DNA of 63,922 nucleotides, filler included, from Reticulomyxa filosa (taxonomy: Eukaryota > Protista > Foraminifera): NCBI GenBank assembly GCA_000512085.1. It is 14 parts of 14 records of this genome, joined end to end, with 100 filler letters (N's around TTAATTAATTAA, not from the genome) between each part and the next. Parts side by side here need not be neighbours in the genome. Positions count along the whole stretch, not along the records: positions 1 to 6,904 come from ASPP01005917.1; positions 7,005 to 10,051 come from ASPP01020111.1; positions 10,152 to 11,675 come from ASPP01004912.1; positions 11,776 to 27,190 come from ASPP01006928.1; positions 27,291 to 31,197 come from ASPP01009965.1; positions 31,298 to 38,421 come from ASPP01010774.1; positions 38,522 to 39,904 come from ASPP01044397.1; positions 40,005 to 42,684 come from ASPP01044364.1; 6 more parts are not named here. The stretch is one strand, 5' to 3'. Positions within the stretch are counted from its first letter, which is position 1; each line of letters begins with the position of its first letter. Both the position numbers and the translations under genes were made by a program. The notes under the pieces are model-generated. The model made no database searches. It worked only from the letters and a program-made list of their open reading frames with translations, and was not told the origin of the DNA. Shown piece by piece: positions 1-63,922 of the stretch.

Positions 1-188
1 TTTTTTTTTTTTTGAGGTGTCCTTGGCATCACGTTTGCCAAATAAAGCGTACCCTTTTAATTTTTAAAATTTTTTTTTTTTTTTTTTTGGTAATCTTACT
101 TTTTTTTTAAAAAAAAAAAAAGAGTTTTGGAAAAACACATATACACATATCTCAAAATGAAATAAACAATAAAGATTTTTCCCCACCT

Positions 189-2533
189 TTGGTGGCAACA
201 ACTGCAAACCCAACACGCAAGCCTACAAAACGCCCCACGATGAGACCAACCAGCAAACCTACACTTACTCCAACGGCCACTCCGACAGTTCCGGGCCAAG
301 GGTATCCACAGTTTTATCAAGGATGGGGAACCTCATTTGAGTGGGAAACGGGGTATGACAGTCAATCTTGTTATGCCAACGGCAATTCCTTATTTGTTTT
401 TGGAGGCAAAAATTCCGCACAAGGTAAAGTTTTTTATAAAAAAAAAAAAAAAAAGTGTATCTGGCCTTTTTTTTTTTTTTTTTTTGCCCCCTTTCATTGT
501 TGTTGTTGTCCTTCCTCTCTCTCTTATGAGGTTGAATATAAATACGCTGCCATATAAGCCTTATGTTTGCCACAACATAACACCACATGGACCAACAGAG
601 ACAGTGCAGACGTTTTCCACGTTTGATGCCAGTTTCAATCAAGTGTCATATCAAATGCTGCAGTACAATTCCTTGTTGTCACTGCAGTCGATGACGCCAT
701 TCTATTGTCCCAACGGCTGTTCGGGAGGGTACAAAAACCGTATCTACTTAGTAAATCCGTACACCGATGACGGTACCACCACTTCCCGACTGTTCGAATG
801 TACAATTGTTTCCCGGAACAAGACTGCCTTGTGCAAAGACTTGTGCGATCCATACATTGGCATCTTGCCCTACTGCAGCAGTTTGTTGCTCTGGGATGCT
901 TGTGTTACCACCCAAGATCAATATCTGTACATTGTTGGCGGTCGCGATAGTGTGTCCCGTCGTAACACTGTTACCGTGTTTGATATGGCAAAACGTGACT
1001 GGGCTAGTGTCCCTTCGGGAACACCTGCAGCGGCAAGATATCCGACCTTGTATGGGACCCTCCCCACATCTGTTATCAATTCTGCTTGTGCCACTTGGGA
1101 TTTCAATATTTACGTGTTTGGTATGAACATCAAAACTTTTTTTTTCCCCCCCCCCCCTCCACTTTTTTTTTCTGCAAATGAACGTTTTTTTTTTTTGTAT
1201 TGCGTCAGGTGGTCAAACCAGCAATAATGTAGCAACCAACACAATCCAAAAATGCCAGCGAAATGGAGGTGATTGCGTTACTCAAAATGCAGTACTGAAT
1301 ATTGGCCGCTACTATGCCTCTGCAGAAAATATCGGAAGTTCAATAGTGGTGCTCTGTGGTGCCCACGATGCGCAAACCGTGACGGACGTGGTAGAATTGT
1401 ACGATATTGCGTCCGACCTGACCACAGTTGATTACAATGGAGAAAGCAGCGGATTGATCATTCCGAGCGCTCGACGCTCGTGTTGTGTGAAGAGATGGGA
1501 CAGCCAAAGCACTTTGGTCATGACCGGGGGCGTGACATTTGAAGGCTCTTATCCCATGAGCATTTCTTCACTCTCTACTGCTCCGTACGGCATTCAAGAA
1601 AATATGGCCTCAGGCAAGCCTTTGGCGCAGTGTGACAGTATCGTTTTGCAATCAAGCAATCCCAGCTTTTTTGGTGGATACTTTTATTATGCCGACATCA
1701 AGGGCTACCGTGTTTGGGTGTCCAATCAATATGATTCAGTCATTTACTACCAACCCGATAATTACGATTTCACCTGGATTGGTAACTTGTCTTCTCAAAC
1801 TTGGTCTTATTATCCGAACACTGGCTTCAGCAGTGATTACTGGATCGTTTTGGCGACGAAAACAACACCACAACAATCGGTGTATTTCAACTTTATATGC
1901 TTGGATAGTCAAACATACAGTAAGAGCTCTGGTGATGGAAATACCATATTAGGCGTTTCACGACCCATCTTCATTGCAATTGTGGTTGTTGTTGTGGTAG
2001 CATTCGTGATTGCAGGAATCATGCTTATATATTTCCTCAAGAAAAATAAAACTCAACGCAAAGAAATCGTAATTCAAAGTTCTACGTATGGAACGCTGAA
2101 AAAATTAAAATCTGGCTCTACCACAACCACCAGATCGGAGGAACGAACATCGACAACCAGTGATGTACACAAAACAACAAGTTTCAAAGGAATTGCGGAA
2201 ACAAGATCGTTTGACAGGAACACAACACAAGAGGAAGAAGAAGAACAACAACAACTGACTGAAAAGGAAGCTGAGCTTGCTGAACGAGGGGGAGTTTATG
2301 TAAAAGGATATCGTGCAACCGTTGTAAAAATGCATTCCGACAATGTCGAAGAGTCGTTGAGTAGTGTTAATTCCAACGAAGTGCACTACACTGACCACAG
2401 AGTATTTACAAAAGCGGGAGGCGATGTTGAACCACTTGGCAACGACACAGTGGTGAATGCAGTCACTGGAGAAATAGAACGAATAAAACCACGCAGAACC
2501 CAACCTGCCAATGCTACCACTTATCGGGAATAA
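189..2533 (+). CDS. Kelch-repeat (beta-propeller) single-pass membrane protein with Pro/Thr-rich stalk; 5' incomplete; introns ~424-598 and 1121-1208
   Basis: (T/P)xxPT repeats (TRKPTKRPTMRPTSKPT); kelch-like GG motifs LFVFGGKN, LYIVGGRD, IYVF|GGQ, LVMTGG; TM segment IFIAIVVVVVVAFVIAGIMLIYFL followed by KKNK; GT-AG introns restore the frame. Confidence 0.7.
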
Positions 2534-3302
2534 AAACATTCAATCTTTTTTTTTTCTTAAGCTTTTTTTTTATTTTACTTTTTTATTCTGCTTTTTTTTA
2601 ATATTTTTTAATTTATTTTATCATATGTATATGTATTGAATTGTTTTTGGACAAAAACATGCTTTCTTTCCTTTTTCTTGTTCGCGTTTCTCCAATTTTA
2701 ATTTACTGTGATTAACTTGTCTCTGACACAGGTAGGATTTTTTTTTTGTCAGTGGTTCATATTCTTTTAATAATTTTTTTGAATTTTTGTTTTATTTGGT
2801 GGATGTTTGTGTTTGTTCCTAATGGAAATAAAAATGTGAGAAATTGGAGATTTTATCAATTGGGTGTCCGTCTTTTGGCGATGTGTGGTTTTTGTTTAAT
2901 TTTTGTCTCAATTAAAAATTGACTCGGCCTTACGGGTTACACTTTCTCTGTTCGGTGAAATGTATTCAGTATTAGTACATGTAGAACTGGATGATCGCTC
3001 AACAAAATCGAATTTTTGAAAGATGTGTAACAGTTTGCGATGTTTAAAACATGTGAATGATTAGACATAATTCGGGTTGTTTTTTTATAATTCAAAAATC
3101 ATTATTTCATTAATAAAACAATATGAAACTACTCAATCTTGTGTGTTGAGAAAAAGTGAAAACAAAAGTGTTGCAAATACAGAGCTCAGGGTGGTTCACT
3201 GTAGAACATTATCAATATTGATAAAGAGCATCACAATTTGTTAATAGCATCGGATCATGCTCAGATATTATTTCAATTCATGAACAAATTATTCATTTAA
3301 AC

Positions 3303-6300
3303 CTATGATTTGTGTTCATGATGATCTCGTGCTTCATCACTTACAGATCTCCGAACCTCCTTGAATGCCTTCTCAAAATGTCTCATTTCTAATTTGATAT
3401 CTTTGTCTTGCCCAACAACTTTTTTTAAATGCTTGTAATTATTTCCAGATTTTTTCCAATCGTGAGAAGGTCCCACGATGTGTTGTAACTCATCAATTAA
3501 AGCCAATGACGCTTCTCGCGCTAATTGGGCTAGATCCGCTCCACTAAATCCTTCACAACGTTTATCATTGACAAGATGTTCAATCAATTTTTCGTCAATC
3601 GGTAAGCCGGTGCATTGTTTTTTTAGAATGTCCAATCTTCCATTTTTATCAGGTAAAGGAATGTATATTTTCTTCCCAAACCTTCCGGGCCTCATCAACG
3701 CCTCATCAATAATATCGGCGCGGTTGGTAGCACCAATCACAAAAATATCCCCACGTGATTGAATCCCATCCATCTCCGTCAATAGCTGATTCACCACTCG
3801 TTGCGAGACATGATTACCACTGGCATCGCTGTCTCGCCTTGGTGCCAATGCATCCAATTCATCAAAAAACACCACACATGGCTGGGACGAGCGAGCTCTG
3901 TTTTTAGTTCACGTGTAACAATTTTAAAAAAATTTTACAATTGCAACAAAACAAGAATTTCTTTTTTTTTTTTCAAAAAGACCTATCGAAAACAGTTCGG
4001 ACAGCTCGTTCAGACTCGCCCACATATTTGTTCAACAACTCCGGGCCCTTGATAGAGATGAAAGAAGCTCCACTTTGGGAGGCGACAGCCTTTGCAAGAA
4101 GTGTTTTCCCGCAACCAGGAGGACCGTACAACAGCACACCAGCAGCGGAGTCGACTTTGAACATTTGATACAATTTTTTGTAGGAAATGCGATCGATGAT
4201 CTCACGTTCCAAGACCTTTCGAACTTCGTTTAAGGCTCCAATTTCGTTCCATGACACATCTGGGATCGTGGCGAATCCTTCGCGACGAGCAGAAGGCTGC
4301 ACGACTTTTAATGCGTCCAAAAAGTCACTCTCTTTAATATAGTGATCTATTAACTGTATCGCATTGAGCCGTACATTGCGATAAAACGAGTAGTCCATTT
4401 CCAGTCCCTCTTCCAAGGCCTGAAGATCTTCTATTTCATTGTTCCACTTATCATTATCATTATCATTATCATTATCATTACCATTGTTATTGTCGTCATT
4501 GTTATTGTTATTGTTATTATCGTCGTCACCATCATTATCACTGTCATTTGCATTAGCAGATCGATTGGCACTCCAATGTGCATTCACCAATTTCAATTCA
4601 CGCAATATGCGCTTGACACCAATGACCCCAGCTTCTTTTGTCAATGCTTTCAAATCGGCGCCGACAAAGCCAGAAGTTTTCTCCGCAATCAGATCAAAAT
4701 CGAAATCTTCTTCCAATTTCATGGTCTGAGTAATCACCGATAATATCTTTTTGCGTCCTTTTTTGTCGGGAATGCCCATTGCGAGCTCACGATCAAAGCG
4801 ATCACCACGACGTAAAGCGGAGTCGATGCTATCAGGACGATTGGTCGCCGCGATGAACAGCACGGCCTTTTCCATGGCGTGTCGAGCCAAATTGTCCAAG
4901 CAAGTGAGCAACTGCGCCACAATGCGCTTTTCCATGTCTTTCGACGCGTCTTCGCGTTTACTGGCTATCACATCAATTTCATCAATGAACAAAATGCAAG
5001 GTGCGTTCGCTAACGCCGTATCAAACAATGACCGAATTTTGGCTTCTGATTGGCCGGATAATGCTTGAACCAATTCTGGAGCGCTTACACTCAAAAACCC
5101 AACACCTTTTTTTTATTTATTTATTTATTTCAAATTACGTATATCATTCAAAGTAATGTCCCCCTTTTTTTAAAAAAAAAAAAAAAAAACACTTGATAAA
5201 TAAAAGATACAATACCAGCTTCTCCAGCAAGGGCATTTGCCAAAAGTGTCTTTCCGCTTCCTGGGGGTCCATGTAAGAGTACAGATCGCGGCGGAATCGC
5301 TCCTAGTGTACTCCAGATATCGCAGCAACACAACGACAGCAATAGGTTTTTGATTGTCTCGCTCATATGTTCGATCCCCCCAACGTCACTCAAAGTCTCA
5401 TCGGGATAACTCAGCTCCCATGAAATGCTGTTGTTGTTATTGCCTTCATCGGCCGTCATCGTTGCCATTCCTATCGTCATAGTCGTCGCAGGCTGTTCCA
5501 TCTCTCCCTTTTTGCTTCGCATCTGAGCGCGTGCGTTCTTGTGTCCGTATTTTGACATAATTGCTTTCTTCGTAATTTCTTCCATTGTTTTTTCCAAATG
5601 TTTCGCTTTTATTCTCTCTTTTCCGCTTCCTTTTCCACTTGCATTTGTATTTGTATTTCTGTTGGCATTGGCATTTCCGAATAAAAACCTTGCTTATGCC
5701 GATTCTCATTGCTTTTACTGTAATTTATGATTTTGTATTCATTCGCTGCTGTCTTGGGAACATTCGGCTCATTTGTTTGATTCAGTTCGCTAAAGGTCCT
5801 TTTTTGTGCACGTATACTGTCATTGCCATCACTCTTCACACGAGATGAATTTTCCTCCTTTTCTCGTCCTTTCTCTTGCTTTTCTTCTTTTGCTGTCTCT
5901 TTTTCGACTTCGGTCGGTGTCACTTCCACTTTTTGCTCATTTCCTTTTTCGTTGGGTTTTGATGTCTCTTCAGGCTTTTTTGCGTCTCTTTTTTTTTGCT
6001 TGGAGCATTTACATCTATTTTTTCAAAAAAAGTGTCCGTTTTTTTTAAAAAAAGTATTGACATTTTTGAGTCTCTCCCTTTCCTTCTCTCCTATCCTCAT
6101 CTTCGTCCCCTTCCACAAACGATCAGAAAAATTAATGCGAGTATTTTTATCTTTCCACTTTACAAGATTTTATGCCTTGAATCAATGCTTCTTTATTTAC
6201 ACCTTTCCAACGGGACTGGTTTCTAAACGTCACAACACACCAAAGGTCTTTCTGTTTATATATTACGTAAATTATTTCAGACAGCAGAAAAACTTAACTA

Positions 6301-6362
6301 CGAAACTGAAGGATTTCATAAATTGCCTTGGAACGATTATCATTTCCTCCTTTTGGTTCCAT
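3303..6362 (-). CDS. NVL: Nuclear VCP-like type II AAA+ ATPase (NVL/Rix7, ribosome biogenesis); introns 5106-5215 and 3898-3982 plus ~3 less certain 5' introns; 1-nt indel near 5620
   Basis: Two AAA modules: VLLHGPPGSGKT / ILFIDEID / ATNRPDSIDSALRR and VLLYGPPGCGKT / VVFFDELD / RPGRF; NVL-typical linker VQPSARREGFATIPDVSW and SIKGPELLNKYVGESERAVR. Confidence 0.92.
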
Positions 6363-6904
6363 TATTAGCCTGGCAATTTTCGAAATAATTCTCCCCTTTT
6401 AATTTAAAACATTGGGTGACGTTCGAGCAGTACAAATATGAACAGTATCAATTTTTTGTGTAAAAACTCAACACTTTAAAATTTTTAAAAATATCTACAA
6501 ATCTTCAAATGTTTCAAAATGCATTTACTTTTTTAATATTTTTTTCAATTGCAGACATTTTGTGTTTATGATTTTAAAAAATGTAGAAATAATGATATTG
6601 TAACATAAAATAAACTTTTCACCTCATCATCGTTTGCATAGATTATGACTGCTGTCCGGGCCATTTGATGATTTAGCTTGTTAAAGTTACTTTGCTTCAC
6701 ACATACACTTTCTTGTAATGACATAACTTCTATCTTGTTTCTATTAAATAGAAATACTGACTAAATCTCATTCCATTTGCATTCCACAAATAATTTGCTA
6801 TACTCTCGATAATTTGTCATGTATCAATTTGGTAACAATTATTGTCTTGTTTCTTTATTTGATCTCTAATACCTCCGGCAACTCTAGCTACAGTAAGTTG
6901 CATA

Positions 6905-7004
6905 NNNNNNNNNNNNNNNNNNNNNNNNNNNNNNNNNNNNNNNNNNNNTTAATTAATTAANNNNNNNNNNNNNNNNNNNNNNNNNNNNNNNNNNNNNNNN
7001 NNNN
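6905..7004. other. Artificial contig-joining linker N44-TTAATTAATTAA-N44 (also 10052-10151, 11676-11775, 27191-27290, 31198-31297, 38422-38521, 39905-40004, 42685-42784, 44022-44121, 50773-50872, 54162-54261, 56274-56373, 62816-62915)
   Basis: Identical 100-nt spacer with stops in all six frames, present 13 times. Confidence 0.99.
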
Positions 7005-7290
7005 AAACCTGGTTGTTAGTTTGCCTTTTTACATTGGAAAGAAAATTAATGTTCGGCATGCCACGCATAATTTGTATGTCCGTTGAACATTTGAATTTGT
7101 TCACCAGATCGAATTTCCCACAAGCGAACACTTTTATCATCTGATCCGGATAATGTCATATTTAATAATTTATTTGATCTAAATTTTACACTAATCACAA
7201 AACGTGTATGTCCTTTGAATATATTGAGTTGTTTGGTTGTTTCAATAAAATTTTTTTAAAAATATTTGTGCATCTAATAATCAGTCACAA
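7005..7290 (-). pseudogene. Degraded WD40-repeat family fragment
   Basis: Minus strand reads DDKSVRLWEIRSGEQIQMFNGH with stops and frameshifts; close relative of the WD40 copy at 42352-42684. Confidence 0.7.
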
Positions 7291-7779
7291 CAATTTTACA
7301 ATGCAATAATTTTCAAATTAAAATATTCACTATAGAAGGGATGTTATTTTTTTTTTCAGAAATCCTGTTTTCGGAATTATTTGGATATTGAAAAAAGATC
7401 GTCAATAAGGACAAATACTCTTTTTTTTTTCAATGTACAAAAATTTGAATATGCCAGGAAAAAAAGAGAGGAACTGTGCAAAAAACCCAAATTAGCTTCG
7501 TCTCAAATGAAGTTGTCTTTTTTTTGAAAAAAGGAGTCAAATTGAAATGTGTGTTCTTAAAACAGTTTGATGTATGTTTGAGAATGACAAGGTCGACGCC
7601 TTGAAAAAAAGGAGTAATATTACGAATACGTATTGTAATTTATACGTAATGACTATTTGGAAGACTTGTCAAGAGTTTCTAAAATTTTTTTCAGCCTCGC
7701 TTTTTTTGCTTCGGCGTCTTTATCTTTTGCAGTATGTTCTTTTTGAACTCGCTTGAGATTTTCTTCGGCAAAAGGAAGA

Positions 7780-9010
7780 ACAAGACGCCGCATGGTAACT
7801 GGATGATGACATCACCAAAGAAAACAACATATATTATATATATGTATATTTATATATATGTATATGTACATATATATATATATATGTTGAAAACAAACTT
7901 TCAGCACAAAGTCTTGTGATCCAAGTGGCAGCGACATAACAGACGGCGGTGTGCACAAGAGTGGGACTATAAAAAGGTAAGACAGTGAGCAGCGAGTGGA
8001 CATGAAGCAAAGCGAAAGCGCCCGAAAAGAGCGGCAGCATGATAATGGACCGCAGATTTTCGGCCACGTCATAGCCCAAGCCATGTTTCAAAGACAGTTG
8101 GTTTTTGATAAATTTCGATCGCATCGCAAAGCCCTCTTTCGGCAGAAAGGGGACTCGATCAGCCCACTGCTCCCACGTCTGCGCGCTGCTGTCGGGATAG
8201 CACATCGAAAACTTGCACTCTTTGATCGCGGGAAAGTACTTTTGCAGTCCACGGATCGTGCGCTCGTTTATGCGTCGGCCAATCGGCGTATACGTCAACA
8301 CACGATTCACCACATACGCTGCGACTATCTCGCCATGGTAGGCCATCGCCTCAGGCAGCAGAGAATAAGCCATTGCGAAATACCCCACCCCAACCCTTTT
8401 ATAACATATATCAAAACACGTTACAACATTTCCAGAATTTTCAAGGATATATACATATATACATACATATACATATACATATATATATATACATATATGT
8501 ATGTGGATTGCTAACATTAAATTGAGAGTTGAAAAACGAACAAGTGTTGAATAAGTTGCATCTTCGTATTTTTGTAATGCACCCAAGCGCTCGAATGTGA
8601 AGTTCCAACTTGCCTTGTCATCTCGCAAGTTGCGCAATAAGGATGTTACTTTGTTGTCAGTTTTGGTACTCGTGCTAGTGCTACCACTGGTATTGGTATT
8701 GGTGTTGGTGTGATGGGACTTGTCTTCTGCTGAGCTTGTGTTGATCGTGGAACGGTACTCTGCAATATCTGCTTCACTCAAATGAATGGATGGATCCCCC
8801 GACGCACCGTATTTTTGTCGACTCGTCCTTGGTGACTTTGTTGCTGATGGTCTTACGCTTCCTGTCACCTTTGCGCCATTGTCTGCATGCATTTTGTTTG
8901 AAAACCTTTGGCTTCCTTGATACCACGCTATTGCCATGTTTACGTTCTTACTTTGTGATCGAGGCCAATGCGCGCCGCCTCTGCTTTTTTGTTGTTCGGA
9001 GCGTCATCAT
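7780..9010 (-). CDS. Hypothetical multi-exon protein with hydrophobic C-terminal segments
   Basis: GC-richer coding-like blocks interrupted by (TA)n-filled introns (~8400-8550, ~7830-7900); no family motif recognised; boundaries approximate. Confidence 0.5.
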
Positions 9011-9487
9011 AACCAACAACTACCAAAGACAGACACAAACACTCACAAAACTTACATACAAGAAACATGGCGAAAATGTTTTGAACATGGCCTTTGAAAA
9101 TTATTATTATTATTTTTATTGCTTGTTTTTTTTATATGATTCCACCCCCCAAACGTTTCTAACTTGCTTGCGCAAATACGCTGTTGTCAAATCAAAAATG
9201 TTTAATGCTTTACTTTCTAGAAACACAAGATCGTCCTTATGAACTTTGTGTATGCGTCTCTGAGGAAAATATGTCACACATTTTCCTTTGGTCAAAGGGG
9301 TTAAATTGAGGCACTTTTTTTTTTGATATATCTTCCATGGTTGCGTGTGAGTAATATAATAATAAAAGCCAATTTTTTTTTGCGATGGAATTTAAGGTAA
9401 ATAATTTCAAAACAGGAAATGTGTGAACAAGGCGAGTGAGATCTTGTAAAAAAAAAAAAAAAACTGTAGCAAAAGGCCTGTCTTGAG

Positions 9488-10051
9488 ATGGTGTTGATGG
9501 GCGAAAAGTCATTACGACAGATAGTATTATCGACAGTATTTAAAAAGCAAAAGACGAAAGGGAAAAAATCGGGGAATGGAAAGTACGAGGTAAGCAGCGC
9601 AGTGATAATATCAAAGAATGGGACAGTAAGCCGAAGCAATCCGTTTGTGTTGCGATTTTTGCAAGCATTGAAGCCGGAAGTGGATTGGAACGAGCTAAGC
9701 AAAGCAAAGACCGACGTGGACGGCCATCGCATCCCAGTGATGATATTGAATTGCAACGGCATTTTGAGCAGCAACTTGAAAGTGAAAAACGACAAAAGCG
9801 CAAACGCAAATGGCTTGGAGTTGTTCCAATCATTGAAGTCACTTTCGGCCAGTCAGCAAGTGCAATCATTAAAACGAATGCTTGTGTTGTTGGTATATCA
9901 GCCCAATGACAAACATAACCCTGCCAAAACCAAGTTGTCTCAAGAGTCAATCCGAAGTGCCAAACAGCATGTTATTGATAAAATCCGAGAAGTTGTTGAT
10001 TCCTCCGTTGATATCAAGTTTATTATATATACATATACATATATACATATA
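9488..10051 (+). CDS. Hypothetical protein, N-terminal exon, truncated at contig end
   Basis: ATG-initiated ORF of ~175 aa with coding-like composition, ending in a TA-repeat intron. Confidence 0.45.
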
Positions 10052-10151
10052 NNNNNNNNNNNNNNNNNNNNNNNNNNNNNNNNNNNNNNNNNNNNTTAAT
10101 TAATTAANNNNNNNNNNNNNNNNNNNNNNNNNNNNNNNNNNNNNNNNNNNN

Positions 10152-11675
10152 CCAGCTTCCATGCAATTGATGACTTTGTGCAAATGGTCATAGCTTGTCA
10201 TTGTAGCCGTGTCTGATGCAAATTTACTCTCAAATAGAAATACAGTATCCTCGTATGGTAATAGATTTTGATCCAACAACAATTGCCACGAGTATGGTTT
10301 ATTACATATCACCAAACAGTGCCTGCAATCCTCATCTTTGAGATTCATTTCGATACATTTCAACGACCCCCAACGCTTCATTAATTCCGATGCTTCCTTT
10401 CCTATTTCTGATTTTAATATCTCAGTTAAATGTTTTTGAAAATTTACATCTCTGCAGCCACCCAAATTTCTCATAATACCTTCCAATTCTTGCTTAGGTA
10501 ATGGGTGATGCACATAATAGCGAATTAAGGCATAGAAATCTCGTCTCCCCAACCAATTCTCTTTGCAAAGCGACATTTGGTCTTTTGACATGCTTTTGTC
10601 CAATTTGTCGAATACACGAACAAGCAATTTTATTTCATTCACTGAAAATTTTGTGCGTATAGTGCTTTCTTTCAAAATTGCTTCTGCAATATTTTCAATA
10701 TCAGATTTGAGATTGTTTGGGATTTGATGCACAATGACACGATTCATTTTAGCAGCGTCCAAAGGCCGGTTGGATAATGCGACAAGTGAAATTCCGGGAT
10801 TTTCCAAGAGATGATGCAATACTTTCAAGGGTGAATGTTTAGAACGCTCTGCCAAACCAATTTCGTCCAACAACAGCACGGGCTTAATGGTCTCATCTTC
10901 AGAATGACGTATTGCCTGCTTCCATCTTTCTTTGATTCCAAAGGGTTTGCTCTCTTGAGTACATTGAAAAGATACAACGTGAAGAGGCTTTATCTCCAAG
11001 TTGATGCCTTGCTCTTGAAGCCTTTTTTGCAACTTTTTAGTATTTGGCTCACTCAATCTATCTTTGAGAAGTTGAAATGCTAAAGTTTTTGACGTTCCAG
11101 GATCTCCAACTAAAACAACTGTAAATTCATAAGAATTACATACACCCAACAACGTGGATACACATTACATTCATATTTACATATATATGAATACTCAACT
11201 GGGAGTAGTGGTCACAATACATATAAATAACATAAACAATATCTCCTCCAATGCTTCAGTTTTTGCAATGATTTCTATATTTAGAGAATAAAATGCATCA
11301 GAAAATTTTTTCATTTCTTTTTTCAAAATGTCCAAAAAATTTTCGGTTTTCGACATTTCTTTCGTATAATTCTCTCTTTCGCTCTTGTTCAATCGAAAGT
11401 AATAGCATATTCCTAATGAAATCACCAAACATTGTTTCATACAATCGGAATTACAGTCGCTAGTAACATAGTGATTCACAAGCCAAACAAAAATTTTTAA
11501 ACATCTCTCCACGTCTCTCAAGGATACCATAGCCACATCCTGTAATTTGGTGCGCACAAAATGTTGAGATCGGAAAATTTGTTCGGCTATGAAGTGTGCC
11601 TCCGAGTCAAATGTCGCCTGTGCACATGCTTTTAACTCTTTTTTCCGATCTTTGGTCATTTCTGAAATATATTGA
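10152..11675 (-). CDS. RNF213/mysterin-like dynein-related AAA+ module (internal fragment); intron 11119-11199
   Basis: VSLRDVERC; P|IVLVGDPGTSKT (Walker A); SFQC; VLLLDEIGLAERSKHSPLKVLHHLLE (Walker B); LSNRPLDAAKMNR; GRRDFYALIR, all matching recalled RNF213 AAA motifs. Confidence 0.85.
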
Positions 11676-11775
11676 NNNNNNNNNNNNNNNNNNNNNNNNN
11701 NNNNNNNNNNNNNNNNNNNTTAATTAATTAANNNNNNNNNNNNNNNNNNNNNNNNNNNNNNNNNNNNNNNNNNNN

Positions 11776-14700
11776 AAAAAAAAGAAGACGCGACAGAAAG
11801 CGAAAGCAACTTTAAAGACTATTATTACAAACAACGTTGGCCCCTCGACGAAGTGAATACGACAGAAGATCGCGCAAAGATTTGCAAAGACTATTTGACG
11901 GGTATCCAATGGGTATTAGATTATTACTACCGAGGCGTGCCTTCGTGGGGATGGTATTACCCTCATCATTACGCCCCGCTAATCAGCGACATGGCACTTA
12001 TGGATGAGCAATTCCAATGTCAGTTTTCCCTTGGAGAGCCTTATCTGCCTTTTGAACAGCTCTTGGCCGTCTTGCCTATTGCATCCTCGCACGTGCTGCC
12101 CGCACCCTTTCAAGCGCTCATGACCAATCCAGAATCGCTCATCTCCAATATGTACCCAACCGACTTCAAGATTGACATGGATTACGCGACCAGTCCTTGG
12201 GAAGGGGTTGTGTTGTTGCCTTACATTGACGAACGCAAATTGAAGGAGGCCGTGGCTACAATTGATTCTAATCTTTTAACTGTTACAAATCTTACATATA
12301 ATACATATATTTATATATACATATATGTATATATTGTATATGTATAAGTAATAAACAAGCACAACGTGAAACACAAACAAATAAAAAGGAGGAAGAAAAA
12401 GTAAGAAATAAACACGGATGCACTCACATGTATCGGTATGATCCCGAAAAAGCAAAGGCCAAGATCAAGACGAGGATAAAAGGCCCGCAATCCTTTGGTT
12501 CGATCGTTGACGTGGTGTCCATCTCTGTCTTCATCGAACCCCACATCCAAACCAATCAAGGCATCTTCTTGCCCAGGCCGTGTAGAGGCAGCGTCGATTC
12601 CATTCCGAGCTTTTCCTCAATTTCGCATTCAAAAGTGCACCGCCCAACTTCAAAAAGTGCTTATATACATTATATATATATATATGTTTGTACATAAACA
12701 AGTTTTGATATTTTGCCAAATAAAATATGAATACATACAAAACCAGATATGATGTCAAATATTTGGAACAAAATCAAAGTACGAAACGCTGGTATTAGCA
12801 GTAGAAAACAAGTTGGAAAAGTTGGATGATGACGAAAACTATAAAGAATTGGAGAAGATAGCGTGGAACTTTATGACGCAAAATGAGACGTGTTTTGTGG
12901 ATTGGCCGTATTTGCGCGAGGCGCAAGTGGTCGGGGCGGGGACACTTGGGCGTCAATTTTGGTACAACGCGCACAAAAATGCAATTGACACAAAAGAACT
13001 TTCATCGCAGCAATATGATTTGTTCCGAAACGAAGCCGCGCAGTTGCGACAGGATTATCTCAACATACATGGCCTTGACGTGGGCGTTGTCCGTGTCATC
13101 GTGTACGTGCGGCCACTGTATGCCATGTCGCGTCCTCGCTTGCGCTCCAACGCACAATCAAAAAAGCAAGTGCTCTCTTTCAAAGTTTGGCATCAGGACA
13201 AAGTCAGTGTTCCTTTGCAGATCATCGTCAATGCTCGTGACAAAAACTTAATCCTTGATAATCGATTCGAACTCAAGTATTGTTTATTTCTGTGTTGATT
13301 TATTAAGTCTTTTTTTTTTTTTTTTTTTTTACAAAGATACATTTCATATACATATATGTTAAGACCAATAAATGACGAGTCCCAGCTTCAACTGAACAAA
13401 GAAGTAATGTATATTGGAAGCTTGCAAGAGTTTTTCGGGACGATTGGCTATGTGATCAAAGAACCGACAAAAGGTCTTGTGGACATACGTGTGACCAAAC
13501 GCTTTGAGCTGGTCAACTTTGGACATAGCGTCATACAATCGCGCAAACGCAAAGCGTTGAAATACTATTCGTTCGATGAGACAGTGTCGTTGGTCGATAT
13601 CACTCCGAACACGTTATCTCGAATTTGCGGAGTGATCATCGCCAAACATAACGACGAAGAATTTGAGATAGGTTTGAGAATCAAACTCAACTCACAACAA
13701 TTGATCATTCCTGAATATGTTCGGATTGTTTCCTCTTCCTCGTTTTCTCATGGCCGTGATAGCTCTGAGCGTTATCAAGTCGAGTTTTCACAAAAGTGTG
13801 TGGATTTGCTGATCAGATATAAACAACAATTCCCTCTCATTTTTGAGTTATTAAATACTATCAAAGGATATAAGCTTTTGTCGGAACAGTTTGCAACTAC
13901 CAAAGTTTGTGCTTTTTTTTTTTTTTTTTAAGTATTTGCAAATTTGCCTTTTTTGTGCTCTCACTTTTGTTTGAAATGCTCTTACATCCTCTCTCATTTT
14001 AAAAAACGGACAAAAAGACATTGGAAGATGTTTCAGAAAAAGATAACGAGGAATTGGGCATGGACGAAGAGAAAAGTGGGTCTGGCCTCTATTCTCAAGA
14101 TAATGGAGGAGCTGACGAACAAAATGAAGATTCTCAAGAACAAAAACAGAAACCAAGACACAAAGAAAAAACTCATGGAAAAAACACAAAGTTAATACCG
14201 CCGTCGGGAAACCATCCCAAAAAAGAATCCAAAAAAACAAAGGCTAGAAGGGAAGACATAGAAATGGCCTCAGACTCAGATTCCGATGACTCGCTATCAA
14301 AAAATATCATACCTTATTCCACTTCACCTTCTCTCTCGTCAAACGACAAAGGAAGAGAAAATAGAAAGCGACTGAGACAAATACAAAAAGCAGAAGGATT
14401 CCAATATCTCGTCAGTGTTGTCCAATGGCTAAAGCAACAAGAAATAGCTCAGTTGCCATTAATTGAAATGGACGCTGTTGTATTGGAAAAAGATACCATT
14501 TTGGCTATTCAAAAAGAAGCAGACCAATACTGTTAAATATTATATAAATATAAGTATAAACATAAATGTGTATTTACACTTGTAAGCATTAATTCACATA
14601 TATATTTATATGTGAATATAGATAAAAACAAATGCAAAATCAACCACGACGGGTAAAACTATTGAAGGTTGCGATTGAAGATGTGTATCCAGGTGATCCT

Positions 14701-14952
14701 AAAATTGCTTGGTCTCCCAGTCGTGGTAATCAAAGTTATCGTTTGGGTGATCGTGTATGTTCACTAAGAAGCGACTTTGGAATCCCTTTTGGGACTTTAG
14801 GAACTGTGGTAGGGATTCATCGAGACTTTTTGGAAGTGATTACAGATCGTGCTGTGGCTTCTGGAACAACTTTGCATAATCGTTGTAGTGATAACAGAGG
14901 GGTACTTATGCCTCTGAATACCGTTGTCAATATATCTCATATGCCTTTGTGA
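11776..14952 (+). CDS. XRN1: 5'-3' exoribonuclease XRN1, C-terminal two-thirds; introns 12282-12388, 12657-12746, 13277-13363, 13905-14017, 14532-14621
   Basis: YLTGIQWVLDYYYRGVPSWGWYYPHHYAP, PFEQLLAVLP, WEGVVLLPYIDE, LT|EEEKVRN, VDWPYLREA, and SH3-like LGDRV...PFGTLGTVVGI; contains apparent 1-nt indels and one in-frame TGA. Confidence 0.93.
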
Positions 14953-15848
14953 TTCAAATATAAGTGAAAATTAATAAACTTTGTTCCCAATTGTTTGTCT
15001 TGTTACAACCGAGTGGATCAATATTTTTACTTTTTTTGTTAACTTTCTTCATTATTTCACAGGTGAGAATTGAATGCTCATACTATTTTTACAAAACAAG
15101 AAACTTCCTTTCTATGATCAATAAGTATCATTCTGCATTATTTCAATAAAACCCTTTACAAGATGCAATACATTTATTCAGACAATTACCTCACGTTTTA
15201 AGTTTATATCTACCTGATGCTTTCTTTTTGTCAGCGATAATAAATGTTTATAGAAAATAAAGATTTATTTTTGACTGTATTAATAAAATTTGATAATATT
15301 GGTTCAAATGTTTTGTAATTGTTGTATCATTGATCTGTTTGTCAAAGGTTACATATCAATTACCCTCGAACATGAAGGCCTATCTAAGTCTCCACATGAC
15401 TTATAAATGTAAAACAGTCTTTATGAAGATTTTGGCAGTTCGCAACATGTGAGCGCAACTCTCATAGACCAATTACAATTTTTTTTTAATTCAAAACATA
15501 GTCATTGTATATATCGAAAGATTACAGTAAGTGCGTGTTGAAAGAATATGTCGTTTTAAAGTGCGGCTAGAAAGACACATTGTCTACGATATAGGACAAG
15601 AGACAGACAGTTGGTACGCTGTTGCTGAAACAAGTTTCAATTCTTTCGGCACATACCGTTACTTAAAAAAAAATTGTGAAAACGAAGAAATGTTAAAAAA
15701 AATGTATTAAAAAATTTCTAAGCTTATACCTTTAGTTTAATTTTTTCCTGAAACAACTGCAATAATTTTATGACTGTTATAACTAAAAAAAACGGTGTCA
15801 CCTGAGCTGAGTAAGGGACACTCTTTTTTTGACTTGTTGTTTTGACTG

Positions 15849-17222
15849 ATGAAAGTTCGAGTCTTTGTCTTTAGAACAAATATTTGTGAAACTGGTGAAT
15901 TGGTCGTTAATTGTGAAAAATCATGCTTTGAGATAACGTTTTTACACCAGCAAGTAACTCACGTGTTATTTGTCAACTGGGATTCGATAGTTGGTCTAGA
16001 CCGTATTCCAGTCAAAACACATGCAGCCACGAATCTTGTTACTTCATTACATTGTAATACTGAATGTAATCGGGAGCATCAGGAGAGTAACAACGGTCCT
16101 AAAAACAGCAATTATGTTCAATTCTCAAATCTCAAAGAACAACTCATTATCGAACTGAAACAACGACCAACAGTCGTCTCTTCGGAACAATCTTCGATTA
16201 TTACGAAAAAGGAGTATAAACATTCAATTGCATCCTATTACATTGGTATTGAATATTCCATTGACGATGCGTGGTATCTGTTAAATACATTATTGAACTT
16301 CAATCCTTGCTATTATGAGTATCTAAATCATAAACTGCCGTCATTCATTTGGATACCTTATTTAACACATCATTTTCGGGTATGGATCGAAAATATTATA
16401 TTGTTTAGTAATGTATGTTTATTCTTTTGGACTATTTATCAATTGTGCAAATATACGAATGTGATGTATTCAATCTACCGATTCTTTAAACCATGGATCT
16501 TTGAACCGTTTTTGATCCAATATAATCACTCATCCGTATTTCAAGAAATGTGTAATTATTGGCATCAAAAGTTTCAAATGTTGCAACCTCTTATTAGTCA
16601 AGGCATTATTACAAAAAACATTTTCCAATTTGCAATGAAAGGTAAAAATTTATTTCATTCAATTTGGAGTATCACCCAGCAAATAATGACAAATATTTCC
16701 GACATCTTGAAGCAATCGTGGTTTTATGAATCTGTGTTTTTCATTTATTTGCAGTGCAAGGAATGTTTTTTATATTTTAGAAACGCTCTGTCTTTCGATT
16801 GGACATATCTAAATCTAAATTGCAAATGGACAAACTCTTGCTTTCAAAAATGGCTCCATCACTATTTTCAAAGCAAAGATTCATCATTAAAAACACTTAC
16901 ACAAGTTTTTTCACAATGTAATCCAAACGCAAATCATTTCGCAGCAGTGGAACTAGTAAAGATTACCAACACCACAATAATGAATAGTTTTGAAAATTCT
17001 AAAATTGGAAACAGATTTGAATCTTTTACGCAATCCACAAATAATACATTAGAATGGTCATGGTTGAGAATTGGTAAACCTCTCAAACACATTTATGATT
17101 TTGTGCAATATTGGAGTGGTAGAGTTGGAGAATTTGGTCGACACTTGCTTCATAAGTTTAGCAAAGGTATATTGACTAAAAATAAAATATCAAGTGAAAA
17201 AAGAAATATTGATAACAATTGA
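15849..17222 (+). CDS. Intronless 457-aa hypothetical protein; possible N-terminal PH-like fold and central hydrophobic segment
   Basis: Long uninterrupted ATG ORF; hydrophobic stretch VWIENIILFSNVCLFFWTIY. Confidence 0.65.
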   Translation: MKVRVFVFRTNICETGELVVNCEKSCFEITFLHQQVTHVLFVNWDSIVGLDRIPVKTHAATNLVTSLHCNTECNREHQESNNGPKNSNYVQFSNLKEQLIIELKQRPTVVSSEQSSIITKKEYKHSIASYYIGIEYSIDDAWYLLNTLLNFNPCYYEYLNHKLPSFIWIPYLTHHFRVWIENIILFSNVCLFFWTIYQLCKYTNVMYSIYRFFKPWIFEPFLIQYNHSSVFQEMCNYWHQKFQMLQPLISQGIITKNIFQFAMKGKNLFHSIWSITQQIMTNISDILKQSWFYESVFFIYLQCKECFLYFRNALSFDWTYLNLNCKWTNSCFQKWLHHYFQSKDSSLKTLTQVFSQCNPNANHFAAVELVKITNTTIMNSFENSKIGNRFESFTQSTNNTLEWSWLRIGKPLKHIYDFVQYWSGRVGEFGRHLLHKFSKGILTKNKISSEKRNIDNN

Positions 17223-18349
17223 CAGATTATATTTGAAAAAAAATGGAGGTGTGGTTGTGAAAGTTTGCAATTTAATAAAATATCTTGTAAATATTTTTTA
17301 TTTAACTGTAATCAATTTTTCTTCGTGCGCAAAGGAATTCTGTTTATATTGATAATAGCAATGTATCACTCTTAAAAAATTCAATGATATTGAAACAATA
17401 TCTCTTTATTGTTTGAAATTTGATCGCTACACAAAGAACAGATTAATTAGGTGAAAATGCAATTTCGTTTTCAATCGACAAACAAGAAAAAAACATTATT
17501 TATTAATCTACACATTCCCTTCGATATAATTCTCATAACTCAGCAAAAAAAATAAGTTAAGAAGAAGACTTTCTTCGAGATAGAGTTTCATCAATAGCAT
17601 CTAAATTAATATCAGTGACGGAAGACTGCCATGAACACTGTATTATTTTCCAAACAAATGGGAAGCCCATCATTCATTAAAAATGAATGGAAATATAACA
17701 ATTAAATATTGCATAACATATTCTGATAATTTTTGAGGAAAAAAAAAGAAAAAAGAAAAGCCGCTGTGTTGTCGCAGATTGTCGATAGCTATTTGTTGAT
17801 GTAACGCTTTTTTGTTGTGTTTTATTTGAGAGCATGATGTTGGAGCGAGTCTGGGACATCCAATTGTGTCAATCTAATGTATACTGTATATCGTTGGGAC
17901 GAGTTATCTTACAAACTCGGACTATATTATATCAACACATCACCGGAGAACTCCAAACTTTTTCACAACATCCTTCTTTCTTGCACCTGTTTATACAATT
18001 TCATTGCATCACTCTATGTACAGTAGTAGTGATTTTATTATTATTCATTTTTATTGTTGTTACTTCAGCTGCTAAGATTCCAGTTGCTTTTCTTGAAAGA
18101 TACTATAGACTTTTGGTTATGGATATATACAAAATTTTTTTACAATCTGTTTTCGTGTGAAATATCTTTTTTATCATACCTATTCACAATACAAAAATGC
18201 AAAACTAATGAAGTAACAAAAAAATTAACTGAAAACAATAACTCCAAAGTCTAAAGGGAAACCTTGAAAACTGTAGCACTTAAAATTCTTTCCTTTTGCC
18301 AAGTTTGTTTGTATTACATGGTTTTGGATTGAATAACATCTTTTTTTTC

Positions 18350-19730
18350 AAAAGAAACTCAAAAATAAAGGAAATAAAAGCTTTGGTATAAAAAGGACAG
18401 TACTGAGTTGTGTTCGAAATCTCTCTATCTCTTTATCTCTTTTCTAGCAAACTAACATCTTGTCAGTACAGAAACATTGGAATTTTCAATCCAGACATGA
18501 CATTGATGGGTTGAAAACCAAGAAAGAGAAAATTACCCAAAATTTGAAAAATGATTCTATCTCAACAAACGCACATTCAAAATGATTAAAGTATTTAACA
18601 ACAAAAAAATCCTAATTTTGCAATTATATTTCTCTAATATTAAATAAAATGTTCAGTGTTGATTTCTGCAAATATCATCACCTATTTCAAAAGAATGTGC
18701 ATTTCTTTACAGCTGATTTTATTTTTGTCAAAAATACTCTTCTCACCAATTAGAAAATGAGATAACTAGACTTGGGCCATAGTTGTTGACAGCTTTTGTA
18801 TAAATTGAAAAAGGATTTTAGCTCAATTGCGATTCAAAAGGCAAGAAAATAAATGTATATTTACATTTGTACATTTGTAATAAATAGTCACGGAAAATTG
18901 CGATTGAAGATGTGCATCCAAGTGATCTTAATGTCTCTTCATTTTTGGCTGTGGTAATTAAAATTATCACTTATTTGATCATGTGATGCTTACTGAGTTT
19001 TGGAAGTAATCACACAGATCGTGTTGTGTATGATATAGGAGTACTGTGTTAATAAAAGTATGGACCAATATTTTTTTGAGAAAAGAAATATTTATATTTG
19101 GCTGCATTTTCATTTTGAAATGAAAATTGACAGTATATGTATGACATTAAATTGTAAGTACTTTCAAAAATAAAATGGTCTGGTAACTCAAAAGAAGAGT
19201 ATGCGTCTGCCACATTATGTGGTATCACAAATAAGCGTTTTGCTTACCGTTACTTGAATCGATTAATGATGTCTGGTTTTTAACCATGAATCGTTTATCT
19301 GAAGCAGGTTACGTCTCAGATTTCAGAGGCATAGATAAGTTTCCATAACATAAATGCCTTACTTGTAAAATTAACGTTGATGAAAACTCTGGCAGTCCGC
19401 ATAGATGTGAGTGCAAATCTCACCCAGACCCATTCACATTTTTTTTTCAAAACAAAAGGAAGACAATGATTTATTCTCTTGATTTGAACACGTCGAAATG
19501 TACTGCCGTTAAAAAAAATAAAATGATAAAATCAATTCTCAATGTCTTCATTTTTTTCATAAAAGATGTAAAAATGTAAATTTTTAGCAAACTACTGCAA
19601 TGATTAGTGAGTCCACGCTTGTTATCCAATGCAAATACGATTTCTTGATAAATCGTTAGAAACTGTTTTTAACGGACTTTTCAAAAGGGTGTCCTTTTTT
19701 TCCTTACTTTAGTTGTAAAAAGAGGTCAAG
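18350..19730 (+). repeat. Degenerate direct duplicate of ~14200-15850 (XRN1 3' end plus downstream intergenic DNA)
   Basis: 18898 TTGCGATTGAAGATGTGCATCCAAGTGATC vs 14669 TTGCGATTGAAGATGTGTATCCAGGTGATC; 19391 GGCAGTCCGCATAGATGTGAGTGCAAATCTCA vs 15434 GGCAGTTCGCAACATGTGAGCGCAACTCTCA; further colinear blocks. Confidence 0.85.
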
Positions 19731-19732
19731 AA

Positions 19733-20749
19733 ATGGCCTTGGTTGGGATCTCTACTCCAGGAAAACAAAAAGAATGGTGCTTGCAAGATTTTGAAATTGG
19801 AAAACGTCTGGGACGAGGTAAATTTGGGAAAGTGTACTTAGCTAGGGAAAAGCAATCCCAATTTATTATTGCGTTGAAAGTATTATGGAAACAATCGCTC
19901 ATCAAACATGATGTCGAACATCAATTACGAAGAGAAATTGAAATACTAGCAAATTTAAGACATCCACACATCATACGTTTGTATGGCTATTTTCATGACC
20001 ATCAACGTGTATATTTAATGTTAGAATTTTGTGCAGGAGGAGAAGTATTCAATCACTTACGTGCTGCACAAAAATTTGATGAACGTAGAAGTGCTAAATA
20101 TATTAACGCTTTATCTCATGCCTTGCAGTATTGCCATAAAAAACACATAATTCATCGAGATATCAAACCTGAAAATTTGTTATTAGATCATAAGGATAAC
20201 ATTAAATTAGCCGATTTTGGCTGGAGTGTTCATGCGCCCGACTCTCGTCGTAATACTATGTTTGTACATAAAACGCATTAAAAAAAAAGAAAATGATAAA
20301 AACAAAAGTGTTTTGTTACCAGTTTTTTTTCTTTGTTTTACACTTATAAAAAAACAAACATTTGCTTTTTTCGTTTTACACTTTACAAAAAAAGGTGCGG
20401 AACTCTGGACTATTTGCCACCAGAAATGGTGGAGAAAAAAAAACACGATCCATCCGTAGATGTTTGGGCATTGGGCGTGTTGTTATTTGAATTTGTGTGT
20501 GGCAATCCTCCATTCGAAACTAACAACCAATCAAAAACATTGCAAAAAATCAAAAAATTGGAATTTCGCTTCCCATCTCATGTCTCACCGCTTGCGAGAG
20601 ATTTAATGTTGCGGTTACTGGTCAAAGATCCTTCGCAAAGAATGCAATTGTCTCAAATTGCGTCTCATCCTTTTATAGTTAAGCATCTTAATAAGGTGAT
20701 ACGGAAACCAAAAATGTTTTCAATAGAAATACGACTGATCAAAAGTTAG
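19733..20749 (+). CDS. AURK: Aurora family Ser/Thr kinase; intron 20260-20394
   Basis: [60 protein letters not shown]|[11 protein letters not shown]. Confidence 0.96.
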
Positions 20750-21004
20750 ATTAAAATATGTGATAGTTGAAGTTTGGTCTTGTAAAAATTTTACAAGTAC
20801 ATAACTTTCAAGAAAAATTATTAAAACATACTTCCTCCGCAAGACTATTTAAAAAACAGCAAAAATTATTCAAATGCTAAAGATTCGTTAAATAATTGCA
20901 ATGTTTTTCATGCTCTCATTTTTCCACATTAAACACAGTCAAAAAATAAGGCTCAAGCCCTTCCAATCATAAAAAAAACTTGAGGATAACATCGCAATAA
21001 AAGA

Positions 21005-21789
21005 ATGGCCAACAACAACATAGGAGAGAATATAATTGATACAACTGTGGATGCCACTCTGGCAAACATGAGAAATGACGAAAGGCAAAAGCAATTGCAA
21101 CAGCTGATTGATCAAAACAAAAAAATACAAGACGCTCATACCAAATTGCAGCAACAGCAATACGCTGCTGGTGGAGATTTACCCGAAGGGGCAGAAGCTG
21201 TTACAATTGTGGAAGAAGTCGAAGTTCCAGCAGAAGGAGCCCAAGTTGAACAAAAAGAACCTGAGCCTAAACCTGAACCAGATCCGTTTATCAACCCTAA
21301 TATAATATATAACAGTTTTGAGCGGCCCACGTCGTATTATTTGCTGCGTTGGTTGTGGTGTGGCTGTTTTGAACCGAGATACAAAATTACCACAACTTAT
21401 GTTATTGGTGAGGAGTGGCATGGCTGTTGTTGTGGAGGGGACAGTGGAGAGCGTTGCTGTATTAGAGTTGAGTTTTAAGATAGTTTTTTAAAAAGAAAGC
21501 AAGAGTGAACAAGTTCGATCGAAAAAAAAAGGTAACGGATTCGATGGCTTTTGAGAACGTTGATGATGTGCAACGACGACAAACGTGTTTGTATGCGACA
21601 ATTAGTTGCTGCTGTTCTGGTTTTAGAGATATGGGTGATATTTCGTTGCTTGGAAGAGATGAGAGTAATCAAAGTGGATGGACTTTAAAACGTATCCATC
21701 ATAGCAAGAGAATATTTAACGAATTGACAAGGATTGTACAGAGCAACAGTAAACCAAGTGACAAAGACAAAGACAAAGAAAAGAAATAG
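21005..21789 (+). CDS. Cys-rich protein with bacterial PH (bPH_2)-like domain; intron 21467-21531
   Basis: RYKITTT...G...R|VTDSMAFENVDDVQRRQT...GDISLLGRDES...LKRI pattern resembles bPH_2; CCC clusters. Confidence 0.6.
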
Positions 21790-22091
21790 TCTTTTTCTTG
21801 TTGTTACATTTGTTTGTTTTCCCCGAATTTTAACATTTGCGTTGAGTGAAGACTATTTGTTTGTCATGTAAAAAAAAAACCTCTTAATTTTCTACCCCTT
21901 ACAGACTTTTTTTCTTGCATCTGGTGTGCCCCTTGTGATAATATTCAAACATAAAATGATTTCTCTAAAAAAATCATAGAAAAGCTAGTGTCGAAACAAT
22001 CTTAGAAATGTCACATGAAAGTCTTTTTTTGTTGATTGTTTAAATACAAATGAGAAACTCATCACAAATAAAAAAATAAAAAAGAAATATA

Positions 22092-24662
22092 CTATTCTTC
22101 CATTTCCAATTCCAAGCCTTTTTCTTTCAAAAATGCGTCCATTTTGGGCTCTCTTCCTAAGAAATTAGTGACCAGCTCCATTCCATCTTTGCTTCCACCC
22201 CATTTTAAGACTTTGTCTCGAAACAGCAATCCAACTGTTTGGTCCAGCAATTTTCCCTTCCCAAATTTGGTTCGAAACATATCAAAGGAAATAACTTCAC
22301 TCCACAAATACCCATAGTACGTGGCATCATATCCTCCTACCAAATGTGAGAATGTCGCCAAGAAGTTTGTATTTTCCGTTGCTTTGACGCCCCATATACT
22401 TTCACTCAATCTTGCACACAGCTGTTCTGTATTTTCTTGATGGATGTCGAATTTACCACTATGAATATATTGATCCAACATCCCGAAATACAGTTGTCTC
22501 GTGTGATGCAATCCAGAGTTTATTTTCCTCGATTGTTGTATTCCCTTAATCAATTCATCAGGTATTTTCTTATTATTGTCCTTGTAATGTCCACTCATCA
22601 TGTCCAACGATTCTTTGTCCCAACACCAATTTTCAAACATTTGAGAGGGAGTTTCCACAAAATCTCTTTCCACGCTTGTGCCTTTTTTTTTTAATATAAA
22701 AAAAAAAATAATAATAACAACAACTTTCTCTTCATATCTCCATTGTACAAGAGGCGCAAGGATATGACCTTACTCACTCTGGAAGAAAAAAAAAATAGTT
22801 AAAAAATTGGGACCAGAAAATCTCGCCAGGTTTGGTTGCCCACAGAGTTGGTGCATGACATGTCCAAATTCATGGAAAAACGTCGTGACTTCGTTGTGTG
22901 AGAGCAAACATGGTTTGTTGGGAGTGGGCTTTGGGAAATTGCAAATCATAACGTTCATAGGGACCTGCGACCCGGTACGTTGTCCATCATGATCGTAAAT
23001 GGAACATCCTTGTTGTAACGTCGTCATGCACGCGTGAGAGAACTTGCCTTCTCTCGGATGCAAATCCAACATAAAATAACCTACAGTCTCTTTTTTTCCG
23101 TCGATTAGCTCAAATGCTTGCACATCTTCGTGCCACAGCTTCGACGACACTCCTTGCACCGGAACAATCTTTAAACCAAACAGTTGTTGAAAGATATCAA
23201 AGCATCCTCGAATCACAAGTTCCAATGGAAAGTACTCCCTCAATTTTTCATTATCGATTTTGCAGTCTTTTTCAACACGTTGGTTCATGTAATACCTTGC
23301 AAAAAGTCCGCAAAAAAAAAAAAAAAAATATATATATGTATATATATTTTTTTTTGGAAATTGATTAAACAAACATAACTTCATTATATACATATATAAA
23401 TATATATTGTATATATGTGTGAACTCAACTCCAAACTCACCTTATGTCGTAGGGATGTATAATACCATCAAACGTTTCTCCGCATTTTGCTTTGTCAGCT
23501 TTTTTAAGTTGCAGCAACACTTCCAAATCTCTTTGTGACAAGTCTTGAATGCGATTCCACAAGTTTTGCAAGAATTGACTGACACGTTGGGATGTTTTGG
23601 CCATTCGAATTTCGCAGATATAATCACTATGATTGGCATATCCGAGCAGCTCACTCCGCATCTGTCGCAATGCTATGACTTCCTCTATGATCCGGCTGTT
23701 CTCCACTTTGCAACGCGAGTGGAACTCCAACTCCATCTTTGCACGTGTGGACTCCACCTCGCACTTGTCCATGATCGGCATGTAGTCCGGATACTGCAGT
23801 GTCACTTTGTAGTCATCCGACTCCTTGCCGTTGTAACGTATATGTAACCAATCTTCATCCATGCCCTTCAATTGCTCGCGGGTAAACGTAAACTTTGGGT
23901 TCCACAAGCTCAGATTGTTGTTGAATATTATACTTAACTCACTAATCCGTTTGCTTAGTTCTTTCATTTTGTCGTAATCTTTTTCATTCAAACCTTATTT
24001 ATTTTATTTAAATTGTTGTTAAAAAGTTGGAGTCTCAAAATTCTTGCACTCTAACATGAATGAAAGAAAAGAAGGAAGAGAGGAGGGGAAAGATATATAC
24101 ATATATAAATATATATATGTATATATACACCAAGGCCATTTCTTCGATAGTCTCGCAATAACATATGCAATAACCTTTTCCATTCGTTGTCCATTGCGCT
24201 TTCTTCTTGCTGCTTGTAAATTTCATCGTAGTAGATTTTGTACTGATTGTATACATCCCTACGCATACTCATGTCGATGCAAAATTTCGACAGCTCTTGA
24301 TTCATTTGCACACAGGTATCGCGAATGTGCTTGTGCGGTGACACATTTTGTAATAGGGACAGCAAATGAGATTGATAGGAATATTGCTGGGAGTGACGTA
24401 TCGGTAGAAGTAGTAGGTTTTTTGCATTCAGCTCGCTTCGGGACAATGACGCAATTTTGTCGTGGTATTTTTGGATTTGCGCTTGCAATGTTTCTTTAAT
24501 TTGGCAAATGTGATCACTGCGCTCAATGTTTAGATCTGGAAGTGTGGTAGCAGTGCGAAAACTAAGGGAAAACCAATATTTATTATTGTTCCTCCTCTGC
24601 AAACATCGAGAACGTGAACCAATATCAGACAAATTACGTACAAAATGATTTCGATAAAGCAT
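22092..24662 (-). CDS. Thimet oligopeptidase/neurolysin (peptidase M3A) with possible mitochondrial presequence; introns 23994-24130, 23296-23440, 22682-22813
   Basis: LDLHPREGKFSHA, FFHEFGHVMH (HExxH), FSG|TSVERDFVETPSQMFENWCW, GGYDATYYGYLWSEV, FLGREP; Arg/Ser-rich N-terminus. Confidence 0.94.
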
Positions 24663-25570
24663 ATTGTTTTTTCAATGATTAACTTATGGCCAGTTCTTAC
24701 TCGGCGTGAACCCTAATACACAAATTAATACCAAGAAGTTTCAATCAAATTCCGACCTTATTAAACCGTCTTATTTCAAAAGAGAACACTTAATTTTTTG
24801 ATAAATTGTATAAATAATACAATGAACATTGACTAAGCAATTGACAAAAAAACATGAAATCATGTATATATGGTGCAAGACACTTTGTGCACATTTCATG
24901 ACAGTTGAACGAACATCGAAATAAATTTGGAATACAACCATCAAAAATATTTTTCAAAAAATCATATTTGACAGTATTTGAGAATGAGTTTAAACGTAAT
25001 CATGTGATTAATACATTAATCTTTGATTAGAATAACAAATAATTGCTTTGTCTTTTTGTTCTTTTGATCATTAAATTAAATAATAAAAGTAAATAAATAT
25101 TACAAATGCTTAGTAAAAATATAATAATGAAATGAGACCAGAATTCAAAATTAAAAATGAAAAGACAAAATTATTATTAGTAAATATTTAGCTGGTAGTA
25201 ATTGCCTTTATATACTTAGATTTGCATTTGATTATAGTATTCTTGACCCAGTTTCGTAAAAGCATGCTAAAGTTTGCAAATCACATCCATAAATTAGCAC
25301 GTCAGTATCGTTATGCCGTAATTTGGCCATTTATTTGCAAATTCGATTACAAACTGTTTTTGATCGCAAACAACATTAATCCTATTTTTCATTCTGATAT
25401 TAAAGATTGTGAAGAAAATTTAAAAACTCGAATTGTCTTTTTTTGAACATTCAAAAACTGTATTTATTTAAAATGAAATAATTGTCGTCTCTAGCACTAA
25501 GACAAAAATTATTGCAATTATAAAAAATCTTTGTTTTTATTATTAAAAACTCTATCTTTTTTGTTGGGGC

Positions 25571-27136
25571 TCAAGTAGTGTCGAAATCATTATCACTTTT
25601 GTTGGAAGTGTTATTACATTTATCTGTTGTGTTGTTATCCATCAACAACGAATGTCTATTTTCGTCTGTGTGATTTTTTTTGTTTAACCATTTTAAGGGT
25701 TTGTTAACAGTGCTAATCTTGGTTAAAAGGTTATGTCCAATTCCACTGTTTTCATCACTTGATTTTTCATACAATTCATGATCATTCATATCCGAAAACC
25801 GTTGATAATCAGTTTCTATATACGTTTACGTATACCATAATGGTGTGTTTTGAAACGATTTACAAAAGACACTCCATAAGAAAAAAAAAAAGAGTTGATA
25901 TGTGAAACAAACTTTCTTGGGTTTTGAAATCCTCATCAGCATTGGAGGAATGTGAGTTATAGTGATCACTGACTTGATCTTTTTCTTCTCTTTGTTGAAG
26001 CAATGGATCTTGGTGTAACTGACGACGATGAACGATGTGATCTCCACCATCTTTTTGGTCGTGTTCGTGTTTTTCCTCCGATTCGGTAGAATGGAGTGAG
26101 TGAGTATTTCGCGATTCATAGTTAGAGTGACGATGATCATTATCATTTGGAAAGGATTGTTGGAGATTGCTCTCTTCAGCGTCGACATCAACAACTCCAA
26201 TATCGGCTCCAATTTCCGCCAAGTTCAATACATGGTCGACATCTAGTAGATCACTGTCATTATGCTCTTGCATTTGGACCATCGAACGTCTTTCATTTCG
26301 ACGCGATCGACGACGTTCCATTGCACCATAACGAGTGGGAGACCCACAATGAACCACTGCTAATACTATTCCTATCCAATACCCAACAGTAACAAAGCTC
26401 ACATATTTGTAATACATATATGTATATATATAAATATATACACATATATGTATTACAAATATGTGAGGTTTAAGAACAAAAAAAAAAATAAATAAAGACA
26501 AAACAAAACCCAAAAGCATCGAGGCATTGATGGCCAACATGCCGGTATGCAAATTGTTACGTGACTTGACGGTCATGACACGCGTGTCTTGTTTGGTGTA
26601 GTACTCGTTGTCATTACTGATGATGCTTTCGAATACAAACGAGCTCCAATTCAACACGCACGCGCAGAGCAGAGTAATGCTGCAGGCAATGAGTTTGGTT
26701 GTCCATTTGCGCTTTTCCACTTCTCTGTCATTCCATCGATCAAACCAAGGGTGTGTTGAGCCAATGCAACCCATTGATATTATTAATAATATCACCACTG
26801 CTATTATAAACACTATCGATAATTGTCGAGCCGTATTTGCTGACGGAGCTAATTTTTTAAAATTTTTTTTTAGCGTTTTGTGCAAATTAGAAGAGGAAAA
26901 AAAAGGGGGGGGGAGAGGGGAGGGGGACCTCCCAACAACAATTACAACTACAAAAAAACGTAACATTTGTTTTGAAAACTCTGAAAATGACACGAGTAAA
27001 ACGTTTGATTCACACTATTGTTTATGATGACGTCATTGGTGAGAGTGTTGTTATTGAATTGATCACTCGAGATGTAATACGACGTGTTTGTAAAGTTTGA
27101 GGTGCAATATTTGATATGCCACAAATTCAAGTGCAT
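25571..27136 (-). CDS. Multi-pass membrane protein (claudin/PMP22-like topology), 5' incomplete, ~3 introns
   Basis: Loop with LW..YC and N-glycosylation sequons followed by three hydrophobic helices and a long acidic/His-rich tail; GT-AG joins restore the frame. Confidence 0.5.
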
Positions 27137-27290
27137 TGTTATTTCCTGATAATTTTCACTTTTTATTGTCTCACTTTTTTTTTTTTTTTTNNNNNNNNNN
27201 NNNNNNNNNNNNNNNNNNNNNNNNNNNNNNNNNNTTAATTAATTAANNNNNNNNNNNNNNNNNNNNNNNNNNNNNNNNNNNNNNNNNNNN

Positions 27291-28516
27291 AAGAAGAAGA
27301 AGAAGACGAAGAAGAAAAAGACGAAGAAGAAAGCAAAGTGATGAAACATATATTATTTTGGGATGTTGGAGGTGCTCGAAATGAGCGAAGAAAGTGGTGG
27401 AGTTTGCTACACGACATTGACACGATAATTTTCACAGTGAACTTGTGCAGTTATCGGCATATAATTTACGAAGACGAATTTTGTTATGACATCCACGAGT
27501 CATTGAGACTGTTCGAAGAGCTGATCCACAAGAACTCGCACGGACACAATCATGTAAGCAATATATTCCTGCTGTTCACACACAAGGACCAGCTGTTCAA
27601 AGACATAATGAATGGGTACACCTTGAACTGTGTCGGCGCCTTCGATCCCGACTATCCCATCCCTTTGATCCAGTCCATTCACAATCGCAAGCCCTTTCAT
27701 TACACCAATCAAGACAATCAAGTGATCACATGGCAAGGTCCGGACTACATCCCTCTGCCCAAGTACAAGCCATTATTCCCTCCTTCCTTGCACAACTGCG
27801 AACTCCTCTATTTCGATCAGTTATATCGCGACACCAAACATCTCCTTCTCACCGATGAGCAAATCCTCGCCGCCGAATCCGACCCCTCTTTTCTTGCCCT
27901 TCGATCACGTCATGCCGATCCCAATACCTACGTTATCACCAAAGATGAATCGCAATTGTCCAGGTTGCAGTTATGGAAACACACTCTTGCTCGTGCCAAT
28001 GCCAATGCCAATAATAATAACAATAACAATAATAACAATAACAATAACAATGACGATCCGAATGCAAGTAAACCGGTTCATAAAATGACAGCATCGACCA
28101 ATATGGGTCCGTGGGATGAGTTTGATCGAGAATTGACATTCGATGGGGAAGGTGATAAAGATAAAGCTAAAGCGTCACGCAGGACGGAGAAGAAGGATGA
28201 TGATGAAGAAGAAGAAGAAGACAATCGCTTCTTTGATCCTGATGACATCTTCTCTGATGAAAAGGAACTCAATCGCGTGAAAGACTGCACTGAACAGGCA
28301 ATCGTGTTCATGGCCAAACTATTTTTGGAGGCTGTCAAAAATGAGAGGGAAGATATCCGCGTCTTTGCTATCAATGCTGTCAATACCAAAGAAGTTAGGT
28401 ACGTCTGGAAGCGTATCAAACAGGCTTCCTTTTCGCAGTCCATTCATACTGACACTCCATCATCTGATCCCATTAAAATACTACGCGATCAATTGCGTTT
28501 ATTCACTTATTACTGA
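27291..28516 (+). CDS. Atypical heterotrimeric G-protein alpha-like subunit, C-terminal part
   Basis: ILFWDVGGARNERRKW (G3), IIFTVNLCSY, ESLRLFEELI, IFLLFTHKD (G4-like), VFAINAVNTKEVRYVW (G5-like). Confidence 0.85.
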
Positions 28517-30179
28517 TACGCATCTCTTGTTTTTGTGCTTATTATCTTGCTGTTTTTCTTTTGTTGATTTGCCTTTGTCTTGTAATTTAGTTTCGTGCTT
28601 TTTGTGAATTTTTTTTCTTTCATCTGTTATAATATATAGCTAAAAGTAACTGTTTGCCATTGTTTTTGGAAAATCGTTACAAAAATACACAATGAGCTAA
28701 TACTAATGCCTTCGTGCTTGTATCCGACTTATTTGTGACAATCGCAATACATTTTATTATAAACTAAAAGTCTATTTGTGATTAAAATAATGCGAACAAA
28801 TGCTTTGTTTGCGGATGCAAAAAAACCAGTTGACAAAAATCAATTTTTTTGCAAAAGGAACGATTATTTTGATTTGCTCTGTTAAAAAAAAAAGGACAAA
28901 CACATAATCTCAAATTCATTTCTATCTTTTTACAATGTTCCTTTTATCAATATTGCAACCAGTTCAACTACGCTCAAGCTCTACCACCAAGTATCCGAAC
29001 TGACGCGAGAAAGCATATCAAGAAAGAGCAAAATCATAATACTTTTGAAGAAAAAATGTCATGCATTATAACAAATCTCAAATTACAAAAAATAAATCTA
29101 TTTGAACAAAAAAGTCTTTTATTTTTAAATATTACAAATATAAATTTTTGAAATTAAAAAAGTTATAATATGAACATTATAAAAAGATAGCAAGTAAAAC
29201 GCGGAAAGCATATACAAACAGGAAAAGTAATTTGTGCGGATAAACAATAGATAAATGATAACAAATTGAAAACAAATCCACAGTCAATGTAAACAAAAAA
29301 GAACTTTATATATATTTTTGTTTGTTTTATTTTATTTATTTTGTAATAACTTATAAATAACTAATTTTTAACAACTTCAAACACTAAATGAGTATTCTAT
29401 AATTTGTTGTGATTTCACAACTATATATTTTTTATTTTTATTTAATAATTTTTAAAAGGATAATAATTTGTTTTTTTGTCTACTTACTTTCATATGTCTA
29501 TATTACGATTATCTTGTCAAAAATGGGTTTCATAGTACTTATACTAGAAAGCACATACATTGGCGGACTATTTATGTTAGCATTTGTTCCCCGTTGCGGT
29601 AAAAAAAGATATAAATTATGTACTTTTAAGATTCGACTAAATTAAAATTTAAAAAATATTTAATATAAAATCAACCTTTTTTTATTTAACTATTAATATA
29701 TTCGTATGTAATGTAAATGATATAGACAAAACTGAATTTATGTGCTGTGATTGCAACGTCGCTAGTGGTAATATCTCGACTTCATAGTCGCTATAATAAT
29801 TTAGAATTAGCAAAATTTTTATAAGATTTAGTTCTATGTTAGATTTCAAGAAAAAAGTAAATTGTTAGATTCAGTGTAACAGTTTGTTAGTTATGACAAC
29901 TTTTTCATAACTCGTTTGTGCAAGGTCATTACCACAATATCAAAAGAAAAATACTCAAATGATTTTCAATAAAACAAAAGTAAATGAAATAATTTTGGTT
30001 TGCCTATCATCGTTAAGCGACCTCTCAGTAAATGAAGCAGTTTGATTTTATTACAAACTATAAGTATATGTTCGAAATTGATAGAAAATAATGTGGATAC
30101 CTTTACTTTCTTTTTTTTTGAAAACGAGAAAGAGGGGATTCAGTCAAAAAGTTTATTTTGAGCCAATTCTTAGCTCGGT

Positions 30180-31197
30180 TGACATGGACTTGTAATGGAC
30201 AAAGTAGTTGCATCGGGCTATGTTTGGATTGCAAAGGGTACTATGCAATACATTGCAATGGTGACAATTATATCTCACACGAGACATTGTTGTGCAGAAC
30301 TGCTCACAACTTCTCTTTCTCCGACCTATAGTCCAACAGCGACACCAGTAGCCAATCACCAACAAAGAACAGCCAATAATATCAAACTCGGTTTATATTC
30401 TAATGATCCCTTTTTTTTTTTTTTTTTTTTAAATGTGGAACTCGGACTAAAATATATGTCAAAGTACAAAAAAAAAAAAAAAACTAAAGACATTAAAGCA
30501 TAAAAAAAAAAAGGCACAGGTGAAATCGTGGTGATAATCGTATTGTCCGTGTTGCTATTGTTTGTGTGGCATTTTGCATTTACAGACGTGTTATTCGCAA
30601 GCGTGACGTGCATCTAGTCGATGCAAACGCAGTCCAATTGACCTACCAGCAACGAAATGATTTAGTTGCCAAAGGAGAAGCTGGTTTGTTTATTTTTTTT
30701 TCCAACTTGCAAACACACGTACAAACAATAAAAAATAAATCAATAAAATGAAATAAAACAAACAAAAACGAATAAAAAGGTAGTATTGTTTGCTTTGCGT
30801 TTGACCTGTTATATCAGGTTTGTTTTTGTATCGCTTTGTGTTGTATGAATGGAAAGAGGTTCAATTATAAAGGAGCTTTTTGTGTTGTATATTTACATGA
30901 TATATATACATATACGTTATATTGTTAAATCAAATCAAATCGAATCACGGAACATTTAAACAAAACAAAATAAAAAACGATCGAAATGTTGCACTGTGCA
31001 TTTTCTTTATGCCTCCGCAATTGCGCAATTTTTTTGATAACACTTGCCAAATGTGTCTCAGCGCCATAATGACCTCGAAAAACGAGCAACAAGTAAGTAG
31101 TAGTTTTTGTTTTGTTAAATATGTGAATGTAATGATTTATATATATATATATATATACCTAGAAAGACAAAAAACAAAAAACAAAAAATGGAATAGT
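30180..31197 (+). CDS. Hypothetical multi-exon membrane protein fragment
   Basis: SPTYSPTATP stalk, hydrophobic IVVIIVLSVLLLFV followed by RRVIRKR, A-tract acceptor at ~30513; needs a frameshift. Confidence 0.35.
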
Positions 31198-31297
31198 NNN
31201 NNNNNNNNNNNNNNNNNNNNNNNNNNNNNNNNNNNNNNNNNTTAATTAATTAANNNNNNNNNNNNNNNNNNNNNNNNNNNNNNNNNNNNNNNNNNNN

Positions 31298-32682
31298 GGG
31301 TGGTACATATTTCTTGAAGAATGAAAGTGGGTATGCCATTAAAAAAATTATTTGTGATTGCTTTTTTTTTTTTTTTTTTTTTTTTTTTCCACCTTCTTTT
31401 TCTCATTTCTTTTCATTTGCAATAAAAAGAAAAGCTCAAGCATGTTTTAAGCCAGAAGATGAGGAAGCAGGATGCATAAATAATCCACATGGACGAACCA
31501 CAGGCCACATCCGTGCGGGAATAATCCCAGGGACGGGCAACATTCGCGAGGTCGCGGCATATCTGCTGGACCAAAAAGGCTTCCATGGCGTCCCGCGCAC
31601 AACCAGAGCTGAGGTGTGGAACAATGGGTTTTTTTTCGAAGGACTCGCTGCCAATGGAGCCGATGCCGATGATTCCGCTCTCGTCATTATCCCGAAAGTG
31701 GGGTCTTTACAGGAATTTATCAATGCTACCGAAGTTTTTCAAATTTATTTATTTTGCTTCACTTTGTATTTTTTTTATTATTATTATTTATTATTATGAA
31801 TTTGATTGGGTTGAAAGTAAATACGTAATGGATTGGTCACCACTCAATCTAACAAAAATGAAAAGACAGCCGATGATTACTCACCGTCTCGCTTTCCTCA
31901 GGCCAGCGTCCATCGAATTGGTATCCTGGATATCCGAATCCTCAACTGCGATCGCAATGCAAGCAATATCATGGTAAGGAAAGACAAGTTTGGTCGAATG
32001 GAACTGGTGCCCATTGACCACGGTTAGTTGTTCATTTATTTATTTATTTTTGTGAGAATTCCAATTTTTTTTTTTTTTTTTGGATATTGAATATATAAGG
32101 TCTGTCATTGCCCGAAAAACTGGAAATTGTCAAAGACGATTGGGTGTGGTTGGAATGGAACCAATCCAAACAACCCTTTGACCCTTTTGCAGAGGTTTGT
32201 GAAAGTGAGAAAACAATCTGTTATGTCATTATTTCAAAAGAGAGAGAGAGAGAGAGAGATATGTGTACATTGACATATGCAATAGAAATTTATCAAAGAA
32301 ATCGACGTCGAAAAGGATGCCGAAATGTTGTGCAACGAATTGCATATTTCCGAAGTCGCATTGGAAAACATGAAAATGGCGACGATGCTGCTCAAGAAAG
32401 GTGCAGAGGTTGGCCTGACCTTGTTCGCCATTGGTTCGATGATCGCCCGTCCCGATTACGATAAGCCATCGATCTTAGAGCAGCTTTGTGAACAAGCAGA
32501 AATTTTGGCCAATGAAAAATTCAGACAGCAAAAGCATTTTGAAAAGAGAAAACATTTTGCTGAAAGTTTTGTGTTATACTATATACATATATGTATATAA
32601 ACAAAGATATGTTTTGAATAGGAATGTATGCTCGAAGAATGTCAATTGATCGACAGATCCAGGTCACCAGCGCAAGGATGTG

Positions 32683-32715
<33 letters not shown>

Positions 32716-33140
32716 AACAATAACAACAATAGCAACATTGCTATAAGCAATGCCTTGAACAACAGCAACTCGAAGATGGAGCGCAGTTTTTTGAAGCGTT
32801 TCCCAGCTCCGTCGTTCAATCACAACAGCGCAGGTAGTGAACACTGCCAATATATTAATTATTATTATTATTATTATTAATCTGTGCAAAGTTTGAATAG
32901 TGAGTGTTACCTGTTAAATAAACAAACAATCAACAACAGCAATAACGATCAATACTAGTGCTCAACCCGGGCCCGTGTCTATGTCTCCATTACTCAGCTC
33001 TTTCAAAACTGCTAGCTCTGTCCCTGGCTCTGCCGCCACTGGATGTACTCCTCACTTCCGCAGTTATTCTCCGCAGTCCGACGTTGCCGGCGACACTCCA
33101 AAGGACAAAGATAGACATACTGTCTCCGTGGCCAAGTTTC

Positions 33141-33171
<31 letters not shown>

Positions 33172-35740
33172 ATTTAAAAAATTACACACATAAGAAAGAG
33201 AGAGAGAGAGAGAGAAAGAGGAAATACAGAAATACAAACAGTGGCATATCAATCAGCGGTGCGTCTGCATCTCCACCCGAACAGTCTCGTTCATCGGTGC
33301 ACCAGTACTCAAGTCCAATCCCTCAGGACCTACAAGATTTGAACGGGACGTTCCTAACTCCAATGGTACGCTCCTCTTCCACCGCGGCCAGCGCTCAATC
33401 TCGTGACACGCCTTCGAAAACTCCACTCAGCAAATATTTCAGTATCAGCGCTACACCGGAGCCTGTTCTGCCGTCCAATCTATTCGAGCCCGCCTTGTCT
33501 TCCTTGTCGCAAGAAAAGTTATTGCTTCGTCACTGATATTGTTTTCTCAATAAAGAGAAGAGGGAGGGAATTTATAAAATAATAATAATAATAATAAAAT
33601 AATAACATACAACAATATAAACTCTAGCAAAAAGAAAAGCGAAGAAGACTCAGTGACGGATGAAACGTTGACAATGCATCTGAACCTCCAAACCAATATT
33701 AACGAAGAAAGGAGCAACAGTGAAGATGACGTCAACATAAACATGACAGGCAGCGGGTTGATGCCCGATTTCAAATTGGGAGGCAACGACGATCATGACA
33801 ACGACAACGACAACGACAACGATAACGATGACGACTCGTGCAAAAGCTCTGATGAAAATGTCGATCATCCACAGGTCATGATCCCTTCTTCGAAAGCCGG
33901 GTCTGGTCTGCTGGCAATGGACTGGAATATGATCGGAGGAGGGAGAGATGATTCTCCATACGATAGCCATCGAAGAGACTATCAAGAACTCAAACCCAGG
34001 AAATTGCAAGTGTCTTCAAAAAATGAAGTTACATATACATATATATATGTATATGTACATATATATATGTATATGTATATGTAATCATTCATTTATTTTT
34101 TGTAGAGAGAAGCGGCGATGTATAAATCGTTGCCACCTTTGCACGGTTCTGGCGATCAAGAATTGCAACGCTCTGTCTCATTGATGAATCTACGACGACC
34201 GACCACTCGGTCTCCATTTGCAGTGCCTTCAATATTGGAACGCTCGGGCAATAACGGCAGCGTAAATATTTTCAGCAGCACCAAGGATGATACATTTGCA
34301 CCGGACATGGAAGTAGTGCACCAACAGTTGCTGGAATCAGAATCGCCTGTCGAGTCGAACAGCAATAAGTCAAGTAAGGACGCCAGTAGCCAATTTCGTG
34401 GCCAAGTGGAAAAACCTAAAGTGTCCTCCGCGTTCGAGTTTGAACCGGTGTGGCAGAAGGGTCAATCCTTACCTTATCCGTCCAAGGTTCATCTTGGAGA
34501 ACGAGAAATGCGAGCAATGTGTGTGTGTGTGTGTTCATATTATATCTCATACAAACATATACATGTATGTATATGTGTGTATATACATTACTTTTTTTAT
34601 TTCTTTGCCAATAACATTTGTTGTCTCGGATGGGGGGGTATTGTATTAACAGTGGTAGTCATCCGGAAGCCTTAATCGGAAAATTCTCTCCAAGAATATC
34701 CCCCACATTCCCTTCACTGAATAAACACAAAACAATTGTGCAAATGGGTATGCATTTGTATCATCAATTTCTTTTTCCTTTGTGTTACATTTCGTTGCTT
34801 TATAGGAGAAACAAAAAAGAGGGAGGGAATGTAAAAATTATTGGATAATCTCATTTATTGTTTGTTTGTTTTTTTTTTTTTTTTCAATGACACGATAGAG
34901 AAACTCAGTTTAGATGATCCATTGCATAGGAATACGTATCCCAACAGTCCCAATTCGAAAGACTTGGGAACGTCAAACGAGGGATTGTCCTGGAATAACA
35001 TCAATCCGAGCAACAGCAGTGGCGATCCTTTTTACTTGGACCCAAAAATGGAGGAAATAGATCGATCGGACGGTAGTGACATTGACGAAGATGTGCATGG
35101 GGACAATGCGAAAGAAAGACCTTCTCATGCGAATCGCTACTCTCATCGACAACACTTCAAAGAAGGGAGAGATTTTCGAATTCATCCAATTGTGTCTCGG
35201 ATGACCGATAAAAAGACACATGTGGATATTCGAAAATATTTTATGGAATATTTGGAACAACTTATCAGTATTCAATGTGATCGAACCGTGTCGGATATCA
35301 AAAGAAGGGAATCCACCGATTTTATTTATGATATCGATACTCCCAACGGGGTATTTGTATACAAAAATGAGCTCAGAAAACAATTGGAAAAGTCATGGTT
35401 GGCGCGAAAAAGAGAAATGGATAAACAAAAAGAAATGTTACAAAATCCTTTTAATTCGCCTGATTTATTGGTTGACGAAAGTGACAACGAAAATGATAAT
35501 GAAAATGAAAGAAAAGTCAAAACTGATCGGCCTGTTGACCATGACCAAAATATCACTGGTAGCGACATCACGTTACAAATTCAAAAGGACAATGGCGTTA
35601 AGCAAATGACACAGGGCAACACGAAACGCTATGAAGAAGATGAAAAACCAATTTATAGTGAAACACTTGGGTCCGAAAATAATAATGAAAAAAAGCAAAA
35701 ACCAACCACAATGTCTATCGACTTCTTCCAGCCTGAATGA
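31298..35740 (+). CDS. Phosphatidylinositol 4-kinase type II gamma-like protein with long low-complexity C-terminus; 5' incomplete; ~11 introns
   Basis: GGTYF, FKPEDEE, REVAAYLLD, GVPRT, KVGSLQEF, VHRIGILDIRILNCDRNASNIMV, LVPIDH|GLSLP, WLEWNQSKQPF. Confidence 0.88.
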
Positions 35741-36322
35741 ACACAAAACATATTATTCATGCAAGACTTGGCTTAATTAACCACAATGCTTCAGATTTTT
35801 CAAACTTTTGTCCTGCTTTTTTAACAGTGGAAACGCGATCGAACTCGCTCTTTTAAATTTTGTTTGCTAAAATGCGGTGGGCATCAAGTTATAAAGAAAT
35901 AAATAGTTTTAAAAAAACTGTGATTGTTTGAGTATCGAAAAGAGAAATTTAAATCTGGCAAAACCAATAATTGCAATAATTTATGAACTTTTTTCTGATA
36001 GTTAGTACAATATCAACAGGACCTGTGAATTGTCCAAAAAGAAACGAGAAAAGCACACGGAAAATCAATACCTAAAAATAATTGGAATTTTCCATGAAAA
36101 AACACGTTTAAAAAGATTTGTCTTTAAAATGATATCCACAAGCTATGTGCAGTCCAAAATTTGTTCGATTTTAATATGTTGCAAGTTTTTCACACTAAAA
36201 GCAAAAAAAAACGAGTGCATATGTTCTGTCATCAGAACTTGTTCGCGTTTAAAAAACTAAAACTTTCCTCCAAATATTACAAAAGTTTTTCATTTTTCAC
36301 AATCTCGTTATCTATTAAATCA

Positions 36323-37353
36323 ATGTCAGCTGAAAACAATTTGAAGATAGGAGTTAAAAGAGATTTAACACAAGCACTTTCAACCGACATAAGCCTCCCG
36401 CCCGAAGTCTGTAGCAAGCCCAGTGATGACTGGACAGAAGAGGACATGGACCGTACAATAGAACAAATCGAAGAACTAGAGAAAACTCTGGATAATCCCG
36501 TGCCATCCCAGGCACTGACACCCACACCATCAGTACCAGAAGCAGTGCCAGCTCAATCATCAACGCAAACATCCACACCAGCATTACTATCAACAGACAA
36601 AAAGTCAGTGGAACTCTGCATAGAATGTTGAGTTAGTATTTTTGAGAAAAATATATTTAAAAAGTATGTAGGTACACATAGATATGCGTAAATGCAAAAA
36701 TGACACAAAAAGGCAACGAATCGGGTGTGTTGGACATGAAATGCAAGCAACATTACAAAGTAAACGTCTGTATGCAATGTCGTTGGAAGCCAAAATATCG
36801 AAGTATTACAAAGACGATGTGCAAGACCGAATATTTGCTAACTGACAATGACTTGTCGACATTGGGATACATTGAAAAAAAGCTTTCGATTGAAAGTGGA
36901 AAATATGGAACCAAACAACAAGGAAGACAAGCACAGACCGAGCCACACAAAGGTTTGCAATCGTTACATACTACACACGAAGCAACAATGTCGAATAGAC
37001 AAAGGACAATGAAATTGTATTTGGAGTGTCAAGTTCAGCCCATTGCAATCCAAAAATGGGGAAGTTTGGAACAGATTGCTTTGGAAAAGAAAAAGCGTGA
37101 AACTGACAAAATTCAAAGACATATCGATCAACTTCAAAAAAACAAACACACCAATAAAAAATGGTGTTCCATCGCCGATATTGTCCCTTTGGATGAAAGC
37201 CAATTACTACCTGCTAAGTCCAGCATACCATCCTCTGCCAAATGCAAGACTAATTCTCACGACTTCGAACCAAAGACTTTTGACTCCCAACTTCAACAAT
37301 GGAGTCAAACTTGTCGTGCTTGTGGTTTTGTTGAGTCTTGGGAAGATATTTGA
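36323..37353 (+). CDS. XPA: Nucleotide excision repair protein XPA/Rad14; intron 36627-36712
   Basis: C4 zinc finger CIE|C...VCMQC, ITKTMCKTEYLLTDNDL, MKLYLECQV, KWGSLE, C-terminal HDFEP...TCRACG...WEDI. Confidence 0.9.
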
Positions 37354-38029
37354 TTCTTGTTTTCAATTTTTCATTGTTTTTTAAACCGAAATATTTTTCG
37401 GTGTCATTTTTTTTATTAATTCTTATTGCATCACTCATCTTTTGTTATTTCAAAATTAAGCATTGAAGTTCTTTAAACCCTGCTACTCTTTTTAGATGTT
37501 GGTATGCACAAAATTTTTAAAATACTGTAAATCAAACACTTTGATATTGGAAATTAAATGTAATCACATATAACATCTATTTTTGCTAATGTATCGTGTA
37601 AACATTGTTCACAAGGTAATTTCATTTTGTAAATGGTATCCTAATATTTCAACAAATTAAAGAAAGAATAATAATATGTACATTTCACAACGATCACTTT
37701 TTATTTTTTGAAGCGTAAAATCTATTTGCAAAGACGTTGCATATGTATGTACACTTTTAACTACATTTGAAGGCACTACATTGCAAAATCCTCTCGCTCT
37801 TAAATAACATTGAAGTTTTCATGTTTTGCCACATTTCCAGGCTTTTTTCTGTATAACAAATTTTCTTTATTTTAAAAACAAATCTAGCATAATTTTAAAA
37901 AGAATAACACAAAACAGAACACAATCTGCGCAATAACAATAAAAACAAGACACAAAAGAAAAAACATACGGAAAAAAATTGGAATTAGGGAGAAATATTC
38001 ACAAAGCGCATTGGAATTTTTTTAACGAA

Positions 38030-38421
38030 ATGTTAACAGTATCTGCTGATTCTGTTGATCCCTTGGAAGTGCTCCGAGAGGATTTGAAAGTTGTGTGCAA
38101 GAAAAGATTTATCTCTTACATAAAGCAAAAATCCGGACAAAACAGAAACCAAAAAAACAAAGTTTAAAAAATTTGGCAATGGACACTGCTTTAAAAAAAT
38201 AAAATAAAAATCAAAAACACTGAACAGGATGAAGGTGTAGAGGTTCAATTGGATGCAGTAAGCTCCTTGCAAACAATAGCACTCGCTTTAGGCCCTGAAC
38301 GAACTGCAAAAGAATTGTACAAAGCATTAGAACAATACTGTTTTCCAGTTGAAGTTCAAGCTTCGGTGTCCCCAGATGCGTACTCAAACACCGAGGCATT
38401 GGCAGCCAAAGAAGAAGTGCT
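38030..38421 (+). CDS. PP2A scaffold A subunit-like HEAT protein, N-terminus only; intron 38090-38227
   Basis: PLEVLREDLK|DEGVEVQLDAVSSLQTIALALGPERTAKEL matches the first HEAT repeat of PP2A-A (IALALGVERT). Confidence 0.8.
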
Positions 38422-40639
38422 NNNNNNNNNNNNNNNNNNNNNNNNNNNNNNNNNNNNNNNNNNNNTTAATTAATTAANNNNNNNNNNNNNNNNNNNNNNN
38501 NNNNNNNNNNNNNNNNNNNNNTTGAAAGTGAAAAATCATTTTCTTCAATTTTTTACATTATCGATTTCGAATTTTGTTCAGTTATTGATCAATGCAATTC
38601 TGATTTTAATCATTAAAAAAAAGTGCTTGGAAATATGGATTATTCTGCCTTGGCATTTTTGTTTCAAGTAAAATAATTTGAAAATGATATTCACATATTT
38701 GGAAGATTGATGAAAAATAGAGAGTAAAGTATCAGTAGTGGAATGAAGAAACACAAACGCTCAAAGAAAAAATTAAAAAAATGAGCGCAATTGCTAAGTG
38801 AAGAAGCAAAATCATTCTTTTTCTTTGTACTGCAAAACCTTTTGAAAGTAATGTTACCGAATACAACATCTCAGTCAAAGTCTTGTATGTGAATAACAAT
38901 TACAACTCTGGTGTAGTAAATTTGACAAAGTTACTTGATGCACTTTTCAAAAGTTCAGGGTATATTGTATTTGGAACAACATACATTTGTACTGCTCAAT
39001 GGAGATTCAGGCGTTTCGTAAAAATATATATTTGTATACATTTATTTATTCCATAAAAACAAAAATAAAAAAATAAACAGAGTCTGAAACTGAAGAAAAA
39101 TTGATTCGTGTGTGTAATTGTCATCTTCCAATGTATAGAACAAAATGCTTACGTGCATATCATTATTCTTGTCTATGTGACAACAACAACAAACTTGAAG
39201 ACGGTAGGTACCAATCAATCAGTAAATCGTTAAAAATGTTTATATGTTAATTTGTAATTTTTTAAAATGTTCTTACATTTGTATAAGTTTGTACATTTAT
39301 ATACGTTATATACATCAACTGTCAATCGATTGATCATCAGTCTCTTTGTATGAATGTTAAATTTTCTGTGTATTTGTGACTTATGTTGTATTATATAATA
39401 ATCTTTCAACGAAATAAAAAAAATAGATTTGCAATTTGGCAAATGTCTTGTATTCCGAATGCTAATTTGGTTATTTCAAACATGAAGAATAATTTAATAC
39501 ACAAGTACAAATAGTCTCAATCTCTATTTTATTAACATTGCTTGAATATAAATAAATAATATACATTGATTGACTACATTTCCTCTTTCGATTTATAGCC
39601 ATTACAAGGTAAGATTTTGTAAATTTATTCATATATTTCTCTTCTGCTTTTGAATAAATGTTTTTATTTAATAGATCACTTCAACGAATGGAAAGAAATT
39701 GCGCAAAATATAAAGAAATGCCTTGACATTACCGAAGCATCAATTAAATTAATTGGAACGTGAAGAAAAAACAAATCAATTTGTTAAATTACTTCAATAT
39801 CAATTTTGATAAAATTTGAAGTGTAATTTTGTTGTTGTTTTTATTATTATTACATTTCCAATTGTGTTTGTCTATATAGTTTTATCATTTCCTTTGGTTT
39901 TGTTNNNNNNNNNNNNNNNNNNNNNNNNNNNNNNNNNNNNNNNNNNNNTTAATTAATTAANNNNNNNNNNNNNNNNNNNNNNNNNNNNNNNNNNNNNNNN
40001 NNNNAACTTAGCAAATCAGTTGGCTAATGAAGACAGTAATTTGTTTTGAGAATATATTGAAAATTATCGAACTATGAACAAATATTTGTAAATGTCTCCA
40101 CTTTTTATGCTCAACTCTTTTTTTTTGTTCCACAATGGTATAATAAGCAAAGTGTGAATTGTGTACAACATTAAATGAACTTTCAAATATCTTAAATCTA
40201 CATCCTGTTGAGAATAATTTTAATCAATTTTTCTGTTCAAAAACGTGAAAAACTGGATATAATGTTTTTGTTTAGAATAATCTGTTTCGATGCAACGTCC
40301 CCTATTTCATGCCTTGAAACTACAAGTCCATAAACATATCATATTTTTTGTTTGCAAGGACTTCACAACTCGCATTGCCTTTGAAAGGACGCAATAAATC
40401 AGTTGGTAATCTCTGACACGTAAAATGTGATGTTGAAATGTAAATGTTTTCATTTAGATTAGATTTGTTGACAGCTTTATAGTAAAAAAACCATTTGTTT
40501 TCGAAAGTATCTTTTTGCATTGGTGCCGCCAATGCTGACCAAATAAAATCCTTTCAACATTTTAGACTTTTTTTGTTTGTCTGAAAATGTGGACGTTAGT
40601 TTCTTAAGATGATAAATTACCAATGTAATTTTTTCTCCC

Positions 40640-40918
40640 TTTTTGTGTGGTGCATTTTGCTTTGAAAAAATCTGAACAATGCTTTAACAGAATTGAATGT
40701 TGCAATTAAACACACAAGAACAGATCAGTCATTTTATTTGTTTGATTTACAAACAAGTAGCAAGCAATTCAGTTGAAATCAATTGTTCTCAACACGAAGA
40801 CATGGATAAAGCATTTATTTCTGGAGAGAATTGTTTAAAACAATTTCTTAACAGTAATAACAATACATGTCCTGTTCAGCCTCATAATGGGTGTCAGTAT
40901 TATTTAATCAAAAAATAA
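40640..40918 (+). pseudogene. Degenerate RING/TRAF-like zinc-finger fragment of an expanded repeat family
   Basis: HFICLIYKQVA...CSQHE...GENCLKQFLNSNNNTCPVQPH; second Cys lost, ORF truncated. Confidence 0.55.
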
Positions 40919-42351
40919 AAAAAGGAATAAAAGAATAAAAAAATGGTCTACAACAAGTTAAGTTTGAGATATGATCTATCGAGGATAACATTATCAAATC
41001 CGGGTAAACTTATTCTCTTTTCTTGATTTGTTATCATTATGTTGACATTAAGAAAAAGATTTCATTTCAAAAATATGAAAAACTAAATATTATATTTTTT
41101 TGTGCAAAGACGTTGACAAGGAGCATTAAACAAAAAACTCAATGGAATCTTGTTCCTTGTGTTTTCATTAGATGACTTCACCAACCAGACATATATCAAA
41201 TTGGGAAAGAAGTGAAGTTTCAAATATGATTGGAGCAAGGCAAAGAATATTCAATTGTGTGGTGTTTGAAACAAGAAAATATGAGACTGTTTTTTTTAAA
41301 ACAGTACAGTGAAGATATATGATAATAAATTGTTATTCATGTTGTAAAAACGAGCATATATTTATATTTTTTGGTATATTTTGGTAATAATTCAATTGTG
41401 TTTTTAATATGTTGATATTTGGAAGAGCGCATCAACTGAGCAAAAATTTACTCAATTTTGTTGTTTTAAAAATGTATGTTTTAATTGTCCTGATTGTCAA
41501 TTTAATTGTAAAAGCAATGTTTTACTAAATGATCAAAACAAATTTTAGATCATATCTCCAATATAAATTAGATTGATATTATCTCTACAAATAATCACAA
41601 TGATATTACTTTATTTGATCAACTAAACCTGATCAGACTTAAACATTGATCTAAACAAATAAATATTGCAATGTTGAGCATTATTTGTTTGTGGGTTCTT
41701 GATAATCTGCCAAAGAGGAAGAAAAACTTCAGTATTGATTGCAACAACTATGCTTACTTATGATATTGAATTATTTGTCAAAATTGGTTATCAATTATGA
41801 AGTGTCTATCGATTAGAGAGAGCTGGAAGACATGATATCACTTTTGCCAGTGATTTTTTTATCCACAAGGTTGATTGTATTAATTGACTTGGTATGCATA
41901 GTGCGTGTATTGGCTTGATTCATGACAAAACGTTAAGCTTTATATGGTATAAAAAAAAATGAGCAAATATCTGTTATTTTATCAATTTTTTTTAATAAAT
42001 AGGCCATCAGACTATCAGGCAATAATCAAAAAAAGAAAAATATATTTATGTACATGAATACACTTTCATAGAAGTATTTTAAACAATTGGGAAAAAGAAT
42101 AGATTAGGTGATTATGACAATAATATTTCCATTAAAAAACATATTTTTTCTCTTTTTCCATAGCATGTGATTAGCAAGTATTGCATATAATTAAAAATGT
42201 TGTTTGTGCAATTCTGAAATACTCAACGTAAGCGTATTTGAACGCAGTCAATTAACAGACAAATGTCTTGTAAAAGAAGAAAATAATTAAAATATTATCT
42301 CATTTAATTCGTCAAAAAATTATTCAAAATTTTTGTTAGCGAAAAATGACA

Positions 42352-42684
42352 TTATCTCCAAATGTGGATATGTCTATCTACACCACAACACAAACTAATA
42401 AAATCTTCATTGCTTTTGGTATTCTTTAATTGTAAAAATTTAATGCAATTTATTTCAACACCTTTTCCAATAATATACAATTCATTCTTATTTGATCGAA
42501 TATCCCAAAAACGAATCGTATTATCACTTGATCCAGAACATATCACATTTGAATTACCAATACCATTCTTTATTACAAATGGTGAATATTCGACAACATT
42601 CACATTATCTTTATGTCCATTGAACACTTGAATTTGTTCACCAGATCGAATATCCCACAAACGAACACTGAGATCAGCTGATCC
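42352..42684 (-). CDS. WD40-repeat protein, C-terminal fragment
   Basis: VRLWDIRSGEQIQVFNGH...VEYSP...ICSGSSDNTIRFWDIRSNKNELY. Confidence 0.85.
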   Translation of the reverse strand, partial: GSADLSVRLWDIRSGEQIQVFNGHKDNVNVVEYSPFVIKNGIGNSNVICSGSSDNTIRFWDIRSNKNELYIIGKGVEINCIKFLQLKNTKSNEDFISLCCGVDRHIHIWR

Positions 42685-42784
42685 NNNNNNNNNNNNNNNN
42701 NNNNNNNNNNNNNNNNNNNNNNNNNNNNTTAATTAATTAANNNNNNNNNNNNNNNNNNNNNNNNNNNNNNNNNNNNNNNNNNNN

Positions 42785-44021
42785 GGTTTTGAATATATCA
42801 AAACCTAAGACAAAAAAAGGAATTATAAGATTATTGGGTTTAGTGAAATTGATTGCTAAATTCATATCAAATTTAGCTACTCTGATTGTAGACTTGACTA
42901 AATTACGCAGGAAAAATTCAAAATGGAATTGGAACAAGATACACGACAAAGCATTCGAACAATTGAAACACGCAATATCACATGTTCAATTACTGCGACA
43001 TCCAAAACAAAACGAGCATATTATCGTTCAATGCGATGCTTCAAATGAAGCCGTATGTGCAGCGCTATTGCAAAATCACGATGGCATTTTGGTACCAATT
43101 GAATTCATTTCCAAACAATTTGACAGCCATCAATTAAAGTGGCACACATCTGATAAGGTAACTATATGCATTGTTATACGTAATTCAAAAATGGATGCAT
43201 TATCTATTATTGCGTAAATTCACTGCATATACAGATCACAAAAACTTAGCATCATTATTTGCATTATCAGGTAAGCAAGTAAACGGTAGGCTGGCCAGAT
43301 GGGCATTACAATTGAGTGAATTCTCCTTCGAAGCAAGGTATTTTCCTGGAAGCGAAAATTCGATAGCAGACTTCTTATCCAGAAATCCAAAAAGTTTGGA
43401 GTCAGTCGAAAAATTGTTAGTTATCACAAGATCGCATTTTAAAAAAAATATAAATGCTAAATCATATGATAAAATACAAAATACAAGCGACATGGTTGCT
43501 AATCAAATTGACAATGCCTTTGACATGAATCGCGAGTTGCATGATTATGACGAGCTATTTGAAAAGAATAAATTTCGTGAAGCTCAAGAAAGTGATACAA
43601 TACTCAACATTATAAAAAATATTATTATGAATAAAAAAGATTATCATCATGCACAGAACACATAGATTAGATTACCTCTATATTGGAGAAAAGCATTACA
43701 ACAAAATAGAATCAGCATAAATACAATGGAAACTTTATCATACGATAATAAACCAATCGTTCCCAAATCATTACAAAACAGCATAATGTTATACTTTCAT
43801 TGTCACGCACTGGCACAGCACCAAGGGGCACAACGAATGTCAGCGACAATTCGGGAACATCTACACTGGCCAAATTTACGTGATAATGTAAAGAAATTTT
43901 GTAGATATTGCTTTACTTGTCAATTATCAAAAAATTCCATTGACAAACATGCAGGTGAAATTCAGCACTTTCCGGCTCGAAACTATTCTATCAGATAATG
44001 GTGCACAATTCACTGGGAAAG
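42785..44021 (+). mobile_element. Ty3/Gypsy LTR-retrotransposon pol relic (RT connection, RNase H, integrase)
   Basis: QCDASNEAVCAALLQ, TDHKNL, RLARWALQLSEF, NSIADFLSR, integrase zinc finger H..H...WPNLRDNV...CFTCQ, SDNGAQF; RNase H before integrase is Gypsy order; frameshift at ~43170 and TAG at ~43663. Confidence 0.92.
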
Positions 44022-44158
44022 NNNNNNNNNNNNNNNNNNNNNNNNNNNNNNNNNNNNNNNNNNNNTTAATTAATTAANNNNNNNNNNNNNNNNNNNNNNN
44101 NNNNNNNNNNNNNNNNNNNNNTTTTTTTTTTTTTTGGAAAGGAAAGAAGAGCTATACA

Positions 44159-45362
44159 CATATATAACAAAATAACAGAGTGTGGAAGTGTCGTTGCACG
44201 TAACTATTGCGACTTTAAAAAAGACGACAAATACATCCTGCTGGATTTGGGTGGAGGCACTGCTGATATTGCTTGTCATCGTGTGTTGGATGGAATAAGT
44301 GTGTCTCAAATCTATGCTCCAAGTGGTGGTCCATGGGGAAGCACATACGTAGACGAAGCATTTTGGGAAATGCTATGCGAAATCTTTGGAAATGGGGTAA
44401 TGCAAGAGTTCAAATCCAAGCATCCAGATGAGTTTATTCGACTAAAAGAAAGTTTCCGACAGGCCAAACACAAATATGATCCGATGTCTAAAGTGCCTCC
44501 AATAAATCTGGGAGAATTGGTAGAGTTCATGGACAAGTGCGACATTGACGTGAAGACGATGGGCAAGAAAGTGAAAGAGTACAAACTAAAAGATAAAAGT
44601 GGTGTGTTTGAATTAAACGAAGATGTTGGAGCTTTGTATTTGGGTCACGACGGATGGAAATTTTTAATGGACAAAGTGATTGATCCTCTTATCGGCCATG
44701 TACGTAAACTATTAGCAGAACCAGAATTGAGAGGATGTCAGACCATGTTATGCGTAGGAGGATTATCCACATCACCCTATGTAATGCAACGCTTGAGAGA
44801 TGTATTTGTCATAGATTGTAAAATAATCAAGACAATCACAAAACCAGAGCAGCCCATTTTGGCAGTTGTGCAAGGTGCTGTTCGATTTGGTATGGCTCCA
44901 TCTTTGAATGCAGAATACGTAATGACGCATACATACGGATTAAAATGTGTCCACTTTTGGGTCGAATCTGATGGGGAAGAGGGTAAACTTTGGAGTGAAG
45001 ATATCGGTCGATACATGTATGAGGACGGGTTTGAAATATTTGTTCGCAAAGGCACCAAAATGAATGTGCATGACCCTCCAAAGTTGCAATATTTCCGACC
45101 TCTCAATAAAGACGATAAAGAAATCACCATTGAGATTCATCGCAGCGATGAAGAAGATCCTAAACGATGTACTGAAAACACTTTTTGTGCTCTGGCCACC
45201 TTTAAGCTACCAAATGATTGGTGGGGAGGAAAGGACTTTGCAGAAAAAGAAATCCCAATTACTTTCTTTTTCAACCAAGCTGAAATTCAAGTTAAGGTTG
45301 AATTGGAAAATTATCCGGACAAAGAAAGATTTATCAAGATTAATTGGTTAAAAGAAGTGTGA
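44159..45362 (+). CDS. HSP70-superfamily HSPA12-like protein, last exon
   Basis: YILLDLGGGTADIACH, SGGPWGSTYVDEAF, MLCVGGLSTSPY, AVVQGAVRFG, TYG, FEIFVRKG. Confidence 0.85.
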
Positions 45363-46438
45363 ACATAAATTCCAAACACTTTATTTTTTTTTAGATATTT
45401 TGAATTGATGTCTGACAAGAACAACATTCAATCGCCTTTGAGTTGGATTGATGTTCATGTCTCTTGTATGCAGTATGATACTTTCTTCATATTTTTGAGA
45501 ACCATTTACAATCCTTTCAAAAACAATAAATTGATTGAATCTTTATTTCAAAAAAATAAATCAGCTCTTTCTGAAAAGCTTTTTTATTTGCACGCATGAA
45601 ATCTAATTCATTTGGAATATTAATAGAAACACGAACATCATCGAAACATCCATGTTAGGAATTCCATATTCCATAGCCCCTTTTCAAAATAATAAGATAG
45701 ACCACAAAATAAAAGTGAATTTGATCATTAAAAAATATCCACTTTTTTTAAGCACGTAAAGTCGCGGCCCCAATTTTTTGTCTAATGAACTCTTTGATTG
45801 ATGAAAAAAGATAAACTGTTGAGAAAGTAACATCGGAAAATCATTTTAACGATATAACAAAAAGCATTGTATTTTCTTGATTAAACACATAAGATTAATT
45901 GGCAAGTTGAAGACCGCGAAATTCGAATTATTCGATTGAAGTGTGAATGTTTAAATTTGTGTTTTTTAATAATACAATTCAAACTACAAAAAATAAAAGT
46001 TTTGTGATTCATTTCTCAAAGAATTATATGTTTATAAATTGATAAATTTCTAGTTACAGTAATAAAAAACAAATATTGAATGATATAATTATCATTTGAA
46101 TATAAGTATATATGAAATAAAAGAAAATTCTTTGGACCTTTATTATTGCCAAAGTCGCAATATTAATACAAAGCTGAAAAATTTAATAAAGAATTTTAAA
46201 TCGTAAATGACAATAAGCATTACAAATTGATAAGAAAATAATTTCCAAATTTATAATGTTAGCTTTTACTGACTTATTGTCATTCACAAAAATACTTGAA
46301 GACCGAATGTTAAAATGTAGTAAATTATATAATCAATTTGATAAATTAAGTATAAATATGAAAACAATCGCTGAACTGAAATTACATTAGTTATTAGAAG
46401 CTTTCGAGTTAATATATGATATACTGAATTATCTATTA

Positions 46439-46725
46439 TGTTAGGTAGTACATATATTGAGCAAGACTGTAGGGCAAATTCCTGTTACAAGTGTCTGAAC
46501 GTCAAGGGAACGGAGGAATCCCCGTAGGTTAAACTTCCTCAACTTACTTCTTACTTTGTTACTTTTCTTTACTTTCCTTTTGTTATTTTATGTTATTTAA
46601 TTTACTTTCGTTTTACGAAAACTATTCTCTTTTAAGTAAACGTCTCTCGTATTACAGTTAGTGCACCCACACTATCAGCAGACGTCCCACAAGACTACGA
46701 TGAATAAGACTATGTAACTATAACA
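46439..46725. mobile_element. Candidate solo LTR or short terminal-inverted-repeat element
   Basis: GC-richer 287-bp block bounded by TGTTA...TAACA inside very AT-rich DNA; no clean target-site duplication (TATTA vs TAAGA). Confidence 0.35.
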
Positions 46726-47751
46726 TAAGAATTGTCATCAAGTTAAGTAAAAAAATTAATTTTTGATTTATTTGATACAGTGCGAAGCAATAAGTTTAAT
46801 GTTTCATTGTCATATGAATATCAATTCTAAAGTATGCTTGTGGTTAGCCAGTCACACCATATGTGGAAAACACTTGAATGTTGACTGTAATTTTGTTCTA
46901 GTCTGAGAAAAATTGGATAATGTGATGTTTCTGAAGTTTAAGGTGGGGAAATAGTGGTCACAAAAGAAATTTTCCACCGAGTAAAAAAGGGGGCATAAAA
47001 TTCTGTGTGAAAAAAGTGAACCAGAAAGGAAAGTGGGTAGTTCAGCAACAGGTTCTGGCATTTCAGGAACATTGTGTAACATCAGTCGCTGGACAAACAT
47101 GTAAACAAGAATAGATATAAGACAAAAGGAGCGTCTTTTAGTTTTGGTTCTTCTTAAAATGGTATTAAACACAATCACATTTAATGAAACAGGCGCTTGA
47201 AGTAACATTCTTTTACAAAGATATTTTCACTTTTTTATTTCAGGGATTTGGTTTTTCTCACTAATTCAAAATTTCATGTACTCACATTCGATTAATTTTT
47301 CAGTAAATCGCAAGTAAAAACGTGTTTAATAACACATCTCTCAAAAAGACACACATAAATTTCAAAAACTTTATTTGAAAATTGAAATACATAGTGCTAA
47401 AAACCAAGTAATTTACCAAAGCCTTTTTGGATTGAAACCAACTTATTTTGACTCCAGCCATCAAACAAACACCACTCATATTTACTGTGGCCATAACCTG
47501 ATCGAACGAGCTAAAAAGGAAAAATTAATGAAACAGCTCTCACCAAAACAACATTCACACAAAATGAAAGACTACAAGTTTTTTGGTGCTGTCGTTGATA
47601 ATGAGTGTTGGCTTGGAGAGGGAAAAACAAACAAACAAATAAAAAAAAACAAACAAAAAAAAACGACAAAGATCTGCGAGGAGAAAGGGGAAAAGAAAAA
47701 TGGTAAAAAAATTTTTTTGCACAGCCTCATGGACACAAAAGGATTCAGAAA

Positions 47752-50348
47752 TTAAAATCCAGATCCTTCTTCGGAAAGCAGTTCGTCGTAATTGTCCTCT
47801 TGGACATCATCACCATCCATTCGTTTGGAGCGTTGGCGTCGTGCCCATTTTGGTAATCCAGTCAACACGGCAGCGCATTTTTTGTATAGAACCTGATTCA
47901 AAACTTTTTTCCAGTCCAAGACATCCCCTTCCAATCGTCGGAATCTGACCACATAAATGGTTTCGTGTGGTGCGTTGGTTATTTCTTCATCGGTGTCGCT
48001 GTCTTCGTTTGCAGTAGGGCCATTTTGGAATTCACGAGAACGGAAAACTTGAACCACAAAGCGAATTAGTGATTCATCTTGTAAATGCGGGTTTTGCAAT
48101 TTCACCGAGCACATCAACTTTAATTTTTTATTGTCAATGTTATAATGGAAACACAATTTCAATCAACAAGTTTGTAATTTACACATTACTCAACAGTATT
48201 GTCCTCAAAATTGAAGACTGTGTGTCCTGAGACGTCGTGAACAACTGTGTTCACTGCGTTGAAAACATCTTTCCATTTGGCTGTGGTGTGAGTGTCCCAT
48301 ATGCCTTCCGTTTCTCCTGATGGATAAAGTGGGACTTCAGCTTGGTGATCATCCAATCGCTCAATGGATCGCGTCACACTGTTTTGCAAATCGCTCAATT
48401 TTTTGGCATCTTTTCTTCTTTTTTGTTCCATTTGACGATAACGGGATTTCAAGGCTTTCACCAAGTCTTTCCCTCTTTTTTTTTCGTTTAAAGTTTTGTT
48501 TTTGTCCCCAATGTTCGGATTGTATTAAATAAACCCCCTTTTCCTCCCCCCTTCTGCCCCTCGGTTTCAAAAAAGAAAAAACTCTTTTTTAACTCTAAAT
48601 ATTTTCCATTAAACCATTTATGGCGTTTAATGTCGGCAATGGAAATTCGATATTTCGGATTGTACATCAACATTCGTTGCAACAAGTCTTTGACGTCCTC
48701 GTCGTTGCTGATTGGGCAGCCAGCGTGTAATTCCCAGAAGGTGCGGTAATCCCCTTTTGCCAATGGACGGAACCAGCGGTCAGTTTTGTGAGCTTGTTCA
48801 AACGGGGGATCTGTTATCCAAATGTTTTACATTGTGTTTAGTTTTGCTGGCTCAATCATCATAATTGACAAACCCTGAAAACTTGTTTTTTTAAAAAAAA
48901 AGACATTACTAAACATCCTGTTAACAGGATGAATAAAACAACCCCCGCAGAAAATATGTCGGCCAAAAAGTCGTATGGGCGGCTCAGCAACAATTCCGGT
49001 GCTTGATAGCCTTTTGTCCCGACGTAAGTTGTTTTCATTGTCGTACTAGTCGCATCTGATTGGAATACTTTGGACAAGCCAAAATCAGTGATCTATAAAA
49101 TTTCAAACCAATTTTAATGTTTCTCATTTCTACTATTGTAAGCAAAAAAAAAAACAAAAACAAAAACTTTCAAATTGAATTTTGAATCCAGCAACAAATT
49201 TTGGGTTTCAAGTCACGATGGGCAACACCCGATTTATGGCAAGCTTCCAAGCCTGTCTCACAAAAAACAAACGAATACATTAATACACTTACTCACTTTT
49301 TTTTTTTTGCTAAAATATAACAATAAAAAAAAAATCTGGATACTATTCATCACACTAATGGAAAAGAGGTGTGGAGGACATTAAACGTATAAAATTTGCA
49401 AAGAAAAAACAAAAAAAAAGAGAAACATCATTTTCACCTGCAATGAACTGGCGGAAATATGTTCGAGCGACTATACTTTCGAGCGCTGACGTGTAATACA
49501 AAATGTCGAACAGCTCCCCACCTGGGGCGTACTCCAACACAAGCAAAATGCAATCCAATTTCTCATGATTTTTCGTGGGATATTTCGCGTTCAAATTGTA
49601 CGCGTACAATTTCATCACGTTCTGGTGACGAATTTGCTTTAATGATTCGATTTCCGTCACCACTTGTTTCGTCTACAATTTTTTTTTTTAACAGATTGGG
49701 GTTGCGTTTTTTTGTACAGTTTATACGTAAGTATAATTTTGGGGGGACATAAAAAAAAGAGAATAATCAAACGTATACTTAGTCTTTTCCTCGTCGTTTT
49801 GTCCACACCAAAAGAAAACGAGAAAAGAAAAAGAGTGGAGAAACAATTAAGTCAAGGCCTAAAAAAAAAAAAGGATAGAAACTAGCATATACCTGTTCTT
49901 CGGCCCAGGAATTGTCAGCCTTGGCCATAAACTTCAACGCGACACATTTGGAGGTTTTTTTGTCATATCCTTTTTTCACCCTATCATTGTAATGTCACAA
50001 ACAAGCAGCTTTGTTTCAGGGGTTAAAATTTTGCAGTTGTCTGAAAATATTTGTTTTTTTTTTGTATCCTCGGAAATGCTGTGTTTTTCTTTTTTTTTCT
50101 TACCAGGAATACCCCCCTTTTCCCAGGGTTTCGCCAATGTACCATCGGCCAATCGAACGAGGTTTGCTTTTGGTGGAAGCAGCCGCTTTTTCTTTTTCAG
50201 CTGCATCTCCGCTTGCTTCCTTCTCCCCTTGAAGATCAGTTCCTTCTTGTTCGACTTCTTCCTGTTGTTCGTTCAGTTCGTTTTGATCCGTTTGTTCGGT
50301 TTGGTCAATTTGTTCGTTTTCTTCTATTTCTGTCAAGTTTTGCTCCAT
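47752..50348 (-). CDS. CAMK-group (SNF1/MARK-related) kinase with C-terminal KA1-like domain; 7 introns; 1-nt indel at ~49204
   Basis: GETLGKGGYSW|VK, VALK, LEYAPGGELFD, HRDLKP, ITDFGLSK, TYVGTKGYQAPE, DIFSAGVVLF; KA1-like YVVRFRRLEGDVLDWKKV. Confidence 0.9.
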
Positions 50349-50872
50349 TTCAATAGAAAAAAAATTGGAAATAATACGGCAAGTTAAAATGAAATTTTTC
50401 AGGTAGAGTTAAAAAAAAAAATCGAAAGCGACGGCTCAGTAAACAACTGAACAAAACTTTTCAAACTACAGTAAGACTATCTCACGATACATGAACAGAT
50501 CCAATGAAATACCAAAAATTAAGAAAGATTGAGAGTATTTCAAAAGAAAAGAACTTCAGGACAAAATTGTCATGATTCAGACAAAACATTGTACAATCTG
50601 TCTAAGGGAAGTTGCTCAAAGAGAAAAAAATTCGAGCACAAATAATTCTAAGATTCAGTGGAGTGTCGTGAAGAACTTTCTAACCAAAGTTTTTGCCCAC
50701 TCTTACACCGATTTTGCCATTACCTTTTTGTTTTTTCATTTTTTAAGTTTTCTTGAGAAATCTTACATGTCANNNNNNNNNNNNNNNNNNNNNNNNNNNN
50801 NNNNNNNNNNNNNNNNTTAATTAATTAANNNNNNNNNNNNNNNNNNNNNNNNNNNNNNNNNNNNNNNNNNNN

Positions 50873-51060
50873 CTATAAATATATCATTATATTTATGTGA
50901 TAATAAATTTCATGTAGAACATTTGGTTTGGTAGTATTTGTTTATATGGTACATTATCTGGTAGTAAATGTAATGTATTACAAAAATTTACAGTAGAATT
51001 ACCTAAAAAACATGGTAAATGTGGACAACCATCAGTACATAATTATGTAAGTAAGTGTCA
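50873..51060 (+). pseudogene. Eukaryotic release factor eRF1 relic with internal deletions
   Basis: [17 protein letters not shown] (YxCxxxF motif), then after a frameshift CLYGTLSG...[21 protein letters not shown]; absent from the ORF track. Confidence 0.85.
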
Positions 51061-51471
51061 ACATTTTATAAACTTAGGTTTTTCTTTTTTCCACCAAAGG
51101 GTTCATGAGATACGTTGTTAACTTTGCTGAGTTCAAAGACGAAACCTGGATTGGCGCATCGTGCGCTTGGAAGGAAAAACGTTAGAACGCTACTGACTTT
51201 GGTTTTTTTTTCAGAAGAAAAATTAGGACATTACATTTTGGTATGAGTATTTGGCGGCTTTTTCTCGCCATGTTGTTTATGTGTGTTCTTACGTATGGTG
51301 CAGTGTTGTCGATGGAAACGTTTTTTAAAAAAATTGATTTTTATTTGGCGGCCTTTTGAGCTCGTTATGGCTTTTTTGAAAGCTTGATACGACTTGTTGT
51401 GATGTCAAAGATTTGCTTTGAAAAAATTCGTAAATTTATCACAAAACTAACTTTCTTGGCCAAACGAAAAA

Positions 51472-51552
51472 AAAATGTGGCTAATGCACAAAAATGTGGT
51501 TAATACTCAAAAATTTGGCTGATTCACCAAAATTGGCTAATGCACAAAAATT
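51472..51552 (+). repeat. 19-bp minisatellite, ~4 copies
   Basis: AAAATGTGGCTAATGCACA / AAAATGTGGTTAATACTCA / AAAATTTGGCTGATTCACC / AAAATTGGCTAATGCACA. Confidence 0.85.
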
Positions 51553-52449
51553 TCTTCTAAGTCATCAAAAAAATATTTCGCTACCGTTTTTTAAGTTGAT
51601 GCTGAGTCCAAAAATGAACAAATTTTTTTTAAAGACGTATTCGTCAACTTTGATCCCGTACGTTAAAAAAATAAAAGATTTTTTGGCAATTTTCTAAAAA
51701 TTGATTATAACTAGCTTTACGCATCAACGTCTTTTCCTTTTAATCAAGTCATCAAAAAAAAAAGTGTCCACCACGAGTCATACATCTTCAACTGAAGCAC
51801 TTTTCGGATTTCAAAAAAAATCTGTACATTTTTGGACTCGTGCAACATAAAAACAGTCCAAAAAAATGTTTTCTTTCTTCGAAAAAAGGTTTTTTTTTTG
51901 CCAATATTTTGACAAAAGATAGAAAATGATCGACCAAACAATCTTGCAAAATGATGTCCAAAAAAAAAAATTATTTTTTTAAGTTTTTTGTCTATTGCAA
52001 AGACTGAGGCAAATAATTATTTGAATGAAAAGAGATCGCAGCAAATGTGTCGTATTTGGAAACCTTTTTAAGCGCGAAGAGTCTTCAAAACATGGACTAC
52101 TGACTAAGTACTTTATTCGATGTACAGTTTAGTAGTGTCCATCAAACCAAAAAAATAATGTGACACAGAAACATGAAAACGATTTTTAAAAAACAGGACG
52201 TAAACTTAGCACAAAATTCAAGTATAATTTTTCTTTCTTTGCAAAATGTTCTATTGTTTGGTGAATGAAAGAGAAAAAGGTGTAAAATAATTGTTCAATG
52301 TATTATAAAAATGAATTAACAAACATAATATAGTATAAATTTTCTTACATTTCATCTAATTTTAATTGAAAAAATCAACAACATCATTTAGTTGATAGTT
52401 TTTAAAATGTGTTATGTCATGCTTATTCCTGAACCTATTAACACTTAAA

Positions 52450-53676
52450 CGAATATAGATTCTGAAAAACTTTGCTTACTATCAACAAGTAGACTAGCTT
52501 GAATCGTATACACGTCGAAATTGCATTCGTTTGTTTACCGGCTTAACAAACGAGGTATGTCAATATTTTTGCTTTTGTCTCTGAAGTTTTTGAAGTCATG
52601 CAAAGGCTTTACTCTCTAGTGTTAATACCTTTTGAAGGCTATCACTGTGGAATGAAAGAAAACTTGCCTAGATGGTCCAGAAACATCGTACTTGAAGTCC
52701 AGCTCTTGCGGAATCATCGTTAATGTCTCCCCTATCCATTGTGCTTCTGTATTTCCTCTCATTATCTCTACCAAAACTACTCCACCCCGCAAGTTTATGA
52801 CTTAATGCTATCTTTCCTTCCGCTTCTACATAAGGACCGCACATTTTTGCAAAAAAAAATGGACGTCAAAGAGTAAACCAATTCATTATTTTGTCCTTTC
52901 CTCTTTCGAATAAATTTTTTTAAAAAAAGGGGTGGAAGGAAAATTTTAAAAAAATTTCAATTGGTTATGAGTTATGTATGTATGGTTTTTTTTTTTTTTT
53001 GGCACGTGCACAAGATCTTTTTTTAAAAAATTTTTAAAGTTAGTCCCAAACACAAAAACGTAACGCAAATTGTCAGAGAATTTTTGGAGGAGTTGAGAAA
53101 CTGAAAACAAAAATGACTAGTGGAATTGTGCGATTTATGGTGGACAAACAACGGCACGATGGTCAATCTGATTATTGCACCGTCTTCTTGGCTTGACCAT
53201 ATAAATAAAATCATGGTCGCCAGCAAAACCAATAGGACAAAGATTGTCAATCCCCTGGCAAAGTATTGGCTCAACGATTTTTTGTACTTTTTGCCAACGG
53301 GTGTCCCTCTGAGGCAGCCGCACGAAAATGTGGGTGTTGGCTGCCTTTTGCTTATTGTACATTTGGGAGTAGTAGCAGTGCTCTCTTTTTTCTTGGTTCT
53401 GGTGAGTCGTAAGTAGGGGCACCTTTTCTCGGTGAAAGCACGCGCAAGTCGTGCAATTCTATATGTGATTGCTTGGAGGATGCTTTTGGATGTTTATTGT
53501 ATGATAGCACCTTCCAGGAGATTATCTTTCTCATTTGATGAAGGACCGCTAGGTTGCATTTCTTTGTCTTCGATCGAGAAAGACTCGCCGATCTTTTCCA
53601 ACAAAAGGGAACCGCCACTAGTGTGCAGTGCCCTTTGTTGTTTTTGAGAAAACGTGAAAATTTTTTGCAATGCCAT
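52450..53676 (-). pseudogene. Probable decayed protein-coding gene of unknown family
   Basis: Coding-like composition in two blocks separated by an intron-like T/A-tract region, broken by several stops and frameshifts. Confidence 0.3.
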
Positions 53677-54261
53677 TTACAACAACCACAAGTTTATGTG
53701 TGAATGGGGCTTACATAAAAAAATTTTAACTGGATAAATTATTTATTGAAAGAATTCTATCAAAGTTTTTGGACTGGTTAAATAAAGTTTGAGTGGGAGG
53801 ACTCATCATTTCTAACTGTAAATAAATCTTTAATGCAATAACATCTAGAAGATATCAAAATAAGTTTAAAATTTGCAAACGGAATGTTTAATGAGAAAGA
53901 AAAATGTTTGAGCTGTTTTTTTATTGATCGAAGATTGTCGTGAGAGGTATCGTAAAGAGCCTTTTGACGAAAAAAGCTCACTGCTGATGTGCAAACAAAA
54001 GTGCTATCGCGTGGAGAACTTGGACGTGGAGAAATTGAAAGCGCAAGTAGGCATTCAAGCAACAGCAGCAGCAGATATCATCGCAGCAAAGTGGCAGCGA
54101 AGACGAATGGAGAAATGATGATGAAGATCCACGACCAATTCATGCAAGACTTTCGCACATTNNNNNNNNNNNNNNNNNNNNNNNNNNNNNNNNNNNNNNN
54201 NNNNNTTAATTAATTAANNNNNNNNNNNNNNNNNNNNNNNNNNNNNNNNNNNNNNNNNNNN

Positions 54262-55200
54262 ATTATAGGATTGACGTTTTCAAGAGAGTAAAGTTGTGGA
54301 CAATTATAACTTGTTGCAAATGAATGGCAAGAGTTTGGTGTATTGCGAAAAATGATGAATGCCATCGTCCAGAAAATAATTATCACACTAAGTAAGGAGC
54401 ACGAGCATCTGATTATACTTATTTTGCTTGTGGTTGGAGTTGCAGCATTTTCAGCTGTCACTGCTTTTGCTCCAAGTGTGCATATCTTGATCAAGAACCC
54501 CAGCAAATTGCTGATGATAAAATCAAGAGTGGCGTTGGAGTGAAGGGACATAACTCTAAAAAAGAAATTGGGGTGGATTCACCTCGCTCGAAAGGTAGAT
54601 GAAATTGCACGTGGTGTTGCAAATAGCATTGCAGCTGACGTAGAGGTGAGGTGTCTCGCTCGAAAGATAGTATCATTCCAAAAAGGACAATTAACGTTGT
54701 CCATTAGAGTAGAGGCAGATCACGAGAAAAGGGTAAAACAAGTTCATTCAGCACTTTTCCAGTCCGAATTGGTAAATGCATCAGAGGATGAAGAAAAGAA
54801 CACGACGAAGTGCCACAAAGGCCTCAATCCAAATCTTATCGAACTCCACAGGATGCAATACACAGTGTATAAAAAGTTGTTACAGTGCGAGTCAAGACTA
54901 TGCGATAAAGACACCAATCTTGAAATTCTGCAAGAGAAAATGAACGAAGAACCTATCAGACAGAGAGTAGTACGAAAACGTCTCAAAATAACTTAGATTC
55001 AACTATGGATGACAGAAAAATCACTCGAAAACGACAAGAAGGAAAGAAATGGACTTACTGCAGCGTCTGATGAATCTAAAGGTGTGGCGATTTCCATGCT
55101 TCACAAGAATTTGAACGCAAAAAGTTTCTTTCCAAAGAATTATAACACTGTTTTTACAATATGGGGCCAAGGGGGTCGTGTGAAAGGAAATTTTGTATAA
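54262..55200 (+). pseudogene. Probable decayed gene with coiled-coil-like segment
   Basis: Successive short coding-like ORFs separated by stops; family not identified. Confidence 0.3.
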
Positions 55201-56409
55201 CATTTGCAAACCTGGACAAAAACTTCGTTTACAAACGCAAAACAACTTTCGAAAACAAGGAATGGAATGTAAGCACTTTTTTTTCACAGCTCATCTTCTT
55301 CTCGTTGGAAGTGTGGTTCATATTTGGCTTTAAGACAATCTTTTAGTTTATATTAGATTTTTTCTCGATTTTATAGTCGAAAGGAACTTACATTATCTCT
55401 AGTACTCTGCTCTTAGCCCCAATGATAATTTGTCATGACGTAGTATTTGACTTGGGCCTGCAATTGTTGTCTTGGTAACATTTTTCACAATTTGATTTGT
55501 TGTGATGTTATAGTAAAGTTGATGCGGAATAATGGAAAAAAAGTAGTTCTTGTTAATATTTTGAAAACGGTGTTTATTACTTTTAATTGAGTCATTAAAC
55601 ATTAGTTGTCTCGAAATTCAAGAAAGTAATATATTCATTTCTTTTTTTTAAAGTGTATTTTTGAATAATCTCGTTGATCAAGTGAAAATTTGAGTTTTTG
55701 TTGTTATCAATAAATTCTTTTCAATCAACAATATAAAAATATTATTATGTTGTGCAATCTAAGAGAAAATTATACCTAATTATGATTCGATACTTTCTTT
55801 TTATTTATATGACACAAAGCTATCATTCTATTTTTATTTGCTCTGACAACTCTTGTATTTTTCAAAAGTTGTATTTTCTTTTTAATTAAAAAAAAAAGGA
55901 TTGTGGATGAAATATTACACTAAATGTAATACGAAAGGTTAATTAGCTCTTTTGAGCAAGTATCAAACGAAAAAAAGATTAAATAAAGAAAAGTAAAACA
56001 AATGTGTGAAAATGAGTACACCAAAACACCAGATTAAAACGAGAAAAGAAAAACACTGGTGAGTGAAAGTGTTAGGAAAAGTTTAACCCACTGAGAGCTC
56101 GTCAGCCCCTTTAACGATTCTCTCTATATAGTAGGAGGAGTGAAAACAAATCCTTTTAAAAATAAAAGTGTATTTTTTGCATTTTGCTGAAAAAAAAACA
56201 TCAACTGCTGTTCAGATACAGTTACTTAAAGAACGATACGCAAAATTTCTCAAAAAGAAACAAAAATATATGANNNNNNNNNNNNNNNNNNNNNNNNNNN
56301 NNNNNNNNNNNNNNNNNTTAATTAATTAANNNNNNNNNNNNNNNNNNNNNNNNNNNNNNNNNNNNNNNNNNNNAAAAAAAAAAAAAATTATACATATCAT
56401 TATGATGTT

Positions 56410-57182
56410 CAAAATGTGACCAGCTCAATAACCACCTTCAAGGCAAAGAAAGTTTTGTTTTGTTTTTTAAAATTGAACCCATTGAAAAACATATTCAATG
56501 TACGTTTTTTTTTATTAAAGATCAATCATCTGTGGTTAATCCTTTGTCAATTTCTTTCCCTTCCTCCAAAAAAAAAAAAGATGATGGAAATGAACAAATG
56601 TTACTACTGGCCAAAATGAATGTCGTCGCTTGGTCCCAAGCAGCGACTGAAAAATTAAGTAATGAAAAGCATTTGTCCGAGGAGCAAGCCGAACAGGTTC
56701 GATCGGTCTTTTTGGTGATGGAAGCCTTCCCAAATATGCGATTGGTACTGATGAAAGATCCTAAATTAATTCTGTCTATAGATTTTCAAGATAAAGTTAA
56801 TAAATTACGAGATGCAAATAACATTCAAGTAGTAAAGCTGCCAAATGTTGTTCCACCAGGATTTGATTCGCTCAATCCAAGGAACACGGAAACAGCAGTG
56901 CGGATGGAAGGGGTTCTTCCAATTACAGCTAGGCCGATGAAACAGACGACTTACGAAACAGAATTACATATGCGAACAACTCTTACAAATGCACGTACAA
57001 TAGGGAATTTTGAAAATGAAGAGGGAACTTCGGGACTTCCAAGCGTTCAAGAAGAAAATGGAAGAGAAGGAAGAGGTACTTTGTTCCACCGCAAAAGCGA
57101 TACGGAACGTTTGTTTGATAGACAACCCACCCAAGAAATTACTCCTCAAGATCCTGATGACGATATTGCTACCGCCCTTTGA
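56410..57182 (+). CDS. Hypothetical protein, C-terminal exon(s)
   Basis: ~200-aa coding-like ORF after an A-tract acceptor (56580, alternative 56520). Confidence 0.55.
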
Positions 57183-57632
57183 ATTTTGTGCTTATATATA
57201 ATAACTTTTTTTCCCTTCCTCATCGGCATGTATAAAATGAAGACAATAGTAAGCGCAGTTCAAAAATTCTGAGCTTGCTTCCATGAGCTAGAAAGCGTTT
57301 GAACACGTTAAAAAATATCTTTGTAAATATATTTTATTTTTCCATGACATAATTATTTTTGAGAGTTTGTGGCAACTATCAGTTGAGAAATTGCTCATTT
57401 TTTTTTGTTGAAAATGCTACAATATCTGTTTTATTTGTTAAATCCCTTCAATAAAACAATTTCTTAAATGTCCTGAAACTAACATTATCAGCATTGCATT
57501 TTTTTGTTAACCTCAATATTTCTGATTATGTCAAACATTTTTGGTCTGTTTTTTATCTTTGTATGATTCCTTTTCCAAAAGGCAATATTCCAACACGGAA
57601 TAAAAATAGTGCATAAATGAGAAAAGTGACAG

Positions 57633-59159
57633 TTATAAACTGTTCAATCCTTGCAGAAACAACTCCATATTGTCATTAGTTACGTCTTGGCTCAAATTCT
57701 GAAAACTAACGTCATTTTTGTCGATTTCAATATCTGGATTTGTAACGGCAACAGCAGGATCATCACTACTTTTGTTGTTGAAAAACTCTACAACGGCACG
57801 AATTGTGCTCTCTTTACCTATTTAATTTTTGTTGCGTTTCAAATGTAAGTGACCTTTGAGTTCAATAATATGTGTTGTCTACAAAACATGGTGTTTCCAT
57901 TAGTCTTTCTGTTGAAGCATTAACAATTTCATTAATAGAGCCAAAATTATCCAACAATAAAGAGCTGTGAACACATTCATCATGTCTTTGGATTTTTTGT
58001 TTTTTCCACAAAAAAAAATTACCTTTCAATATCCTCTTCATTGGACTCTCTATTAGTTGATTTATTTTGACAAATGAAACGATCAAATCACACCCATCAA
58101 CGCTCTTTTTTTGTTTTAAATAAAAAGGAAAAGAGATATTGATTTTTGATTGGTTGAACAAATCTCAATTAGGAATGATTCTGTTTTTTGCTGATTGGGT
58201 GCAAAAAAAAAAAAAAAAAAATTTGCAAACAGACACACCTCATTCCAGGAATAGAATTTAAAATCTTATGTGCGACATCTTCCGACTCAAACTTTTCTTC
58301 AACGCTCTACAGTTCAGCAATCACATATTCACAGACCAAAGAACAAGGCCGGCAAAGAAAGATAAACAAACAAACAAAAAGCAACATTTATTTGTTTCCT
58401 AAACGGCTTGTATGGACTCTTGTTGTTTTGTCTTAAAGGCTGGGGCAAAGCACATGTTCATTTGACTCAAAATGTGGACGATCTGCTCGGCATTCCACAC
58501 AAAAAAGTAATTTGGATATTTCTGTGCACCGCCGCTGTTACCGGTTGAAATATCAAAAAAGAGAGAGATATTTACGACAACAAACATGCCAAAAAACATT
58601 AAATGGAGACATAAAATCTTTCACTACATTTTATCTTTTTAGTGCTTGACATAACTTTACATTTAAATATGTCATAACAAAGCGTACTTGGATGTCGTCG
58701 CTGATGTAAAAGAACGCATAGAGGTAGTGATGCATTGCCTTGCTCTTTTCCAATCGTAATAACTTGTGCATTATAGCAAAAAGTAAAAACAACAGCAAAT
58801 TTTGGCAATATTTTGCTCGTTTGTTTTCCGCCCTAATTTTTTTTTTCGTATTACCTCTTGATCTCTTTTAGATTGAACCAGCATGTCTTTGCCATTAATC
58901 AGACAAAATGCAACCTGTTGTAGAACAGCACGCACAAAAGATAACGAAAAATTTTCTTCAACAGCGTAAACCAAACTGATTTGGAGCCTGCCAAAATCAA
59001 ATCTGCTGGTGAACTGTTCTTTGCAAGATTGCGCAGCTGGAACACTTTTGGAGAAAGCTTGCTTGCAAATTCACGGGTTAGATCTCTCTCATTAGAGACA
59101 ATCAAAATTCGAGGAGTAGTTATATTCGATGACGGTCTGGAAGTCACGCGGGCTGTCAT
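57633..59159 (-). CDS. ERCC1-family non-catalytic protein, PTD/SPO16-like (meiotic ZMM crossover factor); 6 introns
   Basis: Spliced product LIVSN..FASKLSPKVFQL..PADLILAGSKS|VAFCLI..|LLRLEKSKAMHHYLYAFF..FVMTYL..PNYFFVWNAE..LNSIPGMR|HD..FGSINEIVNAS..AVVEFF; ends in an (HhH)2 motif. Confidence 0.7.
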
Positions 59160-59608
59160 AAGAACAAAACAGTGTGTTTGAATTTGCACGAGACTTTTTC
59201 CACGCGAACGGGGCACTTAGTGCTTCGTACTGCTTTTGTTCAGGTATATTGATGATATGTTTTGCGGCATTGTGCTGATAAGAAATTTTTTGTATAAAGT
59301 ATAACCGACTACTTTTTTTGGAAAGTACTTTCATCTTTATATGCATAAACTTTGGGCTGTAATGAGTATTGACTTAAATGAGTTATGACATGATGGTAAT
59401 TGTTTTAGTTTTGCAAGAATTGTTTGCAATCAGTTTCCTTTTACTTGTCCCAAAGATTCAACGAACTTGTCTCAGAAATAAAACTTTTAAATGATTAGAG
59501 TCAAAAAAGATTGGCCAGAAACTAAAGTCATTAAAATAATTTCCTCCCCCCCCGACAACTGCTTAGTAACAGTATTGCAGAATTCCAATTTTCATGCAAA
59601 ATGTTTTG

Positions 59609-62600
59609 TTATTGGTCGTTTAACCTCCGTTTCTTTAGATTGGGAGTAATATCATCAGTTAAATCTGTTTCGGGCTGTTTATATACAAATAGATGGAATT
59701 TTTATTTTTACTTTCTTTCAAACGTTAAATAGTATTTACACGTTTGAGTCTTAACTTTTTTTCTTTTTGCAGGAATTGGTGCTCTATAACCAGTGAAACC
59801 AGTTTTGTAGACATCACTCAATTGATGATTGCACATATCCAAAGCGGCATCTGGCACTCTAATACTGTCACGCCGGATGGTTTCTACCCAGCGCTCCCTC
59901 TCAGAATCAGGTAGATTTAATGCCCAGGTCTCATTTTCTTGCAGTTGCAAATTGGTATTTTGAGACGTCGAAACAGGTTTATTTTGTAATTCTTTCAAGT
60001 GATAACATCGTCCAAGTTCAAAAAAGAATTTGACATCTTCATAGACAGTTGAAAGTGGCAAAAAAAAAGTATGATGACGACTCAAAAGTCGTTGAATTAT
60101 TGTACTTAGCATATTGATACACTGTTCTGGCTGGATTTGACAGCTCAATGTTAACTCGTAGAACCATTGTGAAATTACATGAGACCCCCAGTTAAGCATT
60201 TTTTGTTCAAATTCTATTTCGTTTTTGCAATCCAAGATAACTGCTATCAAGTGTTGACAATGAATATTGAAGTAATTTTGGGTCCATGTTTGGATTCGAT
60301 CTCGATTTTCACTTAAACATTCTGAGCTGATTAATTCCCCCAATGCTGACGCCAAATCTGCAGCCAGAGTATCCCTTCCGACAGGAGTGTCATTTTCCAA
60401 CACAGAACGTTTTAAAAATTCTTGTAGCGGAGCATACAATCGCTTGACAAATGACCTTCGGGAGGAAAAGAGAAAAAACGAAAAACAACAAATAGAAATT
60501 TCCTTCCAAAAAAAACAAACAAACAAAAAAATTGCTCATACCAATCATTGTTGGCTTTGGCATGACCAATATCACTGGAATTGATATGACTGATCAAAAA
60601 TTGCGTGACTTGATTAATCAGGCTTTGTCTGTCGATTTCCTCTGCTGTCGGACGATGTTGGGAAGAGCGATTTGTAGCGCTAGTATTTCTGTTGCTGAAC
60701 AAGTTCATTAAATTCAACCAAGGATCAAATTCTATTTCCTCGTGAGTGCTATCTTGGCTATCTTGCGAAATTGGTGGAATAAGATCGAACAAATTGGTCA
60801 AAGGATGTACCGCACTTCTCATATTATTATTATCATTGTTATTATTATTATTATTATTATTATTAGCATTACGATTTGTAATTCCTGTACTTTGCGAGAT
60901 TGAAGGAGCTATTGAAGAAAATCCTTGCCGTCTTTCTCCTCTTTCAACTTGTTTTTCGTCGATACTCGTTGATTGCATCTGCTCATTATTCCTGTTTTGG
61001 TTATTTGTATTGTTATTGGTCCTGCCATCATTTGAAGCAGAATTTGTGATGGATGAGATGCCACGGGAACGCGTTGCATGCACAGAATCATTGTCTGCGA
61101 TAGCGTTTGTGGCATTCGTCTGACTTCTTCTCTCGCCGATGGTATATGTTCTTCCCTCTTGAAGTGCTTGAAGAAGTTGTGAAGGTAAGAGCGCATTTAG
61201 GCGACCAATTGGCCTTGTTTGTGATTGCACAATCACCCCATGGGTCACTGGCATTGATACTCTCATTGTCTGACGTGCGTATTGTGGTCTCAGTAAGACC
61301 TCGCTTTCTTCGTTTCGACCTGATCGCAAAAATGAGTTGTTGTTGTCATGTGCAAATATGATATCGTCTGTGTACTCTCCATTGCTACTAAACAAGACAT
61401 GTTTAAGCCACCAAAAGAAAACGAAAACAAAACAAAGCAAAATAAAACGGAACAAACAACAAAGTAAACAAACATAGCTTACCAAAACAAAAACAAACAA
61501 AAAAAAGGGGGCTCTAAAATAATCTTAATTAACTATTTAAGCATAAGGTTTGCAACAAACGACCAATACTCGCAAGCACAGTACCAACTTGGACCAATAA
61601 GGTTCCTACGGCCCCTGTACCCATATATCGCAATATGTTTATATAATAATACAAATAAAATATTTTACTTTATATGTATATAATATGAAGCACACGAAAT
61701 AAATGTGTTGTGTCAACCCCAAACTGGTTCTTCTTTCTAAATCTGCCACTTCTTGGGGTTGATGTTGTGTGGTTTCGCTATTGCGTTGAGACTGATTCCA
61801 CTGTTGTAATCCCGCCATCACTGCATTGGCGTAGTGCAAAAAGCCAGGTAAATTAGAAAGCAATGGGACATCTTGTTTGCTTTCCAATTCATTGTAATTT
61901 GTCGTTGTGGAGTGTGTATCGCTCCTTTGAACGGATTTCAAATCAAAACTCTGTAGTTTGTGCATCGCGTCGATATTCTCCACATTTTCTGTAGATCCAT
62001 GTTCATGTTTTTCCAAAAATTGTGTCATCTTTGTATACACATCGTGCAGCTTTGATACTTGTTCTTGAAGGGCTATTCTCCTTCTTTCATTTCTTTGTTG
62101 AAGCTGTGTCGATTGAGTGCTGTTGTTTTGAGTTTGATTACCCGCACTTATTTGAAAGCGACCATTTGCATTGGCATTGGCATTGGCATTGCTATTGCTA
62201 TTGCTATTGCTATTGTTGTTGTTGTTGTTGTTGGCAGTGGCATCAGTACTTGTACTTCTGTTATTGTTAGTATTAATATTAACATTAGTATCTGCACTTG
62301 CACTTGTATTGTGTGGACGTTGAGAAGCACTGTTACTATTATTATTATTAGCAGTAATGTTGTCATTGATTGAGATATTGGAGTTGGAATCAAGGAAGGA
62401 GCGCAGAATGGAGTGTAGGTTGGGGTTTGCGTTCCCTGGGGAAGCTTCCATGACACGGCCGATGACTTGGAATTGGACGTCGGGACGAGGAGGCTGTCTC
62501 CGTGATGGATGCTGAGTACGTGTGGATGCGTCGGTGTTGGAGTCTCTGCGTTGGTCTTTGTAAGATAAATGATCCCCAAAGTGGCGCTGAATTCGATCAA

Positions 62601-62772
62601 TTTCCGATTGAATGGCACGACACGACCTCAGCAGCGGCGATGTCAACCGGCCACGAAAACGTCCAATTCCATTGTCAGATATTTCCGTACGCAAACTTCC
62701 ATTTTCGTTGGCATAGTCATTTTCATCATCACTCTCTGGATTGAGGAGTCGTCTCAAATCCAATGCTGACAA
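59609..62772 (-). CDS. BAG6/BAT3-like protein, 5' incomplete, multi-exon
   Basis: C-terminal WVETIRRD...LSDVYKTG...PAKRKK resembles the BAG6 W..II..D...LSDAY..GMPAKRRK NLS region; long Asn/Ser-rich low-complexity middle. Confidence 0.65.
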
Positions 62773-62959
62773 GTTTTCCTTTTTTTTTTTTTTTTTTTTG
62801 TATATTTATTTTTTTNNNNNNNNNNNNNNNNNNNNNNNNNNNNNNNNNNNNNNNNNNNNTTAATTAATTAANNNNNNNNNNNNNNNNNNNNNNNNNNNNN
62901 NNNNNNNNNNNNNNNTTTGCTTTTTTTCAATCTCCTCCTCCCTCTCTCTTCCCTCCAAA

Positions 62960-63922
62960 AAAAAAATGGAACTCTAGACGAACAAGACGCAGACGTGAGT
63001 GGAAATGAAGAGGAAGCCGAACACAAGGGCAAAAGCAAGAGCCCTTCCAGCTCCAAATCCAATCTCAAATCGGACGGCAAGAGGAGTCCTGGCAACAACA
63101 AAAGTTGTGTTTCAATTGGAAAAAAAAAAAAAAAAAAGGGGTCCACTCTTTCCCTTTCCTCCTTCCTCCTCCCCAAATTTGTTTCTGAAGCGTTTTTTGA
63201 TGTGCGTGTACAACACCCTTAGCTGCCGTGGCAAATGGAAAAAAACCGACGAATTCCAAAAGTACAGTAAGTTTAACAACGTTTCGAGCTTCAATTTTTT
63301 CAACATAAATAAAAAAAAAAAAAAAGAAAAATTTGAACAATCAATACACATAAACATACATAAATATATACACATATACATATGTACATACATATGTGTA
63401 TATGTTTATATTTATATATTTGTATGTTATATGCATATATGACATGCATGTACAAGAAGTGAACATATGGCTTGCATGTGGACAAAAGGCGTGCCGGTGG
63501 TTACAGACGTCGTCCAAGTGGAGGATTGTCTGTACATGACGGATCAAATCGACAAATGGCAAAAAGATGTGAAAAAGCGAATTCAGTCTTTGAACGAAGC
63601 CATCAGTAGCTTACACACAGCCTTGGAAATGTTAGACGATGCACATTCTTCCGGTAATCTCTTTGTCTCTATCTCTGTGCAAAGTGCACATAAGGACAAA
63701 AATATGAATGGGAGAGAGGGGGGGGCGGAAAAAAAAAAAGTGGTGGGGGGCAAGGATGCGGAGCAATTGAAGCGAGAGTTGGAAGAAGCTAAGAAGCTGA
63801 TCAAAGAAAAGGACAACATGTTGGCACGGACAAAGCGTGCATACGATGAGAAGGCCAAAAAGTTGGAAGAAAAGAAAGGAATTGGAGGAAAAGGAAAGGA
63901 ATTGGATGAAGAAGTCAATGAT
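62960..63922 (+). CDS. Coiled-coil protein fragment, multi-exon; intron 63654-63740
   Basis: IDKWQKDVKKRIQSLNEAISSLHTALEML..|..AEQLKRELEEAKKLIKEKDNMLARTKRAYDEKAKKLEE stays open to the window end. Confidence 0.55.

Follow-up and report, generated by a model that had tools for sequence, protein, structure and literature searches.

Do the introns of the foraminifer Reticulomyxa filosa include a class of donors in which the intronic G stands one base further from the cut than usual, and how might such donors be read? How far the +5G that pairs with U6 lies from the cleavage site is regarded as nearly fixed. A first-pass annotation of one multi-contig window of assembly GCA_000512085 (the whole stretch of DNA analysed here, 63,922 nucleotides) had claimed that donors with G at +6, mostly followed by T, are as common as donors with +5G. 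The idea arose post hoc, from the same data on which the tests below were run.

Introns were predicted from the DNA sequence with an HMM gene finder whose donor score was GT alone, followed by curation; a first, single-strand HMM was discarded for over-prediction. The raw output held 77 introns, against 53 kept, namely 44 usable introns from ∼15 genes (the curated set) and 9 ambiguous ones kept apart. HMM introns in doubtful genes (15.6-18.3, 46.5-47.2 and 52.6-55.5 kb, and others) lie outside the curated counts and inside the test on raw output, and the placement of the kinase introns at 49437 and 49167 was corrected by eye. All curated introns have GT...AG termini and leave an open frame after removal, as U2-type introns do. 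GC donors, permitted in the homology enumerations, never took the top rank for any counted homology-fixed junction.

The donors depart from the GTRAGT consensus of U2-type introns (+3 purine, +5G), since T stands at +3 in 29/44 (P = 0.003 versus decoys; the annotation had put it at more than half) and G at +5 in only 14/44. Another 13/44 have +6G without +5G, 11 of them with GT at +6/+7, and the largest class (17/44) has neither G, so that donors are weak overall. The claimed parity of the two G-bearing classes, 14 versus 16 of ∼47, was re-derived as 14 versus 13 of 44; with the ambiguous introns included, the counts are 15 and 19 of 53. The shifted share in the window is thus 30% (95% interval 17-45%), and it is 2/10 in the kinase and the M3 peptidase, the only genes checked by homology throughout. 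GTTTGT is the commonest +5G donor (6/14), and GTTGAGT occurs four times among the shifted ones. T at +3 is found in 11/13 shifted, 8/14 +5G and 10/17 no-G donors; its frequency in the latter two classes would be simpler under a changed U1. All 17 motifs named in the annotation were found at their coordinates, and 11 of its 13 shifted donors fall within the curated 44, whereas those at 424 and 26964 proved ambiguous, having an equally phased or alternative donor. The shifted donors, two canonical donors and the two uncounted cases are as follows.

5209..5215, minus strand: GTATTGT, shifted, NVL/Rix7-like AAA ATPase, intron 5215-5106; flanking exons are consecutive human NVL residues, gap-free.
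11193..11199, minus strand: GTTGAGT, shifted, RNF213-like gene, intron 11199-11119; residue 155 of exon 1 is RNF213 2395 and residue 2 of exon 2 is 2401, an exact residue count over the junction.
13277..13283, plus strand: GTATTGT, shifted, XRN1, intron 13277-13363; top of 19 frame-keeping junctions, gap-free versus two homologues.
48908..48914, minus strand: GTTTAGT, shifted, kinase (LLTG|YPPF), intron 48914-48811; top of 6 junctions by 19 bits, profile of 116 homologues.
48188..48194, minus strand: GTTGAGT, shifted, kinase, intron 48194-48118; top of 6 junctions by 16 bits.
38090..38096, plus strand: GTTGTGT, shifted, PP2A A-subunit-like gene, intron 38090-38227; downstream exon begins at human residue 22-23, upstream exon presumably matches as well.
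36627..36633, plus strand: GTTGAGT, shifted, XPA-like gene, intron 36627-36712; HMM, Pfam XPA_C in the next exon, and what we take to be a CxxC zinc motif completed across the junction.
21467..21473, plus strand: GTTGAGT, shifted, intron 21467-21531; HMM and reading frame only.
32566..32572, plus strand: GTTTTGT, shifted, presumably in a PI4K-like gene, intron 32566-32656; HMM and reading frame.
57881..57887, minus strand: GTTTTGT, shifted, in what we assume to be an HhH-domain gene, intron 57887-57818; reading frame by eye, missed by the HMM.
58649..58655, minus strand: GTTATGT, shifted, absent from the annotation, intron 58655-58535; HMM and reading frame.
59749..59755, minus strand: GTTAAGA, +6G donor, intron 59755-59675; HMM and reading frame.
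58398..58404, minus strand: GTTTAGG, +6G donor, absent from the annotation, intron 58404-58307; HMM and reading frame.
23435..23440, minus strand: GTGAGT, canonical, one of the 14 +5G donors, M3 peptidase; top of 6 junctions by 32 bits.
50098..50103, minus strand: GTAAGA, canonical +5G, from the kinase gene that also carries two shifted donors; top of 6 junctions by 22 bits.
424..430, plus strand: GTAAAGT, ambiguous, uncounted; the HMM picked 429, the annotation 424.
26958..26964, minus strand: GTTACGT, ambiguous, uncounted; same-phase alternative at 26991.

Five shifted donors (NVL, RNF213-like, XRN1 and two in the kinase) are fixed by homology without gaps on both sides, three of these five having been picked for checking because they were shifted. 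In 5 of the 11 donors with GT at +6/+7, no acceptor within 45 nt would keep the frame if the inner GT were used instead. The XRN1 intron at 13905 was not fixable by homology, and PDB searches with the PP2A-A upstream exon and with the PI4K-like exon gave no match.

Among donors lacking +5G, GT occupies +6/+7 in 11/30, against 12/216 decoy GTs in the interiors of the same introns (P = 7e-6), and GT at +8 to +15 of the window introns runs at ∼5%, below the +6/+7 rate; the enrichment that the annotation proposed to test for is present in the window. It persists when T at +3 is demanded in donors and decoys alike (9/21 versus 7/88, P = 3.5e-4). The sample is small, and 25 of the 44 introns are supported by reading frame only; together with the post hoc origin of the pattern and the assembly frameshifts carried by these contigs (at XRN1 A-runs, possibly elsewhere), this would suit an explanation by misplaced junctions, or by an unrepresentative window with a small genome-wide excess. 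We consider this unlikely, because the excess survives in uncurated, donor-blind HMM output (13/58, P = 3e-4), when only the 19 best introns are counted (7/15, P = 3e-5) and in a permutation taking the maximum over positions (P = 3e-4), and is spread over eight separate contig pieces. By comparison, +5G is marginal against intronic decoy GTs (14/44 versus 53/269, P = 0.057; P = 0.003 versus AT-rich windows), and GT at +6 is the stronger signal in the window. The shifted class holds up there, and the claim that it is a mainstream one is supported within the window by its 30% share, its homology-fixed junctions and a deficit of exonic G described below. Intron length did not differ between donor classes (P = 0.09), and no branch-point motif was established in the window introns.

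Homopolymer over-calls could in principle turn GTGAGT into GTTGAGT, and one-base frameshifts are indeed apparent at A-runs in XRN1 and possibly elsewhere. However, an extra base would be needed at about half of the G-bearing donors (13/27), yet 2530 single-T, 769 TT and 237 TTT runs in 20,805 bases of selected open exons show no frameshift, and the XRN1 frameshifts are best explained by missing rather than extra bases. We exclude such errors as the source of the shifted donors, having left them a vanishingly small probability in our overall weighing.

Neutral slippage by one base from +5G, in a homopolymer-rich genome with weak donors, would leave the shifted G unused. In all 13 shifted donors a base is doubled within +2 to +6, and the introns are rich in runs and microsatellites; yet doubled bases are equally common in no-G donors (15/17), decoy GTs have no lag-5 excess (5.6-6.4%), GT at +7 is not raised (1/44), and slippage does not predict the deficit of exonic G. 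It therefore seems improbable.

This deficit concerns position -1, where G is found in 1/13 shifted donors versus 16/31 other donors (P = 0.007); it is weaker when ambiguous introns are included (P = 0.046) and in the 19 best introns (P = 0.057). Scoring the 44 donors and 278 decoys against a standard U1 end placed the donors above the decoys, weakly with canonical pairing (P = 0.09) and clearly with shifted (5e-5) or bulged (2e-6) pairing. Canonical scoring ranks only 1/13 shifted donors first among the GTs nearby, against 7/13 with the shift allowed, and predicted pairing with an assumed standard U1 is better than canonical in 12/13 cases with the shift and 13/13 with the bulge, these register scores being partly circular because the class is defined by +6G. 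RNAduplex energies were uninformative, and an Rfam scan of the window gave no snRNA hits.

Our leading, still tentative, reading of these sequences is that the shifted donors, in ∼25-30% of the window's GT-AG introns, may be read by an ordinary U1 paired in a +1-shifted or one-base-bulged register. About a quarter of the introns begin with GT-T-D-W-G-T, which looks like the usual donor lengthened by a single base in front of the G. With U1 in the +1 register, its A7 would lie opposite +3T, C4 opposite +6G and A3 opposite +7T, and -1G would lose its Watson-Crick partner; this loss and the A7/+3T pairing would fit the presence of +3T in 11/13 and of -1G in 1/13. The U6 ACAGA box would probably need to read +5 to +7 with one base looped out, because shifted donors offer neither +5G to U6 C42 nor AG at -2/-1 to U5 (0/13). 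Since canonical and shifted registers are found side by side in a single gene, two machines seem less likely than one major spliceosome that is flexible. The minor U12-type donor is GTATCCTT/ATATCCTT and is served by minor snRNAs. This donor was absent from the 53 window introns, and PMC11347168 Table S7 gives 0 minor snRNAs for R. filosa.

Alternatively, the class may be real and read by variant snRNAs, namely a U1 paralog whose 5' arm has gained a base or carries a substitution like that of Entamoeba, and/or a U6 in which ACAGA stands further from the catalytic core, which we regard as possible but doubtful. The prevalence of +3T across all classes and of GTTTGT among +5G donors would agree with this, as would the GUUUGU donors of Entamoeba with their compensating U1 (bioRxiv 10.1101/2022.06.08.495308). 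In addition, -1G is kept in +5G donors as in no-G donors (8/14 versus 8/17), as though +6 were preferred. Against it, a single substituted U1 would not suit GTTGAGT and GTTTGT equally, and the excerpted literature describes compensatory change as rare, with none in the U1 of 69 Saccharomycotina, and ACAGA as invariant across 240 species. A related and no firmer possibility is that the foraminiferal U6 ACAGA ruler and U1 prefer a donor one base longer, in which case +6G/+7U would be the strong U6-type donor, +5G a weaker residual class, and each intron would hold to its register from one species to the next.

Human atypical 5' splice sites with non-canonical U1 pairing were reportedly described by Roca and Krainer (2009) and Roca (2012). 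Shifted and bulged registers have been proven in human with suppressor U1, non-canonical registers making up 1.5% of 201,541 donors in the sections available of Tan et al. 2016 (PMC4856993); the annotation had named only the GUUAAGU type there, but the precedent extends to bulges and asymmetric loops. As in R. filosa, the human sites belong to GT-AG introns whose donor resembles the consensus with an additional base placed between +2 and +5. They differ in frequency (1.5% versus about 25-30% in the window), and the R. filosa donors usually lack -1G pairing on the exon side, their register being predicted from sequence. The available text of PMC11162779 provides the one human exception, in the literature examined, to the near-fixed spacing of the U6-paired +5G, a one-base U6 register shift at STAT3. 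Its D2 donor likewise has a second GT one base off +5/+6, but upstream (+4/+5), at one site and with a downstream helper element, whereas in R. filosa the GT lies downstream, in many genes.

Entamoeba shares T at +3 and frequent GTTTGT, but in the same bioRxiv excerpt has +5G, one uniform register and few introns, in contrast to the two registers and many weak donors of R. filosa. The ratio of major to major-like introns is similarly low in both (6244:29850 in R. filosa, 419:1923 in E. histolytica; PMC11347168 Table S4), which may also reflect a missing polypyrimidine tract. In the accessible parts of Parker et al. (PMC10581693) and PMC11732430, U5-type and U6-type donors show a negative association between exon-end G and intronic G. 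R. filosa resembles them, and its -1G deficit with +6G suggests the kind of compensation described there (PMC10581693), except that the association tracks +6G and not +5G. Our search found no paper on foraminifer donor consensus or snRNAs; the Glockner 2014 genome paper and actin-intron papers, outside that search, may show a logo.

The splicing machinery of R. filosa thus likely makes routine use of a register that in human is exceptional and rare. If so, a lineage in which at least a quarter of the donors have the longer spacing would offer a natural experiment on the setting of the cut site by U1, U5 and U6, and thousands of introns to study it in. A scan of metagenomes for the intron-bearing kinase pattern returned two contigs, both with an intronless kinase of bacterial type, and so added no foraminifer DNA. 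For the LxG|Y kinase intron, GT at +6/+7 is fixed by peptides that read through it in paralog P0123 (CLV) and in relative P0253 (CYV), and 17 relatives have a stop at +3 to +5. Decodable donors in relatives, however, are mostly +5G (∼12 versus 1-2 certain shifted), which speaks against the leading reading. Finally, in database models of the locus several of these introns are translated as coding sequence or mark the point where the model stops, so a dedicated donor model may be needed for predicting foraminifer genes.

All DNA statistics refer to a single window of 14 contig pieces with 13 N-linkers between them. The spacers (N-TTAATTAATTAA-N, 100 bases each) lie at 6905-7004 and at 12 other places of the window, and gene neighbourhood across them is uninformative because the contigs were concatenated. 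An M3 peptidase exon is a 100% match to Reticulomyxa filosa RFI_09135. The 17 donor motifs named in the first-pass annotation are all present at their coordinates. To escape the selection inherent in that list, we wrote an HMM gene finder that required GT at the donor and left the rest of the donor unscored. It returned 77 internal introns. Curation of these, on reading frame as well as homology, gave 44 usable and 9 ambiguous introns; the usable ones rest on homology or a conserved motif (19) or on frame (25). G at +5 is found in 14/44 curated donors, G at +6 without +5G in 13/44 (shifted donors, 11 of them with GT at +6/+7) and neither in 17/44. T at +3 occurs in 29 of the 44. These are GT-AG introns, none of the minor type. 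The splice-site observation is confirmed in the window, and its earlier interpretation, a mainstream shifted or bulged register, is partly supported.

As the low-complexity background (TTTTG and TGTATG repeats, for example) was the main concern, GTs in the interior of the same introns served as decoys. Where +5G is absent, GT at +6/+7 was present in 11/30 curated donors vs 12/216 decoys (p=7e-6), the background being 6.3-6.4% across both the whole window and AT-rich windows. With +3T required on both sides, the counts were 9/21 donors and 7/88 decoys (p=3.5e-4), and a permutation over positions gave p=3e-4. Similar excesses were obtained from the uncurated HMM set (13/58, p=3e-4) and from the 19 best introns (7/15, p=3e-5); small-sample or annotation effects fit less well and are an unlikely source of the pattern. 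The first-pass claim that GT favours +6/+7 held in the window, since GT frequency at +8 to +15 is ∼5%. The +5G itself is no more than marginal against decoys (14/44 vs 53/269, p=0.057; p=0.003 vs AT-rich windows). A possible second GT peak at +11/+12 (10/77 raw, 5/44 curated) is non-significant once positions are counted.

For the kinase and M3 peptidase junctions, every frame-keeping GT/GC-AG pair was scored with homologue profiles (116 sequences for the kinase, 119 for the peptidase). Among the enumerated pairs, the model junction ranked first for five kinase and three peptidase introns, including kinase GTTTAGT (48914) and GTTGAGT (48194); a sixth kinase donor, where the profile test is uninformative, was set by eye. 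Shifted donors account for 2/10 in these two genes, which were tested throughout. XRN1, NVL and the RNF213-like gene were picked because their donors are shifted. XRN1 GTATTGT (13277) came top of 19 candidate junctions, gap-free against two homologues, and the exons flanking NVL GTATTGT (5215) and RNF213-like GTTGAGT (11199) meet at consecutive residues of the respective solved human protein. The downstream side of the PP2A-A junction (38090) is fixed, and the XPA junction (36627) was placed by a conserved motif. In 5/11 donors with GT at +6/+7, no acceptor within 45 bases would keep the frame if the inner GT were used. A few one-base frameshifts do occur at A-runs in XRN1. Homopolymer over-calling cannot explain the shifted class, because 20.8 kb of open exons contain thousands of short runs, all intact; sequencing error fits less well and is very improbable. 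Frame breaks that no GT-AG intron explains lie at 12657-12780 (+), 14532-14640 (+), ∼5690 (-) and ∼59130 (-); in XRN1, homologue spacing fits bases missing from A-runs, and its breaks are likely assembly errors. Two fragmentary loci were annotated:

10152-11675, - strand, rhizarian RNF213-like AAA protein fragment (E ∼1e-8 to human RNF213)
42741-43998, + strand, broken retrotransposon fragment with RNase H-like and integrase zinc-binding domains and stops between

The shifted donors also differ on the exon side, with -1G in 1/13 vs 16/31 other donors (p=0.007; p=0.046 including ambiguous introns, p=0.057 in the 19 best); +5G donors have no such deficit (8/14 vs 8/17). In PMC10581693, U5- and U6-type donors are described as trading off pairing at the exon end against pairing in the intron; here the trade-off tracks +6G. 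Scored against the standard U1 end, donors exceeded decoys at p=0.09 in the canonical, 5e-5 in the shifted and 2e-6 in the bulged register, in a partly circular test. As the likeliest mechanism, at a little under an even chance, we tentatively propose that a U1 of standard sequence pairs with these donors in a register moved downstream by one base, or with a one-base bulge. A +1 register would account for +3T, +6G, +7T and the missing -1G. As the shifted donors have neither +5G nor AG at -2/-1, U6 would probably be shifted too. According to PMC4856993, shifted or bulged U1 pairing is proven for 1.5% of human donors, but the register used by U1 is not necessarily that of U6; for STAT3, a one-base shift of U6 in the direction opposite to that proposed here is reported (PMC11162779). 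The donors would work like human non-canonical-register sites, as putative members of that class. Neutral slippage fits less well and is quite unlikely. The literature searched, with the R. filosa genome paper outside the survey, yielded no account of the pattern in foraminifera or of shifted donors as a mainstream class elsewhere; in passages of PMC6783311, PMC13746701, PMC10245619, PMC11732430 and PMC9311317, the sole foraminifer-donor information is 'canonical splice sites' for Globobulimina NirK.

The acceptors of the 44 introns are A-rich (-4A 30/44, -5A 23/44; position -3 A17/C13/T13/G1) and lack a polypyrimidine tract (pyrimidine fraction 0.44 at -15 to -5 vs 0.53 in intron interiors), which suggests altered U2AF recognition. 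The main rival to a register change of standard U1, that a variant U1 or U6 reads the shifted donors, is possible but doubtful, and has a precedent in Entamoeba. Genome-wide, PMC11347168 (Table S4) classes no more than 6244 R. filosa introns as major vs 29850 as major-like, a ratio resembling that of Entamoeba; the low major ratio could also stem from poor annotation or from weakness of the polypyrimidine tract.

Several introns are mis-modelled in the databases: the RFI_09135 model (22092-24662, -) continues past GTGAGT (23440) into the intron, while that of the kinase (47752-50348, -) terminates within GTTGAGT (48194) and that of XRN1 (11776-14952, +) skips coding sequence. Read-through proteins encode the first intron bases, so donors can be decoded from the peptide. 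The kinase LxG|Y intron (donor at 48914) is phase 1 and has 21 decodable records (P0182, undecodable, was omitted). In 17/21, a stop directly after the split codon fixes +3T and leaves +6 undecided; these 17 are non-independent because many are near-identical, and we infer a foraminifer origin for them since they share clusters with proteins of Bolivina and Rosalina. GT at +6/+7 is encoded in R. filosa paralog P0123 (CLV) and relative P0253 (CYV); P0300 (CML) has +5G and P0316 is undecided. For other introns, ∼12 records decode as +5G, four under assumed phase; six fit a shifted donor but are undecidable, and P0347 is shifted if intronic. These decoded records extend +3T and the shifted donor beyond the window locus, and both may be less frequent in other foraminifera than here. 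The kinase family is rich in close relatives (64-88% identical over one exon), has intron positions in common with paralogs and relatives, and lends itself to comparisons of donors among foraminifera.
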